64,000 nt of DNA from an uncultured virus (IMG/VR IMGVR_UViG_3300020151_001403) (Duplodnaviria > Heunggongvirae > Uroviricota > Caudoviricetes): IMG/VR virus record IMGVR_UViG_3300020151_001403; one strand, given 5' to 3'. This document shows positions 1 through 64,000 of this stretch, piece after piece. The position numbers were made by a program, and so were the translations under genes. The first letter of the stretch is position 1. Each line of letters opens with the position of its first letter. Under the pieces are notes generated by a model that was given only the letters and a program-made list of their open reading frames with translations, did no database searches and had not been told where the DNA came from.

Positions 1-113
1 TCATCACCTTTCTTTTTTGATTTAAAAATATCGGTTAATGAGTCATCGTTAATTTTCTTAACTGCCTCAATTTTAGAAATAATTTTATTTTTGGTATCCT
101 TAATTCTGCTCAT
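1..113 (-). CDS. Partial hypothetical protein (runs off the window start)
   Basis: ATG at 113 overlaps the TAA of the 113..493 ORF; the frame reads MSRIKDTKNKIISKIEAVKKINDDSL with no stop to the edge. Confidence 0.65.
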   Translation of the reverse strand, partial: MSRIKDTKNKIISKIEAVKKINDDSLTDIFKSKKKGD

Positions 114-493
114 TAAAGTTTGTAGTTATCTTTACCTTTATCTGAATCATCATTCATTAACTTATCTAATATATCCCTATCTTCATCAGATAATGTTAAT
201 TTACCTGTGAATCCACCACCAGCAGCACCACTTGATTGTTGTTGTTTCAACATAACACCCTGTAGCTTAACTAATGATATTTTCTTTTCTGTACATTCAT
301 TAAGAATTTTTTGTTGTTCCTTAATGACAGGTCCAATAACGCTCATGTCTTCGGCGTCTTTCATAAACGATAACATCTTTTTCATAATCAAAGATGCCGT
401 ATTTTTTTGTTCTACAATATCATTGTAGATTTCTTGCATTAATGATAACGCTGAATCAATTTCCAACGTTATTATATTTCTTTTCGGTCTCAT
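113..493 (-). CDS. Hypothetical coiled-coil protein
   Basis: 126 aa ORF co-oriented with its neighbours; TATTTAT motif 4 nt upstream. Confidence 0.75.
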   Translation of the reverse strand: MRPKRNIITLEIDSALSLMQEIYNDIVEQKNTASLIMKKMLSFMKDAEDMSVIGPVIKEQQKILNECTEKKISLVKLQGVMLKQQQSSGAAGGGFTGKLTLSDEDRDILDKLMNDDSDKGKDNYKL

Positions 494-507
494 AGTAATA
501 AATAGAT

Positions 508-1206
508 TTATTCTAAAAATCCACCTAAAATACCATCATACATTTTCTTAAACCTTTTTAAAGAAATTCTAATTTCTTTTGTGGAAAGTGATGTCATTTC
601 TCTTAATGATAATAAAATAAGATTTTTATTAAACTTATTACCATCACCCACTTGAAATATTTTATCAAAATTACCAAATATCTCAAGTAATGCATACCCC
701 AATTTCCGTTCATTGTCAGTTAGTGATTCCGTTTCCACAAATTCTTCTAAAGACATATTTAATTTTATAATAACATCTCTATAGTCGATAATGTATTCAT
801 CAATCACATATGATAAATCCGCTCTATCTTCAATGTCAGACGATATATCATCATATGACACACTACGATTAGTTTCTTTGGTATCTTTTTGAATGGCACC
901 CATAAGGTAGTTCTTACAAATGGTTCCAAAGTAAGAGTATGCTTTATGGTTTTTAGTGTGGTCAAACTTATTAATTTTGGTAATAAGAAAAGACATAGTA
1001 TCTGCATGTATCTCTTCAAATTCTAAGTCTTTTCTATATAATTTATAACGTCGAATAATTGATTCAACCATTATAATGAGGGGGTCTCTTAAATATTCAT
1101 TGAATATCTTATTTCTATCTACATCGGAATCGGATTCTAAATATCGTACTACCGCTTGTTCTTGTTCCTCCCCAAAGTATATCTTTTGGGTTCTTTTTCT
1201 TGGCAT
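508..1206 (-). CDS. Late-transcription sigma factor (T4 gp55-like)
   Basis: Sigma region-2-like segment INKFDHTKNHKAYSYFGTICKNYL resembles the gp55-family 'FD...AFSYFT.I..N' motif. Confidence 0.7.
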   Translation of the reverse strand: MPRKRTQKIYFGEEQEQAVVRYLESDSDVDRNKIFNEYLRDPLIIMVESIIRRYKLYRKDLEFEEIHADTMSFLITKINKFDHTKNHKAYSYFGTICKNYLMGAIQKDTKETNRSVSYDDISSDIEDRADLSYVIDEYIIDYRDVIIKLNMSLEEFVETESLTDNERKLGYALLEIFGNFDKIFQVGDGNKFNKNLILLSLREMTSLSTKEIRISLKRFKKMYDGILGGFLE

Positions 1207-1985
1207 TAAGATTTTACATATTCAACTTCACGTTTATTTTTAAAAAAGAATTCCTTTTTAGATGTTTCCAACCAAAATTTAGCCTCATCTTCATTTAGTT
1301 TAAAATTTTCATTGTTTTTGTAATTCCAAAATAAAGAATCTTCTCTAACGTTAACATGTTGATACCCCACTTTTGGTACTGTCATAATTCGAACGTGATT
1401 ATGAGTTAAACGTAGTAAAAATTCATAACTAAAAGTTAATTTAATATTTTCCTTAAATAAACCATTATCTTTTATGACTTGAGTACGATATAGTCCCCCA
1501 CTTGTTTGATAATTTTGAAAATCTAATAAAACTTCATTATCTAAGAATCCTTGTCTATCGGTAAATCCGAACGCCCAAACCGATTCGTTTGTGTAACTTA
1601 AAAAATCACCTTTAATGTTTACATCTTTAACGATTGGTAAAAACACATCCACATCTTTGTAAATTGACATATAATCATTCATGGATTTTAACCATATCGG
1701 TTTAAACTCGTCGTCAATTTCTAAAATGGTAAACCATTCAGTTGTACATTTTTCAATACCGTGGTTTATTTGTGAACAGAAATCTGTTTGACTATTATGT
1801 GTGTTTATTTCAATTTCTAATTTATCTGATAAGTCCTTTAAATCTCCAATAATATCTGAAGGGCATACAATTGATAATTTTACGTCATTATGAAAATCTT
1901 CAATTGACTTGATTGCATTATCTAACATTTGTTTATAATCCTCATTCATTTTATGAATGGGTAAAATTACCGTGATATTTTTCAT
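1206..1985 (-). CDS. Glycosyltransferase, GT-A fold (GT2-like)
   Basis: N-terminal ITVILPIH, INHGIEKC, acidic ILEIDD motif, YEFLLRL. Confidence 0.75.
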   Translation of the reverse strand: MKNITVILPIHKMNEDYKQMLDNAIKSIEDFHNDVKLSIVCPSDIIGDLKDLSDKLEIEINTHNSQTDFCSQINHGIEKCTTEWFTILEIDDEFKPIWLKSMNDYMSIYKDVDVFLPIVKDVNIKGDFLSYTNESVWAFGFTDRQGFLDNEVLLDFQNYQTSGGLYRTQVIKDNGLFKENIKLTFSYEFLLRLTHNHVRIMTVPKVGYQHVNVREDSLFWNYKNNENFKLNEDEAKFWLETSKKEFFFKNKREVEYVKS

Positions 1986-3046
1986 ACTGTTTCTTCTTGT
2001 TTTAAGTTTTCAATTGTTTTTTGAATTGTTTCAATTCTTTTGTTTCTTAATGAATTAAAAATTGATAATATATTAATGTCTGTTATTGATTTTTCATATG
2101 GTAAAAGAGTTTCTTTCATTTTGTCCTTTACCTCATCTTCTAACTCAATTCCGTCAATCCACGCTAAAACAAATGTTCCTAATATATTCACAATTTTACT
2201 TAGGTCGTATGTCCACATACCATTTTCAGTTAACCAATCAGGTTCGGTATTTGGTATTTTTCCAACAACAGGAACACCTGATTTCATAGATTCTAGTGGA
2301 AATGTGCCAAATGTTGACTCATCATCAACCCACACTGAAACCATACACTCCCTTAAACCATCCGAAAATTCGTTATATGACATTTGAATCATATCTTTAA
2401 AAGTAATCCATCTTAGTTGTGGAAATTTTAAATAAAATTCTGAAATAATTTTTTTATGGATTAATCTATCTCTGCAACTAATAGCGATAAACGGTTTTAA
2501 AGGTAAATCAAGAGGTTTAAAGTTGTCTCCTATAAATGGAGGGATAATAAACACTAACGATTCGGGAAAATATTCCATAATGTATTTTTTACTTGATTCA
2601 GTTGTTGTAATAACCCTATCAAATCCAAAATCACTCCAACGACTACCAATCGGTAAATTTTCAAAAATGTAATCTTTTTGTTGCACCAACATAACTTTTA
2701 CACATTTTACATTAGATAATTGTTGTAATGCGTTGGAGTAATATTCGGGGACTACTAATATATCATCCACTTTTATTTCAACTTTATCATCTTTAATTGA
2801 TACAACACTTAAATTGTCATATTCATCACCTAACCAAGATTTAACACCTGTGTATGATTTGTCCTCAACTAAAATTTTTGATTCAATTCCATTTTCATTT
2901 AATGTTTTAGCCATGTCGTAAATATACTTAATGGAGGCTCTTGCATTATTTTTTGTATCATATGTTAAAAAATATACAATACTTTCACTTTTTTCTAATC
3001 TGCCTAATGCCGATTTTAACTTTTCAATATTTTCTATATTACTCAT
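1982..3046 (-). CDS. Glycosyltransferase, GT-B fold
   Basis: C-terminal ESTFGTFPLESMKSGVPVVG matches the GT4-type E-x7-E signature; DILVVPEY. Confidence 0.75.
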   Translation of the reverse strand: MSNIENIEKLKSALGRLEKSESIVYFLTYDTKNNARASIKYIYDMAKTLNENGIESKILVEDKSYTGVKSWLGDEYDNLSVVSIKDDKVEIKVDDILVVPEYYSNALQQLSNVKCVKVMLVQQKDYIFENLPIGSRWSDFGFDRVITTTESSKKYIMEYFPESLVFIIPPFIGDNFKPLDLPLKPFIAISCRDRLIHKKIISEFYLKFPQLRWITFKDMIQMSYNEFSDGLRECMVSVWVDDESTFGTFPLESMKSGVPVVGKIPNTEPDWLTENGMWTYDLSKIVNILGTFVLAWIDGIELEDEVKDKMKETLLPYEKSITDINILSIFNSLRNKRIETIQKTIENLKQEETV

Positions 3047-3344
3047 CGTCTTCGTTTAATTCTTCTATTAAGATTTCATATTTTATTAATGTGTTAAAAG
3101 CAATTTTAAATGATTGTGATGCTTTTTTCACTCCAAATATATCGGAGTCATCATCTTGTTCATCATATTCACCTAAAACTCGTTCCAAACACATTTTTAC
3201 AATTTCGTATTTGAAAATGTTTAAAGAACCCGAATTTTCATCCTCTTCTTCATCTTCTTCATATTTTTTTATTGATTCGATTCTACATCTGTCTGTGACT
3301 GAGTCAAGGTCAATGTAGTAGTTTTTTCCGTAGATTTCAACCAT
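3039..3344 (-). CDS. Hypothetical acidic protein
   Basis: 101 aa ORF in the operon, overlapping both neighbours. Confidence 0.6.
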   Translation of the reverse strand: MVEIYGKNYYIDLDSVTDRCRIESIKKYEEDEEEDENSGSLNIFKYEIVKMCLERVLGEYDEQDDDSDIFGVKKASQSFKIAFNTLIKYEILIEELNEDDE

Positions 3345-3916
3345 GGTTCTGTTATTTCAGTTAATTTAGTTATTTCTTTTTTATTAGTAAAGTATTCGTT
3401 ATATGGTGTATTGAATTTGATTGAATATTTCTCATCAGGACATAAGTCAACGATTGACTTATTATCCGTAATCCACACATCACATTTAGTCCACATTTCT
3501 TCAATTTGTGATGTTTTAATAAATTTTATATTATCACCTAAGAATCCACTCTTTGATAAAAAGAATAGGGTGGCCGGTTTTGCTTTACCCAATTCATCTA
3601 AACCAATAAGTGTAAATGTATGTTCAGGATTTTCGTGCATGATTTTATGTAAATCAGTAAACGTAGTTTGATAACTTAATCCCGCGTGACCAAATATTTC
3701 TATTGGATATTCCATGTATAAAAAGAAGTCATATTCATTTTTATCTTGGAATTTATAATAATTAAAAAGATTATCATTTAAGACTTTATCTGAAATCCCA
3801 TATTCAAATGTATTTTCTTCGTCGAATTCGGAATCAATAAACTCGTTCTTATAATGATAATCAAATTTTTGTATTGTGTTTCTAATAACACCGTCAATAC
3901 TAATAAAAATTTCCAT
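3269..3916 (-). CDS. HAD-fold 5'(3')-nucleotidase-like protein with degenerate motif I
   Basis: IFISIDGVIRN (DxDGV-like), DVWITDN, IKFNTPYN; start more likely the ATG at 3916. Confidence 0.6.
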   Translation of the reverse strand: MEIFISIDGVIRNTIQKFDYHYKNEFIDSEFDEENTFEYGISDKVLNDNLFNYYKFQDKNEYDFFLYMEYPIEIFGHAGLSYQTTFTDLHKIMHENPEHTFTLIGLDELGKAKPATLFFLSKSGFLGDNIKFIKTSQIEEMWTKCDVWITDNKSIVDLCPDEKYSIKFNTPYNEYFTNKKEITKLTEITEPWLKSTEKTTTLTLTQSQTDVESNQ

Positions 3917-3954
3917 ATAAGAAATATACAATTAAATAATCTATAAGTAAATAA

Positions 3955-3990
3955 TAAACCCACACCATTATGATAAACGATGTGGGTTTA
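3955..3990 (-). terminator. Hairpin, probable terminator after phoH
   Basis: TAAACCCACA...TGTGGGTTTA 10-bp inverted repeat. Confidence 0.55.
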
Positions 3991-4012
3991 GTGTGCAAAA
4001 TTAACTTTATTG

Positions 4013-4726
4013 TTAATCGTATCTTCTTAGTATTTGACCAATTAATGGGTTTCTTACAACGTCATCAATACCAAACTCAAATATACCTACACCACTCAAA
4101 TCCTCTAATCTTTTCTTAGCATCATAGAGTCCTGATTTAGTTTTATCTTTGTATTTGTCCGATTGTTCGAGGTCTCCTGATATGAAAAACTTGGAATTAA
4201 AACCAATACGTGTTAGAAGTAGTTTAATTTGAGCCGGTGTTGCGTTCTGAGCCTCTTCAAATACAAGTATCGTATTGTCTACGTTCCATCCTCTCATGTA
4301 AGCCAATGCCGCCACCTCAATAAACCCTTCATCTTTCAATCTTTCTCTCGATTCTTTTCCGATAATTTTATTTAAAAGATAATAAGATGGGTAGATGTAT
4401 GGGTCCAATTTTTCTTCCAAACCACCGGGTAAAGAACCAAGTTTTTCTTCCGCCTCAACCGCCGGTCTAACAATAATGATTTTCTCATACTTGTTATCCT
4501 CGTCATAGAGTAAATCAACCGCACGTTTCATTGCAATATAAGACTTACCAACCCCCGCAGGACCAAAACATAATGTTATTTGATTTTCCCCAAGTATTCT
4601 CCAATACTCTTCTTGATTTTTAGTTAGGAATTTTTCTTTAGGTCGTTTAATTAACTCTCTAATTCTTTGTTTATGTGGTGTTTTCTTTTCCTCTGTAACT
4701 ACTATTTTACTTTTCGGCTTTATCAA
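4013..4726 (-). CDS. phoH: PhoH-family ATPase
   Basis: GPAGVGKS Walker A, RPAVEAEEKLGSLPG, AYMRG, EEAQN, SGDLEQSD; TTG start. Confidence 0.93.
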   Translation of the reverse strand: MIKPKSKIVVTEEKKTPHKQRIRELIKRPKEKFLTKNQEEYWRILGENQITLCFGPAGVGKSYIAMKRAVDLLYDEDNKYEKIIIVRPAVEAEEKLGSLPGGLEEKLDPYIYPSYYLLNKIIGKESRERLKDEGFIEVAALAYMRGWNVDNTILVFEEAQNATPAQIKLLLTRIGFNSKFFISGDLEQSDKYKDKTKSGLYDAKKRLEDLSGVGIFEFGIDDVVRNPLIGQILRRYD

Positions 4727-4766
4727 AGTTTCCTAATTTATAATAAGTTTATTATGTAGATAAATA

Positions 4767-5384
4767 TCATAATCCGGTAGAACCGAACCCACCCGTACCT
4801 CTATCGGTGTCTGATAATTCATCACTTTCCACCATAAATACCTGTGGATATGGTAAAATAATTATTTGAGCACCCCTTTCACCAACATTATAAAATTTCT
4901 CACTTGGGTCTGTTTTTTTAAATGTAGATTGAATTTCACCTCTGTACCCACTATCGATAACACCAACACAATTTGATAATATCAAATCTTGGTTTTTAAC
5001 GGACGACCTTGGAAAAACTAATCCAACATATCCATTAGGGATTTCCATTGCAATGCCGAACCCGTATGACACACTAAATGATGTGTTTTCAATTTCACGT
5101 GTAATTGTTAAATCCATACCAGCATCACCCGGTTTAGAGTATGATGGTATTACCGCATTTTCATGTAATTTTTTAACTTTTATTGTCAGTGATTGAAATG
5201 TGAGTTGTGCACCGTATTGTTTAGGAATTGATGTTGGTTGTGGTTTAGAAATATCTGTTGATATTTTTTTAATAACATCGTCTAATTTATTTAAAAAATC
5301 AGTATCAATTTTTTCACCTTCCGATAGTATTTCTTCGTAATTTTTTAATTGATTAATATAATTTTCTATTTGATTTTTATCCAT
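4767..5384 (-). CDS. dut: Trimeric dUTPase with N-terminal extension
   Basis: DAGMDL, PRSS, GVIDSGYRGEI, AQIII, RGTGGFGSTG motifs. Confidence 0.95.
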   Translation of the reverse strand: MDKNQIENYINQLKNYEEILSEGEKIDTDFLNKLDDVIKKISTDISKPQPTSIPKQYGAQLTFQSLTIKVKKLHENAVIPSYSKPGDAGMDLTITREIENTSFSVSYGFGIAMEIPNGYVGLVFPRSSVKNQDLILSNCVGVIDSGYRGEIQSTFKKTDPSEKFYNVGERGAQIIILPYPQVFMVESDELSDTDRGTGGFGSTGL

Positions 5385-5440
5385 ATTACTTTTTAATTTT
5401 ACACCGGCCGAACATAGTAATTCGACCGGCGCTTTAAAAT

Positions 5441-5674
5441 TTATTGATTGTAATAAGTTGGGTAATTCATTTCATCAATCACACAATCAATTTTTAATTT
5501 CTTAACATCAATGATATGGCTTGACCTCATATCCTCTGATAAAAATTTAGTAGCGGTGATGTTCGCCTCTACGTTTGAGTGTGCGTATACCACAATGTTT
5601 GATTTTGTGATACGTGGATTACCTTCTCGGTCTAATTGTTCGGATTCATATCCTACTGTTACTGTGTAATACAT
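5441..5674 (-). CDS. Hypothetical protein
   Basis: 77 aa ORF, co-oriented. Confidence 0.65.
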   Translation of the reverse strand: MYYTVTVGYESEQLDREGNPRITKSNIVVYAHSNVEANITATKFLSEDMRSSHIIDVKKLKIDCVIDEMNYPTYYNQ

Positions 5675-5684
5675 AATTGTAAAT

Positions 5685-6911
5685 TTATTTGTTAATAATT
5701 GATTTAAAAAATTCTACTCTATCTTGACAAGTTTTTCTTAATGAATATTTGTCTTTTACTGTTTCATATAATCTCTCACCCATATCTTTAATCATATTTG
5801 GGTTTTCAACTAAACGTTTCATGTGTTTTGCCCAATCTTTGTGGTTTCTTTTTGGGTTAACTAATAATGCGTTACCGTTATCATTAAATTTACCTTCGTT
5901 AACCGCACTAATTAAATCTAAAGTATATGGGTTAGTTTCACTTGCAATAATAGCTTTTTTATGAAAACCCGCCTCAATAATTTTTAATTGGGACTTATTC
6001 CCATTAAATGTTGATTCAACAAGTGGAGCTAAAGATATATCGAAATTATTGTAATTATTTGCGTATCTACTTACTTCTTGTGTCCAAACTCTTCGATATG
6101 GTTTATCTATATCGTTATATGGTATTTCTACAAAGGTATTAAGAAAATTCTTATATTCAACATCGACGGATAAATAATTTTTAGTAAACATTTTCTCGTA
6201 CTTGTACCATACAGTTTCTGATGGCTGAATTGGTCTTTGTTTTCTTTCTCCTGTTTTAGGATTAATTTCAGTTACAGAACCTCTTAAATCAAAACCGCAA
6301 AGTACAAATTGTACCTTATCACCATAATTGTCATGAGTAGTTGAAATTGCGTCTGATATTAATTCAATATCGTGTAAATGTGATGAACCACCTAACCATC
6401 CAAATCTTACTTTATCGGATTCGGTAGGTTTCGGTTTAAATTGTTGCTCCTCGTCATTTACTGAATTTGGAAAAATCAACACATTTTTTGAGTTAATTTT
6501 ATTCTCTATTGTCTTAGCAAAGATTGGTGTGGTTGTTGAAACATAATCAACCAATTTTAACATTTCAAGTTTTCTTTCAGGTATTTTTGACATTATGATT
6601 TGTTGATACATTGGATGTCTTTGGTCCACCGACCAAAAATCATCAATATCCATAATAACTTTTATTCCCTCCTTTTTTAACCAATTTATTCTCTCAATAT
6701 TGTCTTCGTGAGTTGTTTGGTGAATAAAACTATGAAATATCACTATATCATATCCAATAAATGATTCGTTTTTATTTTCCACATCAAAAGAAATATCAAC
6801 GTGAATATCATTTGAATGGTTATCCCCTATAAATGTATATGGGTCGAGAATTCTGAATTTACCAACACCGTATTTATCAGAAGGTATTGCTAATATTTTA
6901 ATTTTAGACAT
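5685..6911 (-). CDS. Glycosyltransferase, GT-B fold (GT4-like)
   Basis: MDIDDFW, RFGWLGGSSHLHD, DISLAPL...FNGNKSQLKIIEAG, AIIASE. Confidence 0.8.
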   Translation of the reverse strand: MSKIKILAIPSDKYGVGKFRILDPYTFIGDNHSNDIHVDISFDVENKNESFIGYDIVIFHSFIHQTTHEDNIERINWLKKEGIKVIMDIDDFWSVDQRHPMYQQIIMSKIPERKLEMLKLVDYVSTTTPIFAKTIENKINSKNVLIFPNSVNDEEQQFKPKPTESDKVRFGWLGGSSHLHDIELISDAISTTHDNYGDKVQFVLCGFDLRGSVTEINPKTGERKQRPIQPSETVWYKYEKMFTKNYLSVDVEYKNFLNTFVEIPYNDIDKPYRRVWTQEVSRYANNYNNFDISLAPLVESTFNGNKSQLKIIEAGFHKKAIIASETNPYTLDLISAVNEGKFNDNGNALLVNPKRNHKDWAKHMKRLVENPNMIKDMGERLYETVKDKYSLRKTCQDRVEFFKSIINK

Positions 6912-6959
6912 ATGTTTATTGTTCTAATGAATAATAAACAAAAAAATTGATAAAACAAA

Positions 6960-7574
6960 TTACTTTGATTTATTTACTCCAGTAATTTTACCTTTAAAAA
7001 TTGAATCTCCAACTTTTAATACTAAATTTTCATTAATTGATGATGTCGTCTGTGCCGTTAATATTTGATTTAATTTTTCATCCATAACTTTACGAATAGT
7101 ATTTTCTATTAAAACCGAAATTGCGTTCATATCAATATTACCACCAACATTTTGTACCGGTTTAGATTGTTGGTTTGATTTTGATGGGTTATTAGCACGA
7201 TTTTCTTGTTCGATTAATCTTTTTGCTCCTTTAACGAAATCCATATCAAGTGTTTCACCAAGAGAGATTTGTGAAATTGGGTTTTCCATCATTGCTTTTT
7301 TAATTGCGTCAGGCAATTTAGAATTTTGAATTTTAGATACATCAAAATCGGGGGTACTATAATTGTTTTGTTGTGATTGTGGTTGTTGAAATGATTGTTG
7401 AGCGTATTCACCACTATTATCATATCCATCCGATAACATAGATTCATTAACGTTACCTCTTGAGAAATCCCCACCCTGTACTTTTTGCATTACTTTACTT
7501 GCTTTGGCCAATTTAGCCATTAAATCATTTGCTGAAATCGGTCCTGCATTTAATCCGTTATTTGGTTGTGACAT
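6960..7574 (-). CDS. Hypothetical protein
   Basis: 204 aa ORF, Q/N-rich. Confidence 0.7.
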   Translation of the reverse strand: MSQPNNGLNAGPISANDLMAKLAKASKVMQKVQGGDFSRGNVNESMLSDGYDNSGEYAQQSFQQPQSQQNNYSTPDFDVSKIQNSKLPDAIKKAMMENPISQISLGETLDMDFVKGAKRLIEQENRANNPSKSNQQSKPVQNVGGNIDMNAISVLIENTIRKVMDEKLNQILTAQTTSSINENLVLKVGDSIFKGKITGVNKSK

Positions 7575-7598
7575 ATCTATATTTTTTTATTATTATAA

Positions 7599-8297
7599 TT
7601 AATTTAACAATAACATTAAACCTTTTATTCGTTTAATATTTTCCATAAGATTCTCATCTTCATCCTCTTCAGGATTTTCAGATGGTTTTTCTTCAGGTTT
7701 TGGTTGTGGTAACTCTTCAGGTTCGGGTTTTTCTACCTGTGGTGTTGGTTCCGCCTGTGGTTTTTCAACTGGTTTTGGTTGTGGTAGTTCTGTTTTTTCA
7801 GGTTCTATCTTAGTTGTCTGCGGTTGTGGTGTTGGTTTCATTTGAGGTGATGGTTCTGGTTTTTTAATCGGTTTAGGATTACTCTTAACACCCCAATCTG
7901 TTTTTGCATATGTAACTGAAAATGACCTATCATCACCTTCTTTATAACCAGGTCTTTTTGTGTCATATACCTCGTCAGTATTAATTTGAATATTACTCAT
8001 ACGAGTAACTAAAAATGTTCTCCAACCATGTTTTTGAAATCCTTTCTTTGAAACAGATGGTGGTTGTACATAAGCCCTAATTGCCATGTAACCTTTTTTT
8101 GTTAATCCTAACGCAACAACTTCCGCTTTATATCTTGTTCCTCTTTTTACACTATCTTTTTTAGGTTTGATTGGTCCCGAATAATAAAATGTAACAGTAT
8201 TTCTTTTCTTTATCGCATTAATAAGTGGTTGGGTTTTTGATGTACCCCTGTAAGTTTGTTCATTTATTAAATTGATAATTGTTTGTTTGAAAATCAT
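7599..8297 (-). CDS. WYL-like domain protein with Pro/Glu-rich tail
   Basis: AIKKRNTVTFYY...VVALG...IRAY...GWRTFLVTRMSNIQI fits the WYL pattern; PQPKP repeats follow. Confidence 0.6.
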   Translation of the reverse strand: MIFKQTIINLINEQTYRGTSKTQPLINAIKKRNTVTFYYSGPIKPKKDSVKRGTRYKAEVVALGLTKKGYMAIRAYVQPPSVSKKGFQKHGWRTFLVTRMSNIQINTDEVYDTKRPGYKEGDDRSFSVTYAKTDWGVKSNPKPIKKPEPSPQMKPTPQPQTTKIEPEKTELPQPKPVEKPQAEPTPQVEKPEPEELPQPKPEEKPSENPEEDEDENLMENIKRIKGLMLLLN

Positions 8298-8965
8298 ATT
8301 ACAAAATCGGGATAACCTTTTGTATCATTATATTTATTTTTAGCAACTACTTCAGTTCTTACATTAATGTCTGTTAACGAACCAACTTGACCATTTACAT
8401 CTCCTTTACCTTTATCGTCACCGTTAGATAACGCATTTAAGTTAATAGATGAGTACTGATTTTCACTATTATATATGTTTTTAGCAACTACCTCGTTTCT
8501 TGAGTTAATATCGGTTAATGAACCAATTTTTTTATTATTTTCACCTTTACCTTTATTATCGCCAGTGGATAAAGCATTTGGATTGTTTGAATCGTAGATG
8601 AATTTTTCGTTATAAGTGTTTTTAGATAAATTGGAAATTCTATTTTGAATATCTATGGAAGAACCAACCTGTCCATCAACATTACCCTTACCTTTATCAT
8701 CTCCCGTAGATAATGCATTTGGATTATTACTATCGTAAATATTATTTTCGTTGTAAGTATTTTTAGCCAAATTACCAATACGATTTTGAATATCGATAGA
8801 GGAACCTATTTTACCATCATTCTCACCTTTACCTTTTTCATCACCATCGGATAACGCATTAGGATTATTTGAATTGTAGATTTGATTTGAAGTATAATAA
8901 TTTTTTGATACGACTTCTTTTCTGTATTGTTCTGCCAATATTTCTAATTGTGTTTTGTCTGCCAT
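8294..8965 (-). CDS. Tandem-repeat protein (4 x 47 aa)
   Basis: NALSxGDxKGKG...GSxxDI repeated four times with a 141-nt period. Confidence 0.8.
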   Translation of the reverse strand: MADKTQLEILAEQYRKEVVSKNYYTSNQIYNSNNPNALSDGDEKGKGENDGKIGSSIDIQNRIGNLAKNTYNENNIYDSNNPNALSTGDDKGKGNVDGQVGSSIDIQNRISNLSKNTYNEKFIYDSNNPNALSTGDNKGKGENNKKIGSLTDINSRNEVVAKNIYNSENQYSSINLNALSNGDDKGKGDVNGQVGSLTDINVRTEVVAKNKYNDTKGYPDFVI

Positions 8966-8966
8966 A

Positions 8967-9464
8967 TTAGTAAATAATTAATTTTTTAATTTTTTCAATT
9001 TCTTCAAATAAACTGGTTGATATTATTGAGGAAACCGATGTTTTATCTGAATTACTTTTTAATGGATTTGTCGGTATTCTAAAATTGTCTTTCTTTTTAT
9101 GTGAAGATAAGTGACTATTTCTTCTTTCTCCGGTTATACTACCTATATCATCCGCTCTTTTTCTTGAATCTTTAGTATTACTAACTAAATTTCTTTCACC
9201 TTGTAAAAATTGTTTAGACCAAGTGTTCATTAAATCACCACCCGCTAAATTATATTTTGTTATATCTTTTACTTTATCAATTGTTTGTAAATCGTGAATA
9301 ATTCTTTTTAATTGTCCGTAAGTTACAGTTTTGTCTGATAAAAGTTTTTTAGCTCTCATTAATCCATCTGTATGTTTACCCATTAAACCACCAACCGTAT
9401 GATTGATTTGATTTAAAACATTTTGTGGAATATTAAAAACTCTATCTTTTAATTCTTTATTCAT
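8967..9464 (-). CDS. Hypothetical protein
   Basis: 165 aa ORF ending LFEEIEKIKKLIIY. Confidence 0.7.
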   Translation of the reverse strand: MNKELKDRVFNIPQNVLNQINHTVGGLMGKHTDGLMRAKKLLSDKTVTYGQLKRIIHDLQTIDKVKDITKYNLAGGDLMNTWSKQFLQGERNLVSNTKDSRKRADDIGSITGERRNSHLSSHKKKDNFRIPTNPLKSNSDKTSVSSIISTSLFEEIEKIKKLIIY

Positions 9465-10230
9465 CGTCTTTTAAACCTTTCATTATGTGGTCAGGTTTTA
9501 AACCATAAGTTTTCATACTATTTTTTAATGAGTTGATTTGTCTTTTTACTATTGGGTTGATTTCAACTTCTTCTATTTCTTCATCTTTTGAAACCAAATC
9601 ATCATTGTTATTTTTTTTCTTTAAAAGTTCATCGATATATTCTTCAATGTATTTTTTAGGATTTTCAACCATTATAACCTGACCTTTAGGTAAATCTTCA
9701 TTGTAACCTAAGTCCGCCATTTTATCAAGCGCCTTTTCTCTTGTTAATCCTAATTCTTTTGTAAAATACATATACGCTTCTTTATATGACTTATCCTTTA
9801 ATATAGTCTCATCAGCACCTAATGTATCACCTAACGCAACTTCAAGTATTTCACCTTTAGTTATTTTTCTACTTTCCATCCAATACTTTCTATAATTTTG
9901 AACACCAGTTGTACCGTAATTACCCATCATATTTGCTCGAGTTTTTTGGTTATCATCTGAAGTTCTTTTTGATGTTGTTTGTTTTGAATTAAAGTTTGTT
10001 GGTAATTTACTTGTTTCAATGTTTCCATTAACGTCAATAATCTCATCAATATCTTCCTCCTCTACTTTATCGGGTATTTCATCGTAATTTGTTTTATCAG
10101 AAAATTCTTTTGCCCACTTTGACCATTTCTTACCTTTTTTACCACCTTCACCTGCTTGAGCATAAAAGAACCTTTGTTGTGCTTTTGATGCGAATTTCTC
10201 TTCAATAACTTGTTTTATAAAATTATTCAT
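9457..10230 (-). CDS. Hypothetical protein (possible internal head protein)
   Basis: 257 aa, charged, several I/L-x-E motifs, TATTTAT upstream. Confidence 0.65.
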   Translation of the reverse strand: MNNFIKQVIEEKFASKAQQRFFYAQAGEGGKKGKKWSKWAKEFSDKTNYDEIPDKVEEEDIDEIIDVNGNIETSKLPTNFNSKQTTSKRTSDDNQKTRANMMGNYGTTGVQNYRKYWMESRKITKGEILEVALGDTLGADETILKDKSYKEAYMYFTKELGLTREKALDKMADLGYNEDLPKGQVIMVENPKKYIEEYIDELLKKKNNNDDLVSKDEEIEEVEINPIVKRQINSLKNSMKTYGLKPDHIMKGLKDDE

Positions 10231-10246
10231 TAGATATATTTTTTAT

Positions 10247-10277
10247 ATAAATATCAAACCAAATGAAAGATATTTAT
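10247..10277. promoter_or_regulatory. Back-to-back putative late promoters (GATATTTAT on both strands)
   Basis: ATAAATATC at 10247-10255 and GATATTTAT at 10269-10277 between divergent genes. Confidence 0.55.
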
Positions 10278-10283
10278 TAAAAT

Positions 10284-11339
10284 ATGAATAGTCAGAATAT
10301 TTTAAAGTTTTATGGGTCTAAATTAGATTTAAAATTAGATAGTTCGGAGTTATATGACTTTGAAATGGGTGGTGTTGAAAATGATTATGACATTGGTTTG
10401 TTGGATTTAACCACCGGTGGAACAATAACCTATGATTCTTTAGTTGTTGATTCAGATTGTTTGAGTTTGACACCAATAAGTAGTTTATCACCTTGGATAA
10501 TCAATATTGGTCAACTATATACGGGATATACTTGTGATTTTACGGTAAGAAAAAGAACCGAGAGTGGTTGGACATTAGATTTTGTTTTTAGTGGTAATAC
10601 AAGAGCAAATAACACATTTTATAGTTGGGGGACCCAATCCGGCGATGTTGATAATTATTTACGTTTTTATTTTGTAAGTGATGGTTCAATAGATTGGGAG
10701 GTAACAAGATATTCGGGATATTGTAACACCGTTTCGGGATATACTGAAACAACTTATGTTGATACAGGTAGTACTTCACCCTTAGCTACCGGTCAAACAC
10801 AAAGTGATTTTAATGTTATAATAACATTTGAACGTTACAACAGGTATGAATTATGTGATTTGTCAAATGAGGGTGGGTGGAATGATTTAATAACGGGCGT
10901 AACTATTTTAAATCCAACGGATATAATGACGGGCGCAACTGAAGAGGTATCATTTATTGAAGTATTAAATGAAAAATGGTCGAATGAAAGAAATAAAAGA
11001 CTTGGTGTTTTAAAAATTTATCTGAATGGTGGTTTAATTTATAAAAAAGAAAATTGGGAAGAAGTTATTCCATCAAAAAGAGATGTTGATGCTTCAACTT
11101 TTCAAAAGTTTTTTAGTAGTTTAAGTAACTTAACAATAAAAAAAATAAAATATTTTGAAGAACCTCTAAATTTCTTACAAATAAATCATAATTATTTAAC
11201 ATCCATTAAACCATATTATAACATAACAGATGTTACGAACCCATGTGGTGATGTTTTAATGGGGTTCACAGATATAGGTATTTTATCTGAAAATAATGAA
11301 AACATATTCACGGAAGACAATAATATATTAATCTATTAA
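10284..11339 (+). CDS. Putative virion structural protein
   Basis: 351 aa, beta-rich, many [ST]GxT motifs, late motif upstream. Confidence 0.55.
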   Translation: MNSQNILKFYGSKLDLKLDSSELYDFEMGGVENDYDIGLLDLTTGGTITYDSLVVDSDCLSLTPISSLSPWIINIGQLYTGYTCDFTVRKRTESGWTLDFVFSGNTRANNTFYSWGTQSGDVDNYLRFYFVSDGSIDWEVTRYSGYCNTVSGYTETTYVDTGSTSPLATGQTQSDFNVIITFERYNRYELCDLSNEGGWNDLITGVTILNPTDIMTGATEEVSFIEVLNEKWSNERNKRLGVLKIYLNGGLIYKKENWEEVIPSKRDVDASTFQKFFSSLSNLTIKKIKYFEEPLNFLQINHNYLTSIKPYYNITDVTNPCGDVLMGFTDIGILSENNENIFTEDNNILIY

Positions 11340-11352
11340 ACTATTTATCTAA

Positions 11353-11850
11353 ATGGCAAATAAAAAAATATCAGAATTATCAAGTTCACTAGCACCACCA
11401 TTAAGTGGGGTAACTGCAATTGTACATGGTGGCACAACATATAAATCTACATTATCCACATTAAGAGAGGTTTTGGTTGATAGTGGCTCTCATGTATTTA
11501 CCGGAAGTCAAACCATCAATGGTAATTTAGTTGTTAGTGGTTCTTTAACCGCACAACAATATATATTAAGTTCATCAATTTCAAATATAATAACTGAAAC
11601 AATAAGCGGTTCTTCAAACTTTGGTAATTCATTAGATGATAGACATGTATTTACTGGTAGTGTTCAAATAACAGGCTCATTAAACGTTACGGGTAGTGTA
11701 ACATTTAATAATTCAATAACCACAAACGGATATAACATTTTAACAAGTGTTACATCAAGTTTTGTTAATGATGCAGCCGCCGCTGCTGGTGGGGTACCAT
11801 TACAAGGATTATATAGAAGTGGTAGTTTTGTATTAATTAGATTAACATAA
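11353..11850 (+). CDS. Putative tail fibre-like structural protein
   Basis: N-terminal KKISEL, repeated FTGSxxIxGSL beta-repeats, AAAGGVPLQGLYR C-terminus. Confidence 0.55.
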   Translation: MANKKISELSSSLAPPLSGVTAIVHGGTTYKSTLSTLREVLVDSGSHVFTGSQTINGNLVVSGSLTAQQYILSSSISNIITETISGSSNFGNSLDDRHVFTGSVQITGSLNVTGSVTFNNSITTNGYNILTSVTSSFVNDAAAAAGGVPLQGLYRSGSFVLIRLT

Positions 11851-11861
11851 TATTATAGAAT

Positions 11862-12218
11862 ATGGAATTTTTTATCAGACAGGGTGCAACTGACCCAATA
11901 TTAAAAATGAGGCTAATTGATGATGGGAAAAATGATAAATCATCATTTAACGACATGCTTGAGAGTGGAACAACAATAACATTTGAGATGTTTGATGTTA
12001 ATACAAACGAGTATTCAATATTAGATAGCACATGTTTAGTAACAACAAGAACAAAGAAATTTAACAACACAACAGACGAGTATTATATCACACATAGATT
12101 TACCACGGAACACACATCGGTAAAAGGAAGATTTGAGGGTATAGTTACAATCACATTTAGTGATGGTAATATATTAATTATGCCAATTAAAGAAAAACTA
12201 TTCATCAACGTAATTTGA
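11862..12218 (+). CDS. BppU N-terminal-like baseplate/fibre adaptor
   Basis: FFIRQGATDPILKMRL...GRFEGIVTITFSDG pattern. Confidence 0.5.
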   Translation: MEFFIRQGATDPILKMRLIDDGKNDKSSFNDMLESGTTITFEMFDVNTNEYSILDSTCLVTTRTKKFNNTTDEYYITHRFTTEHTSVKGRFEGIVTITFSDGNILIMPIKEKLFINVI

Positions 12219-12245
12219 TAAATTAGTATTTTGTATTTATATTTG
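12214..12245 (+). promoter_or_regulatory. Bacteroidota-type housekeeping promoter upstream of the DNA polymerase
   Basis: TTTG (12214-17), 20-nt spacer, TATATTTG (12238-45) matches the TTTG/TAnnTTTG consensus. Confidence 0.6.
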
Positions 12246-12305
12246 TAACATCAAGACTAACTACGGAAGTACCGTAAGCTAATGTGTCACTTAAACAAAT
12301 AAAGT

Positions 12306-15203
12306 ATGAAAGAAGTAATCTCACAGGAGGTTATCGAGAGCTTCCTGAACGGGGGTGACGATGAGAAATACATCGTTGGTGTCGAGTACGACTACCCCAC
12401 AAACATGATTTCAAAAATCATTCAAGACCCCGAAAAGGGTAAAATCGTTAAATCAGATTCATTTACTCCATTTTTGTGGGTTGGTGACTTGACCGAGTTT
12501 AATTTCTATGGTGGGTCCAAACAAAAACAAAAACAGATGATGGGTAAGTACGGTATCATTATTGATAAGTTGGATACTCACGGTGATGAACGACTTGAGG
12601 CTGGTATGAAATTCTTGGTTAAAAGTATCAAGACTTATACCGATTTAATTAGTTTCTTTAAAACAGGTGGTATTGACCCTTGGGGTGAAGAAACCAAAAA
12701 ATGTTTCACCATTTTATCACCAGTAGAACAATATCTTGTTCAAACAAGAAAACGATTATTCAAGGGAATTGAAGACTATGCGGATGTATATCGATTTGTA
12801 TTCGATATTGAGACCACAGGTTTAGACCCTGAAACTTGTAATATCATTTTGATTGGAGTTAAGGATAACCGTGGTCTACAAGAAACAATTCCTGCGTTTG
12901 GTGAAGATGGTGAAAAGAAATGTATTGAAAGATTCTTTAATTTAATTAGAGAACTTAAACCAACTATCGTTGCGGGTTATAACTCCGCTTTCTTTGACTT
13001 TCCGTTTATCCTTAAAAGAGCCGAAATATTGGGTGTAGATGTTCAAGGTTTAACTAAAATCTTGACGGGAACTGGTATGAAAGAGAAAAAAGGTATATTG
13101 AAACTTGCCAATGAAATGGAGGATTATGTTCAACACGTAATTTGGGGTTTTAATATTATTGATATCGCACACTCTGTTCGTAGAGCACAGGCAATCAACT
13201 CGGAGATTAAATCTTGGGGTTTAAAGTATATCACAACATATTTGGAAAAAGAAAAACCTAATCGGGTTTATGTTAAAGGTAATAAAATATCTGAAATATA
13301 TCTTCAGAATGAGAGTTATTATGTAAACCCCAAAACGGGTGGATATAAACAAATCGGTGAACCCGGTACTCAGGACCTATTAACAAGATTCCCCGGCAAG
13401 TTTGAAATATGGACAGGTAGGAAGATTGTTGAGCAATATCTTGATGATGACCTTTATGAGACAATGATTGTCGATGACTCATTCTCTCAGTCAACATTCT
13501 TATTATCCAAACTTATACCAACAACGTATGAGAGGATTGCAACAATGGGTACCGCAACATTATGGAAAATAATTATGTTAGCGTGGTCATATGAGCATAA
13601 CTTAGCAATACCAGCAAAGGACACAAAACGACCATTTACGGGTGGTTTGTCTCGTTTATTAAATGTGGGGTTCGCTAAAAACATTGTTAAGTTTGACTAC
13701 TCATCTTTATATCCATCAATTCAGTTGGTATATGATGTATTCCCCGAGTGTGATGTTATGGGTGTACAGAAATCTATGTTAAAGTATTTCCGTAACATTC
13801 GTATTAAGTATAAACACCTTGCCGGTGAATTGAAAGATAGTGACCCCGTTGCTTCCGAAATGTATGACCGTAAGCAATTACCTATTAAGATTTTCATCAA
13901 TGCTTACTTTGGTTCACTATCGGCACCACACGTATTCCCTTGGGGAGAAATGGATTCAGGTGAGACAATTACTTGTATTGGTCGTCAATGTCTTCGTATG
14001 ATGATTATGTTCTACATGAGAAAAGGTTATAAACCACTCGTAATGGATACGGACGGTGTGAACTTTGAAACACCTGAAAGTGCTGCCGATGCTGTATATA
14101 TTGGTAAGGGGTTAAACGAACTTGTTAAGGAAGGTAAAGAATATAGGGGAATTGAAGCACATACCGCAGAATTCAACGATATCTTTATGCGAAACGAAAT
14201 GGGTCTCGATATTGACTATACCGCACCATCTTGTATTAATGTATCTCGTAAAAACTACATCATTAAATTAATAAAAAAAGGTAAAGAGAAAATCAAACTT
14301 ACGGGTAACACTATTAAGTCAAAGAAATTACAACAATATGTCGTTGAATTCTTGGATGAGGGTTTAAAATACTTGTTAAATGGTGATGGTCTTTCTTTTG
14401 TGGAATTATACTACGATTATGTGGAAAAGATTTACAATAAGGAAATCCCGTTATCAAAGATTGCTAATAAAGCTCGTGTTAAACAATCAATTGATGAGTA
14501 TAAGAAGTATGTAAAGAAAACCACAAAGTCAGGTTCTCTTATGTCAAGACAAGCTCATATGGAATTAATTGTGATGAGTGATTATCCTGCGGGTCTTGGT
14601 GATACAATTTACTATGTGAATAATGGTGAAAAGAAATCATCGGGTGACGTACAGAAAATTACAAAACCAACGAAGAAACAACAAGAAGAATTCTTAGCTA
14701 AACATGGTGTTCAAATGCCTGATGGTTTTATTGAGGTTAATTGTTATATGATTGACGAAAAGGAGATTACAAATAATCCCGATTTATTGGGTGATTACAA
14801 TGTTCCTCGTTATTTAACAAACTTTAATAAACGTGTGGAACCGTTGTTAGTTGCGTTTAATCCAAACATTCGTGAGGATATTCTAATTGAGGACCCAAAG
14901 GATAGACAATACTTTACCAAGTTACAATGTGAACTTGTTAACGGTTATCCTCTTAAAGAAAGTGGTCAAGATAAGTTTGATGAGGTTATGACCTTATCGG
15001 ATAGTGAAGTTGTCTTTTGGAATAAAGTAGGCCGTGACCCATTCTTTATGTATGTGGAGGATAGTTTAGAACTTGCTGACCAATATTGGGTAGACCACAA
15101 TAGAAAGGTTTTACTTTTACAAGCGGCAAGTACTGTAAGTAATGAGGACGAAATTATCGGTAATACTGATACTGATGCCGTGTTACACGCAGTTGAAGTT
15201 TAG
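12306..15203 (+). CDS. Family B DNA polymerase with 3'-5' exonuclease
   Basis: FDIETTG (ExoI), GYNSAFFDFP (ExoII), FDYSSLYPSI (A), KIFINAYFG (B), MDTDG (C). Confidence 0.95.
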   Translation: MKEVISQEVIESFLNGGDDEKYIVGVEYDYPTNMISKIIQDPEKGKIVKSDSFTPFLWVGDLTEFNFYGGSKQKQKQMMGKYGIIIDKLDTHGDERLEAGMKFLVKSIKTYTDLISFFKTGGIDPWGEETKKCFTILSPVEQYLVQTRKRLFKGIEDYADVYRFVFDIETTGLDPETCNIILIGVKDNRGLQETIPAFGEDGEKKCIERFFNLIRELKPTIVAGYNSAFFDFPFILKRAEILGVDVQGLTKILTGTGMKEKKGILKLANEMEDYVQHVIWGFNIIDIAHSVRRAQAINSEIKSWGLKYITTYLEKEKPNRVYVKGNKISEIYLQNESYYVNPKTGGYKQIGEPGTQDLLTRFPGKFEIWTGRKIVEQYLDDDLYETMIVDDSFSQSTFLLSKLIPTTYERIATMGTATLWKIIMLAWSYEHNLAIPAKDTKRPFTGGLSRLLNVGFAKNIVKFDYSSLYPSIQLVYDVFPECDVMGVQKSMLKYFRNIRIKYKHLAGELKDSDPVASEMYDRKQLPIKIFINAYFGSLSAPHVFPWGEMDSGETITCIGRQCLRMMIMFYMRKGYKPLVMDTDGVNFETPESAADAVYIGKGLNELVKEGKEYRGIEAHTAEFNDIFMRNEMGLDIDYTAPSCINVSRKNYIIKLIKKGKEKIKLTGNTIKSKKLQQYVVEFLDEGLKYLLNGDGLSFVELYYDYVEKIYNKEIPLSKIANKARVKQSIDEYKKYVKKTTKSGSLMSRQAHMELIVMSDYPAGLGDTIYYVNNGEKKSSGDVQKITKPTKKQQEEFLAKHGVQMPDGFIEVNCYMIDEKEITNNPDLLGDYNVPRYLTNFNKRVEPLLVAFNPNIREDILIEDPKDRQYFTKLQCELVNGYPLKESGQDKFDEVMTLSDSEVVFWNKVGRDPFFMYVEDSLELADQYWVDHNRKVLLLQAASTVSNEDEIIGNTDTDAVLHAVEV

Positions 15204-16324
15204 AATGTTGTGATTGGAGTTTGGAATGCTCTAAATTTCAATGACTTATTGAGATTTTCAGCCTCGGCACCTTTTCTTTCGAGAAGTTTGTCGGGGCGAA
15301 GTCTTTCAAGTCTTGCCATTAACTCTTCAACCAATTTAGATTTTTCATCTTTACCCTCTGTAAGTAATGAAGTGTAATCTAATTTTAATTCAGAATCAGG
15401 AACTTTAAGGTCTCCACTAAATTTACCCCAAATTCTACCCAAACCTTCTTTAGAATAAGCTATCAAATATTTTCTAACCCAGTTTTGTGCGGGTTGATTT
15501 AAGTCAGACCATTTTAATTCTTCTGTTTGAACATCTGAGGGTAATCTAATAATATCTTTATTTTTAGCAAGACATTCATCTCTATCTTTCGTATTTGTTT
15601 CATAATACCAATACCAAACTTGGTAATTATTTGATTGTGTAGAACCAAAGTCAAATCTACCTCCCGGTACATTGTATAAGTGTACAATTTTAGTTCCTTC
15701 AGGACCCGCCGTAATTCTATAAGTTAAATCTCCACCAATCAATCTATTCTTGATACTTCTGTCTTGCATTCTCAATAAAAGGTCGTTAGCCGGCATCATA
15801 AAGTAAGAACCCGCAGAACCAATTTGTGCAAACCCGCCAATACCTCCAAAACCTACACCACCAATACCACCAAATCCACCTAAGAATGGGTCAATAATAG
15901 AATCTGTTAACTCAGCACGTGTAAACCATAATAACTCATTGATTTCACGACCCGCAGGTAAAATATATGTTTGTGTTCCACCTGAAACTGTAAAATAATC
16001 TTTTTTCAATTCACTATCACCACCTGTCTGTAATCCAACAATTTTAGAATATGCATGTGTAAATTGTGTTTCATAATCTAAACTTCTTGTTGTAAAAGCC
16101 CGTGCTAATGAAGCGGTATCTAAGTTTAATCCGGCAAGTGCCGACCATTGTGATTCGATTAACCAATCCGATACGTATTGTTCATATTCTGATAAAGATA
16201 ATTCTAAAAAAGTATCCATCTGTTCTTGTGTTAGTTCAATACCACGAACAGGCATACCTAATAAATGAAACACTTGAGTGTATAACTTATCTTTTTCTTC
16301 GGTAGTAATAATTGATGATGCCAT
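15200..16324 (-). CDS. Neck protein (T4 gp13-like)
   Basis: LLGMPVRGIELTQEQMD start and WVRKYLIAYSKEGLGRIWGKFSG...L...G..EK C-terminus. Confidence 0.7.
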   Translation of the reverse strand: MASSIITTEEKDKLYTQVFHLLGMPVRGIELTQEQMDTFLELSLSEYEQYVSDWLIESQWSALAGLNLDTASLARAFTTRSLDYETQFTHAYSKIVGLQTGGDSELKKDYFTVSGGTQTYILPAGREINELLWFTRAELTDSIIDPFLGGFGGIGGVGFGGIGGFAQIGSAGSYFMMPANDLLLRMQDRSIKNRLIGGDLTYRITAGPEGTKIVHLYNVPGGRFDFGSTQSNNYQVWYWYYETNTKDRDECLAKNKDIIRLPSDVQTEELKWSDLNQPAQNWVRKYLIAYSKEGLGRIWGKFSGDLKVPDSELKLDYTSLLTEGKDEKSKLVEELMARLERLRPDKLLERKGAEAENLNKSLKFRAFQTPITTF

Positions 16325-16361
16325 AATTGATTTATTCTTATAAATACTTTATATTTAAGAT

Positions 16362-16568
16362 ATGAACAAGATATTAATAGAACTTTTTGAAATTGGTGGT
16401 AGGTACAATTATCAATTCTCCTATAAAATGGGTGAGGGTGAGAATAGTGCAAGTGTTGATTTACAAGGTAAAAAGATTGAAGTCTTTATTGGGAACCCAA
16501 AAGATGAAAATTTAAATGAATTATTAAAAGGTGTTTTAAATGAATTAAAAGACTTCCTATTTAAATAA
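16362..16568 (+). CDS. Hypothetical protein
   Basis: 68 aa ORF filling the gap between two minus-strand genes. Confidence 0.55.
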   Translation: MNKILIELFEIGGRYNYQFSYKMGEGENSASVDLQGKKIEVFIGNPKDENLNELLKGVLNELKDFLFK

Positions 16569-18312
16569 GTTGCTTTAATAAGTCTTTACCAAAAGTTTCA
16601 GAATATTCTCCGTCACCCATAACTTGGTCGATGACACCTTTTTTCTTCTGTAGAATATTATAGATAATTTTTTCGATAGTATTCTCAAATACGGGATAAT
16701 AAACAAGTACACTATTTTTTTGTCCATATCTATACGCTCTATCTTCTCCTTGAGAATGGTCTGCCGGTACAAATGATAAGTCATTCATAATAACAACCTC
16801 AGCTGAAGTTAAAGTAATACCAACTCCGGCAGCTTTAATATTACCAATAAACACTTTTATTTTATCGTCATTTTGAAATCTATCAACGTTTTCTTGACGT
16901 TTATCTTTATTCATACGTCCATCAAGCGTTACCGAGTTCTTTTTATATTTTTCGTGTAACATATCTAATGTCATTGTAAAGTTAGTAAATATGATTACCT
17001 TTTTACCTTGTTCCAAACATTTATCAATCAACTCACAAGTGTAAGGAATCTTTTCATATGAAATTAATTGACGAATCTTCATTAAACGATTTAATGTAAC
17101 GGTAATTGTTTCGTCATTCTTTTTGTCATTAGTAATACGTGCAAATTCTTCCAACTCCTCATCATACATTCTACTATTAAGTTCAACGAATACCGGCGTT
17201 ACAATTTTTTCAGGTAAATCAAGAATGTCAGTTTTCATTCTTCTTAAAACAAGGTTTTTCGTTCGTTCACGAAGTTCATCCAAATTACTTGCACCATTCG
17301 TATTCCATACCTTACGATTACCGACCCTAAATTGATAACCGGCACAATATCTACGAACATATGATTGCCAATTCAACGTCAATGGAGACTCAACAATTTT
17401 TAATAAATTGTAATAGTTAATTGGTCTTGATGTCATTGGTGTACCGGTTAGTAACCACACCTTTGGAATCTGTTCAAGAACATCATTTAATAATCGTGTT
17501 CTGTTTGCCGTTGCGTTTGAAATGTAGTGTGCCTCATCTACGATTGCCAAGTCAAAGCCGGCATTAACCAATAACTTATAGTCGTCACTATCTTTAGAAT
17601 TATCTGTTGAGTGGTAGTTTTTAATGATATCATAGTTAATAATATAAAAGTCAAATGTCGAACCCCATTTACGTCCTTCGACAATTAGTACGCGTTTATC
17701 TGAATAGTTTTTAATCTCCCTATCCCAATTTATTTTTAATGAGGCGGGACATACAATCAAAATCTTTTTTGCTTCACTCTCAAGAGCACCAATAACCGCC
17801 GATGTTGTTTTACCAAGTCCCATATCATCAGCTAAAATAAATTTATTGTTTGCTAATAGTTTTTCAATTGCGATTTTTTGATGGTCCATTGGTGGACGAA
17901 TATTGTATTTTGAATAATCAATTACACGATTCAGTTTTTTTTCTTCTTGCATAATTGCGGCCTTTGGTAACCACATTGCACTAAGTTGTTCTTTTTCAAA
18001 TAACTTTCCCCAAATATGATATGCTTTGTCAGATTCACATAATAACTTTTCACACCATATGTTTTCCGGTATAGAAGGTAGTAATTTATCGTCAGCAAGT
18101 TTCTCACCAAACGTACTTACTATGTTAATATATTTTCTTGCAACCTTTGGGGTTACTGTATGATATTTTTGCACATATTCAGCTTGTGGTCTTGTAAGTT
18201 TAAAACTTTTAAGTTCTACAAATTTTTTCTTCCAATCTAATAATTGATTATTAGACCCTTCATATGTTAAAAGTATATTTCTTGCTTCTATTTCGGGAAT
18301 CATTATTTCCAT
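16561..18312 (-). CDS. SNF2-family helicase/ATPase (SMARCAL1/ZRANB3-like)
   Basis: LADDMGLGKT, IVCPASLKINW, DEAH, LLTGTP, AAGVGITLT, QGEDRAYRYGQ. Confidence 0.9.
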   Translation of the reverse strand: MEIMIPEIEARNILLTYEGSNNQLLDWKKKFVELKSFKLTRPQAEYVQKYHTVTPKVARKYINIVSTFGEKLADDKLLPSIPENIWCEKLLCESDKAYHIWGKLFEKEQLSAMWLPKAAIMQEEKKLNRVIDYSKYNIRPPMDHQKIAIEKLLANNKFILADDMGLGKTTSAVIGALESEAKKILIVCPASLKINWDREIKNYSDKRVLIVEGRKWGSTFDFYIINYDIIKNYHSTDNSKDSDDYKLLVNAGFDLAIVDEAHYISNATANRTRLLNDVLEQIPKVWLLTGTPMTSRPINYYNLLKIVESPLTLNWQSYVRRYCAGYQFRVGNRKVWNTNGASNLDELRERTKNLVLRRMKTDILDLPEKIVTPVFVELNSRMYDEELEEFARITNDKKNDETITVTLNRLMKIRQLISYEKIPYTCELIDKCLEQGKKVIIFTNFTMTLDMLHEKYKKNSVTLDGRMNKDKRQENVDRFQNDDKIKVFIGNIKAAGVGITLTSAEVVIMNDLSFVPADHSQGEDRAYRYGQKNSVLVYYPVFENTIEKIIYNILQKKKGVIDQVMGDGEYSETFGKDLLKQLI

Positions 18313-18360
18313 ATTTAAATATAAATAATAAGAACCAAAAAATGTACTATTTATAAGGAT

Positions 18361-18873
18361 ATGGAAAATAAATTGCCAATCTCAAGATTAACAAAATTTC
18401 TTTCAAATGACGACTTTGATTTAAATATCCAAATGGGTACGGAGTATCTGCACGGTGATTTAAACATGAAGTTAGTCCTTTATCGTGTTGATAGGTCTAA
18501 AACCTCAATAGATAATGTATATGGTGAAGTTGGTAAAGACCAAATAAAATATTTTCCCCCTATGGAATTTAACGGATTGGTTAAAATAGACGCTCCGGCA
18601 AATAAAACATATAAAACGGGATTGGTAAGATTTAATGAACCGGGTAATATTACAATATCGGTTTATATCAAACATTTAGAAGAATTAGGTGTGGATATAA
18701 AGTATGGTGATTTCATTGGATATGCTGAGTCTGAGGATAGAGTTAGATATTATCAGGTTACTAATGACGGTAAAGTAGTTTCAGATGGAAAACATAGTAT
18801 GTTTGGTTACAAACCATTCTACAGAACAATAACGTGTGCACCGGCACAAGAAACTGAATTTAGAGGAGTATAA
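18361..18873 (+). CDS. Putative head-closure/neck protein (gp14-like)
   Basis: Position before the tail terminator and sheath; NVYGE motif; late motif upstream. Confidence 0.5.
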   Translation: MENKLPISRLTKFLSNDDFDLNIQMGTEYLHGDLNMKLVLYRVDRSKTSIDNVYGEVGKDQIKYFPPMEFNGLVKIDAPANKTYKTGLVRFNEPGNITISVYIKHLEELGVDIKYGDFIGYAESEDRVRYYQVTNDGKVVSDGKHSMFGYKPFYRTITCAPAQETEFRGV

Positions 18874-18874
18874 A

Positions 18875-20128
18875 ATGGCAACACCTAAACGAAAAAACGA
18901 TATAAGTGTATACAATAGTAAAAGTGGTATGGATGGTCAAGGTGTGATTGCTCGTAGACAAGAACTATTGGATAGAATTACTAAATCAGATACAAACTTA
19001 CCAGATTCTATTTTACATGATGATTTAGATATGGGTATGTTAGAGTTTATCAAAGAAAACTTTAAAATTGTTTCAGATGGTGAGATAATACCAATCATAC
19101 CAAAAATATTAACAATACAAAGATGGGCTGAATTGGAAAATAATTGGGAATTTGTTGACGAAGATAGAAATATCAAATTACCATTTATCGCAATTATTAG
19201 ACAACCAGATGTTCAACCTGGTACGAATCCTGTAACACAAAGAACAATTCCTGATAGAGATACATTTTTTTATGCTTCTGTTCCAACATGGGACGGTACA
19301 CAGGTAGGTGCTGACATATATAGAATACCACAACCAGTAGCTATTGACATCACATTTGAGGTCACAATTGTTTGTACTAAGTTTAGGGAATTAAATAAAT
19401 TTAATCAAAAGGTTTTACAAAAATTTTCATCTAGACAAGCTTATACAACAGTTAAAGGACACTATATTCCAATAGTTTTAGATACGGTAAGTGATAATAC
19501 ACCGTTGGACACAATGGATGGTCGTAGATATTATGTACAAAATTATAAATTCACAATGTTAGGTTTTTTAATTGATAGTGATGATTTTGAAATAAAACCA
19601 GCAATTAGTAGATTATTTTTAATGAATGAATTTGCAAAAGAGGGTGCACCGAGAAAAAAATATTTAAATAAGGCAGTTGATATAACGTTAGCCTCATTTA
19701 CTGCTGATGGTATGCAAACTTCATTTAGTGTAGGTGAAAGTATTGGAATATTATTTGGGGTTCAAATTAATGGTCTTACCCAAGAAAGAGATGTAGATTA
19801 TTTTCATATTGCTTACACATCAAAAATAACATTTCCAACACCACCTTTAGATGGCAGTACAATAACAATTTCATACTATAAAGGTAGAAACAATGTTATT
19901 GTTGATAATTATGGTAAAATATTACAAGTATCTAATGAATATTTCACATACGATGGGTCTAATCTTTCATTTACCACATTAAATCAAATTAATAGTGTTG
20001 TTTCTGTTGATATAAATGGTTTGATTGAAGAGGAGGGTGGGGGATTTGTAATTTCTGAAAGTAATGAAATAACGTTGACGGGAGCACCTTATATTGGTTC
20101 AGTTATTGGTGTTACGTACTTGTTTTAA
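18875..20128 (+). CDS. Tail terminator/sheath stabiliser (gp15-like) with two C-terminal beta domains
   Basis: IKLPFIAI, PQPVAIDITFEVTI, ELNKFNQKVL; ATG at 18875 immediately follows the previous stop. Confidence 0.6.
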   Translation: MATPKRKNDISVYNSKSGMDGQGVIARRQELLDRITKSDTNLPDSILHDDLDMGMLEFIKENFKIVSDGEIIPIIPKILTIQRWAELENNWEFVDEDRNIKLPFIAIIRQPDVQPGTNPVTQRTIPDRDTFFYASVPTWDGTQVGADIYRIPQPVAIDITFEVTIVCTKFRELNKFNQKVLQKFSSRQAYTTVKGHYIPIVLDTVSDNTPLDTMDGRRYYVQNYKFTMLGFLIDSDDFEIKPAISRLFLMNEFAKEGAPRKKYLNKAVDITLASFTADGMQTSFSVGESIGILFGVQINGLTQERDVDYFHIAYTSKITFPTPPLDGSTITISYYKGRNNVIVDNYGKILQVSNEYFTYDGSNLSFTTLNQINSVVSVDINGLIEEEGGGFVISESNEITLTGAPYIGSVIGVTYLF

Positions 20129-20286
20129 GAATCACCATATATATCTTTCTTTTTTGGTTTACATTGGTCATCAATCCACTTTTCAATAACTTTATAAATT
20201 TTTAATCCGTTTTTTTCACAATGAGTTTTTAACATCTCATGGTGTTTTTCACTGATTTTTACATTTTTTGATTTGTTTTCTTCCAT
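20125..20286 (-). CDS. Small ribbon-helix-helix DNA-binding protein (53 aa, absent from the ORF track)
   Basis: Translated by hand: MEENKSKNVKISEKHHEMLKTHCEKNGLKIYKVIEKWIDDQCKPKKKDIYGDS. Confidence 0.7.
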   Translation of the reverse strand: MEENKSKNVKISEKHHEMLKTHCEKNGLKIYKVIEKWIDDQCKPKKKDIYGDS

Positions 20287-20287
20287 A

Positions 20288-20372
20288 AAAGATAAATAAA
20301 GATAAAAAAAGATAATTTACTATCTTTTATGTGAAAAGTATCGAAATCTTTGGTAAAAACAAAGATATTTAT
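20288..20372. promoter_or_regulatory. AAAGATA boxes plus TATTTAT late motif between the RHH and sheath genes
   Basis: AAAGATAA at 20288, 20298 and 20308; inverted TATCTTT at 20321; AAAGATA at 20361 overlapping TATTTAT at 20366. Confidence 0.55.
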
Positions 20373-20411
20373 AATAAAACTAATAAAAAAAATTTAACCA
20401 AACATTAAACA

Positions 20412-23288
20412 ATGGCAAATTCAAACAGAGTATTTGTTTCTCCCGGTGTATACACATCCGAGAAAGACTTAACATTCGTAGCTCAAAGTGTCGGAGTAAC
20501 CACATTGGGATTAGTTGGTGAGACCTTAAAGGGTCCCGCTTTTGAACCAATTTTAATAGGTAACTTCGATGAATTCAAAACATATTTTGGTGGCACATCC
20601 CCTGAAAAGGACACCGCCAACAATCCAAAATATGAGTTACCTTACGTAGCAAAATCTTATTTACAAGAGTCAAACCAATTATTCGTAACAAGAGTATTAG
20701 GTTTAACTGGATATAAACCTTATAAAACCTTTGGTGTAAAGACTATTGGTGGTGTGATTGTTGATACGGTTACAACTCCATCTTCAGGAACTACGGTAAT
20801 GTCTGCAACAACTGCAACAATTACGGGAGCAACTTACTATGGTGAATTATCAGGTAAAACGGCATCTGATGGGATAACTTCAGTAACCAACTATATTGTA
20901 CAAAACTATAGTGGTTTTACGGGTAGTACCGGCTCATATTTTACAATCGGTCTTTTACCAAGTTCGGCAACTGCAGGTTTAACAGGCACAACTTTAACAT
21001 CACCTGTTTCATTAAACAACACAAAAGATTGGTATAACGTTTATTACAATCTTACAGGTGCAACTATGAGTACTGTTGATGGTGTTTATTCTTACGTATT
21101 CGTTTGGAATTCGACGGGAAATACTTTCAACGTAACAAGATACAAATATAGTGCAGAATTAAATACTGATTATAATAATGTAACAGTTGCGGCTTTACGT
21201 TCAAGAGGTCGATATGTTGCGGAAAAATTAACATTAGAAGTAACGGGTAACACAAGTTTCTCAGTGTCTAATGTTTCAGGTGGTAATGTTGGGACAAATC
21301 CATTAGGTGAGTTCTTAATTAACACAACAGGAATAACGAGTGGTTCTAAAGAATTTACTGTTTCATTGGATACCACATCACCAAAATATATTACTAAAGT
21401 TTTAGGAACGGGGGTATTTGATAAATCATATTCGGATTTCCCGTTATACGTTCATGAAGTATATCCTAATTTATTAGCTAAAGCATACCAAAAAGGTTAT
21501 ATCCTTGGATTGAGTTTAGATGAAGCTTATGAATTAGATGGAAATAATTTCTTAACTCAATGGGATACACCAGCATCTCCAATGGTAGTTTCTGAAGTTC
21601 GCGGTGGAGCGGTTTCTGATTTGTTTCAAGTTATTACAATATCGGACGGTGAAGGTGCTAACAACCAAGTAAAAATATCAATCATTAATATCGATTTAGA
21701 TACCACAGAATTTGATTTAGTAGTACGCGATTTTAACGATACAGACGATAATCAAGTGGCTATTGAGAAATTCTCAAGATGTTCAATGAATCCTGATTCA
21801 GTTGGTTACATTGGTAGAAAAGTTGGTACTTCAGATGGTGAATTTGAATTACGTTCAAAATATATCATGTTATCAATGGCGGATAATCATCCAAGTGATG
21901 CAATACCTGCAGGTTTTAAAGGATTTACATCAAACACTTCATTCTCTGGTACAACATTAGGTAGTGCATTATTCAAGACTGTATACTACAGTGCTGGTGA
22001 TGTTACAGGATATGAATCTGATGGAACACCAATTACTTCTAGCGGAGATAAAGTTAAGAAAGTTTCTTTAGGACTTTCTTCACAATTTGGTTACGATAAT
22101 GACTTATTAAAATATAAAGGTATATCTGCAGCAGGAGTAACTTACGGTTTTCACTTGTCTTCACAAGCGGCAACAATAACAGGTTCAACACCTTCAGGTT
22201 ATGCTTATCAATCAACACCATATAATTTAGAAGGTACCAATAAAGGATTATTATCAAACATTAACTACCGTAAATTTACATTTGCAGTGGCGGGTGGTTT
22301 TGATGGTTGGGATATATACAGAACTATTAGAACTAATAATGACAACTACGTATTTGGTAAAGCAATTTATGTAAGTGGTCATACTACAGGTTCAAAAGAT
22401 GGTGTGTTTAGTTCAACAGTTGGTAATTCAGATTATTACGCATACTTACAAGGTATCGAGACATTTGCAAACCCTGAAGCGGTTGATATTAACGTATTCG
22501 CAACTCCAGGTATTAACTTCTACGACCACAGTTCATTAGTTTCTCAAGCAATTGATATGGTTGAGAATGAAAGAGCGGATTCATTATACGTAATAAATTC
22601 ACCTAATGTAACAGGTGCAACGGCATCTGATGACGTGGTTGAATATCTTGATAACTTATCAATCGATTCTAACTACTCAGCAACTTATTGGCCTTGGATT
22701 CAAGTGAGAGACACAGATAATGCAACTCAACTTTATATCCCACCAACAGGTGAAGTTTTAAAGAACATTGCGTTAACTGATAACGTAGCGTATCCTTGGT
22801 TCGCACCGGCAGGTTATTCAAGAGGTTTGGTAAATGCAATCAAAGCAACTAAAAAATTAACTCTTGACGAAAGAGATACTCTATACAAAAATAGAATTAA
22901 CCCAATCGCAACATTTGCCGATACAGGTACTATTGTTTGGGGTAACAAAACTCTTCAAGTTAAAGAATCTGCTTTAGATAGAATCAACGTAAGAAGATTA
23001 TTATTAAGAGCAAGAAAATTAATTTCAGCAGTTGCAGTTAGATTACTATTCGAACAAAATGACGAACAAGTAAGAAATGAATTCTTAAGATTAGTTAACC
23101 CTATCTTAGAATCAATTAAGAAAGAAAGAGGATTAAATGAATTTAGAGTTGTTGTATCTAATGACCCTGAGGACATTGATGCAAACACTTTAAGAGGTAA
23201 GATTTATATCAAACCTACAAGAGCTCTTGAATTTATTGATTTGGAATTCATAATTACTCCAACAGGAGCATCATTCGAGAATATCTAA
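20412..23288 (+). CDS. Contractile tail sheath protein
   Basis: FVSPGVYTSEKD, GPAFEP, YSATYWPW, PWFAPAGYSRG, RINVRRLL, IKPTRALEFI. Confidence 0.95.
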   Translation: MANSNRVFVSPGVYTSEKDLTFVAQSVGVTTLGLVGETLKGPAFEPILIGNFDEFKTYFGGTSPEKDTANNPKYELPYVAKSYLQESNQLFVTRVLGLTGYKPYKTFGVKTIGGVIVDTVTTPSSGTTVMSATTATITGATYYGELSGKTASDGITSVTNYIVQNYSGFTGSTGSYFTIGLLPSSATAGLTGTTLTSPVSLNNTKDWYNVYYNLTGATMSTVDGVYSYVFVWNSTGNTFNVTRYKYSAELNTDYNNVTVAALRSRGRYVAEKLTLEVTGNTSFSVSNVSGGNVGTNPLGEFLINTTGITSGSKEFTVSLDTTSPKYITKVLGTGVFDKSYSDFPLYVHEVYPNLLAKAYQKGYILGLSLDEAYELDGNNFLTQWDTPASPMVVSEVRGGAVSDLFQVITISDGEGANNQVKISIINIDLDTTEFDLVVRDFNDTDDNQVAIEKFSRCSMNPDSVGYIGRKVGTSDGEFELRSKYIMLSMADNHPSDAIPAGFKGFTSNTSFSGTTLGSALFKTVYYSAGDVTGYESDGTPITSSGDKVKKVSLGLSSQFGYDNDLLKYKGISAAGVTYGFHLSSQAATITGSTPSGYAYQSTPYNLEGTNKGLLSNINYRKFTFAVAGGFDGWDIYRTIRTNNDNYVFGKAIYVSGHTTGSKDGVFSSTVGNSDYYAYLQGIETFANPEAVDINVFATPGINFYDHSSLVSQAIDMVENERADSLYVINSPNVTGATASDDVVEYLDNLSIDSNYSATYWPWIQVRDTDNATQLYIPPTGEVLKNIALTDNVAYPWFAPAGYSRGLVNAIKATKKLTLDERDTLYKNRINPIATFADTGTIVWGNKTLQVKESALDRINVRRLLLRARKLISAVAVRLLFEQNDEQVRNEFLRLVNPILESIKKERGLNEFRVVVSNDPEDIDANTLRGKIYIKPTRALEFIDLEFIITPTGASFENI

Positions 23289-23306
23289 TATGAATTAAAG
23301 GGAATT

Positions 23307-23335
23307 TGGGGGTACGATGGTATCCCCATTTTTTT
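23307..23335 (+). terminator. Intrinsic terminator after the sheath gene
   Basis: TGGGGGTAC-GATG-GTATCCCCA followed by a T run. Confidence 0.7.
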
Positions 23336-23346
23336 GCCCGGTATAA

Positions 23347-23448
23347 ACTGGAACTAGTAATACTGGTATTTATATTAATAAGCTTTATTATTATTAATTT
23401 TCTAGTAAAATAAAAGAAATTAAGTTATACTGGAACTGGTAATACTGG
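23347..23448. repeat. 20-bp direct repeat pair flanking an AT-rich spacer
   Basis: ACTGGAACTAGTAATACTGG (23347-66) and ACTGGAACTGGTAATACTGG (23429-48). Confidence 0.8.
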
Positions 23449-23570
23449 GTGTTTGTAAAAAACTAAACAAAAAAAATGACAAAGTCAAATATTATTAAAA
23501 AATAAATGACTTTTTTTAAAAGTGTATATTTATAAGAAGTAAAATAACAAAATAATATAACAAATACAAA

Positions 23571-24059
23571 ATGGCAGATTTACTAATGAAAATGCCGGTT
23601 CCATTTGAACCGAAAAGACAAAATAGATTTATTCTACGATTCCCTTCATCTATGGGTATCAACGAATGGTATGTAACATCAACTAAAAGACCTTCAGCAA
23701 AAATTACATCAACCGAAATTCCTTTTTTAAATACATCAACATATGTTGCCGGTAGATTTACTTGGGATGATATGACGGTTACATTTAAGGACCCAATTGG
23801 ACCTTCAGCTTCACAAGCTTTGATGGAATGGTTCCGTTTACACGCAGAATCGGTAACTGGTCGTATGGGATACGCTGCAGGATACAAAAAAGATATTGAA
23901 TTAGAAATGTTAGACCCAACAGGTGTTGTTGTAGAGAAATGGATTATCCAAGGAACATTTTTAACAAGTTTAGATTTTGGAGCATTGGATTATAGTCAAG
24001 ATGCAATTGCTACAATTACTTGTGGATTAAGAATGGATAGATGTATCCAAGTTTATTAA
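23571..24059 (+). CDS. Tail tube protein (gp19-like)
   Basis: Follows the sheath; EPKRQNRF, YVAGRFTWDDMTVTF, YKKDIELEMLDPTG, WIIQGTF. Confidence 0.9.
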   Translation: MADLLMKMPVPFEPKRQNRFILRFPSSMGINEWYVTSTKRPSAKITSTEIPFLNTSTYVAGRFTWDDMTVTFKDPIGPSASQALMEWFRLHAESVTGRMGYAAGYKKDIELEMLDPTGVVVEKWIIQGTFLTSLDFGALDYSQDAIATITCGLRMDRCIQVY

Positions 24060-24083
24060 TATTTTTTTAATTAAACATATATT

Positions 24084-24130
24084 ACCGGAAACCAACTTAG
24101 TAAATCTGTCTATTGGTTTCCGGTTTTATT
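24084..24130 (+). terminator. Hairpin/terminator after the tube gene
   Basis: ACCGGAAACCAA...TTGGTTTCCGGT perfect 12-bp stem followed by TTTATT. Confidence 0.65.
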
Positions 24131-24176
24131 TTATAAAAACTTTACTTTTAACTAATTATTACATAAATTAGTTTCT

Positions 24177-24926
24177 ATGGAAGAATTTAGAATTGACCCA
24201 AGTATATCATACGATGTGGTAGAGTTACCAAGTAAAGGTATCTATTACAAAAATAAAAAAAAATCAGTTAGAGTTTCATATTTAACGGCCTCAGATGAAA
24301 ATATCCTTTCTTCATCATCATTGATTAATTCAGGTGGAGTTATTGAGGAATTACTTAAAAGAAAAATTTTAGATAGGGATTTACCAATTGATGAAATTAT
24401 TGAGGAGGATAGACAGGCAATTTTAGTTTTTTTAAGAAATACCGCATTTGGTAGTGATTATAATGTTATAGTTATAGACCAAAAGACAAATGAAGAATTT
24501 GTCACTAAGGTTGATTTAAGTACATTAAAAGTAAAAGATTTTACATTAACTGAAGATTCTAACGGAGAATATTCATTTAAAATGGAAAAAAGTAAGGTAG
24601 ATATTACTTTTTCATTTTTAACACTAAAACAAGAAAAGGAAATTGATGAAATTAAAAAAAGTTGGAATGGTATTGGTGTTCCACCAATTGTAACCAAACA
24701 ACTTGAATTTATGATAAAATCAATCGGCGGAAATAGAGATATTATGAATATTAGAAATTTTATCGAAACTATGCCGATAAAAGATTCACAAGATTTTAGA
24801 AAATTTATTAATGAAAATAAACCGGGGTTGGATTTAACCCAAAAAATTACAACCCCGTCAGGAGACATAGTCCAAATTGAAATTGGATTCGGGGTTGAGT
24901 TTTTTCGACCTTTCTACGGAATATAA
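24177..24926 (+). CDS. Tail assembly chaperone / gp26-like baseplate hub assembly protein
   Basis: VELPSKGIYY, LTASDENIL, DRQAILVFLR, C-terminal GVEFFRP; lies between tube and tape measure. Confidence 0.7.
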   Translation: MEEFRIDPSISYDVVELPSKGIYYKNKKKSVRVSYLTASDENILSSSSLINSGGVIEELLKRKILDRDLPIDEIIEEDRQAILVFLRNTAFGSDYNVIVIDQKTNEEFVTKVDLSTLKVKDFTLTEDSNGEYSFKMEKSKVDITFSFLTLKQEKEIDEIKKSWNGIGVPPIVTKQLEFMIKSIGGNRDIMNIRNFIETMPIKDSQDFRKFINENKPGLDLTQKITTPSGDIVQIEIGFGVEFFRPFYGI

Positions 24927-25059
24927 AAAAAATCAATTAGACGAAATATTATTTTTAATCAAAAGAGGGTTCTCTTATGGTGATATTTTTACTATGCCCA
25001 CCTTTATTCGAAAGTATTATGTCAACTATATGATAGAATTAGAATCAGAAAATAAATAA
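24877..25059 (+). CDS. Overlapping +1-frame ORF, probable frameshift extension of the chaperone
   Basis: No ATG in the 5' half; GFSYGDIFTMPTFIRKYY resembles chaperone GT/gp51-like tails. Confidence 0.6.
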   Translation: MKLDSGLSFFDLSTEYKKNQLDEILFLIKRGFSYGDIFTMPTFIRKYYVNYMIELESENK

Positions 25060-25076
25060 ACGTTCTATTTATATGT

Positions 25077-27026
25077 ATGGCAGATGATAGAAAACTACAA
25101 GACTTAGCTAGAAACAATCCAAATAAGTTTGAAGAATACTACAAACAAAATGTAGATAAAAACGCAAATGGTGCAACCATAGCTGGAAAACAGTCATATT
25201 ATAAAAATTTAGATTTATCGAAAGTAAGGTCAAGTGGTTCATCCGACTCGTCCGATTATTCAGGTGGTCGTACTAGTACCGATATCGGTGGTGGTTTATT
25301 AGGTGGTGGTTTATTAGGCGGTGCGGTTGCTGCGGCAGGTAAAGTACTTGGTATAGGTAATGATGTAATAAAAGGTATTGCAAATTTATCGAATGAGGTC
25401 ATAGAAAGTCAAATGGGTAAAGGAGGTGACAATTCCGCAATCTCAAAACTATTAGGTGTTGTAGGTGAATCGGGATTAAACCCAATCGATATGATAACGA
25501 AAGTTGCTAAATTAGCAAAACAAGAAGGTTTAGCTCAACTTAAACAAGAATCAGAATTATTATCTGAAATTAATACTAAAACTGGTATAAGTGGAGAATT
25601 ATCTCAAGGATTAAGGGATGATATGATAAATGCACAAGTTCAGGCAGCAAGATACGGAATAACATTATCACAGATTGGTGAATTTTACACCAGTTTATCA
25701 GAAAAATCTGGAAAATTTTCTTTAATAAATAGAAAAACTATTGAGGAAGCAGCACCCGTGGCGGCTTCACTTGGAATGTCAATGTCAAGTCTCGCCGAAA
25801 CTATTGGTGAATTTGAGAATGTTGGTATCGGTGCTAAAGAAACTATTAAAACGGTTGGAGAAGCGGCAACAAAGGCGGTTTCATTGGGATTAAATGCTAA
25901 AACAATTGCAACACAAATGAGTGCCAGTATAAAAGACCTTAATAGTTATGGTTTTCAAAATGGTGTAAAAGGTCTCGAAAGAATGGTTCAAAAATCTGTT
26001 GAGTTTAAACTTAGCATGAGTAGTGTCTTAAAAATAGCTGATGAAGTTATGGACCCATCAAAGGCAATTGATTTAGCTGCTAATTTACAAGTGTTAGGTG
26101 GTGCCATAGGAAGTTTTGGTGACCCATTAAAAATGATGTATGAGGCAACGAATAATGTTGAGGGTTTACAAGATTCATTAATAGGTGCAGCTAGTTCATT
26201 GGCGACATATAATCAAGAACAGGGTAGATTTGAAATTACCGGAATTAATTTAAGAAGAGCTCGAGAGATGTCCAAAGCATTGAACGTGGATATGGGTGAA
26301 TTGACTAAAACTGCGATTGCTTCACAGGAAAGATTACAAGCATCAACCGCATTAATGTCAAGAGGTCTTCAAATGGATGACAAAGAGAAAGAGTTCTTAA
26401 TTAACTTAGGTAGGATGCAAGGTGGGGAAATGAAAATTGTTATACCTGAAAGTTTACAGAAAAAATTTGGAGACCAAACAGAAATTTCAATGAGTAAATT
26501 AACTGAGGCTCAAAAAGCAACTTTATTAGAAAATAAAAAAGTTTTTGAAGAAATGAATCCACAAAAAATGGCGATGGCACAACTTACGGAGACACAACAA
26601 ATGTCACGAGGTATCGATGTAGTTGCATCTTATTTTAGGGTTTTAGCTACACGAGATTTAAAAAATACGGCAGAAAATAAACTTGGAGACGAGGCAAAAG
26701 CAATGAGAATTGCGGTTGAAAAATATTCGGAAGGATTGAAGATAGGTCCAGACGAGTCGAAAAAAACAAAAAGTAATACAAGTACATCAACTACGATGGG
26801 TATTATTAGTGAAAATGCAAATGATTTAACTAAAAAATTAATTGAGGTTTACGATAATTTTAATAAGATAGGTGTAAATACTACCCAAAAAATCGATAAA
26901 AATGTTAACCTTACAATTAACAGTAATAATCAGGGGGACGCTCTTAGAAGACAAATGGAACAAAATTCGTCAGTGGTGGCGGAAATTAAGAATTTAACAA
27001 CATCAGATGACCGTAAATACGTTTAA
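25077..27026 (+). CDS. Tape measure protein
   Basis: Helical, A/G/S/L/K-rich, 649 aa, directly after the chaperone pair. Confidence 0.7.
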   Translation: MADDRKLQDLARNNPNKFEEYYKQNVDKNANGATIAGKQSYYKNLDLSKVRSSGSSDSSDYSGGRTSTDIGGGLLGGGLLGGAVAAAGKVLGIGNDVIKGIANLSNEVIESQMGKGGDNSAISKLLGVVGESGLNPIDMITKVAKLAKQEGLAQLKQESELLSEINTKTGISGELSQGLRDDMINAQVQAARYGITLSQIGEFYTSLSEKSGKFSLINRKTIEEAAPVAASLGMSMSSLAETIGEFENVGIGAKETIKTVGEAATKAVSLGLNAKTIATQMSASIKDLNSYGFQNGVKGLERMVQKSVEFKLSMSSVLKIADEVMDPSKAIDLAANLQVLGGAIGSFGDPLKMMYEATNNVEGLQDSLIGAASSLATYNQEQGRFEITGINLRRAREMSKALNVDMGELTKTAIASQERLQASTALMSRGLQMDDKEKEFLINLGRMQGGEMKIVIPESLQKKFGDQTEISMSKLTEAQKATLLENKKVFEEMNPQKMAMAQLTETQQMSRGIDVVASYFRVLATRDLKNTAENKLGDEAKAMRIAVEKYSEGLKIGPDESKKTKSNTSTSTTMGIISENANDLTKKLIEVYDNFNKIGVNTTQKIDKNVNLTINSNNQGDALRRQMEQNSSVVAEIKNLTTSDDRKYV

Positions 27027-27067
27027 TTAAAATAAAATAATCTCTATTTATTAGAAAACAAACATAG

Positions 27068-30000
27068 ATGCCAAGTTACTTAGATTTCGATTCAACAAAA
27101 AAATTTAGAGATTTTATATTAGGTAAGACCTTAAATCAACCTAATACACCCGATACGTATCAGAATTTGAATAGTTTTTCAAATTCCAATCCCGGAGATG
27201 TTGAATCTAATGTTAGTACAAATCGTGCAGACCAAATTAAAAGTTATTCGGGAATTAACACATATAAACCAAGTTCAGGTACATATGATGATATTGTTGA
27301 AGACACAAGAGTTTTAAGTAATAGTTTGGACGGGTTAAAATTATATCCATATTTTAATACGGCACCACCCGAATACAATTTAGTTGGTATATATAATACA
27401 TCTAATTACGAAACCGAATCTAAACTTTTTAAATTTGCGGCCGATTACCTTAAAAATGGAAAAGAAGGACCGATACAGTCAAGAATTACAAGAAATGTTG
27501 AAAAAGCAACGGTTGGAAGAGTAAGATTATTAGATGCATTAAATGGTAATACAACCACCGCAATCAATTTATTGACAGGTAGAGAACCTCTTGTTGATTT
27601 TAATAATAGTATTACGGTGGCAAAAACATTACCCGGAAAAGCTATTGATTTTTTACAAAGTGTCGCTGGTTTAACATTTCCATTTAGTGAGATACCTGGC
27701 GATTATTTAAGTAACCCATTAAGAGAACCCACTGGAGTAAGACCTGAAGCGTCAACACAAGTTGGTAAGTTACTTCAAGATGTTACCGGTGTTTTAGGTT
27801 CTATGGTTGGTATTGAAAGAAGACCTACATCATCAAGAAAACCTTCAGATTTATTAATTGAATATATGGGTCAAGGACCAAAACAAAGTTTGTTTAATTC
27901 TTTGTCTTTTTCAAAATATGCACCAAATTATACAACAACTGCTCGTTCACAAAATAGCTCTAAAATTTTTAATTTTATAGATAATGCGGCACAAGGTGTG
28001 AGAAATGTATTAGGTATTGAAGCACCTTCAGGTATTGCATACATTGGTGACGATAGGGGGAATGACGTTAAGTTTGCGATGAATGACTTTAATGATAGAC
28101 CCGTTAGAAGTAGCTATTACTTATCGTTAATGTTTGACCAAATATCCACCGATTTATTTCATAAAAATAAAAATATAACCGAGGGTGGTTCTTTAGGTGG
28201 TAACTTAACATGGATTAGTAAAAATTCAAAAAACAAATTAGGTGCCAATAATGCCGAATATGCAAGTTCCGAACAAACTAAACTTGAAGACACACTTTCA
28301 ACAAGATTTGGTTTTAGAGACGATTCAATTTTAGGTGAAACACAAAGAATATTAGATTCACTACCATCGGATGGTGGAGCATCTCGGTCACATGTTGCAA
28401 ATGTTATCGACCAAACAAGTAGATTGTTTATGGATGGTGATGTTAAAATTTCAAGAGGTTCTGCAATTAAGTATACCGACAAATATAATAGTGAAGAGGC
28501 GGGTGTGGAATATTGTAGAGTGTGGACAAAAGATAGGTCCTATATGAACCTTTCTGATACAATGAAAAAAACGGGAAACATTAGAAAATTTGATTCTAGT
28601 GTTATGGGTGGAGCTAGTAGACCTTGGAACCTTAATATGGCACCAATGTCAAATGGTAATAACTCATTTGATGGGTCAACGAATATATTTGATGGATATG
28701 AATATGGTGGTGGTTATTATGCTAAAAAATATATGTTTTCTATTGAAAACTTAGTATGGAAAACATCCAATAGGGATGGGTTTAGAGTTTCCGATTTACC
28801 CGCGTGTGAAAGAGGGCCAAACGGTGGTCGTGTAATGTGGTTTCCACCATACGATTTAAAAATTAGTGAACAGAATAGTGCTAAGTGGGAGGATAATAAT
28901 TTTTTAGGTCGTCCTGAACCAATATATACTTATCAAAATACATCAAGAAGTGGTACGGTCTCATTTAAAGTAGTTGTTGACCACCCAAGTATTTTAAATG
29001 TGATGACACGTGATTTATTCAAAGGTATGACTGACGAAGAATCTGATAATTACATTAATGCATTTTTTGCGGGTTGTAAAGATATGGATTTTTATGAGTT
29101 AATGCAAACGTATATAACATTAGACACAAACGATGTTACTTTAATTACTGATTATTTAAATGGTGGCGGAGTTGACCCACAAACTATTACAAAATTTAAT
29201 TATGTTTCAAATCCACCGGTGGTTGAATCAAGACCACCTATTATTACGGAAACAAAAAATACACCAGTTAATTTTGAAACTAATTTATTTTTTAGAAATG
29301 ATTATCCAAAATCGGGAAACACAAGTGGAACTGAAAGTTCACAATCGTTTAAATCACTTTATGATGAATATATTAAAAGAAAGACAGTTTATCCTGGTGA
29401 ATTAAAAACCGATTTAGAAGATATTTTAATTGGTTCTTATTCAGGTAAAACAGGTGAGACGGATAGAAAAACAATTTTTGGTGAACCTAATCCATTAAAC
29501 GGATTGACTGGTTCAATAAAAACCGATAAGGTAAACCAAATTATTTCTGTACAAACAGGTAAAACGATAGATGGTTTTACAAAATTAGAAACTGGATACG
29601 GTCAATTTAATACGCAGATTGAAACATTAAAAACCGACATAAAAGAAGGTTCAGTGAGTGAAATTACATTAACAGTTAAGACCACCACATCTGAAGTTGC
29701 TGAAGATGTATATAACTTTTATTTAGGAGTTAGAAGGGGTTATAGTATTGTTTCTGATTTTATGGGTAAATTAGCTGAAACAAAAACACCGAACTTAAGT
29801 AAAAAATGGTTTACAAAAGAACAATTAGACCAGTTTAAAAATTCAGGAACACCAGTAGAAAAACTATCTTTTAGTTTTTCCGAATTTGGATTTGAAAATG
29901 AAGGTACATTAAACATTGAGTTTCAAACAAATGGTGAAAAAGGTAATATACCAAATCCGGCAGGTGATGGTAATATTCAATGTAATACCACTATAACAAC

Positions 30001-31825
30001 TAAAAAGGGTTTAAAAGTGACCGCACCTATTGCGTTTTTCTGTAGACAATCAAATGTAAAAATTAATTACACCAAGAAAGGTAAACCACAAAAAGAAGAG
30101 GTACCACCGGTAAACATACCTTCAGGAACATTTGAACCTGAAAAAACAGTTATACCGGGTACACCACCTAAAAAACCTTCAATAAATTTAATGCAGGATG
30201 TTATAATGAAATTACTATCCGAATGTTATTACTTTAAAAAATTAGAGGAGGATTCACCCATAGCATTTAAATCGTTAACGGAAAAATTAAAATATTTTCA
30301 TCCAGCATTTCACTCAACAACACCTGAGGGGTTAAATGCACGTTTAACATTCTTACATCAATGTATTAGACCGGGTGATACTATACCAATAAAAGGTATT
30401 TCCGATAGTTCAGATTTGAATGCAAGAAATACCACATTTGGACCCCCACCTATTTGTGTTATGAGAATTGGTGATTTTTACCACTCAAAAATTATTATTA
30501 GAGATGTTAACATTTCATATGATGAAAATGTTTGGGATTTAAATCCTGAAGGTATAGGTGTACAACCTATGATAGCAACTGTTACATTACAAGTTACTTT
30601 TATTGGTGGTCAAGGTTTAGAAAAACCTGTGGAAAGATTACAAAATGCGTTATCTTCTAACTTTTTTGCTAATACCGAAATGTACGACCCAAGGTCAACC
30701 ATAACTTCAACTATTAATGGTAAAAATGAAGAAGAATTCACAAAAGAATTTTTAGAAAAACTTACTAATTTTTTACCTAAAAAGAACAGTAGTGAAAATG
30801 ATTCAGCAAAATCAAACGGAATTAAACAAGATATTTACATTGGTGAATTAAAAGACACTAAGTTATCCTATACAGGTCTAATAAATGCATTAAATTATAA
30901 TGGTAAGGAATATGTTGAAAGATATAAATCAACATATAATAATATTATAGAAATCTATGGTAATAAAATAGGTGGTTTATTACTTTCACCAAAATATAGA
31001 AGTGTAAAAGATGTAAATGTTTACACACCATCGTTAATCACATTTGAAATGTTTGGACAATATCCAGCAAGTAAAGAATTATCACAATTGACAAGAATTT
31101 TTAAAACCGCAATAATTGCATCAATCACTTCTAATAACATTGGTGAAATAATAGGATTTAATGATGTATTACCAACCAAAATACATTCAAATTCTGAAAC
31201 AATACTAAAACCATATATAAGTAAGTTCGTTATCGAAAGTATAGATAAATTTACTGAAATAACTTCATTAAAAGAATTAGAGGATAAGAGAAATGAGGTA
31301 ATTGAAATTATTGACAAATTTAATTATATTATCACAAATACTGAAGATGGTAAAATTGTTAACCCAAATTATTCAGGTGTTACTTTAGATAGTTTTATTG
31401 TCTCCGATTTTTACAAGGAATATAGTCCAACAATTAATCACTTAACCAACAATCATTCAGTATTTACCGAGGATTTAGATATAACATCAATTGATTTTGA
31501 ATCAACAACATCATATGATACATCCACTTTATCAGAATTATTGTCTATATTATTAAAAGATAAGAAGTTTACCGATTTTGTGACATTATATAAGGACCCA
31601 ATTTTCCTACCATATCATGAAAAGATGAGAAATAAATTTGAAAAATTTGTAGCGACATTAAATAAGAAAAAGTTTAAAGATAAAAAATTCCCTGAAAGAA
31701 CTAACACCAAGGAAGTTGAATATGTTATTGGAACACCTTCTGAAGTTACAGATAAAGTAACTTTAAAGAAAATACTTTCACCAAAAAATAAACTTGAAAC
31801 CACATTAAATTTTTATAAACGATGA
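27068..31825 (+). CDS. Large baseplate/tail-tube initiator-like protein (gp48/gp54-like) with insertions
   Basis: WFPPYDL...FLGRPEPIYTYQNTSRSGTVSF and PPICVMRIGDFYHSKIII...PMIATVTL tube-like segments. Confidence 0.6.
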   Translation: MPSYLDFDSTKKFRDFILGKTLNQPNTPDTYQNLNSFSNSNPGDVESNVSTNRADQIKSYSGINTYKPSSGTYDDIVEDTRVLSNSLDGLKLYPYFNTAPPEYNLVGIYNTSNYETESKLFKFAADYLKNGKEGPIQSRITRNVEKATVGRVRLLDALNGNTTTAINLLTGREPLVDFNNSITVAKTLPGKAIDFLQSVAGLTFPFSEIPGDYLSNPLREPTGVRPEASTQVGKLLQDVTGVLGSMVGIERRPTSSRKPSDLLIEYMGQGPKQSLFNSLSFSKYAPNYTTTARSQNSSKIFNFIDNAAQGVRNVLGIEAPSGIAYIGDDRGNDVKFAMNDFNDRPVRSSYYLSLMFDQISTDLFHKNKNITEGGSLGGNLTWISKNSKNKLGANNAEYASSEQTKLEDTLSTRFGFRDDSILGETQRILDSLPSDGGASRSHVANVIDQTSRLFMDGDVKISRGSAIKYTDKYNSEEAGVEYCRVWTKDRSYMNLSDTMKKTGNIRKFDSSVMGGASRPWNLNMAPMSNGNNSFDGSTNIFDGYEYGGGYYAKKYMFSIENLVWKTSNRDGFRVSDLPACERGPNGGRVMWFPPYDLKISEQNSAKWEDNNFLGRPEPIYTYQNTSRSGTVSFKVVVDHPSILNVMTRDLFKGMTDEESDNYINAFFAGCKDMDFYELMQTYITLDTNDVTLITDYLNGGGVDPQTITKFNYVSNPPVVESRPPIITETKNTPVNFETNLFFRNDYPKSGNTSGTESSQSFKSLYDEYIKRKTVYPGELKTDLEDILIGSYSGKTGETDRKTIFGEPNPLNGLTGSIKTDKVNQIISVQTGKTIDGFTKLETGYGQFNTQIETLKTDIKEGSVSEITLTVKTTTSEVAEDVYNFYLGVRRGYSIVSDFMGKLAETKTPNLSKKWFTKEQLDQFKNSGTPVEKLSFSFSEFGFENEGTLNIEFQTNGEKGNIPNPAGDGNIQCNTTITTKKGLKVTAPIAFFCRQSNVKINYTKKGKPQKEEVPPVNIPSGTFEPEKTVIPGTPPKKPSINLMQDVIMKLLSECYYFKKLEEDSPIAFKSLTEKLKYFHPAFHSTTPEGLNARLTFLHQCIRPGDTIPIKGISDSSDLNARNTTFGPPPICVMRIGDFYHSKIIIRDVNISYDENVWDLNPEGIGVQPMIATVTLQVTFIGGQGLEKPVERLQNALSSNFFANTEMYDPRSTITSTINGKNEEEFTKEFLEKLTNFLPKKNSSENDSAKSNGIKQDIYIGELKDTKLSYTGLINALNYNGKEYVERYKSTYNNIIEIYGNKIGGLLLSPKYRSVKDVNVYTPSLITFEMFGQYPASKELSQLTRIFKTAIIASITSNNIGEIIGFNDVLPTKIHSNSETILKPYISKFVIESIDKFTEITSLKELEDKRNEVIEIIDKFNYIITNTEDGKIVNPNYSGVTLDSFIVSDFYKEYSPTINHLTNNHSVFTEDLDITSIDFESTTSYDTSTLSELLSILLKDKKFTDFVTLYKDPIFLPYHEKMRNKFEKFVATLNKKKFKDKKFPERTNTKEVEYVIGTPSEVTDKVTLKKILSPKNKLETTLNFYKR

Positions 31826-32148
31826 GTAGACAATATTATGATAGGTATGAGAATTTTATAACTGATGGTAGTTTTAGGATTGTACCGGGTATTGAAATAC
31901 CAATAAAAGGTGGAGACAAGTATGTTCAATATAAAAAAGGTAAAGATAGGTTAGATAAATATTCACAAGAGTATTACAATTCACCTTTATATGGTTGGTT
32001 AATTTTACAAGCAAATCCATTATTAGGTGGTGTTGAATTTGAAATTCCAGATAATTCATACATTAGAATACCATTTCCATTAGTTACATCATTACAAGAT
32101 TACAAAAGAAACATAGAAACGTATAACTTATATTATGGCGAACAATAA
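31822..32148 (+). CDS. Baseplate wedge LysM/gp53-like (tail X-like) protein
   Basis: DRLDKYSQEYYNSPLYGWLILQANP...IRIP. Confidence 0.75.
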   Translation: MSRQYYDRYENFITDGSFRIVPGIEIPIKGGDKYVQYKKGKDRLDKYSQEYYNSPLYGWLILQANPLLGGVEFEIPDNSYIRIPFPLVTSLQDYKRNIETYNLYYGEQ

Positions 32149-35100
32149 AATAAATGAAAACGAAAACATTTTAATTAAGGTTGACCAAAATAATTTAATC
32201 TATGTTGACCCCAATAGTGTCGTTATTAACGGTAATGTACAAGAAAGAACAATAAAACAGGAAAACTTAGTGATGTATGTAAACCTTGAAGCGGATTTAG
32301 TCCCAAGGTCAGTACTTACATCTGTTGGTAACGTAAATACATTAACAAAGGTTGCTGAAGGTACAGTCAACATGTTAAAACCCAATACCGTTAGTGGAGA
32401 TTATGATTCAACATGGACAGATTCTTATTTTAATTTTAAACCAAGCTCACTAAATTCTGGTGACCAGTTTCAAAATGATTCAACATCACAATCATTTGGT
32501 ATTGATAGTATAAACGTAAACATTAAGGGTGGTGGATTCATTCCACAAGTTGATATTAATTTTATTGACGTGAGAGGTAAAACATTATTTGAGTCTCCCG
32601 AGAATTCACCATATAAAGCGTTTTTTCATTTACCATGGCCAATATTTTATTTAACAATAAAAGGATTTTATGGTAAAGCGATAAGGTATCGTCTACATAT
32701 GGTTAGTTTTAATTCAAAATATAATGAAAGTAATGGTAATTTTGACATTGCAACAAAATTTGTAGGTTCAACATATGCGTTTTTAAATGATATACCACTA
32801 AAGGGTATATTAAACGCACCATATATGTTTTTAACTGAAAGTGAGGTTCCTAAAAAATTTAATCAAAACACACAAAGATATGAAAAGACAATTAGTAGAA
32901 CTTCAAAAGGATTTGTTCTTTTAAAATCAGTATATAGTGAGTATGTAAATAAAGGATATCTACCAAGTACTTTTATTGAAAAACCTAGAACACTAAGAGA
33001 AATTATAACCATTGCGGGTACTTTAGATAAGATTTTAGAACGAGAATTATTTGACCAAGTATTTGACCCCAAAATACTATCAGGTATAAAAGAATTTGAA
33101 AACAGAGTTAATACTTTTATTAATGAAGTAAAAGCTTGGGGTACAGTAAATTTAGATAAATTTTATTTTGAAAAAATAACAGACCCAAATGATTTATCAA
33201 AAAATAAATTATACTATTATTTAGGTAAAAACATAACAATTGATAGTGTAAAATCAAAAGATGAAAAATCTTCAGGTACATTACAATACATAATTCTTAA
33301 TTCGATTGTAGAAATTTCTAAAATAAAATCATTTGCTGAAAATTTAAAAAATAAAACCGGTTCAAACTTTAAAAATATACCTTTATCGTTTAAAAATCAA
33401 ATAGGTAACATTAATAAATACATTGATTTAAATGAATCTAAATATGGTATTGACATTGACACACTATTAGAAGACATTTATGTTATATTTAAAAGTTTCC
33501 AAGATGAGAAACAAAAAGTATATAATAAGATTGAGGAAAAAATGAATGAAATTTATCGAGATAAAGATAAAGGTCTTGGTTTTGACCCAACAATAAAAAA
33601 TATATTTGGTGTATTAATGGCCAACGCCGATGTTTATATTAGATTATTAAAAGATGTACACACTAAATCGTTTGATTCATCTAAAGAGAGAGCAAAATTA
33701 ATTGGTAATTTAAGTAAAGAATCGACAGGTGACGCCATTTATCCGTGGCCCGAAATAAAGAAAAAAACAGGTGACAAAAAAAATATATTGGCATATCCTG
33801 GTGACAAAGATTTACAATTTAAATTAAAAAGTTACGACCCAATTATTTGGCCTGAAATTGATTTTCTTGAAAATTATCACGCGGTTGCGACAAAAAGACA
33901 AGATACGCTCTCAAGTAAAGAGGGTGGAGCACACAACATAAGTTATGTATTTTCAAATGACCCCGAAAAAAATGAATTAACAAAAATATCTACCGCACTT
34001 AATTTATTTGATTACCCACCATATGTTTCAAGAACTATTCCAACCGTATTATATGAAATATGGGAACGGTCAAAATATGTAACATTATTTGATTCATTTA
34101 ATAATGAAACAATTAAAGAATTGGCATTAAATGAGTTCAATAACTTACAAAATACTGTTAATGAAGACCCATATTTAAGTGATTTTTTAAGAAACATTAC
34201 AACCGTAGATAAATTAACTGAACAAATGTTTGTAACATCGGCATTTGAAAAATATCCTTATTTTCAAGATGATTTACCAACCACTACTAATATACAAGAT
34301 ATTTTAAATAAACCTTTTAAAATTGAACAATTAAGTGGTTCAGAAAAAAATCAAGATTTTGACTCTAAATTTAAAAATTTACAAAAAAATCTAACAAAGT
34401 ATAAAATTGAAGAATATAGAAAAAATATTTTTCCTTATAATTCAGATTTATATTTGTCTTATATTAATAGAACAGAATATGGATATGAAAATTTTGAATA
34501 CAATGAATTATTAAAATTAGATACTACTGAGGGATTAGTTAGTTCAACCATGGTTGGTGAAAACTTTTGGGTAAATGGCGAATACAATAGAATAAATTTA
34601 TTTTCACAAAACATTAAAATAGGAACTAATGAAAAAAGTGACAATATTTTAAATACTCCATATTTTCACAATCAATTATATAGTGATTTCCAAAAAACAA
34701 ATAACTATGGGAAATATGTAGGCTCTGCATATCTTTTATTAAATTCATTACCATTTTTTGAATTATCGGATAATGTTTTTGGTACAACAAAAATATCATC
34801 AATGTTTAAAGAAGTTGGTGCAACTCATAAAATACCGTATCATTTAATGGTTAAATGGGGTTCATTATATCACAGATATAAAACTTACTTAGTAGATGGG
34901 TATGATATTCTTACAGGATTCACAACATCTAATGTAACAAATCCATTAAATGGTAATACATTATTTTACGGGCCAACCTCAGGTACATATTATGCGTGGG
35001 ACGCAAATGATTCTGGTTTAACAGATATACCATATAATGGTAAGGACATAGGTATACACCCATTCTATCAAAATATATTTAATCAAATTATTAACGGTTA

Positions 35101-37861
35101 TGGAACGTATGAGGTTTCAAATGCTGCGTCTGATTATCAATCAAGAACTTTTGATGGTAGTTTAAAGTCAAGGTCAAGAACACACTTAGGTAAAAAATAT
35201 TGGACATCACTTGTTGATAATTCAGAATATACTATTGCCGACCAATTTTACACACTTTTACCTTCTGATGGTAGTAATTTAGAACAATATTTTGAACCAA
35301 ACAATGTAGCACAAGACATTCAACGAAATTTTAGAATCATTTGGCAAGATAGAGATACTAAAATTAATTATAGTGGGGTTACATTTCCATCTTACGGGGA
35401 ATATTGTGTAAGTTATGATACAGGAAGAACTTATGATAATAAATTTATCATGACTGAAAATTATAGAAAAGTATTTGATTTAATATCAACATTTAGTCCA
35501 CAAATATTGGATGAATTTGAGAAAATGTTTTTAGACTTTTCAAGTGATTTTGGTAATACACAAACAACTTATAGTCAATATTCTGAAATTAGACACACTA
35601 ATTTTAAAAATTTATTAAAAGAAATTGTAACTATACCTAAAGAATCGGGAGATTCGAGTAATATTACCTTGTTAATTAATAAATTAAAATTCGAACAAGA
35701 AATAAAATTAAATAGTTTAACAATAGATATTTTACATTTACGTAATACTATAAAGTTAACAATGGGTAATCCAAAAGAAATTGACCCACATATTTGGGGT
35801 GGATTTGTTAATTTAAACAATTTTAATAGATTTACGTATAGTGAATATAATGGATTAGAGAATCAAAATTTAGTTAAATTATATGTTGGTGAAGAACCAA
35901 CAGCTAATTGCTATAATAATTTCTTTAGTGTGAATAATGTGGAAATGAGTGAAGAGAATATTTTACAATTTAGACCACTTATACACATTTATGCTGGATA
36001 TATTAAGGCGGGAGGAACTAATAATAGTGAATCTTTTAAAACATATATAAAGAATAATGTATTCATTAACACAACAAATGTTACGGATGTGGCATCGTCT
36101 ACAAATAGACAATCAATATTCCTTCAAACATTATTAAAAGAATTCCCCAAATTAAAAACAAGTAAAGATGTTCAAAAAATAAAATTTGAACAAGGTTTCA
36201 ATGAAGAACCAATTAAATTAGAACTTTATAACTTCTTTAAGTCATTTAATGATAAATGGGTTGCGGGTAATTCATTAGGTCAACGTTTATTAATAGAGGA
36301 ATTCATGTTCTTAGATAAGAGAAATTCAGATATTGGAGATAAGTCATTTTTAGGATTAGATAGATTGTTACCATTAGATGATGAAAAAAATTCTAAACAA
36401 AATCTTTATAGTACAATATCAATGTTAATACAAGGTACGGGTTTTGATATGAGACCTATGCCGGCTTATGTTAATTTTTACGGAACAAATTATAATAATA
36501 AGAGTAAAGTTACCTCGTCTAAAGTTACCGCAAATAATTTATTTGGAACATTTTTAGATGTAGATTATCAAGATTCATCACCAAAAATTGTACTTCAATA
36601 TACGGGACCAACTTCAAAATACACCGACATGAGTGAAGTTAGTAGAGATAAATTTAAATTTAGAGACGATAGTTTTTACATTGGTAGTACAGTGGACAAT
36701 CCAATTATTATAGATAATGGAAGTATTAACAGACGTGAGGATTTATTTAAATCAAATAAAGTGGTTGCTTTTGAAGTTAGTATTGGAGACCAAAATCAAA
36801 ATATTTTTAAAAGTGTAGAACTTAACCAATCATCTTTAAAGAACACCACCGAATCCTTTTTAGTACAAGAAAATTTGGGTAAGTCAGAAAGCGGTTCGGC
36901 AACTCATCAAGTGGATATAGGTTTATTCGACATATATAGACAATCATCATATAGTTGTACTGTTAGTATGATGGGAAATGTAATGATACAACCGACTATG
37001 TATTTTTACTTAAAAAATGTTCCTATGTTTAAAGGGTCATATTGGATTACTGAAGTGTCGCATAGTATCAAAAATAATACTGTCAATACTACTTTTACAG
37101 GAGTTAGAATACCTAACACTTCATTACCTGACCCTAAAGAATCTTTTATGGCAAGTTATCGGGTATTGTTTGATAAATTAACAAATAAGGCGATTGCAAA
37201 ACAAAAAGAACAAGATTTACAAATTACAGGACCAACTAAAAATGAAACAGTAGTAACAACACCAAAAGGTGACTATACAATTGATATGGGTGCTGATGCC
37301 AAAAAGATTCCAAATGAAACAATTGTAAATGAGGCTGGTATGACTGAATATGGTGTAAGATACAATGGTTTTAGTGGTGAAAAATATATTCAAAAAGTTA
37401 CGTACAATGGAGAAACATATTTAAGAGGTATTGTAACAATTATGGATGGTAAAACATATAAGATAGATGACAACGTATCAATGGACGTTTTAAACTATAC
37501 TCAAAATATTAACGTTTCAGGAACTACAGCTAACCCATCATATATTTTATGGAAAGACATTAAGAATAGTAAAAATTTATTTTATGGTATTCGATTTGAC
37601 TTTGGAAATGTTCCATCAAAATATGCTGGCGATGTTATTTTAAAAACACCAATCACTTTTTATAATCCAAAAAACTTAAAAAACCCAATAACTGTTGGTG
37701 GTAAATTTAGTGATGGACAAACAGTTACACCTTTAAATATTGAGGGTGGTATTATAAATGGACCTAATGTGAATGGATATGGTGTAGCACTATCAAAACA
37801 ATTGGCGTTATCTTTAAAGTTAGATGATGGAGATGTTGTCTTTTTTACACCAATAACCTAA
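32135..37861 (+). CDS. Very large baseplate hub protein (gp27/late-control-D-like termini)
   Basis: FGIDSINV...PQVDINFIDVRG near the N-terminus; YSCTVSMMGN...GSYWITEVSHSI near the C-terminus. Confidence 0.6.
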   Translation: MANNKINENENILIKVDQNNLIYVDPNSVVINGNVQERTIKQENLVMYVNLEADLVPRSVLTSVGNVNTLTKVAEGTVNMLKPNTVSGDYDSTWTDSYFNFKPSSLNSGDQFQNDSTSQSFGIDSINVNIKGGGFIPQVDINFIDVRGKTLFESPENSPYKAFFHLPWPIFYLTIKGFYGKAIRYRLHMVSFNSKYNESNGNFDIATKFVGSTYAFLNDIPLKGILNAPYMFLTESEVPKKFNQNTQRYEKTISRTSKGFVLLKSVYSEYVNKGYLPSTFIEKPRTLREIITIAGTLDKILERELFDQVFDPKILSGIKEFENRVNTFINEVKAWGTVNLDKFYFEKITDPNDLSKNKLYYYLGKNITIDSVKSKDEKSSGTLQYIILNSIVEISKIKSFAENLKNKTGSNFKNIPLSFKNQIGNINKYIDLNESKYGIDIDTLLEDIYVIFKSFQDEKQKVYNKIEEKMNEIYRDKDKGLGFDPTIKNIFGVLMANADVYIRLLKDVHTKSFDSSKERAKLIGNLSKESTGDAIYPWPEIKKKTGDKKNILAYPGDKDLQFKLKSYDPIIWPEIDFLENYHAVATKRQDTLSSKEGGAHNISYVFSNDPEKNELTKISTALNLFDYPPYVSRTIPTVLYEIWERSKYVTLFDSFNNETIKELALNEFNNLQNTVNEDPYLSDFLRNITTVDKLTEQMFVTSAFEKYPYFQDDLPTTTNIQDILNKPFKIEQLSGSEKNQDFDSKFKNLQKNLTKYKIEEYRKNIFPYNSDLYLSYINRTEYGYENFEYNELLKLDTTEGLVSSTMVGENFWVNGEYNRINLFSQNIKIGTNEKSDNILNTPYFHNQLYSDFQKTNNYGKYVGSAYLLLNSLPFFELSDNVFGTTKISSMFKEVGATHKIPYHLMVKWGSLYHRYKTYLVDGYDILTGFTTSNVTNPLNGNTLFYGPTSGTYYAWDANDSGLTDIPYNGKDIGIHPFYQNIFNQIINGYGTYEVSNAASDYQSRTFDGSLKSRSRTHLGKKYWTSLVDNSEYTIADQFYTLLPSDGSNLEQYFEPNNVAQDIQRNFRIIWQDRDTKINYSGVTFPSYGEYCVSYDTGRTYDNKFIMTENYRKVFDLISTFSPQILDEFEKMFLDFSSDFGNTQTTYSQYSEIRHTNFKNLLKEIVTIPKESGDSSNITLLINKLKFEQEIKLNSLTIDILHLRNTIKLTMGNPKEIDPHIWGGFVNLNNFNRFTYSEYNGLENQNLVKLYVGEEPTANCYNNFFSVNNVEMSEENILQFRPLIHIYAGYIKAGGTNNSESFKTYIKNNVFINTTNVTDVASSTNRQSIFLQTLLKEFPKLKTSKDVQKIKFEQGFNEEPIKLELYNFFKSFNDKWVAGNSLGQRLLIEEFMFLDKRNSDIGDKSFLGLDRLLPLDDEKNSKQNLYSTISMLIQGTGFDMRPMPAYVNFYGTNYNNKSKVTSSKVTANNLFGTFLDVDYQDSSPKIVLQYTGPTSKYTDMSEVSRDKFKFRDDSFYIGSTVDNPIIIDNGSINRREDLFKSNKVVAFEVSIGDQNQNIFKSVELNQSSLKNTTESFLVQENLGKSESGSATHQVDIGLFDIYRQSSYSCTVSMMGNVMIQPTMYFYLKNVPMFKGSYWITEVSHSIKNNTVNTTFTGVRIPNTSLPDPKESFMASYRVLFDKLTNKAIAKQKEQDLQITGPTKNETVVTTPKGDYTIDMGADAKKIPNETIVNEAGMTEYGVRYNGFSGEKYIQKVTYNGETYLRGIVTIMDGKTYKIDDNVSMDVLNYTQNINVSGTTANPSYILWKDIKNSKNLFYGIRFDFGNVPSKYAGDVILKTPITFYNPKNLKNPITVGGKFSDGQTVTPLNIEGGIINGPNVNGYGVALSKQLALSLKLDDGDVVFFTPIT

Positions 37862-37899
37862 ACTATTATAATTTTGTTGATATTTATAATAAAAATGTT

Positions 37900-38103
37900 A
37901 TGAATAATTCAAGAATTAACAACGCAATGGACCAATTCTTAACTCCAAAACAAGTTAGAAACTTATCTAATGATGGAATGGAAAGGGAAGAGTGTGATAT
38001 GGTAACAGGAGAATGTTATACTATCAGAGAAAAAGACGGAATAGTCGAAAGAATAAATAAAAAATATATTACCAATGACGGTAGACAATTATTACAAGAT
38101 TAA
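37900..38103 (+). CDS. Hypothetical protein
   Basis: 67 aa, CDMVTGEC, TATTTAT upstream. Confidence 0.7.
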   Translation: MNNSRINNAMDQFLTPKQVRNLSNDGMEREECDMVTGECYTIREKDGIVERINKKYITNDGRQLLQD

Positions 38104-38106
38104 GCC

Positions 38107-38766
38107 ATGTTAGAAACACAACTACAAGAAGAACTAAATCGTTATAATGCGATTAACAAATACGCTAAGAAAATGATAATGGAGCAAGAAGCACCATTAC
38201 CACCGGCAGACCCATCATTAGACGCTGCGGCACCGATGGACCCAGCAATGGGTGGAGCACCTACTGATGTACCTCCAATGGATGCGGCGGCACCCGCACC
38301 AATGGATGCACCTGCAGACATGGCAATGGGTGATACCGAAGAAATCGATATTACAGATTTAGTTAATATGACTAAGAGTCTTAAAAAAGATATTGAAGGT
38401 ACACAAAATGACCACTCAACTGTTATTGGTAAGATGGATGATGTTTTCACAAAACTTGATGATTTGGCATCTAAATTATCTGAGATGGATAACTTAGTTC
38501 AAAAGATAGAACAATTAGGTACTGAGGTAAAACAAATGAAACCTGAAACACCACAAGAAAGATTGGAAATGCGTTCATTAGATTCATATCCTTTTAATCA
38601 AAAACCAACTGATTTCTTTTCACAAAAACAAGAAGAAATGAGAGCAAGTGGTAAAAACGAATACGTTTTAACTAAAGACGAGGTAAATGATTTTACACCA
38701 GAAACATTAAGAGATACGTTTAACGATACAGGAGAAGAAGAAAATGAAAATGAATTTAAATTCTAA
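38107..38766 (+). CDS. Hypothetical acidic coiled-coil protein with Pro/Ala/Met/Asp linker (possible head/scaffold protein)
   Basis: LQEELNRY N-terminus, APMD repeats, heptad region. Confidence 0.65.
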   Translation: MLETQLQEELNRYNAINKYAKKMIMEQEAPLPPADPSLDAAAPMDPAMGGAPTDVPPMDAAAPAPMDAPADMAMGDTEEIDITDLVNMTKSLKKDIEGTQNDHSTVIGKMDDVFTKLDDLASKLSEMDNLVQKIEQLGTEVKQMKPETPQERLEMRSLDSYPFNQKPTDFFSQKQEEMRASGKNEYVLTKDEVNDFTPETLRDTFNDTGEEENENEFKF

Positions 38767-39124
38767 TGTAAATTTCCTTATAGGATTACATACTCAATTA
38801 AAAATATTTCATTGGCAAACTAAAGGTTTTTCAAGACACAACGCTTTTGCAGAAACAAGAGATACGTTGGAAGATTTGATGGATGAATTTGTTGAACAAG
38901 CAATGGGTCAGTACGGTAGATTTCAATTAGATGAAGAAACAAATACAATTGAATTAGTAAATATTGGTGATGTAAAACCCGAAGAGATGTTAGAAACCGT
39001 GTGTAAATCTTTTGTTCAATGGACTGATAGTATCGATGAAAAAGATACAAATCTTTTAAATTTACGAGATGAAATGCTTGGTTTATTCCAAAAATTAAAA
39101 TATTTACTTACATTAAACAAATAA
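38750..39124 (+). CDS. Ferritin/Dps-like four-helix protein
   Basis: QLKIFHWQTKGFSRHNAF...DEFVEQ...NLRDEMLG..KLKYLL; start at 38744 or 38750. Confidence 0.7.
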   Translation: MNLNSNVNFLIGLHTQLKIFHWQTKGFSRHNAFAETRDTLEDLMDEFVEQAMGQYGRFQLDEETNTIELVNIGDVKPEEMLETVCKSFVQWTDSIDEKDTNLLNLRDEMLGLFQKLKYLLTLNK

Positions 39125-39142
39125 GAAAAAAAATAAAATAAA

Positions 39143-39370
39143 ATGATATCAGGTTCAGCAGCAAGAATTGCATCAAATACGGCAACAAGTTCACTATCAT
39201 ATATTGATAGTTTAGTAACCGGAGCAACCGCTCAGGGTTTATACACAATAATGGTAGATGGAGCAAAAATTAATTCCGCCATGATAACAACACTTAAACA
39301 GTACGGTTATACGGTTACCGAATCTTTTGACACTATGGGGACGTACCCAAGATATACCATTAATTGGTAA
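39143..39370 (+). CDS. Hypothetical small protein
   Basis: 75 aa ORF. Confidence 0.65.
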   Translation: MISGSAARIASNTATSSLSYIDSLVTGATAQGLYTIMVDGAKINSAMITTLKQYGYTVTESFDTMGTYPRYTINW

Positions 39371-39399
39371 TTTGATTAAAAAAATTAATGTAAATAATT

Positions 39400-39428
39400 A
39401 AACCGAATTTCGTAATTCGGTTTTTTTT
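39400..39428 (+). terminator. Intrinsic terminator
   Basis: AACCGAATT-TCGT-AATTCGGTT followed by a T run. Confidence 0.75.
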
Positions 39429-39431
39429 ATG

Positions 39432-39439
39432 TATATTTG
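39432..39439 (+). promoter_or_regulatory. TAnnTTTG (-7) element upstream of the replication operon
   Basis: TATATTTG, identical to the element before the polymerase gene. Confidence 0.5.
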
Positions 39440-39465
39440 TTCTATAACTAAAAACATATATTATT

Positions 39466-40338
39466 ATGTCTACATTTGATGCAGTACTGGCTCAGTACGA
39501 AAAAAACAAGAACGCCACAAGTGGTAACGCAAATCGAGTGTCCTCAGAGGACCGCATGAAGAAGTATTTCACTACCGTATTACCGAAAGGTTCTAAAGGT
39601 GAGGAAAAACGTATTCGTATTCTACCTACAAAAGATGGTTCAACACCATTCGTTGAGGTATATTTCCACGAAGTTCAAGTGGATGGAAAATGGGTAAAAT
39701 TATTTGACCCAAAACAAGAAGGAAAACGTTCTCCATTAAACGAGATTCATGATGAATTAATGATGACAGGTGTTGAGTCTGACCGTGAGTTGGCTCGTCA
39801 ATATCGTTCTCGTAAATTCTACATTGTAAAAGTTATCGACCGTGATAATGAAAACGATGGTGTTAAGTTTTGGAGATTTAAGCACAATGCAAAAGGAGAT
39901 GGTATCTTGGATAAAATTATCCCTATCTTCCGTAATAAAGGTGACATCACAAATGTTGCTGATGGTCGTGACTTAATTTTATCATTAACATTGGCTAAGT
40001 CAGGTAATGGTAAAGAGTACACAACAATCAATTCAGTAATTCCTGAAGATAAAGGACCTTTACATACAGATGAGAACATCGGTAGCACATGGGCAAATGA
40101 CGAATTAACTTGGTCTGATGTTTATTCTAAGAAAGGTGAAGACTACTTAGAGATGGTTGCAAACGGTGAAGTTCCACGTTGGGATTCTAACTTGAGTAAA
40201 TGGGTATCTAATTCATCAGGTGAAGAAACAATGGGTCAAGCACCTCAAGCTCCATCAGCACCTTCAGCACCTGCTAAGGCTCCCGTAATTGAGGACCCAC
40301 AAGCAGATGAAGAGGTTGACGAAGAATTACCATTCTAA
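39466..40338 (+). CDS. Single-stranded DNA-binding protein (gp32-like)
   Basis: IRILP, PFVEVYFH, FYIVKVIDR, GRDLIL; acidic tail EEVDEELPF. Confidence 0.8.
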   Translation: MSTFDAVLAQYEKNKNATSGNANRVSSEDRMKKYFTTVLPKGSKGEEKRIRILPTKDGSTPFVEVYFHEVQVDGKWVKLFDPKQEGKRSPLNEIHDELMMTGVESDRELARQYRSRKFYIVKVIDRDNENDGVKFWRFKHNAKGDGILDKIIPIFRNKGDITNVADGRDLILSLTLAKSGNGKEYTTINSVIPEDKGPLHTDENIGSTWANDELTWSDVYSKKGEDYLEMVANGEVPRWDSNLSKWVSNSSGEETMGQAPQAPSAPSAPAKAPVIEDPQADEEVDEELPF

Positions 40339-40344
40339 TATCAC

Positions 40345-40371
40345 GGGGTGGTGAAACATCCACCCCATTTT
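40345..40371 (+). terminator. Hairpin/terminator after the SSB gene
   Basis: GGGGTGG...CCACCCC followed by ATTTT. Confidence 0.6.
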
Positions 40372-40384
40372 AAAAACAAAATAC

Positions 40385-41425
40385 ATGGGAATTAAAAAAC
40401 AAGATTTTTCAAGCATGTCGAGTGTTGTAGACAAATACTCAACTAAGACTACTTATAAGGCCGATAGGTTCTTGGATTTAGGTGATGCTTTCTTGGATGC
40501 AACGGGTATTCCGGGTCCCGCCATTGGTCATATCAATATGTTGTTAGGACATTCTGATACCGGAAAGACAACCGCACTATTAGGTGCTGCTGCAGATGGT
40601 ATTAAAAAAGGAATGTTACCTGTGTTTATTATCACAGAACAAAAGTTTGATTTTGAGCACGCAAGGATTATGGGTATTCCTGTTGAACAAGAAGTTGACC
40701 CTGAAACTGGTGAAGTAACTTATTCAGGTCCTTACATTTTTAAGAACGATTTTGATTTTATCGAACAAATCACGGACTTTATGAATGAATTAATGGATGC
40801 ACAAGATAAGGGTAACATTCCTTATGACTTGTTATTCCTTTGGGATTCTGTGGGTTCAGTACCTTGTAAGATGACATTTGAAGGTAAAGGTGGTAAACAA
40901 CATAATGCGGCAGCTTTAGCTGACAAAATTGGTATGGGTATCAATCAACGTATTTCAGGTTCACGTCGTTCACAGAAACCTCATACAAACACATTGATTA
41001 TTGTTAACCAACCTTGGGTTGAATTACCAGATAATATCTATGGACAACCAAAGATTAAGGCTAAAGGTGGTGAGGCGATTTATTTGAACTCAACATTGGT
41101 TTTCTTATTTGGTAATCAAAAGAATGCTGGTACAACTAAAATACCTATCACAAAAAACAAAAGAACTATTAGTGTGGCTACGAGAAGTAAAATCTCCGTA
41201 ATGAAAAACCACGTTAATGGTATTGCATTTGCTGATGGTAAGATTATGGTTACACCACACGGATTCTTGAGAGCAAAAGAAACGGCTGAAGAAAAAATTT
41301 CACGTGAACAATATGTTAAAGATAATTTAGATTATATTAGCAAGTTGTTTGGTGAGAAGGTATCTGATTTAAAAGATATCAAATTCGAAGATGTTGCAGA
41401 CGCAAATGATTCAGACGAAGAATAG
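40385..41425 (+). CDS. uvsX: RecA/UvsX-like recombinase
   Basis: GHSDTGKT Walker A, LFLWDSVG Walker B, IIVNQ, KGGEA, KNHV. Confidence 0.85.
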   Translation: MGIKKQDFSSMSSVVDKYSTKTTYKADRFLDLGDAFLDATGIPGPAIGHINMLLGHSDTGKTTALLGAAADGIKKGMLPVFIITEQKFDFEHARIMGIPVEQEVDPETGEVTYSGPYIFKNDFDFIEQITDFMNELMDAQDKGNIPYDLLFLWDSVGSVPCKMTFEGKGGKQHNAAALADKIGMGINQRISGSRRSQKPHTNTLIIVNQPWVELPDNIYGQPKIKAKGGEAIYLNSTLVFLFGNQKNAGTTKIPITKNKRTISVATRSKISVMKNHVNGIAFADGKIMVTPHGFLRAKETAEEKISREQYVKDNLDYISKLFGEKVSDLKDIKFEDVADANDSDEE

Positions 41426-41448
41426 TTTCACATTTTAAATTAAAACAA

Positions 41449-42468
41449 ATGTCCGTTTTACTTGTCGATGGTGACAATTTATTAACAATCGGATTTTACG
41501 GGTGTAAGAATTTCTTTTTTAAGGGGAATCATATTGGGGGAATATATCATTTCCTCAATACCCTTAGAAGGTCTTTCGAAGAATATCACTTAGATAAGAT
41601 TGTTGTATTTTGGGACGGACATGAAGGTTCATCATCACGCAGAAAAGTTTATCATCTCTATAAAGAAAATAGAAAAAGTAGACTTCGTAGTGAAGAAGAA
41701 TTAAATTCATACAATTATCAAAGAGATAGAGTTAAACAATACCTTGAGGAGTTATTTGTTCGCCAAGGAGAGTACGAATTCTGTGAAACCGATGATTGTA
41801 TTGCTTACTACACAAAGAATTCACCAGAGGAAAAGAAAATAGTTTATTCCTCAGACGGAGACTTAACTCAATTAGTTTCTGAAAATACAAAAATTTATAA
41901 CCCATCACATCATAAGTTATATAGTGCTAATGACACTATTAAGTATCAACATGAAGATGTCTTAATTGAGAATGTAAAAATCATTAAGATGTTATGTGGT
42001 GACCCATCAGATAATATCTCAGGTATTAAAAATATGGGTATTAAAAGATTGATAACTCTCTTTCCCGAAGTACAAACAAAGAAATTATCTTTAGATGAAA
42101 TAATTGAACAAGGTAATAACATCTTTGAACAAGACAAAAATAATAAACTAATAACAAATTTATTAACCGGCGTAACAAAACATGGTGTTTTCGGTGATGA
42201 GTTTTTTGAGATTAACAATAAAATTGTTAACTTAGATGAACCATTGTTAACAGAAGAAGCCAAAGAAAATATTTACGGATTAATAGAGGATAATCTTGAC
42301 CCTGAGGGAAGGTCATATAAAAACACAATGAAGATGATGATTGAAGATGGGATGTTTACAGTCCTACCAAAATCAGATACGGCGTGGATAAATTTCTTAA
42401 ATCCTTTCCTTAGATTGACAAGAAAAGAAAAAAATAAAAGAATTATTAAAATCAAAAACTATGAGTAA
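41449..42468 (+). CDS. 5'-3' exonuclease / T4 RNase H-like (FEN family)
   Basis: LLVDGDN, VFWDG, YKENR, ETDDCIA, SSDGDLTQL, GDPSDNISGI. Confidence 0.9.
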   Translation: MSVLLVDGDNLLTIGFYGCKNFFFKGNHIGGIYHFLNTLRRSFEEYHLDKIVVFWDGHEGSSSRRKVYHLYKENRKSRLRSEEELNSYNYQRDRVKQYLEELFVRQGEYEFCETDDCIAYYTKNSPEEKKIVYSSDGDLTQLVSENTKIYNPSHHKLYSANDTIKYQHEDVLIENVKIIKMLCGDPSDNISGIKNMGIKRLITLFPEVQTKKLSLDEIIEQGNNIFEQDKNNKLITNLLTGVTKHGVFGDEFFEINNKIVNLDEPLLTEEAKENIYGLIEDNLDPEGRSYKNTMKMMIEDGMFTVLPKSDTAWINFLNPFLRLTRKEKNKRIIKIKNYE

Positions 42469-42907
42469 CGAGCAATCAATTACTAAATTCGAATTCATTT
42501 TAACATTAGAAAAAAATATAGTATGTCAACGTTTTTTTAATGTGATGGAACACACCCCTAAATCACGTCGTTCATTAGACCTTTCTGACTATGTTAAAAA
42601 TATTTGTGAGGAAATTTCGAATGATTTGAAAATAAAAACTTCCGATTACTTGTGTGAAAATCAGAATTTTTTTCAGTCTTCTGACTATGTGGAAGAAAAT
42701 TCCGATAAGGATAAAGAACAATTTTTACTACAACTAAAGTTGGGTGAGGATGTATTTATTGAAAGGATATTTCCGGCACATTATTTTCACCCAAAAGTGA
42801 GATATACCGTTGATATTCGTCCGAAACTAAAGAGAATGTTGGGTAACCTTACTGACATATTATCATCTGAAGAATTGGAAACAACTTATTTAAATTACCA
42901 ACTTTAA
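42461..42907 (+). CDS. Hypothetical protein
   Basis: 148 aa ORF in the replication operon. Confidence 0.7.
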   Translation: MSNEQSITKFEFILTLEKNIVCQRFFNVMEHTPKSRRSLDLSDYVKNICEEISNDLKIKTSDYLCENQNFFQSSDYVEENSDKDKEQFLLQLKLGEDVFIERIFPAHYFHPKVRYTVDIRPKLKRMLGNLTDILSSEELETTYLNYQL

Positions 42908-42928
42908 TTAACTTTTTAAAAAATTATT

Positions 42929-44308
42929 ATGGAAGAAAGAAATTTTGGACACCTAGGATTTTCCTTTCAACAATCGTTGTTAAAGGCGATTATTGAGGAT
43001 AGAAAATATGGTGATACCATTATCGAAGTTTTGGAAACAAAGTTTTTTGATAACAATTCATTTAGATATATTATCGAAAATGTAAAAGAATTGTATTCAT
43101 CTTATGGTAAGATTCCAAATTATGAAACAATATCTCAAAAAATCATGTCGGAAAGTGGGAATAAGGATTCAAACCGTATCCACATTGACACGTTAGAACA
43201 AATCAAAAACGATGACAAAGACACACACTTTGTAAAAGACAGAGCGTTGAACTTCTGTAAGCAACAAAATCTTAGAAAGGAATTAAAGAACGTTAACCAC
43301 ATTATTGAGAATGGTAACTTTGAAGAGTACCATAAAATTGAACAAATTATTCAAAAGGCATTACAAGTTGGTACTGATGATAATGATGTTGTTGATGTGT
43401 TTTATGATATTGATTCAGCATTAGAAAAAGATTTCAGATTACCAATTCCAACAGGTATCGTGGGTATCGATAACTTATTGAAAGGTGGGTTAGGACGTGG
43501 TGAATTGGGTATTATTTTAGCACCAACTGGTACAGGTAAGACAACCATTTTAACTAAGTTTGCAAACACCGCATTTAATAATGACTTCAATGTGTTACAA
43601 ATCTTCTTTGAAGATAATCGTGATAACGTAAGAAGAAAACATTTTACCATTTGGACAAATGTTGAACCGGATGACCAACCTGAATATGCCGAGGAAGTAA
43701 AAGAAAAAGTACTTGAAGCTCAAGCTCGTTCTAAAGGTGTTTTGAAAATGATTAAGATGTCAAGTGATGACGCCACTATATCTAAGATTAAATCAAAAAT
43801 CAGAAAACTAATGTCAGAAGGATTTGTACCTGATGTGTTAATTTTAGATTATGTTGACTGTGTTAGTACAGATAATAGTATTAACGGTGAAGAATGGAAA
43901 GGTGAGGGTTCTGTAATGAGAAGTCTTGAATCTATGACAACTGAGTTTAACATGGCTATTTGGACTGCAACACAAGGTAGTAGAGATTCAATCTCATCAG
44001 AGGTTGTAACAAGTGACCAAATGGGTGGTTCAATTAAGAAAGCACAAATTGCGCACGTTATCATTTCAATTGCTAAGACATTAGAACAGAAAGAACATAA
44101 CTTAGCAACATTAAGTTTATTAAAATCACGTATTGGACAAGATGGTATTATATTCCAAAACTGTAAATTCGATAATAAAATGTTAATTATTGATACCGAT
44201 ACTCAAAATACCTTACTTGGTCATGAAGAACAAAAGACTCAAGATAGAGCAAACAGAGCGGTAGAAGCATTTAGAACAAGACAATTAAGAGAAAATCAAA
44301 CAATTTAA
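42929..44308 (+). CDS. Replicative DnaB/gp41-like helicase
   Basis: IPTGIVGIDNLLKGGLGRGEL, APTGTGKT, LILDYVD, WTATQ, KSRIG. Confidence 0.9.
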   Translation: MEERNFGHLGFSFQQSLLKAIIEDRKYGDTIIEVLETKFFDNNSFRYIIENVKELYSSYGKIPNYETISQKIMSESGNKDSNRIHIDTLEQIKNDDKDTHFVKDRALNFCKQQNLRKELKNVNHIIENGNFEEYHKIEQIIQKALQVGTDDNDVVDVFYDIDSALEKDFRLPIPTGIVGIDNLLKGGLGRGELGIILAPTGTGKTTILTKFANTAFNNDFNVLQIFFEDNRDNVRRKHFTIWTNVEPDDQPEYAEEVKEKVLEAQARSKGVLKMIKMSSDDATISKIKSKIRKLMSEGFVPDVLILDYVDCVSTDNSINGEEWKGEGSVMRSLESMTTEFNMAIWTATQGSRDSISSEVVTSDQMGGSIKKAQIAHVIISIAKTLEQKEHNLATLSLLKSRIGQDGIIFQNCKFDNKMLIIDTDTQNTLLGHEEQKTQDRANRAVEAFRTRQLRENQTI

Positions 44309-44311
44309 ATT

Positions 44312-45289
44312 ATGACTGAAAAAATACTACAAGACAATCCAGGACGGTTTGTCCTCTTTCCTATCGAACATAACGATATATGGAAATTCTATAAACAACA
44401 AGAAGCATGTTTTTGGACTGCCGAAGAAATTGATTTGGGCCAAGATATACAAGATTGGGATAATAAGTTAAACGACGACGAGAAACACTTTGTGAAACAT
44501 ATTTTAGCATTTTTTGCAGCATCTGATGGTATTGTTAATGAAAACATCGCGTTAAATTTTGTGAATGAGGTACAATACACTGAAGCAAAAATGTTTTATG
44601 GTTTCCAAATTATGATGGAGAATATCCATAGCGAGACCTATTCGTTATTAATTGATTCTTATATCAAAGATAAAGAAGACCAATTAAATTTATTTAATGC
44701 GATTGAAACAATACCAGCAATTAAAAAGAAAGCTGAGTGGGCAATGAGGTGGATTGAAAATGGCACATTCGCTGAACGTTTAATTGCGTTTGCTGCGGTT
44801 GAAGGTATCTTCTTTTCAGGTTCATTCTGTTCAATTTTTTGGTTGAAGAAACGTGGTTTAATGCCGGGTTTAACATTTTCTAACGAGTTGATTTCACGTG
44901 ATGAAGGAATGCATTGTGACTTTGCTTGTCACTTATTTAACAATCACATTGAAAATAAATTATCTGAGACTCAGATTAAAGAAATCATTGTAAGTGCGTT
45001 AGCAATTGAGAAAGAATTTATCTTAGAAGCATTACCTGTTCGTTTAATTGGTATGAACTCTGATTTAATGTCACAATATCTTGAGTTTGTTACGGACAGA
45101 TTATTAATGGCGTTAGGGTGTTCGAAGGTTTACAATTCGGAAAATCCTTTTGATTTTATGCAAAACATTGCATTACAAGGTAAAACAAACTTCTTTGAAA
45201 AACGTGTTGCTGAGTATCAAAAAGCGGGTGTTAATAATAAAAGTGATGAAAGCATTGAAGATGCATTTAACGGAGATATAGATTTTTAA
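44312..45289 (+). CDS. nrdB: Class Ia ribonucleotide reductase, beta subunit
   Basis: [51 protein letters not shown]. Confidence 0.97.
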
Positions 45290-45292
45290 AAT

Positions 45293-47716
45293 ATGAAAGT
45301 AAAAAAACGCGACGGTTCCCTTGAGGAGATGAGATATGACAAGATTACTAAACGTATTAGTATCTTATGTCATGATTTAAATATGGAGTACATTGACCCT
45401 ACCTATGTTACATTAAAAGTAACACAAGGTATCTACGATGGTATTACCACTATCGAATTAGATAAATTGGCAGCAGAGACTGCGGTTGCTATGACCACAA
45501 CTCACCCCGATTATTCTAAATTAGCTGGTAGAATTGAAGTATCAAGTCTACATAAGTCAACACCAAAGAAGTTTTCACAGTGTATCAAAGAATTACACTC
45601 ATTTGTTGAACCAAGAACGGGGAAACAATCTTCATTAATTGATACTCAACTTTACAAGTTTGTATTAGAAAATAAAGATGTAATTGACTCCGCAATTGTT
45701 ATGGATAGAGATTTTGATTTCGATTATTTCGGTATCAAAACATTGGAACGTTCTTATCTTATTAAGATTGGACAAAAGATTGTAGAAAGACCACAATACC
45801 TTTATATGAGAGTCGCGTTAGGTATTTGTAACTTTAACCTTGAAGAAGGATTAAAAATCTATGATGACTTATCCCAGCACTATTACACACATGCAACACC
45901 AACGCTGTTTAATGCCGGCACACCAAGACCCCAAATGTCTTCTTGTTTCTTAATTGGTAATAAAGGTGATGATATTGATGGATTGTTTAATACATTAGGT
46001 GATGTTGCAAAGATTTCTAAGTGGGCTGGTGGTATTGGATTACACGTACACGATGTTCGTGCTAAAGGTTCATATATTAAGGGAACTGGTGGAGAATCTG
46101 ACGGTCTATTACCAATGATGAAAACTTATAACGAAGTTGCTCGTTGGATTAACCAAGGTGGTAAACGTAAAGGTTCATTTGCGGTATACTTGGAACCATG
46201 GCACGCTGATGTTGTTGAATTTATTGAATTAAGAAAAAATCATGGTAAGGAAGAATTACGTGCTCGTGATTTGTTCTTAGCTTTATGGACGCCTGATTTG
46301 TTTATGAAACGTGTTGAGGAAGATGGTAATTGGACATTATTCTCACCTGATGAAGCACCTGGTTTATCTGATGTATATGACACACCGGAAGAAAAGAAAT
46401 TCACCGAGTTATATGAATCATATGAACAACAAGGTTTAGGTCGTAAAACGATTAAGGCAAGAAAGTTAATGGATGATATATTAACGGCACAGATTGAGAC
46501 GGGTGTTCCTTATATGTTGTACAAAGATGCGGCTAACTATAAATCAAATCAAAAGAACTTAGGTACAATTAAGTCTTCAAACTTGTGTACCGAAATTATT
46601 GAGTATAGTTCACCAACTGAACAAGCGGTTTGTAACTTGGCATCGATTGCATTACCAAAATATATTCTTAATGGTGAGTTTGACCATCAATTATTATATG
46701 ATGCAACATATCAAATTGTTAAGAACTTAAACAATGTAATTGATTTAAACTTCTATCCAACAGCGGAAACAAAGTTATCAAACTTTAGACATAGATCCGT
46801 TGGTTTGGGTGTTCAAGGTTTGGCAGATGTATTCTGTATCTTAGGATTACCATTTGAGTCGGACGAAGCTGACACATTACAAATTGATATTTTTGAAACA
46901 ATCTATTTTGCAGCATTAACATCGTCAAAAGATTTGGCTAAACTACATGGCCCATATGAATCAATTGATGGCTCACCAATTTCACGTGGAGAATTCCAAT
47001 ATCAAATGTGGGGTAAAACAGATGAAGATACTTCAGGTCGTTGGGATTGGAAATCCTTACGTAAAGAGGTGGTTAACAATGGTGTTAGAAACTCATTATT
47101 AGTTGCTCCGATGCCAACGGCATCTACAGCTCAAATCTTGGGTAACAACGAATGTTTTGAACCATTCACAACAAACTTATATGCAAGAAGAACATTGGGT
47201 GGTGAATTTGTGGTAATTAACCAACACTTAGTTAAGGATTTACTTAAACATGATTTATGGAATGAGGAGATTAAGAATAAAATCATTATGGAAAATGGTT
47301 CTATCCAAAACATCCCTGAGATTCCAACTGAATTAAAAGAAATCTATAAAACAGTATGGGAGATGTCACAAAAACGTATTTTAAATATGGCGGCAAATCG
47401 TAGTGTATATATTGACCAATCTCAGTCAATGAACTTATTTATTAGTGGTGTGAACAAAGCTAAGTTATTGGCGGCACACTTACATGGTTGGAAATTAGGT
47501 TTAAAAACAGGTATGTACTACTTACGTTCAACATCCGCAGTTGAGGCCATGAAGGGATTAGGTATTGATACGTCAACAGTTAAACCCGTAGAACCCCCAC
47601 AAGTTTATTCAACACCAACTAATAATTCATTAATTAGTGAAAGTACACCAGAAGTTGAAATGACAATTGAAAGGCCATCCGATTCACCATTTGAGTGTGA
47701 AGGTTGTGGTTCCTGA
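45293..47716 (+). CDS. nrdA: Class Ia ribonucleotide reductase, alpha subunit with ATP cone
   Basis: VKKRDG cone, QMSSCFL, SNLCTEI, VCNLASI, APMPTAST, TGMYYLR, C-terminal CEGC. Confidence 0.97.
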   Translation: MKVKKRDGSLEEMRYDKITKRISILCHDLNMEYIDPTYVTLKVTQGIYDGITTIELDKLAAETAVAMTTTHPDYSKLAGRIEVSSLHKSTPKKFSQCIKELHSFVEPRTGKQSSLIDTQLYKFVLENKDVIDSAIVMDRDFDFDYFGIKTLERSYLIKIGQKIVERPQYLYMRVALGICNFNLEEGLKIYDDLSQHYYTHATPTLFNAGTPRPQMSSCFLIGNKGDDIDGLFNTLGDVAKISKWAGGIGLHVHDVRAKGSYIKGTGGESDGLLPMMKTYNEVARWINQGGKRKGSFAVYLEPWHADVVEFIELRKNHGKEELRARDLFLALWTPDLFMKRVEEDGNWTLFSPDEAPGLSDVYDTPEEKKFTELYESYEQQGLGRKTIKARKLMDDILTAQIETGVPYMLYKDAANYKSNQKNLGTIKSSNLCTEIIEYSSPTEQAVCNLASIALPKYILNGEFDHQLLYDATYQIVKNLNNVIDLNFYPTAETKLSNFRHRSVGLGVQGLADVFCILGLPFESDEADTLQIDIFETIYFAALTSSKDLAKLHGPYESIDGSPISRGEFQYQMWGKTDEDTSGRWDWKSLRKEVVNNGVRNSLLVAPMPTASTAQILGNNECFEPFTTNLYARRTLGGEFVVINQHLVKDLLKHDLWNEEIKNKIIMENGSIQNIPEIPTELKEIYKTVWEMSQKRILNMAANRSVYIDQSQSMNLFISGVNKAKLLAAHLHGWKLGLKTGMYYLRSTSAVEAMKGLGIDTSTVKPVEPPQVYSTPTNNSLISESTPEVEMTIERPSDSPFECEGCGS

Positions 47717-47743
47717 TGAATAATAATACATAAATTTAAAGAT

Positions 47744-47770
47744 AATCCCGGCTTAGGTCGGGATTTTTTT
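47744..47770 (+). terminator. Intrinsic terminator after nrdA
   Basis: AATCCCGGC-TTAG-GTCGGGATT followed by a T run. Confidence 0.8.
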
Positions 47771-47807
47771 ATTTATTACCATTTCTATATTGTTTATATT
47801 TATAGGT

Positions 47808-48260
47808 ATGGCAGTAAAATATGGAATGGATTTTCCATTCAGAGATAGTAACGAGGGTAATTACCTAAGAATGACCGTTGAACCTGAAAGAGAAATTAGG
47901 GCAAATCTTATACATCTTCTTTTAACTAGAAGAGGTAGTAGATATTTTTTACCCGACTTTGGTACAAGATTATACCAATTTATATTTGACCAAAATGATA
48001 TGGTTACGTTTGGTCTTATTGAAGAAGAAATAAGGTCAGTAGTAAAAAAATATATACCGAATTTAGATATCACAAAAATCGAAGTGAAAAATGCTGAGGA
48101 AGATTTGGAGAGTGGTGGTTCATTAACACAAGATGAGGATGAAAGATTATTTAGAGTATCGGATGAATCCACCAAACCATACACCGCAAAAGTAAAAATA
48201 GAATACACAATTAATAACGGGACTTTCACGTCTTCGGACTTTGTAATTATTAACATTTAA
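47808..48260 (+). CDS. Baseplate wedge protein (gp25-like)
   Basis: IRANLIHLLLTRRGSRYFLPDFGTRLYQFIFD; ATG at 47808. Confidence 0.88.
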   Translation: MAVKYGMDFPFRDSNEGNYLRMTVEPEREIRANLIHLLLTRRGSRYFLPDFGTRLYQFIFDQNDMVTFGLIEEEIRSVVKKYIPNLDITKIEVKNAEEDLESGGSLTQDEDERLFRVSDESTKPYTAKVKIEYTINNGTFTSSDFVIINI

Positions 48261-48261
48261 A

Positions 48262-50094
48262 ATGGCAAAAAAAATATCATACGCAACAAGAGATTTTGCG
48301 GGATTAAGACAAGAATTAGTAAACTTAACAAAAGAATATTATCCTGATTTAGTTAAAAATACTAACGACGCATCAATATTCTCAGTATTGTTGGATTTAA
48401 ATGCTGCCGTTTCAGATAACTTACACTTTCATATTGATAGAGTTTGGCAAGAAACGATGTTGGATTTCGCACAACAAAGACAATCATTATTTCATATTGC
48501 CAAAACATATGGAATTAAAATACCGGGTAATAGACCCTCAGTTTCATTATGTGATTTTTCAATAAATGTACCTGTTAGAGGTGATAAAGAAGATGAAAGA
48601 TATTTGGGTACATTAAAGTCAGGAGCTCAAGTATCGGGTGGAGGTCAAATATTTGAAACAATTGAAGATATAGATTTCTCAAGTCCGTTTAATAGTGCAG
48701 GAGAACCAAACAGATTAAAGATACCAAATTTTGACACTAACAATACTTTAATATCATATACAATTACTAAAAGAGATGCGGTAGCAAATGGTGTTACAAG
48801 AATCTTTAGAAGAGTGATTACAGAATTAGACCAAAAACCGTTTTTAAAATTATTTTTACCTGAACAAGATATCTTGGGTGTTACATCCGTAATTCATAAA
48901 GAAGGTACTACATTCGGGGCTAACCCAACCACTTCAGAATTTGAATCTACCACCAATAAATGGTATGAAGTTAAATCATTAATTGAAGATAAAATATTCC
49001 AACCTGACCCAACATCTGTTTCAGACAAAGACAATTTTAAAGCTGGTGCATATGTATCGGTTAAAAATAAGTTTATCACAGAATACACACCTGAAAGTTA
49101 TTTTTCATTGACATTTGGTTCGGGTACTGTTGACCCTTTAGACAATCTTGATAATTACATTAATGGTTCAATGAAAGTTAATTTAGGAACATACCTAAAT
49201 AACACATCAATGGGTGCAATACCAAAGGCTAATACCACATTATTTGTAAAATATAGAATTGGTGGTGGTAAAGATTCTAATTTAGGTGTTAATGTCATTA
49301 CAAATGTGGACAATGTAGAATTCAATGTTAATGGACCACTTTCTAATGTGAATTCACAAGTACAACAATCACTTAGAGTCACTAACATTACACCCGCAGT
49401 TGGTGGTTCCGACCAACCAACTATAGAAGAATTGAGGAATATGGTTGCGTATAATTTTTCCGCACAAAATAGAGCGGTCACACTAAATGACTATAAATCT
49501 ATGATTGAAAACATGCCATCTACATTTGGTGCACCCGCAAAAGTAAATGTAATGGAGGAAGATAATAAAATTAGAGTTAAATTACTTTCATATGATGAAG
49601 ATGGTAATTTAAGTGATACGGTTTCAACCACATTAAAAAATAATATCATTAATTATCTTTCAGAGTATAGAATGATAAATGATTATATTGATATCACTAG
49701 TGGTGAAGTTATTGATTTAGGATTAGAAATAGATTTAACTGTTGATAAAAACAGCTCAGCCACTGAAATTGTGAAAACTGTAATTGAAGATGTTACATCT
49801 TTCTTCTTAATTGAGAAACGTAAAATGGGTGACCCACTATTTGTTGGTAATCTTATGAAAGAAATAGGTGATGTTTCGGGAGTTGTAAATGTGATTGATG
49901 TAAGGGTTTATAATAAAGTTGGTGGAGATTATTCATCATATCAAGTATCACAAACATATAAGGATGTTGTAAATAAAGAAATTCAGCAATCTGATAGAAC
50001 AATTTTTATGAAATCTAATCAAATCTTCCAAGTTAGATTTCCAAGTGTGGATGTAAAGGTAAGATTAAGAACTTTAGGAACGACTACATTTTAA
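48262..50094 (+). CDS. Baseplate wedge protein (gp6/J-like)
   Basis: RDFAGLRQEL, YRIGGG, AVGGSD, AQNRAVTLNDY. Confidence 0.88.
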   Translation: MAKKISYATRDFAGLRQELVNLTKEYYPDLVKNTNDASIFSVLLDLNAAVSDNLHFHIDRVWQETMLDFAQQRQSLFHIAKTYGIKIPGNRPSVSLCDFSINVPVRGDKEDERYLGTLKSGAQVSGGGQIFETIEDIDFSSPFNSAGEPNRLKIPNFDTNNTLISYTITKRDAVANGVTRIFRRVITELDQKPFLKLFLPEQDILGVTSVIHKEGTTFGANPTTSEFESTTNKWYEVKSLIEDKIFQPDPTSVSDKDNFKAGAYVSVKNKFITEYTPESYFSLTFGSGTVDPLDNLDNYINGSMKVNLGTYLNNTSMGAIPKANTTLFVKYRIGGGKDSNLGVNVITNVDNVEFNVNGPLSNVNSQVQQSLRVTNITPAVGGSDQPTIEELRNMVAYNFSAQNRAVTLNDYKSMIENMPSTFGAPAKVNVMEEDNKIRVKLLSYDEDGNLSDTVSTTLKNNIINYLSEYRMINDYIDITSGEVIDLGLEIDLTVDKNSSATEIVKTVIEDVTSFFLIEKRKMGDPLFVGNLMKEIGDVSGVVNVIDVRVYNKVGGDYSSYQVSQTYKDVVNKEIQQSDRTIFMKSNQIFQVRFPSVDVKVRLRTLGTTTF

Positions 50095-50147
50095 AATGTT
50101 TTTTCTTTATAATAATAGAAAATCATTAGCTTTCTATTTATTATAGT

Positions 50148-53100
50148 ATGATACAAAAACATCGGATTTCAACCAATATTGGGGAAGACCAAAAAATTAC
50201 TGTTGAACTAAAACAGGATTACGATTTTCTTGAGATTTTATCATTAAAATTTACTCAAAAAGAAGCGTATACTTCATTATGTGCAGATTATGGTGTTGTT
50301 TGTGGTAGAATTACTGCTAATAATGGATTGGGAGTACCCAACGCAAGAATATCAATATTTGTACCACAAAACGATATTGATGTAAACGACCCCGTAATAT
50401 CTACACTATATCCATACACATCAACCACAGATAAAGACGAGAACAATTATCGTTATAATTTATTACCATCAAGAAAACAACATGGTGGACATGTACCAAC
50501 CGGCACATTCTTTGACCAAACAGATATATTAACAAGAGAAGAAGTTTTAGAAGTTTATGAAAATTATTATTCATATACAGTAAAAACAAATAGTTCGGGT
50601 GATTTTATGATTTGGGGAGTCCCACTTGGGCAACAAAAAATCCACGTAGATGTTGATTTATCGGACATGGGGTGTTTTTCAATCAGACCATACGATTTTA
50701 TAAGACAAGGTGTTGATGAGAAAAAATTTGACCGTTTTTATAACTTTAAATCTGATAGTGATATTGATGGATTAGAACAAATTGTAAAGTTTGAAAAAAC
50801 AATTGAGGTTTACCCATTTTGGGGTAATGTTGATTTATGTGAAATTGGGATTACAAGAACGGATTTTGATTTATCTGAAACAGGAATTAAAATTGAACCA
50901 ATATCATTATTACTTTTATCGTCAATAACAGATTCTAATTCCGACGCAATTAAAAGAACGGGTGTGATAAGAATCGGTAGTGGTTATAAATGTAATTTAC
51001 AAACTGGTCCAGGTAGAATTGAGGGTGTTAGATATACGGGTAAAAAAGTAATAGGTTCCGACGGAATATCTACATATCCTGAATTGGAATATTTTACACC
51101 TGGAGTTATTGAGGATGACGGGACTGCAATGGCCATATTACCAATGAATTTAGAATATACATATACTAATGAATTTGGTGAACAAGAAATCACAAATGAC
51201 TCAAATAAAGGTATTGCGACAACTGCGGTTGCAAGATTTAGAGTAACCTTATCACAAGGAGAAGAGAATCCTACAAAAGGTACATCACCTGCAAGTTATT
51301 TAATTCCAAATATTCGTGAATTTAATCGATATAGTGGTGGGGGTAATGGAGGTACAATTTACGGAACAACAAATAGTTCATATTCGGGGGAATATAGTGA
51401 ATCGTTAATATCTACTTATTCATTTTCAAATGTCTTTGAAGATTACTTTAATGTGTTAGTACCAACAGGTGTCACATTGGAATCAATGACATTGACCGAA
51501 AAAAATCACAAAAGAGATTTAATGTTAGGTACTGACAATGATGGAGTACCTGAGGATTATTTTTATAAATTTATATACGGAAAAGTATATACACCTACAT
51601 CATTTCAAGGTTCACATTATGAAGTATCGGCGGTTGAATCTATTTTAGGATTATCAAGAAGAGATGCATTTTTAGGTATAAAACAAATCAGACCAAGTTC
51701 TGAAGATGATTGTTCGGGGACAACTAACTATGTACCAACAAATTTTGCATTTAGAAATAGAATTAAATTTTCATTATTGATTGCCGAAATTTTATTATTT
51801 GTACAATACATTTATGCGGTAGTAATAATTTGGGCATATGAAACACTTGGTTCAGCACTATGGTCTGCTGGTCGAGCATTGATGCGCATTGATATTATAT
51901 TTATTGGACACGCACTTGCGGACTTTGCAAGAGATAACCTTTTGAAATGGGGAATGAGAATTATGGAGGGTGGTCAAACGGTTTTACCATTAACTACTTA
52001 TCCGGATTGTGATGAATGTACTGTAGATGTTGAAAATTCAGAACCATCACAAGGTCGTAATTTAGATTTATATTGTAGAAGTGCCGAAATAAAATTAAGA
52101 GTTGTACCATATGATGGTTACATATATCTTCTTTTTGACAGTAAGAATGGTTCGTGGTTGAATAGTAGTACAGTTACAGGGTCAACATTTTTACCGTCAT
52201 TATTCCCAAATGAGGCGGCAAAAGAATCGTGCGCAACAGGTATAACAGTTAGTCAATTATCAACATTACACAATAGTACAATACCAACGTATCCCAGTGA
52301 TTCAAATTCAAGATACGTAGGAAAAATTTATCCTTTGGTTGGTACAAATGAATCAACAGATACATTTTCCGATATGTATGTTGCATTAAGTTCAACATAC
52401 GCACAAAGTGAACTACGAACATATTTCCAAACAGTTTCAATAACAACACCAACAAATGGAGGTAGTTCCATTCGAATGACTGCAGATTCTAATTCAGTTA
52501 CCGCAACTTATGTAGATATAAGTGGTGGAGCCATTTTAACCACCGAAAATATTACAGTGAGTGCATTATTAAAAGATAATTGTACTCAAAATTACCGAAC
52601 TGTTGATTTAATAATTTTAAAAGGGTCAAGTACTGCAAGTGCCACAATACAAATGATTGATTGTAATGGAAGTACTGTATTAGAAACATATGAAAGAGTT
52701 TCGGCAATATCCCCAACAAAATATAGAGAGTTTAATACTGACACTTCCTCGTCTCAGTTTTATACTAACCAATTGGCATTAAAAATATCTTATAGTTATT
52801 GGGCACTATATGGTGGTAACAATTATGCCGATGGTGGAATTGAAGATATCAGAGACCTTTATGCGGTATTAAGAATTTATGATAGAAATAATCTTAAAGA
52901 TACCACACCCGCCGAATTAGAAATAGAACAAGGTTGTGCAAAATATGATAAATTCTATGATGAATCTGGTAATTTATACACATACCTTTGGGGTAGAACC
53001 TCAGATTACGGAACAACAACATATCCATCAAATCAAGGTAATGGTCAAATAGATATGTTAGAAGATTGGGGGGGAAGATATAGAAAAAATTACAATTATG

Positions 53101-54722
53101 GTATACCATATTATCCGGGTAGTCCATATAGAGAATCTTTAACAAGCCCCGGTTCTAACTACACGATTTTGGCGGCAATTGCCGGACAATCTGATACTTT
53201 AAGATTACCAAATATCGCATCACTTGCTGGTGGACCGATTTATAGTTACAATAAAAAAACAAAATCTGGTTTAACGGAAATAAGAGATGGGGTTTTTACT
53301 ATCGTACCGGTAATTGAAGGAAGGTCAAGAAATAATTCCGTTATTAAAGAATGGTATAAGAGAAAAAGAGTTGGTTTATTTTTCTGTGGGGGAATTCTAA
53401 ATTATTCATTTATAGACAATTGGTTAAATGGTATTTTATATTTTTTTAAGTTTGATTATAGAATTAAATGGGATAACGTAGACGAATTAGATTTAAATCA
53501 AAGAGGAAGTAAATTTCCAAGAGAATTAATATTTTTTAATGTTTTAGAACAAAAATTCTATTATAGAAGTACACCATACAACCCTACCACAAAAACGTTT
53601 GTTGGTCAAAGTTATTCGGGGTATAAAGAACTACTTCATCCAACCACATTATATGATGTGGGGGTTAGAGATGAGTTTTTATATGAGATATGTTATGACC
53701 CCAAAGTTGACCCGAATTGTTCAGTTGTTAGAGATATTTCTGTTAGTTCATACCAAGACCCTGGTGGTGTTATGGAACACGCCATAAATTATAGAATGGA
53801 TGCTTCAAATTCAAAATTCGATGTGTCTGATTTTTTTAATGATAATACGGGATATAATTTCGGTAAAGTATTAGATGGTGACATCACTCAATTAATGTCA
53901 ATTAACAATGAAGTTGGTATTGAGGCATTTGATTTGGATACGTCAAAATATTTCATGTTTAATGGTGAATATTTGGACCCTGAAAATGAACTTTATTCTG
54001 AATATTTTAAGAAAAACGGTGATTTTGGTCCAACACCAATTGATTTTAAAATGGATGACAATGGTAGATTTGTCAGACTGTGTTTAAATAATAGATTGGG
54101 TGACTATACTCAAAAAGTTCCGTTCTTCTTATGGGATAAAAAGGGTACAGGATTTGGAGCTGGCGGTACTAATTCCGATAAACAATCTTGGGATAGAACA
54201 AAAATTGCTGTGCAACCATTACAACGCATAGTATCAACTTCAGGTATAACATTTTCCGGACAATATTATACTGGCGATACAACAAATTACATATTTCCTG
54301 ACGGTGAAGAGGAATACATGTTAATGCCAATGACAGTAAATCACGGTTTGTTTTCATTTGAAGGAAATTATGTGGATATGGTGGATAGATTTGATGTAAT
54401 TAAAATGAACACGGCACCAAATATACCTGCATCAGGTTTTACTGAAGGTGATTTATGGTTAAGTGTTACTAACGGTACAGTTTCCCAACCTCAACTTGGT
54501 AACATCTATGTAATATCGGGTGGCACGTGGAACGGACCTATACCATATGAACAAAATAATAAGGAAATGTTTATATTCCCTACAGCTCAAAACTACAGTG
54601 GTAACAAACAAGTACTGTCAACAGGATTCCAATTTTATTTTGGTTTAAGACCGGGTAATTCATCATTAGATAGATTAATAAAATATTATGGACCAAAAGG
54701 TGCATTTCCACCAGCTGAATAA
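50148..54722 (+). CDS. Very large putative virion/baseplate-associated protein
   Basis: GVVCGRI...GVPNARISIF...TNSSGDFMIWGVPLG N-terminal domain; internal hydrophobic segment. Confidence 0.6.
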   Translation: MIQKHRISTNIGEDQKITVELKQDYDFLEILSLKFTQKEAYTSLCADYGVVCGRITANNGLGVPNARISIFVPQNDIDVNDPVISTLYPYTSTTDKDENNYRYNLLPSRKQHGGHVPTGTFFDQTDILTREEVLEVYENYYSYTVKTNSSGDFMIWGVPLGQQKIHVDVDLSDMGCFSIRPYDFIRQGVDEKKFDRFYNFKSDSDIDGLEQIVKFEKTIEVYPFWGNVDLCEIGITRTDFDLSETGIKIEPISLLLLSSITDSNSDAIKRTGVIRIGSGYKCNLQTGPGRIEGVRYTGKKVIGSDGISTYPELEYFTPGVIEDDGTAMAILPMNLEYTYTNEFGEQEITNDSNKGIATTAVARFRVTLSQGEENPTKGTSPASYLIPNIREFNRYSGGGNGGTIYGTTNSSYSGEYSESLISTYSFSNVFEDYFNVLVPTGVTLESMTLTEKNHKRDLMLGTDNDGVPEDYFYKFIYGKVYTPTSFQGSHYEVSAVESILGLSRRDAFLGIKQIRPSSEDDCSGTTNYVPTNFAFRNRIKFSLLIAEILLFVQYIYAVVIIWAYETLGSALWSAGRALMRIDIIFIGHALADFARDNLLKWGMRIMEGGQTVLPLTTYPDCDECTVDVENSEPSQGRNLDLYCRSAEIKLRVVPYDGYIYLLFDSKNGSWLNSSTVTGSTFLPSLFPNEAAKESCATGITVSQLSTLHNSTIPTYPSDSNSRYVGKIYPLVGTNESTDTFSDMYVALSSTYAQSELRTYFQTVSITTPTNGGSSIRMTADSNSVTATYVDISGGAILTTENITVSALLKDNCTQNYRTVDLIILKGSSTASATIQMIDCNGSTVLETYERVSAISPTKYREFNTDTSSSQFYTNQLALKISYSYWALYGGNNYADGGIEDIRDLYAVLRIYDRNNLKDTTPAELEIEQGCAKYDKFYDESGNLYTYLWGRTSDYGTTTYPSNQGNGQIDMLEDWGGRYRKNYNYGIPYYPGSPYRESLTSPGSNYTILAAIAGQSDTLRLPNIASLAGGPIYSYNKKTKSGLTEIRDGVFTIVPVIEGRSRNNSVIKEWYKRKRVGLFFCGGILNYSFIDNWLNGILYFFKFDYRIKWDNVDELDLNQRGSKFPRELIFFNVLEQKFYYRSTPYNPTTKTFVGQSYSGYKELLHPTTLYDVGVRDEFLYEICYDPKVDPNCSVVRDISVSSYQDPGGVMEHAINYRMDASNSKFDVSDFFNDNTGYNFGKVLDGDITQLMSINNEVGIEAFDLDTSKYFMFNGEYLDPENELYSEYFKKNGDFGPTPIDFKMDDNGRFVRLCLNNRLGDYTQKVPFFLWDKKGTGFGAGGTNSDKQSWDRTKIAVQPLQRIVSTSGITFSGQYYTGDTTNYIFPDGEEEYMLMPMTVNHGLFSFEGNYVDMVDRFDVIKMNTAPNIPASGFTEGDLWLSVTNGTVSQPQLGNIYVISGGTWNGPIPYEQNNKEMFIFPTAQNYSGNKQVLSTGFQFYFGLRPGNSSLDRLIKYYGPKGAFPPAE

Positions 54723-56491
54723 TGGAAGAAAATAAGGAAATACTATTACCTAGTAAAAGGTTTAAAAAGGCGGAAGAAGAAGATTTATCATTAAAACTAA
54801 ATCTTGATACAACACAATCACTTTTAAGGATTGGTGAGAGAGATATTGTGTTGGATATTGCTAAATTGTATAATGATGAAAGAAATAGAAGTGTAAATTA
54901 TAAAATATACGGTAAAATGAAGATGATTTTCCGTAATATGTATAGTGGTGCAACATCATATCCACCCTTAGAAGAGAGACTTTATTTATCGGGCGATGGA
55001 AGTGATGAAAATTACACGGGATTTCTTCCATATGACGAGTTTGCATTCTTAAGAAGGGATTTGTATAGAGAAGTGAATAATCCTTCAACAGGTACAACGG
55101 GAAACACATTGGGAACCTATACACCAACAATAACAACTACAGGTTCACAATCACATAGAACAATTACACCAATTACCGCACCGTATCATAATTGGAACTT
55201 ATATTTAAGTTATGTTTTTAGTGGTGATACCACATACCCAATGACATATTCATTATCTGGTTCAACAAGTAGTGAATGTAATAACGGATTTAATTATTGT
55301 TTTACGGCCGCGGATGGTATACCATTTAGAGTTACAGATAATGGTAAATCTTATAAATTAATAAGTCCGGTCCCACACGGAATGAGTGAGGGAGAATATA
55401 TTGTTTTATCGGGGGGTACTGTTTACATTAGTAGTGTTGGTGATGAAACATACGATTCTGAAAATTATGTAATTAATCTATATAAATCTGAATTTGAAGT
55501 TGGTGATACGTTAAGTGGAGTTGTTTTAGGAAAAAGATGTTTAGATATTAATAATATTTCAGATACTGTTTCAACATATTACGTTCATAAACATAAAACA
55601 TTGACAGATGTCAATGATTATATATTAGATAATGTAGGATTTGAATCACCAATATTTGAGGATGAGAAGAAAATATTATTTGAAAATAGTGCGGGTGTTA
55701 ATGATGTGGTTGTAGAAAGAAATAGAATGGAATCAGTTTTATTTGATTTTAAAGAACCATTAATATTATCGGGATTAACAAATAATTTAGGATACACACC
55801 AACCGAAGTTTTTTTAACAACAATTTTTAGAAACGGAAATGGATTTTTCAATTATCCACCTAAAAATGGTTATAAATTTAATTTCCATAATGAATGGATG
55901 GACGCTCATTTTGATGGTAATAGTAATTTAGAAACTAATATTACTAAAGATACATTTACAATATCAGGAATCACATTTAATAGTGGAAATGTAATACCTA
56001 TAGGTACAATATTAACAGGGGCATTTGTTGAATACAATAAAAAAGAATTAAAAGAAAGAATCATAAGTGAATCTTTTCATAAAATATCTAATCCAACTAC
56101 AATTTTTGATTTTGGTCAAACGGATAATACGGTCTATTCAGGTTCTACTGTAACTAATCCCCTTGGTTTATATTACCAAACACATCAAAGAATTAAATTG
56201 AGAGAATTATCACAATATATTGAGACCTCAAAGACTAACGATGTTTATAATTTACCTGAAAATACAAAATATGACGCAAATGAAAAAGTTTGGAGATGGA
56301 GAGATTTGTACGACCACGGTTATATAGATACTGATGGTTATGGAACTGATTTTCCATATGTTAATAATATCCATTATGTAAAAACCAATCTTAATTTTTA
56401 TTTAAGAAACGAACGATATTATACCAACAAACAAAACGGAATTAATAGTTTTAAAAATAAAATGAATATCGATAATAAATTAGATTGTTAA
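54722..56491 (+). CDS. Putative virion structural protein
   Basis: 589 aa, translationally coupled, rich in [ST]GxT. Confidence 0.6.
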   Translation: MEENKEILLPSKRFKKAEEEDLSLKLNLDTTQSLLRIGERDIVLDIAKLYNDERNRSVNYKIYGKMKMIFRNMYSGATSYPPLEERLYLSGDGSDENYTGFLPYDEFAFLRRDLYREVNNPSTGTTGNTLGTYTPTITTTGSQSHRTITPITAPYHNWNLYLSYVFSGDTTYPMTYSLSGSTSSECNNGFNYCFTAADGIPFRVTDNGKSYKLISPVPHGMSEGEYIVLSGGTVYISSVGDETYDSENYVINLYKSEFEVGDTLSGVVLGKRCLDINNISDTVSTYYVHKHKTLTDVNDYILDNVGFESPIFEDEKKILFENSAGVNDVVVERNRMESVLFDFKEPLILSGLTNNLGYTPTEVFLTTIFRNGNGFFNYPPKNGYKFNFHNEWMDAHFDGNSNLETNITKDTFTISGITFNSGNVIPIGTILTGAFVEYNKKELKERIISESFHKISNPTTIFDFGQTDNTVYSGSTVTNPLGLYYQTHQRIKLRELSQYIETSKTNDVYNLPENTKYDANEKVWRWRDLYDHGYIDTDGYGTDFPYVNNIHYVKTNLNFYLRNERYYTNKQNGINSFKNKMNIDNKLDC

Positions 56492-57330
56492 TGAAAATTT
56501 TACAAAAAACAGGTGATTATAACATAATCATTAATCAAGAAACGGATTTTCAAATGAATTTAGGTTGGGAAGAAAGTCTTGCTCAATTTGAAGAGGAGGT
56601 TTTAGAAGATATCATAAACCCAATCGATAATTATGAAACGGTGAGATATGTTCATTCACCATATAGTGGTATAACAGTAAACACAGGAGATACACAAACT
56701 GATATTTGGTACGATTTTAAATTTATCGATTCAACAAGCGGATACACTAACGGAACTGATTACACATTAGTAGGAATTACCGTTGATGAGAACGCTAAAA
56801 TGTTAAAACAATCGGCTGAAAGTTTTTTTAGGTTAGAATTTTTTAAAACACCACTAATATCAGGAACAACATATGAACCACCAACAAGGATTAATAGAAA
56901 ATTGGCTTTCGCTAAGAATTTATCGTTACCAATAGGTGAGAAGTATTTTTACACTCCAATCAATGATAATATACATGTTCCCGTTTTTATGGGTTCAAAT
57001 TACAAAAATAAGGAAAATATGTATATTTTTTGGTTTCAAGATGACACCGTTTTGAATGATTCCGTTTTAAGTGGAAACACTTTTTTTATGACTTCTAAAT
57101 TTTTTAATGCTAAAGATGGTACAATAATGGATTTCACAACTACGGGTTTAACAATAGACCAAGAAGTTGTTGAGTATAGGGATATGTACTATAAGGTTAA
57201 TATAAATAAAAACGACTATTCTTATAAAATATATAGATACACAGGAGGAACAACTACAGAAACAGATAGAGTGGGAAATATTAGTGGAGGTACTATAAAT
57301 AATGCGATTAAGTTTTACGAAAAACGATAG
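56485..57330 (+). CDS. Putative virion structural protein
   Basis: 281 aa (ATG alternative at 56491), rich in [ST]GxT. Confidence 0.6.
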   Translation: MLMKILQKTGDYNIIINQETDFQMNLGWEESLAQFEEEVLEDIINPIDNYETVRYVHSPYSGITVNTGDTQTDIWYDFKFIDSTSGYTNGTDYTLVGITVDENAKMLKQSAESFFRLEFFKTPLISGTTYEPPTRINRKLAFAKNLSLPIGEKYFYTPINDNIHVPVFMGSNYKNKENMYIFWFQDDTVLNDSVLSGNTFFMTSKFFNAKDGTIMDFTTTGLTIDQEVVEYRDMYYKVNINKNDYSYKIYRYTGGTTTETDRVGNISGGTINNAIKFYEKR

Positions 57331-57344
57331 TTATAGTAATATAG

Positions 57345-60300
57345 ATGAGAAAAAATAAGTACACCATTAGACGTAATCAAATACCAAATGTTAGACTGGT
57401 TTCATTAACCGGACAGACATGGTATGACTCTAATGATAATCTTATTTCATGGTCTGGCAACACAGGTAATCTACCAACTGGTTTCACACCAAGTAACGGA
57501 TATGTGGTTTATAATATTACAGGTGGCACTATTAATGGTGGTTATTACAAATGGGGAGTACCAACGGGAAACACATGGAATGCTATAACTGGTACAACAT
57601 CGTATATTAATTCACAAATTTATCCAACCAATCAACTACCACTTTATTTGGAGGCAACTTCTGATGAATATGGTTCAATGGTTGCTTTCGACGGTAACTT
57701 AGCTATCGAATCAAGTCAAACACAAATTAATGCCAACTTCACATATGAGGTGGATTGTAATACTGTAATCGTTACCAATACAACAAATCTAAATAATGTT
57801 AAAGGTTTAAATGACATTACATTTACAGTAAATTGGGGTGATGGAACAACATCACCTATCGGCGTTTATGGAGTTTGTACAGGTGTTGATTGTCATAAGG
57901 CAACAAAAATATATAGTTTAAACGGGTCAAAAAATATTAAAGTAACATTAGATGCTCCTTGGGTAAATAATGAATTAAGTAAGGCGGTTAATATTGATTG
58001 CCAAGTGTTCCCAACACCAACACCAACACCTACCGTTACACCTACATTATCTATTACCGCGACAAATACAAAAACACCTACAGCAACACCAACGATTACA
58101 CCAACAAATACAAATACACCAACTGTTACAAAAACGTCGACACCTACAACCACACCAACAAAGAGTATTACACCGACGGCAACTCCAACAACAACGATGG
58201 AGGCTACACCTACAATGACACCAAGTGTTACACCAACTGTATTGTGTGAATTTGATGTTAATATCGAAGTACTCGGAATTATTCCTGGTGAGGGATGTGA
58301 TTTTATTTACACGGGTGGATATTCTCAAACACCATTAGAATATATAATTGATTTAGGTAACAATGCTGGAACATTTAATTTCTATTATAGTGGTTTCACT
58401 ATTAACGATAGTTTCGATGTTTATTATCCAGTTGACACTTTATTAACTACGACATCAATTGTAAGTCAATCAAACATAACAACAGGTTCAACGGTATTCT
58501 ATGCTGATGGTACATCAAATTATGTGAGAGTTGTTGTTAATCAAGTAGATTCAGGAGATATTGAAACTTTATGGGCGTTTATGGTAACATGTATTGTGCC
58601 TCTATCACCTACCCCAACACCAACACATACCGCTACACCAACGATTACTCCAACAAAAACAAGTACAGTTACACCTACAAAAACACCTACAAAAACACCA
58701 ACACCAACAAGGACGGCCACCCCTACACATACACCAACACCAACAACTACACCAAATTATGTGTGTGGTGTGCCAATCAATGGTAGGTACATATATAACA
58801 CATCAGGAACAACTGAATATTTTGTTCATGGTATAACACAATCGGGAACTATTGCGTTTGAATATGAATCATACGATTTGGGTGATAGTTTTGAATTATT
58901 TTATGAGAATGTATCGTTAGGTGCACCAATTTCGGGTACGGGAATCACATATTTTACACTTAACTATAATAGTGATGATTTTGTAAAAGTTAGAGTTACT
59001 AATTTTGATTATGAAACCGTATATCGATTTACAGTATATTGTGTTAATGTACCGGGACCATCTAATACACCAACCCCCACACCTACTAAAACTGTTACAC
59101 CAACAGTTACACCGACAAACACAATCACACCAACAGTAACACCAACAAATACTATTACACCAACAAAAACAATTACACCCACCCCAACCAAAACAAATAC
59201 ACAAACACCAACAGTTACTAAAACAAACACACCTACACCATCTATTACAAGAAGCGCTACTCCAACACCTACAAATACAGGTACACCTGGTGTAACCCCA
59301 ACACCGACTAAGACAACAACGCCAACTATTACACCAACTAAAACTGTAACACCAACGGTAACCCCAACAAATACCGTAACACCAACAGTTACACCGACAA
59401 ATACAATAACACCAACAAATACACCTACAAATACAATAACACCAACAGTTACACCAACAATTACACCTACCAACACAATAACACCAACAAATAGTGTTAC
59501 ACCAACCAACACGCAAACTCAAACCCAAACAGTTACACCAACAAATACAATTACGCCAACTAATACTATAACACCTACCAATACAGTAACACCTACTAAC
59601 ACGCAAACTCAAACTCAAACAAATACACCTACTAATACAATAACACCAACCAACACTATAACCTCAACAGTTACCGTAACACCAACTAATACTATTACAC
59701 CAACAAATACTGGTACACCAACAAACACACCAACAAATACGCCTACAAATACTGGTACACCAACAAACACACCAACAAATACCTCCACACAAACACCAAC
59801 TCAGACTGAGAATTTTGTACCATCACAAACTCCAACAAATACCGTAACACCAACTAACACAATTACACCAACAAATACTGTAACACCAACAGTTACCGTA
59901 ACACCAACTAATACTATTACACCAACAGTTACACCAACAAATACAATTACGCCAACTAATACTATAACACCTACGACCACTAAAACAGCAACACCAACAC
60001 CGACGCCAACAAATCCTTGTGGACCATATAATTTAGATGTTTCATTATTATCAACTGATTGTTCATATAGTAGCGGTGACCCTAATGCACTATATTTGAA
60101 TGTATTCACAGTAGGTAGTTATCAAGTAAGATTGGTCGACACTTTAGGTATCAATACGACAGCATGGCAGACGGACAATAATTTCTTTGACGGTATACCT
60201 AATGGTACATATTATGCTCAAGTTAGAAGTACCGCAGCAAATCAGTGTACCGCAAATAGTAACGAATTCGAATTAGATTGTTTTGGAGAATTTATTATTA

Positions 60301-61115
60301 CGAATGTTACGTTTGACTGTGATTTAGGTACGGTTTCAATATCAGTTACGGGAGGAACACCAAATTATAGTTACAGTATTAATGGTGGTGTCACATATAG
60401 TGCACCAACAGGAAGTACTACATATACTACAACATTTACAGGTGATACTATAAATGTGTGGGTTAAGGATTCAACAAATAATGTACAAAGATGGTATACA
60501 ATTTATTGTAATGTAACGACAACATTTATACCAATTTATTTAGACCAAGGTGCGTCTGGACACATCTTAGAACCTGATAATACACAAAGAACAAGTGAAT
60601 TTAGTGTTAAAAAGGCTAAAAATCAAACTCACTCTTTAACTGGTGTTACCAATGGTAATACCACATTCCACGGATGGTCATATGGTAATAGTAGAAATAG
60701 TCAATTAATTACTGCGCAAAATAACTACACGCACACATTCGAAAGAGATGTTAGGGTTTATGCTTTATTCAAAAATTTGAGTGCGTATACTGAGAACTTC
60801 TGTTTTACATTAACAACTTTAGGTTATGTTTTAACATGTGAAGAAGAAACCACATTCTGTAGTAATTGTAGTGTAACCGAACAAGTTTTCTTTAAACCAG
60901 TCGATTACATAAATGCGAAGGGAGACTATGGTAAGATTGTAAATTGGTACAAAGATGAAGCATTTACCACACCGGCAGATAACGGTTACTATAGACTACC
61001 ATCACCAACTAATAAAAATAACGATAAAGAACTATTTATGTTAAGTAATGGTGTACCAACTTCAAAAGGAATTTGTGGTGGATGTACACCGGGTAACACA
61101 CCACTTAGTTGTTAA
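57345..61115 (+). CDS. Mucin-like Thr/Pro-repeat appendage protein with PKD-like and Cys-bounded beta domains
   Basis: VNWGDG (PKD-like), three TPT-repeat blocks, Cys-rich C-terminal domains. Confidence 0.75.
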   Translation: MRKNKYTIRRNQIPNVRLVSLTGQTWYDSNDNLISWSGNTGNLPTGFTPSNGYVVYNITGGTINGGYYKWGVPTGNTWNAITGTTSYINSQIYPTNQLPLYLEATSDEYGSMVAFDGNLAIESSQTQINANFTYEVDCNTVIVTNTTNLNNVKGLNDITFTVNWGDGTTSPIGVYGVCTGVDCHKATKIYSLNGSKNIKVTLDAPWVNNELSKAVNIDCQVFPTPTPTPTVTPTLSITATNTKTPTATPTITPTNTNTPTVTKTSTPTTTPTKSITPTATPTTTMEATPTMTPSVTPTVLCEFDVNIEVLGIIPGEGCDFIYTGGYSQTPLEYIIDLGNNAGTFNFYYSGFTINDSFDVYYPVDTLLTTTSIVSQSNITTGSTVFYADGTSNYVRVVVNQVDSGDIETLWAFMVTCIVPLSPTPTPTHTATPTITPTKTSTVTPTKTPTKTPTPTRTATPTHTPTPTTTPNYVCGVPINGRYIYNTSGTTEYFVHGITQSGTIAFEYESYDLGDSFELFYENVSLGAPISGTGITYFTLNYNSDDFVKVRVTNFDYETVYRFTVYCVNVPGPSNTPTPTPTKTVTPTVTPTNTITPTVTPTNTITPTKTITPTPTKTNTQTPTVTKTNTPTPSITRSATPTPTNTGTPGVTPTPTKTTTPTITPTKTVTPTVTPTNTVTPTVTPTNTITPTNTPTNTITPTVTPTITPTNTITPTNSVTPTNTQTQTQTVTPTNTITPTNTITPTNTVTPTNTQTQTQTNTPTNTITPTNTITSTVTVTPTNTITPTNTGTPTNTPTNTPTNTGTPTNTPTNTSTQTPTQTENFVPSQTPTNTVTPTNTITPTNTVTPTVTVTPTNTITPTVTPTNTITPTNTITPTTTKTATPTPTPTNPCGPYNLDVSLLSTDCSYSSGDPNALYLNVFTVGSYQVRLVDTLGINTTAWQTDNNFFDGIPNGTYYAQVRSTAANQCTANSNEFELDCFGEFIITNVTFDCDLGTVSISVTGGTPNYSYSINGGVTYSAPTGSTTYTTTFTGDTINVWVKDSTNNVQRWYTIYCNVTTTFIPIYLDQGASGHILEPDNTQRTSEFSVKKAKNQTHSLTGVTNGNTTFHGWSYGNSRNSQLITAQNNYTHTFERDVRVYALFKNLSAYTENFCFTLTTLGYVLTCEEETTFCSNCSVTEQVFFKPVDYINAKGDYGKIVNWYKDEAFTTPADNGYYRLPSPTNKNNDKELFMLSNGVPTSKGICGGCTPGNTPLSC
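59060..60015 (+). repeat. Degenerate 12/18-nt coding repeats (TPTV / TPTNTI)
   Basis: ACACCAAC-rich tandem units; smaller blocks at about 58010-58240 and 58605-58755. Confidence 0.9.
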
Positions 61116-61125
61116 AAAATAATAT

Positions 61126-64000
61126 ATGCCTTTAAGTAACACATATTCGGGTTCATTTAACATAACAGGGTTTACAAAAAATAAACCTGATTACATAGTT
61201 ACGGATAGTAGCTCAACGGGCAAAAAGTTTGCTACGGATACTATTGTTTTTAGTGGCGGTACCACTAATCACTCAAGTGTAAGATTCGATATTACATATA
61301 CGGGAGATGCTGATGTTGCAATGGTTAGTTTTGCGTTAGATAAAGGAAACCAATTATCCTTTAGTCTTAATGAACAAGGGCCATATGTACCATTTTATGT
61401 TGCTCATCCTATATATGGACCAAATCAAATATCACATACCGGACAAGGTATTGAATTAAGTAGTGGTATTAAAAAAAGTGTTTATATTATTTACAATGCG
61501 AACCAAGAAAGTGTTACCGAAAATGTATTAATTTATATGTCGGTTGGATTAACAAACGGTAAAACGCCAACAAATAATCACAACTATACAATAGAATTTA
61601 ATTGCCCAAGTCCGGTTTATACATATAATGTTGGTGTTCATGTTTATTCACCATATGATTCAATTAACACCCCAAAATTAACCACAACATTAGTATCGTT
61701 AAAAGAAATTACCACATGGACCGAAATGGGACCATTAGGTGCAAATATAACAAGAGTATATCATGATAAATTAATGGTATTACCTGCTTATCCTTATTAT
61801 TATGGTTATAATAATAAGGTTTATAAAGTTGGCGTACCATTTAGTAGGTCATTTGGTCTTTTATATCAATACAAACTTAGGATTTCACCACTTATTCGTG
61901 AAGTGTTAGGTAATCCAGACCAAATAACTGAAAATGTAATGGGACCAATGGATTGGACAGGTGTTTTTGGTTTTACCGAACCAGGTCAGTTTCCCGCGTG
62001 TGTGTTTCCCGTAATGGACAGAGGTATTATAAAACAAATAACCGATAAAGTTAAAATACCACAACCACAAAAATATGAATATTATTTAGGATTTGACTAT
62101 ACAAATAAACAAAAATCAAACGATGATTATTTTGTTGAATACTCATTTAAAGAAAAAAAATTCTATCCAATCACAGGTTTAAGACATGCGTTAAATAGAT
62201 TATTAAATGGATACGTTAGAGGTGTTGATATTGAAAATTCTCCAGAAATTATTAAAACTGACTTTTGGGGTGGTTTATTAGATTTTGGTAAAGATGTATT
62301 TGGTGTTGTACCTTTTGTTGCCGGTTGGTTGGGAGATTTTCTTTACAATATTTTTGGATTAAATATCGATTTATCACAACTTTTTAATTGGATTACAGGC
62401 CCATTACAACAAGTAATGACAAAAATTACTGCATATGTTGGACAAACGTTCATAACATCGGCAACAGTATTTATAGAGACATTTTTAATTCCACTTTATT
62501 TATTTTACGTTGGGGTTAAATTTTTAATTTTTATTTATGACTATATAATACCTTCAGATTATACCATAGAAGAACCTTGTCGACAGTTAATAAGATTTAA
62601 AACAACAGGACCTTATATTGAAACGGGACAAACTATTATACAAAATTATTCGTACTTAGATTACACCTTTTATTCAATTAATAATGAGGTTACTTTAGTT
62701 ACCAATAAAACCAGAACAATGAACGGTTATTATTGTGACGGAGCGTATTTTTATCAGCAATCAGGTAATGTTGTTACAACTAAAGAATTATCCTCAACAA
62801 CTGGTCTTATTAAATATGATAAAGATTTTAACCCTATTTTGGGATTTGATAAATCTATAACTCCCGATAGTCCAACATTTATACAAAATGGATTATCATT
62901 ATTGTTTTTACCATACACATCTGGTGTACCTATAAATGACCCATTTGATTTTTCCGGGTTTGATTTTTATTTCAATTTCCCCATATCAGGCTCAACAACT
63001 CCCGATATTGGTGGTGAAATGGAGGAAACTCAATTAAATGTTGATTTATATATACCTCCCGGAACTTCAATAAGTTTTAATAGTCAAGAAGAGGCAGACG
63101 GAATTGCTCAAGGTTTATATGATGGTATGGTATCGGCAATAACAGGTACCACTGATGGTGATTATAACTATTCATCACCAATTAGTGTTAATGACATTGG
63201 TATTGTGACATCATATTTTACACATGAAATAAAAATTGAAAATGAACCCAAAATTTTAGGTTTATTTTATAATAATACCGATAATCAAAACCTTACAATT
63301 GGTAAAAACGTATTTTATGATATAACAGGAAGATATAAAGTTTTAAATGGTTTTTATTCCACAACTGGAGATACCTCATATAGATTATTTTATAAAATTA
63401 ATGATGGCCAATTAACTGACATCTATACAATGCAAACTTCAGGGTCAACCATTGTAAGTGGGGTGACAAGTGGAGACACTTTATCGGTGGTTACAAGTAA
63501 TTTGAATTATACAAGCGACTGGTATTTCTTTGACGCTAATTATAACAATATTTACAATTTAACTAACGATTATAAAAATAAAAAAGTTTTTAATCCAAAT
63601 ACTTTGTATAATGAAGCATTCATGAAAAGAGGATATGTTTCATCAGGTTACACCGATTTAAATATATATGATAGTAACATTGGACCTGTTGGTTCAATAA
63701 CTGAAGGTGAAACTGGTACGTATTTAATTTTATCACCTTGGAATCATGGTGAAACATTCTATTACTACAGAGGTGAGAATGTGACTGTTGATATTGAAGA
63801 GATTTGTACATTACAATCAACAGTAGTTGACCCATTATATGGTTTCTATATTGTTGGTAGAGATGATAATGGATTCCTTTCATCTTTACATAATAATGTT
63901 GAAATGACCATTAAAGTATACGTTGATGCTGTACTTGCTCAAACATATACAGGTATAACAAGTTCATTATCAGAAGCAAAAACATATATTCCATATACTG
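61126..64000 (+). CDS. Partial very large putative virion protein (runs off the window end)
   Basis: ATG at 61126 (MPLSNTYSGSFNITGFT...); same frame still open where checked at 62221-62560 and at the window end. Confidence 0.75.
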   Translation, partial: MPLSNTYSGSFNITGFTKNKPDYIVTDSSSTGKKFATDTIVFSGGTTNHSSVRFDITYTGDADVAMVSFALDKGNQLSFSLNEQGPYVPFYVAHPIYGPNQISHTGQGIELSSGIKKSVYIIYNANQESVTENVLIYMSVGLTNGKTPTNNHNYTIEFNCPSPVYTYNVGVHVYSPYDSINTPKLTTTLVSLKEITTWTEMGPLGANITRVYHDKLMVLPAYPYYYGYNNKVYKVGVPFSRSFGLLYQYKLRISPLIREVLGNPDQITENVMGPMDWTGVFGFTEPGQFPACVFPVMDRGIIKQITDKVKIPQPQKYEYYLGFDYTNKQKSNDDYFVEYSFKEKKFYPITGLRHALNRLLNGYVRGVDIENSPEIIKTDFWGGLLDFGKDVFGVVPFVAGWLGDFLYNIFGLNIDLSQLFNWITGPLQQVMTKITAYVGQTFITSATVFIETFLIPLYLFYVGVKFLIFIYDYIIPSDYTIEEPCRQLIRFKTTGPYIETGQTIIQNYSYLDYTFYSINNEVTLVTNKTRTMNGYYCDGAYFYQQSGNVVTTKELSSTTGLIKYDKDFNPILGFDKSITPDSPTFIQNGLSLLFLPYTSGVPINDPFDFSGFDFYFNFPISGSTTPDIGGEMEETQLNVDLYIPPGTSISFNSQEEADGIAQGLYDGMVSAITGTTDGDYNYSSPISVNDIGIVTSYFTHEIKIENEPKILGLFYNNTDNQNLTIGKNVFYDITGRYKVLNGFYSTTGDTSYRLFYKINDGQLTDIYTMQTSGSTIVSGVTSGDTLSVVTSNLNYTSDWYFFDANYNNIYNLTNDYKNKKVFNPNTLYNEAFMKRGYVSSGYTDLNIYDSNIGPVGSITEGETGTYLILSPWNHGETFYYYRGENVTVDIEEICTLQSTVVDPLYGFYIVGRDDNGFLSSLHNNVEMTIKVYVDAVLAQTYTGITSSLSEAKTYIPYT

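What the first reader, a model, noticed from the sequence alone, without database searches (positions are those of the whole stretch)
10284..64000. Recurring [S/T]-G-x-T motif concentrated in virion proteins: candidate sequon for phage-encoded virion glycosylation
Seen (hand counts): 9 copies in the 351 aa protein at 10284 (TGGT, TGYT, SGWT, SGNT, SGYT, TGST, TGQT, TGVT, TGAT), 8 in the 281 aa protein at 56485, 9 in the 589 aa protein at 54722, at least 12 in the sheath (mostly in its insertion regions), and many in 57345 and 61126. I found only 2 in the 965 aa polymerase and none in the 807 aa NrdA. These proteins look otherwise unrelated, so shared domain repeats do not explain it. Established: some phages glycosylate capsid and tail proteins with their own glycosyltransferases, and the Bacteroidota O-glycosylation sequon is D-[S/T]-hydrophobic, which is different. 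Inference: the motif is a recognition site for a post-translational modifier, plausibly the three glycosyltransferases at 1206-6911, giving a glycan-coated virion. It could instead be a docking motif for a decoration protein.
Basis: partly seen in the sequence, partly recalled or inferred. Interest (0 to 1): 0.85.

Follow-up and report, generated by a model that had tools for sequence, protein, structure and literature searches.

The report
Sequon-like Ser/Thr-Gly-x-Thr tag on phage tails
The outer tail, baseplate and fibre proteins of this uncultured freshwater-type jumbo phage and its relatives carry the four-residue word Ser/Thr-Gly-x-Thr about six times more often than chance, in a way that looks like a tag read by an enzyme, most plausibly one of the phage's own sugar-transferases, although no attached sugar has been shown.

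Summary
Observation confirmed. Every hand count is right. Nine tail, baseplate, fibre and lectin-like proteins hold 86 [ST]GxT against 15.3 expected (z 18). The other 36 proteins hold 8 against about 5.9.

The word is ordered and exact:
- [ST]GxS is depleted (2 vs 10), and the reverse and permuted words are at chance.
- Ala is not accepted at position 2, and Pro is avoided at x.
- A hydrophobic residue precedes it.
- The signal is protein-level (86 in frame, 2 out of frame).

It is clade-wide. In two complete relatives of about 330 kb, 8 of 409 and 8 of 407 ORFs carry 94/12.9 and 101/13.7, and the rest sit at expectation. The target proteins partly change between genomes, and sites turn over (at least 193 and 165 gain/loss events in two families). 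Distant T4-like phages and phi92 show at most about 2×.

Interpretation partly supported. It behaves like a sequon. Three glycosyltransferase genes are real and co-conserved, and one is Agt/AmGGT-like. But the capsid and inner tail are not enriched, no reader enzyme is identified, and there is no chemistry. The scan noted similar [S/T]-[G/A]-x-T tags on other jumbo phages before. My literature searches found no description of it.

The parts
10284..11339 (+). 351-aa ConA-like/CBM40-like jelly-roll protein, 9 [ST]GxT sites; sits beside the glycosyltransferase block
   Evidence: 9 vs 0.48, z 12.3; AF2 pLDDT 79.5; Foldseek CBM40 and other ConA-like jelly rolls, E 6e-7; 120 homologues hold 908 vs 53.7; virion membership not shown
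20412..23288 (+). tail sheath, 14 sites, 13 of them in the N-terminal/insertion part (residues 125-655)
27068..31825 (+). 1585-aa tail/baseplate-region protein, 5 sites (weak, z 2.5)
32135..37861 (+). 1908-aa tail/baseplate-region protein, 7 sites (z 5.2)
   Evidence: G003 homologue 10 vs 1.5; G004 homologue 2 vs 1.5
50148..54722 (+). 1524-aa protein just downstream of gp6-like baseplate wedge, 9 sites (z 5.5)
54722..56491 (+). 589-aa distal baseplate/fibre protein, 9 sites (z 10)
   Evidence: G003 homologue 17 vs 1.03
56485..57330 (+). 281-aa distal baseplate/fibre protein of unknown fold, 8 sites (z 13.8)
57345..61115 (+). 1256-aa fibre-like protein, 14 sites (z 3.4), with long Thr-Pro linkers
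61126..63999 (+). fibre-like protein running off the window (958 aa seen), 11 sites (z 8.2)
1206..1985 (-). GT2-family (GT-A) glycosyltransferase candidate, 259 aa
   Evidence: Pfam PF00535 E 8.5e-7, above cut-off; atlas clusters 'GT2-like'; best solved relative GmaR, E 0.0025, marginal
1982..3046 (-). Agt/AmGGT-like GT-B glucosyltransferase candidate, 354 aa
   Evidence: profile vs PDB 8xsg, E 2.3e-13 over 286 residues; family function from PMC12159676
5685..6911 (-). GT-B (RfaG/GT4-like) glycosyltransferase candidate, 408 aa
   Evidence: phrog_7162 E 2.9e-41; PglA-type C-terminal half, E 0.012; atlas; 79 clade loci

Best explanation
Φ-[Ser/Thr]-Gly-x(not Pro)-Thr is a short linear recognition tag under selection on the outward-facing tail apparatus of this jumbo-phage clade: the sheath insertion domains, the distal baseplate, the fibres and a lectin-like protein. 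The most likely reader is a soluble phage-encoded glycosyltransferase acting in the infected cytoplasm. It would attach a sugar to the hydroxyl of the first residue, where Ser and Thr are interchangeable, with Gly+1 and Thr+3 as recognition determinants. Further transferases, such as the Agt/AmGGT-like enzyme at 1982-3046, would then extend the glycan. The result would be a glycan-decorated tail periphery whose sites are gained and lost quickly. Shown: the enrichment, its exactness, its restriction to one protein class, its clade-wide conservation with positional and target turnover, and the presence and co-conservation of three transferase genes. Inferred: that the tag is covalently modified, that the modification is a sugar, which residue is the acceptor, and which enzyme reads it.
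For: Enrichment and order specificity: 86 vs 15.3, [ST]GxS 2 vs 10, permutations at chance. SG.T and TG.T are the two top outliers among all three-fixed-residue words in G004's enriched ORFs (z 18.1 and 15.5, next 7.5). Sequon-like grammar over 281 sites in 25 proteins of three genomes: Pro at x 2 vs 13.3; charged residues 16 vs 53 at -1 and 19 vs 53 at -2; hydrophobic at -1 148 vs 95; Ser 135 and Thr 146 at position 1. Ala at position 2 is not enriched (4/7.2, 6/5.8, 3/7.3). Protein class: in complete relatives 8 of 409 ORFs hold 94 vs 12.9 and the other 401 hold 114 vs 105 (G003); 8 of 407 hold 101 vs 13.7 and the other 399 hold 48 vs 48.5 (G004). Not fold-bound: no shared domains. G004 homologues of the window's 589-, 1524- and 1908-aa proteins are not enriched (1/0.3, 0/0.55, 2/1.5), while three G004 fibre-sized proteins with no window homologue are (14/1.6, 17/1.7, 28/3.7). 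Outgroup sheaths lack it (Mel-JY01 0 vs 0.74, immuto 2 vs 1.41). The 17 sites in two AF2 models lie in mixed contexts: coil, strand start, strand end, mid-strand. Turnover: 33 and 45 motif columns and at least 193 and 165 parsimony changes in 120-sequence families, while enrichment persists at 908 vs 53.7 and 514 vs 53.3. Enzymes: three GT genes next to the motif-dense lectin-like gene, conserved in G003 (70-73% identity) and G004 (37-50%) and found together in 67-68 of 78 clade loci. The 354-aa one is related to AmGGT (E 2.3e-13), whose Agt homologues extend glucose on glycopeptides in a cytoplasmic protein-glycosylation system (PMC12159676, abstract and sections 4 and 9). Four motif-poor outgroup phages have none of the three.
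Against: No chemical or structural evidence of any modification. The capsid, the largest virion surface, is hardly enriched (G003 major capsid protein 3 vs 0.6). phi92 carries a 26%-identical homologue of the 408-aa enzyme within a four-GT cluster and shows no enrichment (0 of 223 ORFs at p<1e-3; 36 vs 24.1 overall). Absence of the GTs from the outgroups is uninformative, because any clade-specific gene behaves the same way. The three GTs could instead serve DNA hypermodification or host-surface changes: the thymidylate-synthase family is present in 2 of 3 complete relatives and a DUF1599 nucleotide-modification domain is present in G003. The best single candidate for a polypeptide-initiating enzyme, PF11397 (E 1e-59 in G003), is absent from the complete G004, which still has the motif. 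A hydrophobic residue at -1, 6 of 17 first residues inside predicted strands, and four nearly invariant columns (for example TGAT in 118 of 120) would also fit a structural role. Unrelated phages show a 1.7-2× baseline excess in fibre proteins, so part of the signal may be a generic beta-protein preference.
Confidence: 0.45

Rival explanations
1. A local structural device. The tetrapeptide stabilises strand ends or tight turns in the beta-rich folds that this clade uses for its outer tail proteins, and is selected for folding or stability without any reader.
For: Hydrophobic residue at -1, Gly at +1, beta-branched Thr at +3 and Pro avoidance all suit strand-turn-strand geometry. Sites lie at strand edges or in loops; 2 of 17 show the E--E hairpin pattern. 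Four columns are almost invariant in 120 homologues. Unrelated phage fibres show a 1.7-2× excess.
Against: Local contexts are heterogeneous: 7 all-coil, 4 coil-to-strand, 3 strand-to-coil, 1 mid-strand, 2 hairpin-like. Residues at x include Y, W, V, I, L and F, unlike turn positions. The proteins share no domain. Homologous folds do without it in outgroups and in G004. There are at least 358 gain/loss events in two families. Asn and Asp, the usual turn formers, are not enriched at position 1.
Confidence: 0.2
2. A non-covalent docking or adhesion word. The motif is bound by a phage protein (a decoration protein, an assembly chaperone or the lectin-like 351-aa protein), or it contacts host surface polymers directly.
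For: Restriction to the outer tail apparatus. A conserved ConA-like lectin-fold protein is encoded nearby.
Against: A four-residue word in folded, structurally different contexts is a poor docking site. The lectin-like protein is itself among the most motif-dense (9 sites). Up to 28 copies occur per protein with rapid positional turnover, which is unlike stoichiometric docking. No binding test was run.
Confidence: 0.13
3. A tag for another covalent change at Ser/Thr (phosphate, acyl, nucleotidyl, methyl or other), made by a phage or host enzyme rather than a glycosyltransferase.
For: The same sequon-like grammar applies. Relatives encode many other modifying enzymes: methyltransferases, carbamoyltransferase, APS kinase, 2OG oxygenases, radical SAM.
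Against: No protein kinase or similar enzyme was found in the window. The only modifying enzymes conserved beside the motif-dense gene are glycosyltransferases.
Confidence: 0.12
4. Chance, amino-acid composition or a nucleotide-level signal.
For: The proteins are rich in Ser, Thr and Gly.
Against: z 18 against global and local shuffles. Permuted words are at chance. 86 matches in frame vs 2 out of frame. Replicated in two other genomes and 240 homologues.
Confidence: 0.01

Closest known systems
Virion O-glycosylation of mycobacteriophages by phage-encoded glycosyltransferases (Freeman et al. 2023). The paper is not held; I know it only from the passage in PMC12619734 and from recall.
   Same: Phage-encoded soluble transferases would act on the phage's own structural proteins in the infected cell.
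   Different: In that system the glycans sit at the C-termini of capsid and tail-tube subunits, per the PMC12619734 passage. Here the capsid and tube are not enriched, the sites are internal and scattered over the sheath insertions, baseplate periphery and fibres, a defined four-residue word exists, and no glycan has been shown.
Cytoplasmic NGT-Agt protein glycosylation of Actinobacillus (ApNGT + ApAgt; PMC12159676 abstract and sections 4 and 9)
   Same: Soluble enzymes glycosylate folded proteins in the cytoplasm at a short sequon. The window's 354-aa protein is a distant member of the Agt/AmGGT family (E 2.3e-13).
   Different: That sequon is N-x-S/T on Asn (recalled), and N-x-[ST] is not enriched here (126 vs 140). 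No GT41/NGT-type family appeared in the Pfam scans. AmGGT itself uses oligosaccharide, not glycopeptide, acceptors.
General O-glycosylation of Bacteroidota, sequon D-[S/T]-[A/I/L/V/M/T]
   Same: The predicted host phylum of the related 'moraphages' is Bacteroidota (PMC12619734 passages). It is also an O-linked Ser/Thr sequon of three to four residues.
   Different: That word is not enriched here (39 vs 35.9). That system acts outside the cytoplasm (recalled), where phage virion proteins do not pass.
Eukaryotic and giant-virus short sequons (N-x-S/T with x not Pro; proteoglycan xylosylation at S-G-x-G; chlorovirus capsid sequons). All recalled, none tested here.
   Same: The grammar is similar: an acceptor followed by a small residue, a free position that avoids Pro, and a hydroxyl residue at +2 or +3. 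Sites turn over on viral surface proteins.
   Different: Different enzymes, compartments and acceptor chemistry. This is an analogy only.
'Moraphages', freshwater jumbo phages of 200-307 kb (PMC12619734; passages read)
   Same: Same gene repertoire as this window and its relatives: PhoH, dUTPase, sigma factor, gp6, gp25, sheath, PolB. Four core glycosyltransferase orthogroups. Contigs of the window's clade reach 335 kb.
   Different: Membership of this window in that named lineage was not tested by phylogeny. In the text I searched, the word 'motif' occurs only in the reference list.

Membership tests
Short linear modification sequon (generic behaviour) | Ordered word enriched over composition, with permuted words not enriched | tested here: met
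   86 vs 15.3; reverse 19 vs 15.4; [ST]GxS 2 vs 10; top outlier in the unbiased scan
Short linear modification sequon (generic behaviour) | Independent of fold and homology; positions gained and lost while density is kept | tested here: met
   No shared domains; 33 and 45 columns with at least 193 and 165 changes; target proteins change in G004
Short linear modification sequon (generic behaviour) | Sites solvent-exposed on the folded protein | tested here: inconclusive
   Only DSSP strings were available: 11 of 17 first residues in coil and 6 in strand. No coordinates, so no accessibility.
Short linear modification sequon (generic behaviour) | Covalent modification present at the sites | not testable with these tools
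   Needs mass spectrometry or structure of virions or co-expressed proteins
Mycobacteriophage-type virion glycosylation | Phage-encoded glycosyltransferases | tested here: met
   Three in the window; about 20 GT-family hits in relative G003
Mycobacteriophage-type virion glycosylation | Targets are the C-termini of capsid and tail-tube subunits | tested here: not met
   Tube 0 sites; G003 capsid 3 vs 0.6; sites are internal
Bacteroidota general O-glycosylation | D-[S/T]-[A/I/L/V/M/T] sequon enriched on targets | tested here: not met
   39 vs 35.9
NGT-Agt cytoplasmic N-glycosylation | N-x-S/T sequon enriched on targets | tested here: not met
   126 vs 140
NGT-Agt cytoplasmic N-glycosylation | Agt-family elongating glucosyltransferase | tested here: met
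   Profile of 14 sequences vs 8xsg, E 2.3e-13, residues 47-332 vs 30-319
NGT-Agt cytoplasmic N-glycosylation | GT41 NGT/HMW1C-type initiating enzyme | tested here: not met
   No such Pfam family among the 45 window proteins or the 244 G003 ORFs scanned. The 42 not rescanned lie in the block syntenic with the window. 16 boundary-spanning ORFs and ORFs under 110 aa were not scanned.
[S/T]-[G/A]-x-T tag noted earlier in this scan on other jumbo phages | Ala accepted at position 2 | tested here: not met
   [ST]AxT 4 vs 7.2, 6 vs 5.8, 3 vs 7.3 in three genomes

The most novel reading that the evidence does not exclude
A widespread clade of freshwater jumbo phages runs its own cytoplasmic O-glycosylation system. 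The system reads a defined sequon, hydrophobic-[Ser/Thr]-Gly-x(not Pro)-Thr, on folded outer-tail proteins. Phages in the clade gain and lose sequons quickly, so each lineage wears a different glycan pattern on its host-recognition apparatus. This would be the first defined O-sequon for any phage and for soluble bacterial-type O-glycosyltransferases.
Probability: 0.35. Interest if true: 0.85.

Novelty: new variant of a known kind. Interest (0 to 1): 0.7.

Why it matters
Phage virion glycosylation is known from one group, the mycobacteriophages, and without a sequon. A defined tag on tail sheaths, baseplates and fibres in a large environmental clade would make phage protein glycosylation predictable from sequence. 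It would give a simple test system: a 281-aa or 351-aa substrate with 8-9 sites and three candidate enzymes encoded next to it. It would also suggest that glycan shields or glycan-mediated adhesion shape host recognition in jumbo phages. If the tag turns out to be structural or a docking word, it is still an unusually strong clade-specific sequence rule that needs explaining.

Tried and rejected
- DNA-level cause: rejected.
- The excess of ACG/TCG codons at position 1 seen is a general [ST]-Gly codon-context effect, 20/86 in the motif vs 20/92 outside it.
- Local composition: rejected by 30-aa block shuffles.
- Hidden shared repeats: rejected.
- Generic property of phage fibres: four distant T4-like phages give 39/22.1, 8/7.5, 25/11.7 and 5/3.6 and phi92 gives 36/24.1. 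At most about 2×, with no [ST]GxS depletion.
- PF11397 (polypeptide GlcNAc-transferase family, function recalled) as the universal reader: rejected, because it is absent from the complete G004, which has the motif.
- GT408 family as a predictor of the motif: not supported (phi92).
- Co-occurrence through the most divergent GT408 loci (L088-L090): uninformative. Those records are 3-18% complete and hold no gp6-like gene.
- Whole genome of the window: not held.
- The fold of the 281-aa protein found no match.
- Literature: no paper describing the motif. Freeman et al. 2023 is not held.
- Complex prediction, read laying, the look-up of sequencing runs and the search of protein representatives were not used. 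None would settle whether the sites are modified.

Full report
**What the window is.** The 64-kb window (about 31% G+C) is part of a T4-like contractile-tailed phage. It encodes:
- tail sheath (20412-23288), tube, hub, gp25-like and gp6-like baseplate proteins;
- family-B DNA polymerase, helicases, gp32-like SSB and a UvsX-like recombinase;
- NrdAB, PhoH, dUTPase and a sigma-like factor.

Its relatives in IMG/VR sit on contigs up to 335 kb, so it is a jumbo phage. A paper on freshwater 'moraphages' describes the same core gene set: 200-307 kb, predicted Bacteroidota hosts, four core glycosyltransferase orthogroups (PMC12619734; passages read). I did not test membership in that lineage by phylogeny.

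- Against 2000 composition-preserving shuffles per protein, nine proteins stand out:

| Protein start | Sites observed | Expected | z |
|---|---|---|---|
| 10284 | 9 | 0.48 | |
| Sheath (20412) | 14 | 1.69 | |
| 54722 | 9 | 0.69 | |
| 56485 | 8 | 0.34 | |
| 61126 | 11 | 1.41 | |
| 50148 | 9 | 1.78 | |
| 32135 | 7 | 1.29 | |
| 57345 | 14 | 6.0 | |
| 27068 | 5 | 1.71 | 2.5 (weak) |

- The other 36 proteins together hold 8 sites against about 5.9 expected (my sum of the rows). The 14 minus-strand genes at 113-10230 hold none.
- Pooled, the nine proteins hold 86 sites against 15.3 expected (z 17.9). Shuffling only within 30-residue blocks gives the same result (14.8, z 18.6), so local composition does not explain it.

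**The word is exact and ordered (unless stated).**

| Pattern | Observed | Expected |
|---|---|---|
| [ST]GxS | 2 | 10 (depleted) |
| Reverse, TxG[ST] | 19 | 15.4 |
| G[ST]xT | 11 | 15.3 |
| [ST]xGT | 21 | 15.4 |
| [ST]GxxT | 12 | 15.4 |
| NGxT | 8 | 6.3 |
| DGxT | 6 | 4.2 |

- Of 178 [ST]G dipeptides, 86 are followed by xT.
- An unbiased scan of every word with three fixed residues puts SG.T and TG.T at the top in the divergent relative G004 (z 18.1 and 15.5, next 7.5). In the window and G003 they rank directly after the Thr-Pro linker words.
- Over 281 sites from 25 proteins of three genomes:
  - position 1 is Ser 135 / Thr 146;
  - position x avoids Pro (2 vs 13.3) and Glu (4 vs 12.9);
  - position -1 is hydrophobic (148 vs 95) and rarely charged (16 vs 53);
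  - position -2 is rarely charged (19 vs 53).
- Ala is not accepted at position 2 (4/7.2, 6/5.8, 3/7.3). With a hydrophobic residue in front, enrichment is 9-13×.
- The signal is at the protein level. Codons are mixed. The corresponding DNA pattern occurs 86 times in frame, twice out of frame and four times on the reverse strand.

**It is a property of a clade and of a class of proteins.**
- In eight IMG/VR loci around homologues of the 281-aa protein, the same distal baseplate and fibre genes are enriched, while gp6-like, gp25-like and NrdA-like genes have none.
- 120 homologues of the 351-aa protein hold 908 sites vs 53.7 expected. 120 homologues of the 281-aa protein hold 514 vs 53.3. [ST]GxS stays at chance (53/42.3 and 27/31.8). 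These counts are not phylogenetically independent.
- Two complete relatives were fetched and scanned whole:
  - G003 (335,630 bp, syntenic with the window): 8 of 409 ORFs pass Poisson p<1e-3 and hold 94 sites vs 12.9. The other 401 hold 114 vs 105.2. Its major capsid protein has 3 vs 0.6.
  - G004 (320,934 bp, gp6-like 46% identical): 8 of 407 ORFs hold 101 vs 13.7. The other 399 hold 48 vs 48.5.
- So the tag marks the outer tail apparatus, not the virion in general.

**It does not follow folds or families.**
- The nine window proteins share no detectable domain (best blastp E 0.07).
- In G004 the sheath (10 vs 2.05) and the gene in the position of the lectin-like protein (11 vs 1.25) are enriched. 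The homologues of the window's 589-, 1524- and 1908-aa proteins are not (1/0.3, 0/0.55, 2/1.5). Three fibre-sized proteins with no window homologue are (14/1.64, 17/1.72, 28/3.67).
- The sheath of Microcystis phage Mel-JY01 (41% identical over the matched parts) has 0 vs 0.74. That of Flavobacterium phage immuto has 2 vs 1.41.
- Controls overall: immuto 39/22.1, Mel-JY01 8/7.5, S-SM2 25/11.7, a 484-kb uncultured phage 5/3.6, phi92 36/24.1 with 0 of 223 ORFs significant. There is therefore a baseline excess of up to about 2× in phage fibre proteins, and a six- to seventeen-fold excess in this clade.

**Positions turn over.**
- In alignments of homologues, a few columns are almost fixed with Ser/Thr swaps and a free x. 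In the 351-aa family: T216-G-A-T in 118 of 120, and three more at 104-109 of 120.
- Most columns are partly occupied: 33 and 45 distinct motif columns.
- Fitch parsimony on FastTree trees needs at least 193 and 165 gains or losses. Alignment shifts may inflate this.

**Structure.**
- AlphaFold2 models of the 351-aa and 281-aa proteins (70 and 72 sequences; pLDDT 79.5 and 80.0) place the 17 sites in mixed contexts: all coil 7, coil-to-strand 4, strand-to-coil 3, mid-strand 1, hairpin-like 2.
- The 351-aa protein has a ConA-like/CBM40-type jelly roll (Foldseek E 6e-7). The 281-aa protein matched nothing.

**The enzymes.**
- 1206-1985 is GT2 (PF00535, E 8.5e-7, above cut-off). A 13-sequence profile scores best on GmaR (E 0.0025) and also hits SunS (0.027). 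From recall both act on proteins or peptides, but other GT-A enzymes score alike, so this is marginal.
- 1982-3046 is clearly related to AmGGT (8xsg; 14-sequence profile, E 2.3e-13). AmGGT's homologue ApAgt lies in an operon with the cytoplasmic N-glycosyltransferase ApNGT and extends glucose on glycopeptides. AmGGT itself takes oligosaccharides (PMC12159676, abstract and sections 4 and 9).
- 5685-6911 is a viral RfaG-like GT-B.

All three are conserved in G003 (70-73% identity) and G004 (37-50%). The first two lie beside GT408 in 67 and 68 of 78 clade loci. In those loci the lectin-like homologue is present in 69 of 78 and holds 485 sites vs 82.2.

**What weakens the enzyme link.**
- Four motif-poor outgroups lack all three enzymes, but any clade-specific gene would show that.
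- phi92 has a 26%-identical GT408 homologue and no motif.
- G003 encodes a very large glycan toolkit elsewhere (244 of 286 ORFs of at least 110 aa scanned):
  - about 20 GT-family hits, including PF11397 at E 1e-59, next to GT25, GT11 and UDP-galactopyranose mutase;
  - GT7-lectin fusions and GT9;
  - many NDP-sugar enzymes.
- PF11397 is present in G002 and G003 but not in the complete G004, so it is not the universal reader.
- The core transferases might instead modify DNA. The thymidylate-synthase family is present in 2 of 3 complete relatives.

**Reading.** The evidence fits a short linear tag read in trans. O-glycosylation by a phage enzyme is the most economical version: Ser or Thr is equally accepted at position 1, there is a small residue at +1, Pro is excluded at x, Thr is fixed at +3, the tag is restricted to outward-facing tail parts, sites turn over, and glycosyltransferases are co-conserved, one from a family that works on glycoproteins in the cytoplasm. 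I put this at 0.45. The remainder splits between a clade-specific structural device (0.2), non-covalent docking (0.13) and another covalent mark (0.12). Nothing here shows that any site is modified.

**Prior notes and literature.**
- Earlier notes of this scan report a similar [S/T]-[G/A]-x-T tag on tail proteins of other jumbo phages. They are unchecked AI notes and I did not count them as evidence. The one feature I tested, Ala at position 2, is not met in this clade.
- Full-text searches for the motif and for phage virion sequons found no description.
- The moraphage paper discusses glycosyltransferases and mentions virion glycosylation only as a possibility.

Noticed in passing
window 57345-61115 (+), protein residues about 221-300, 411-470 and 561-890: The fibre-like protein is 25% Thr and carries long Thr-Pro-x linkers (TPT 86 vs 10.3 expected across the nine proteins). 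From recall, such linkers are classic O-glycosylated spacers in secreted bacterial enzymes, and they are unusual in a phage fibre.
   Followed up: partly
window 44312-47716 (+) vs G003 178828-181638: The ribonucleotide reductase pair in the window is only 26-28% identical to the pair in the same slot of the syntenic relative G003 (large subunit 807 vs 592 aa), while neighbouring genes are 67-77% identical. The RNR appears to have been replaced in place by a different type.
   Followed up: no
G003 (loci L109-L110), about 226.5-245.4 kb: Four giant collagen-triple-helix-repeat proteins (893, 1631, 1200 and 1241 aa) are followed by five to six small ConA-like lectin-domain proteins and two GT7 galactosyltransferase-lectin fusions. 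2OG-Fe(II) oxygenases, an Asp/Asn hydroxylase family protein and a GT25 hit lie elsewhere. This toolkit resembles collagen glycosylation in giant viruses (resemblance recalled).
   Followed up: no
G003 (locus L101) 70.5-77 kb; also G002 136.5-137.4 kb: A cluster of PF11397 'Glycosyltransferase (GlcNAc)' (E 1e-59), GT25, GT11, a methyltransferase and UDP-galactopyranose mutase. PF11397 is present in G002 and G003 but absent from the complete G004.
   Followed up: partly
G003 (locus L100) 52.5-55.6 kb and (locus L112) 286-294 kb: PfkB sugar kinase, cytidylyltransferase-like, epimerase and cupin genes lie in a row. Two GT9 heptosyltransferase-like genes lie elsewhere. Together they could be a nucleotide-heptose pathway (the inference is mine).
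   Followed up: no
G004 141352-144626 (+): The family-B DNA polymerase of this relative is read as two ORFs (773 and 334 aa) that both match the window's single 965-aa polymerase. It could be a split gene, a frameshift or an intervening element.
   Followed up: no
window 10284-11339 (+) and its homologues in L013-L091: The lectin-like protein keeps a conserved N-terminal part of about 300 aa, but its ORF length ranges from 351 to about 1057 aa among relatives, so the C-terminal additions are variable.
   Followed up: partly
window, all [ST]-Gly dipeptides in the nine proteins: Ser/Thr codons ending in CG are about 22% before a Gly codon, against about 8% of Ser/Thr codons overall. The proportion is the same inside and outside the motif, so this is a codon-context bias.
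   Followed up: yes
phi92 NC_023693.1 102200-105376 and 24524-27785: phi92 has four adjacent glycosyltransferases (gp163-166, one annotated with a polypeptide GalNAc-transferase fold) and a dTDP-rhamnose pathway, but no [ST]GxT enrichment.
   Followed up: partly
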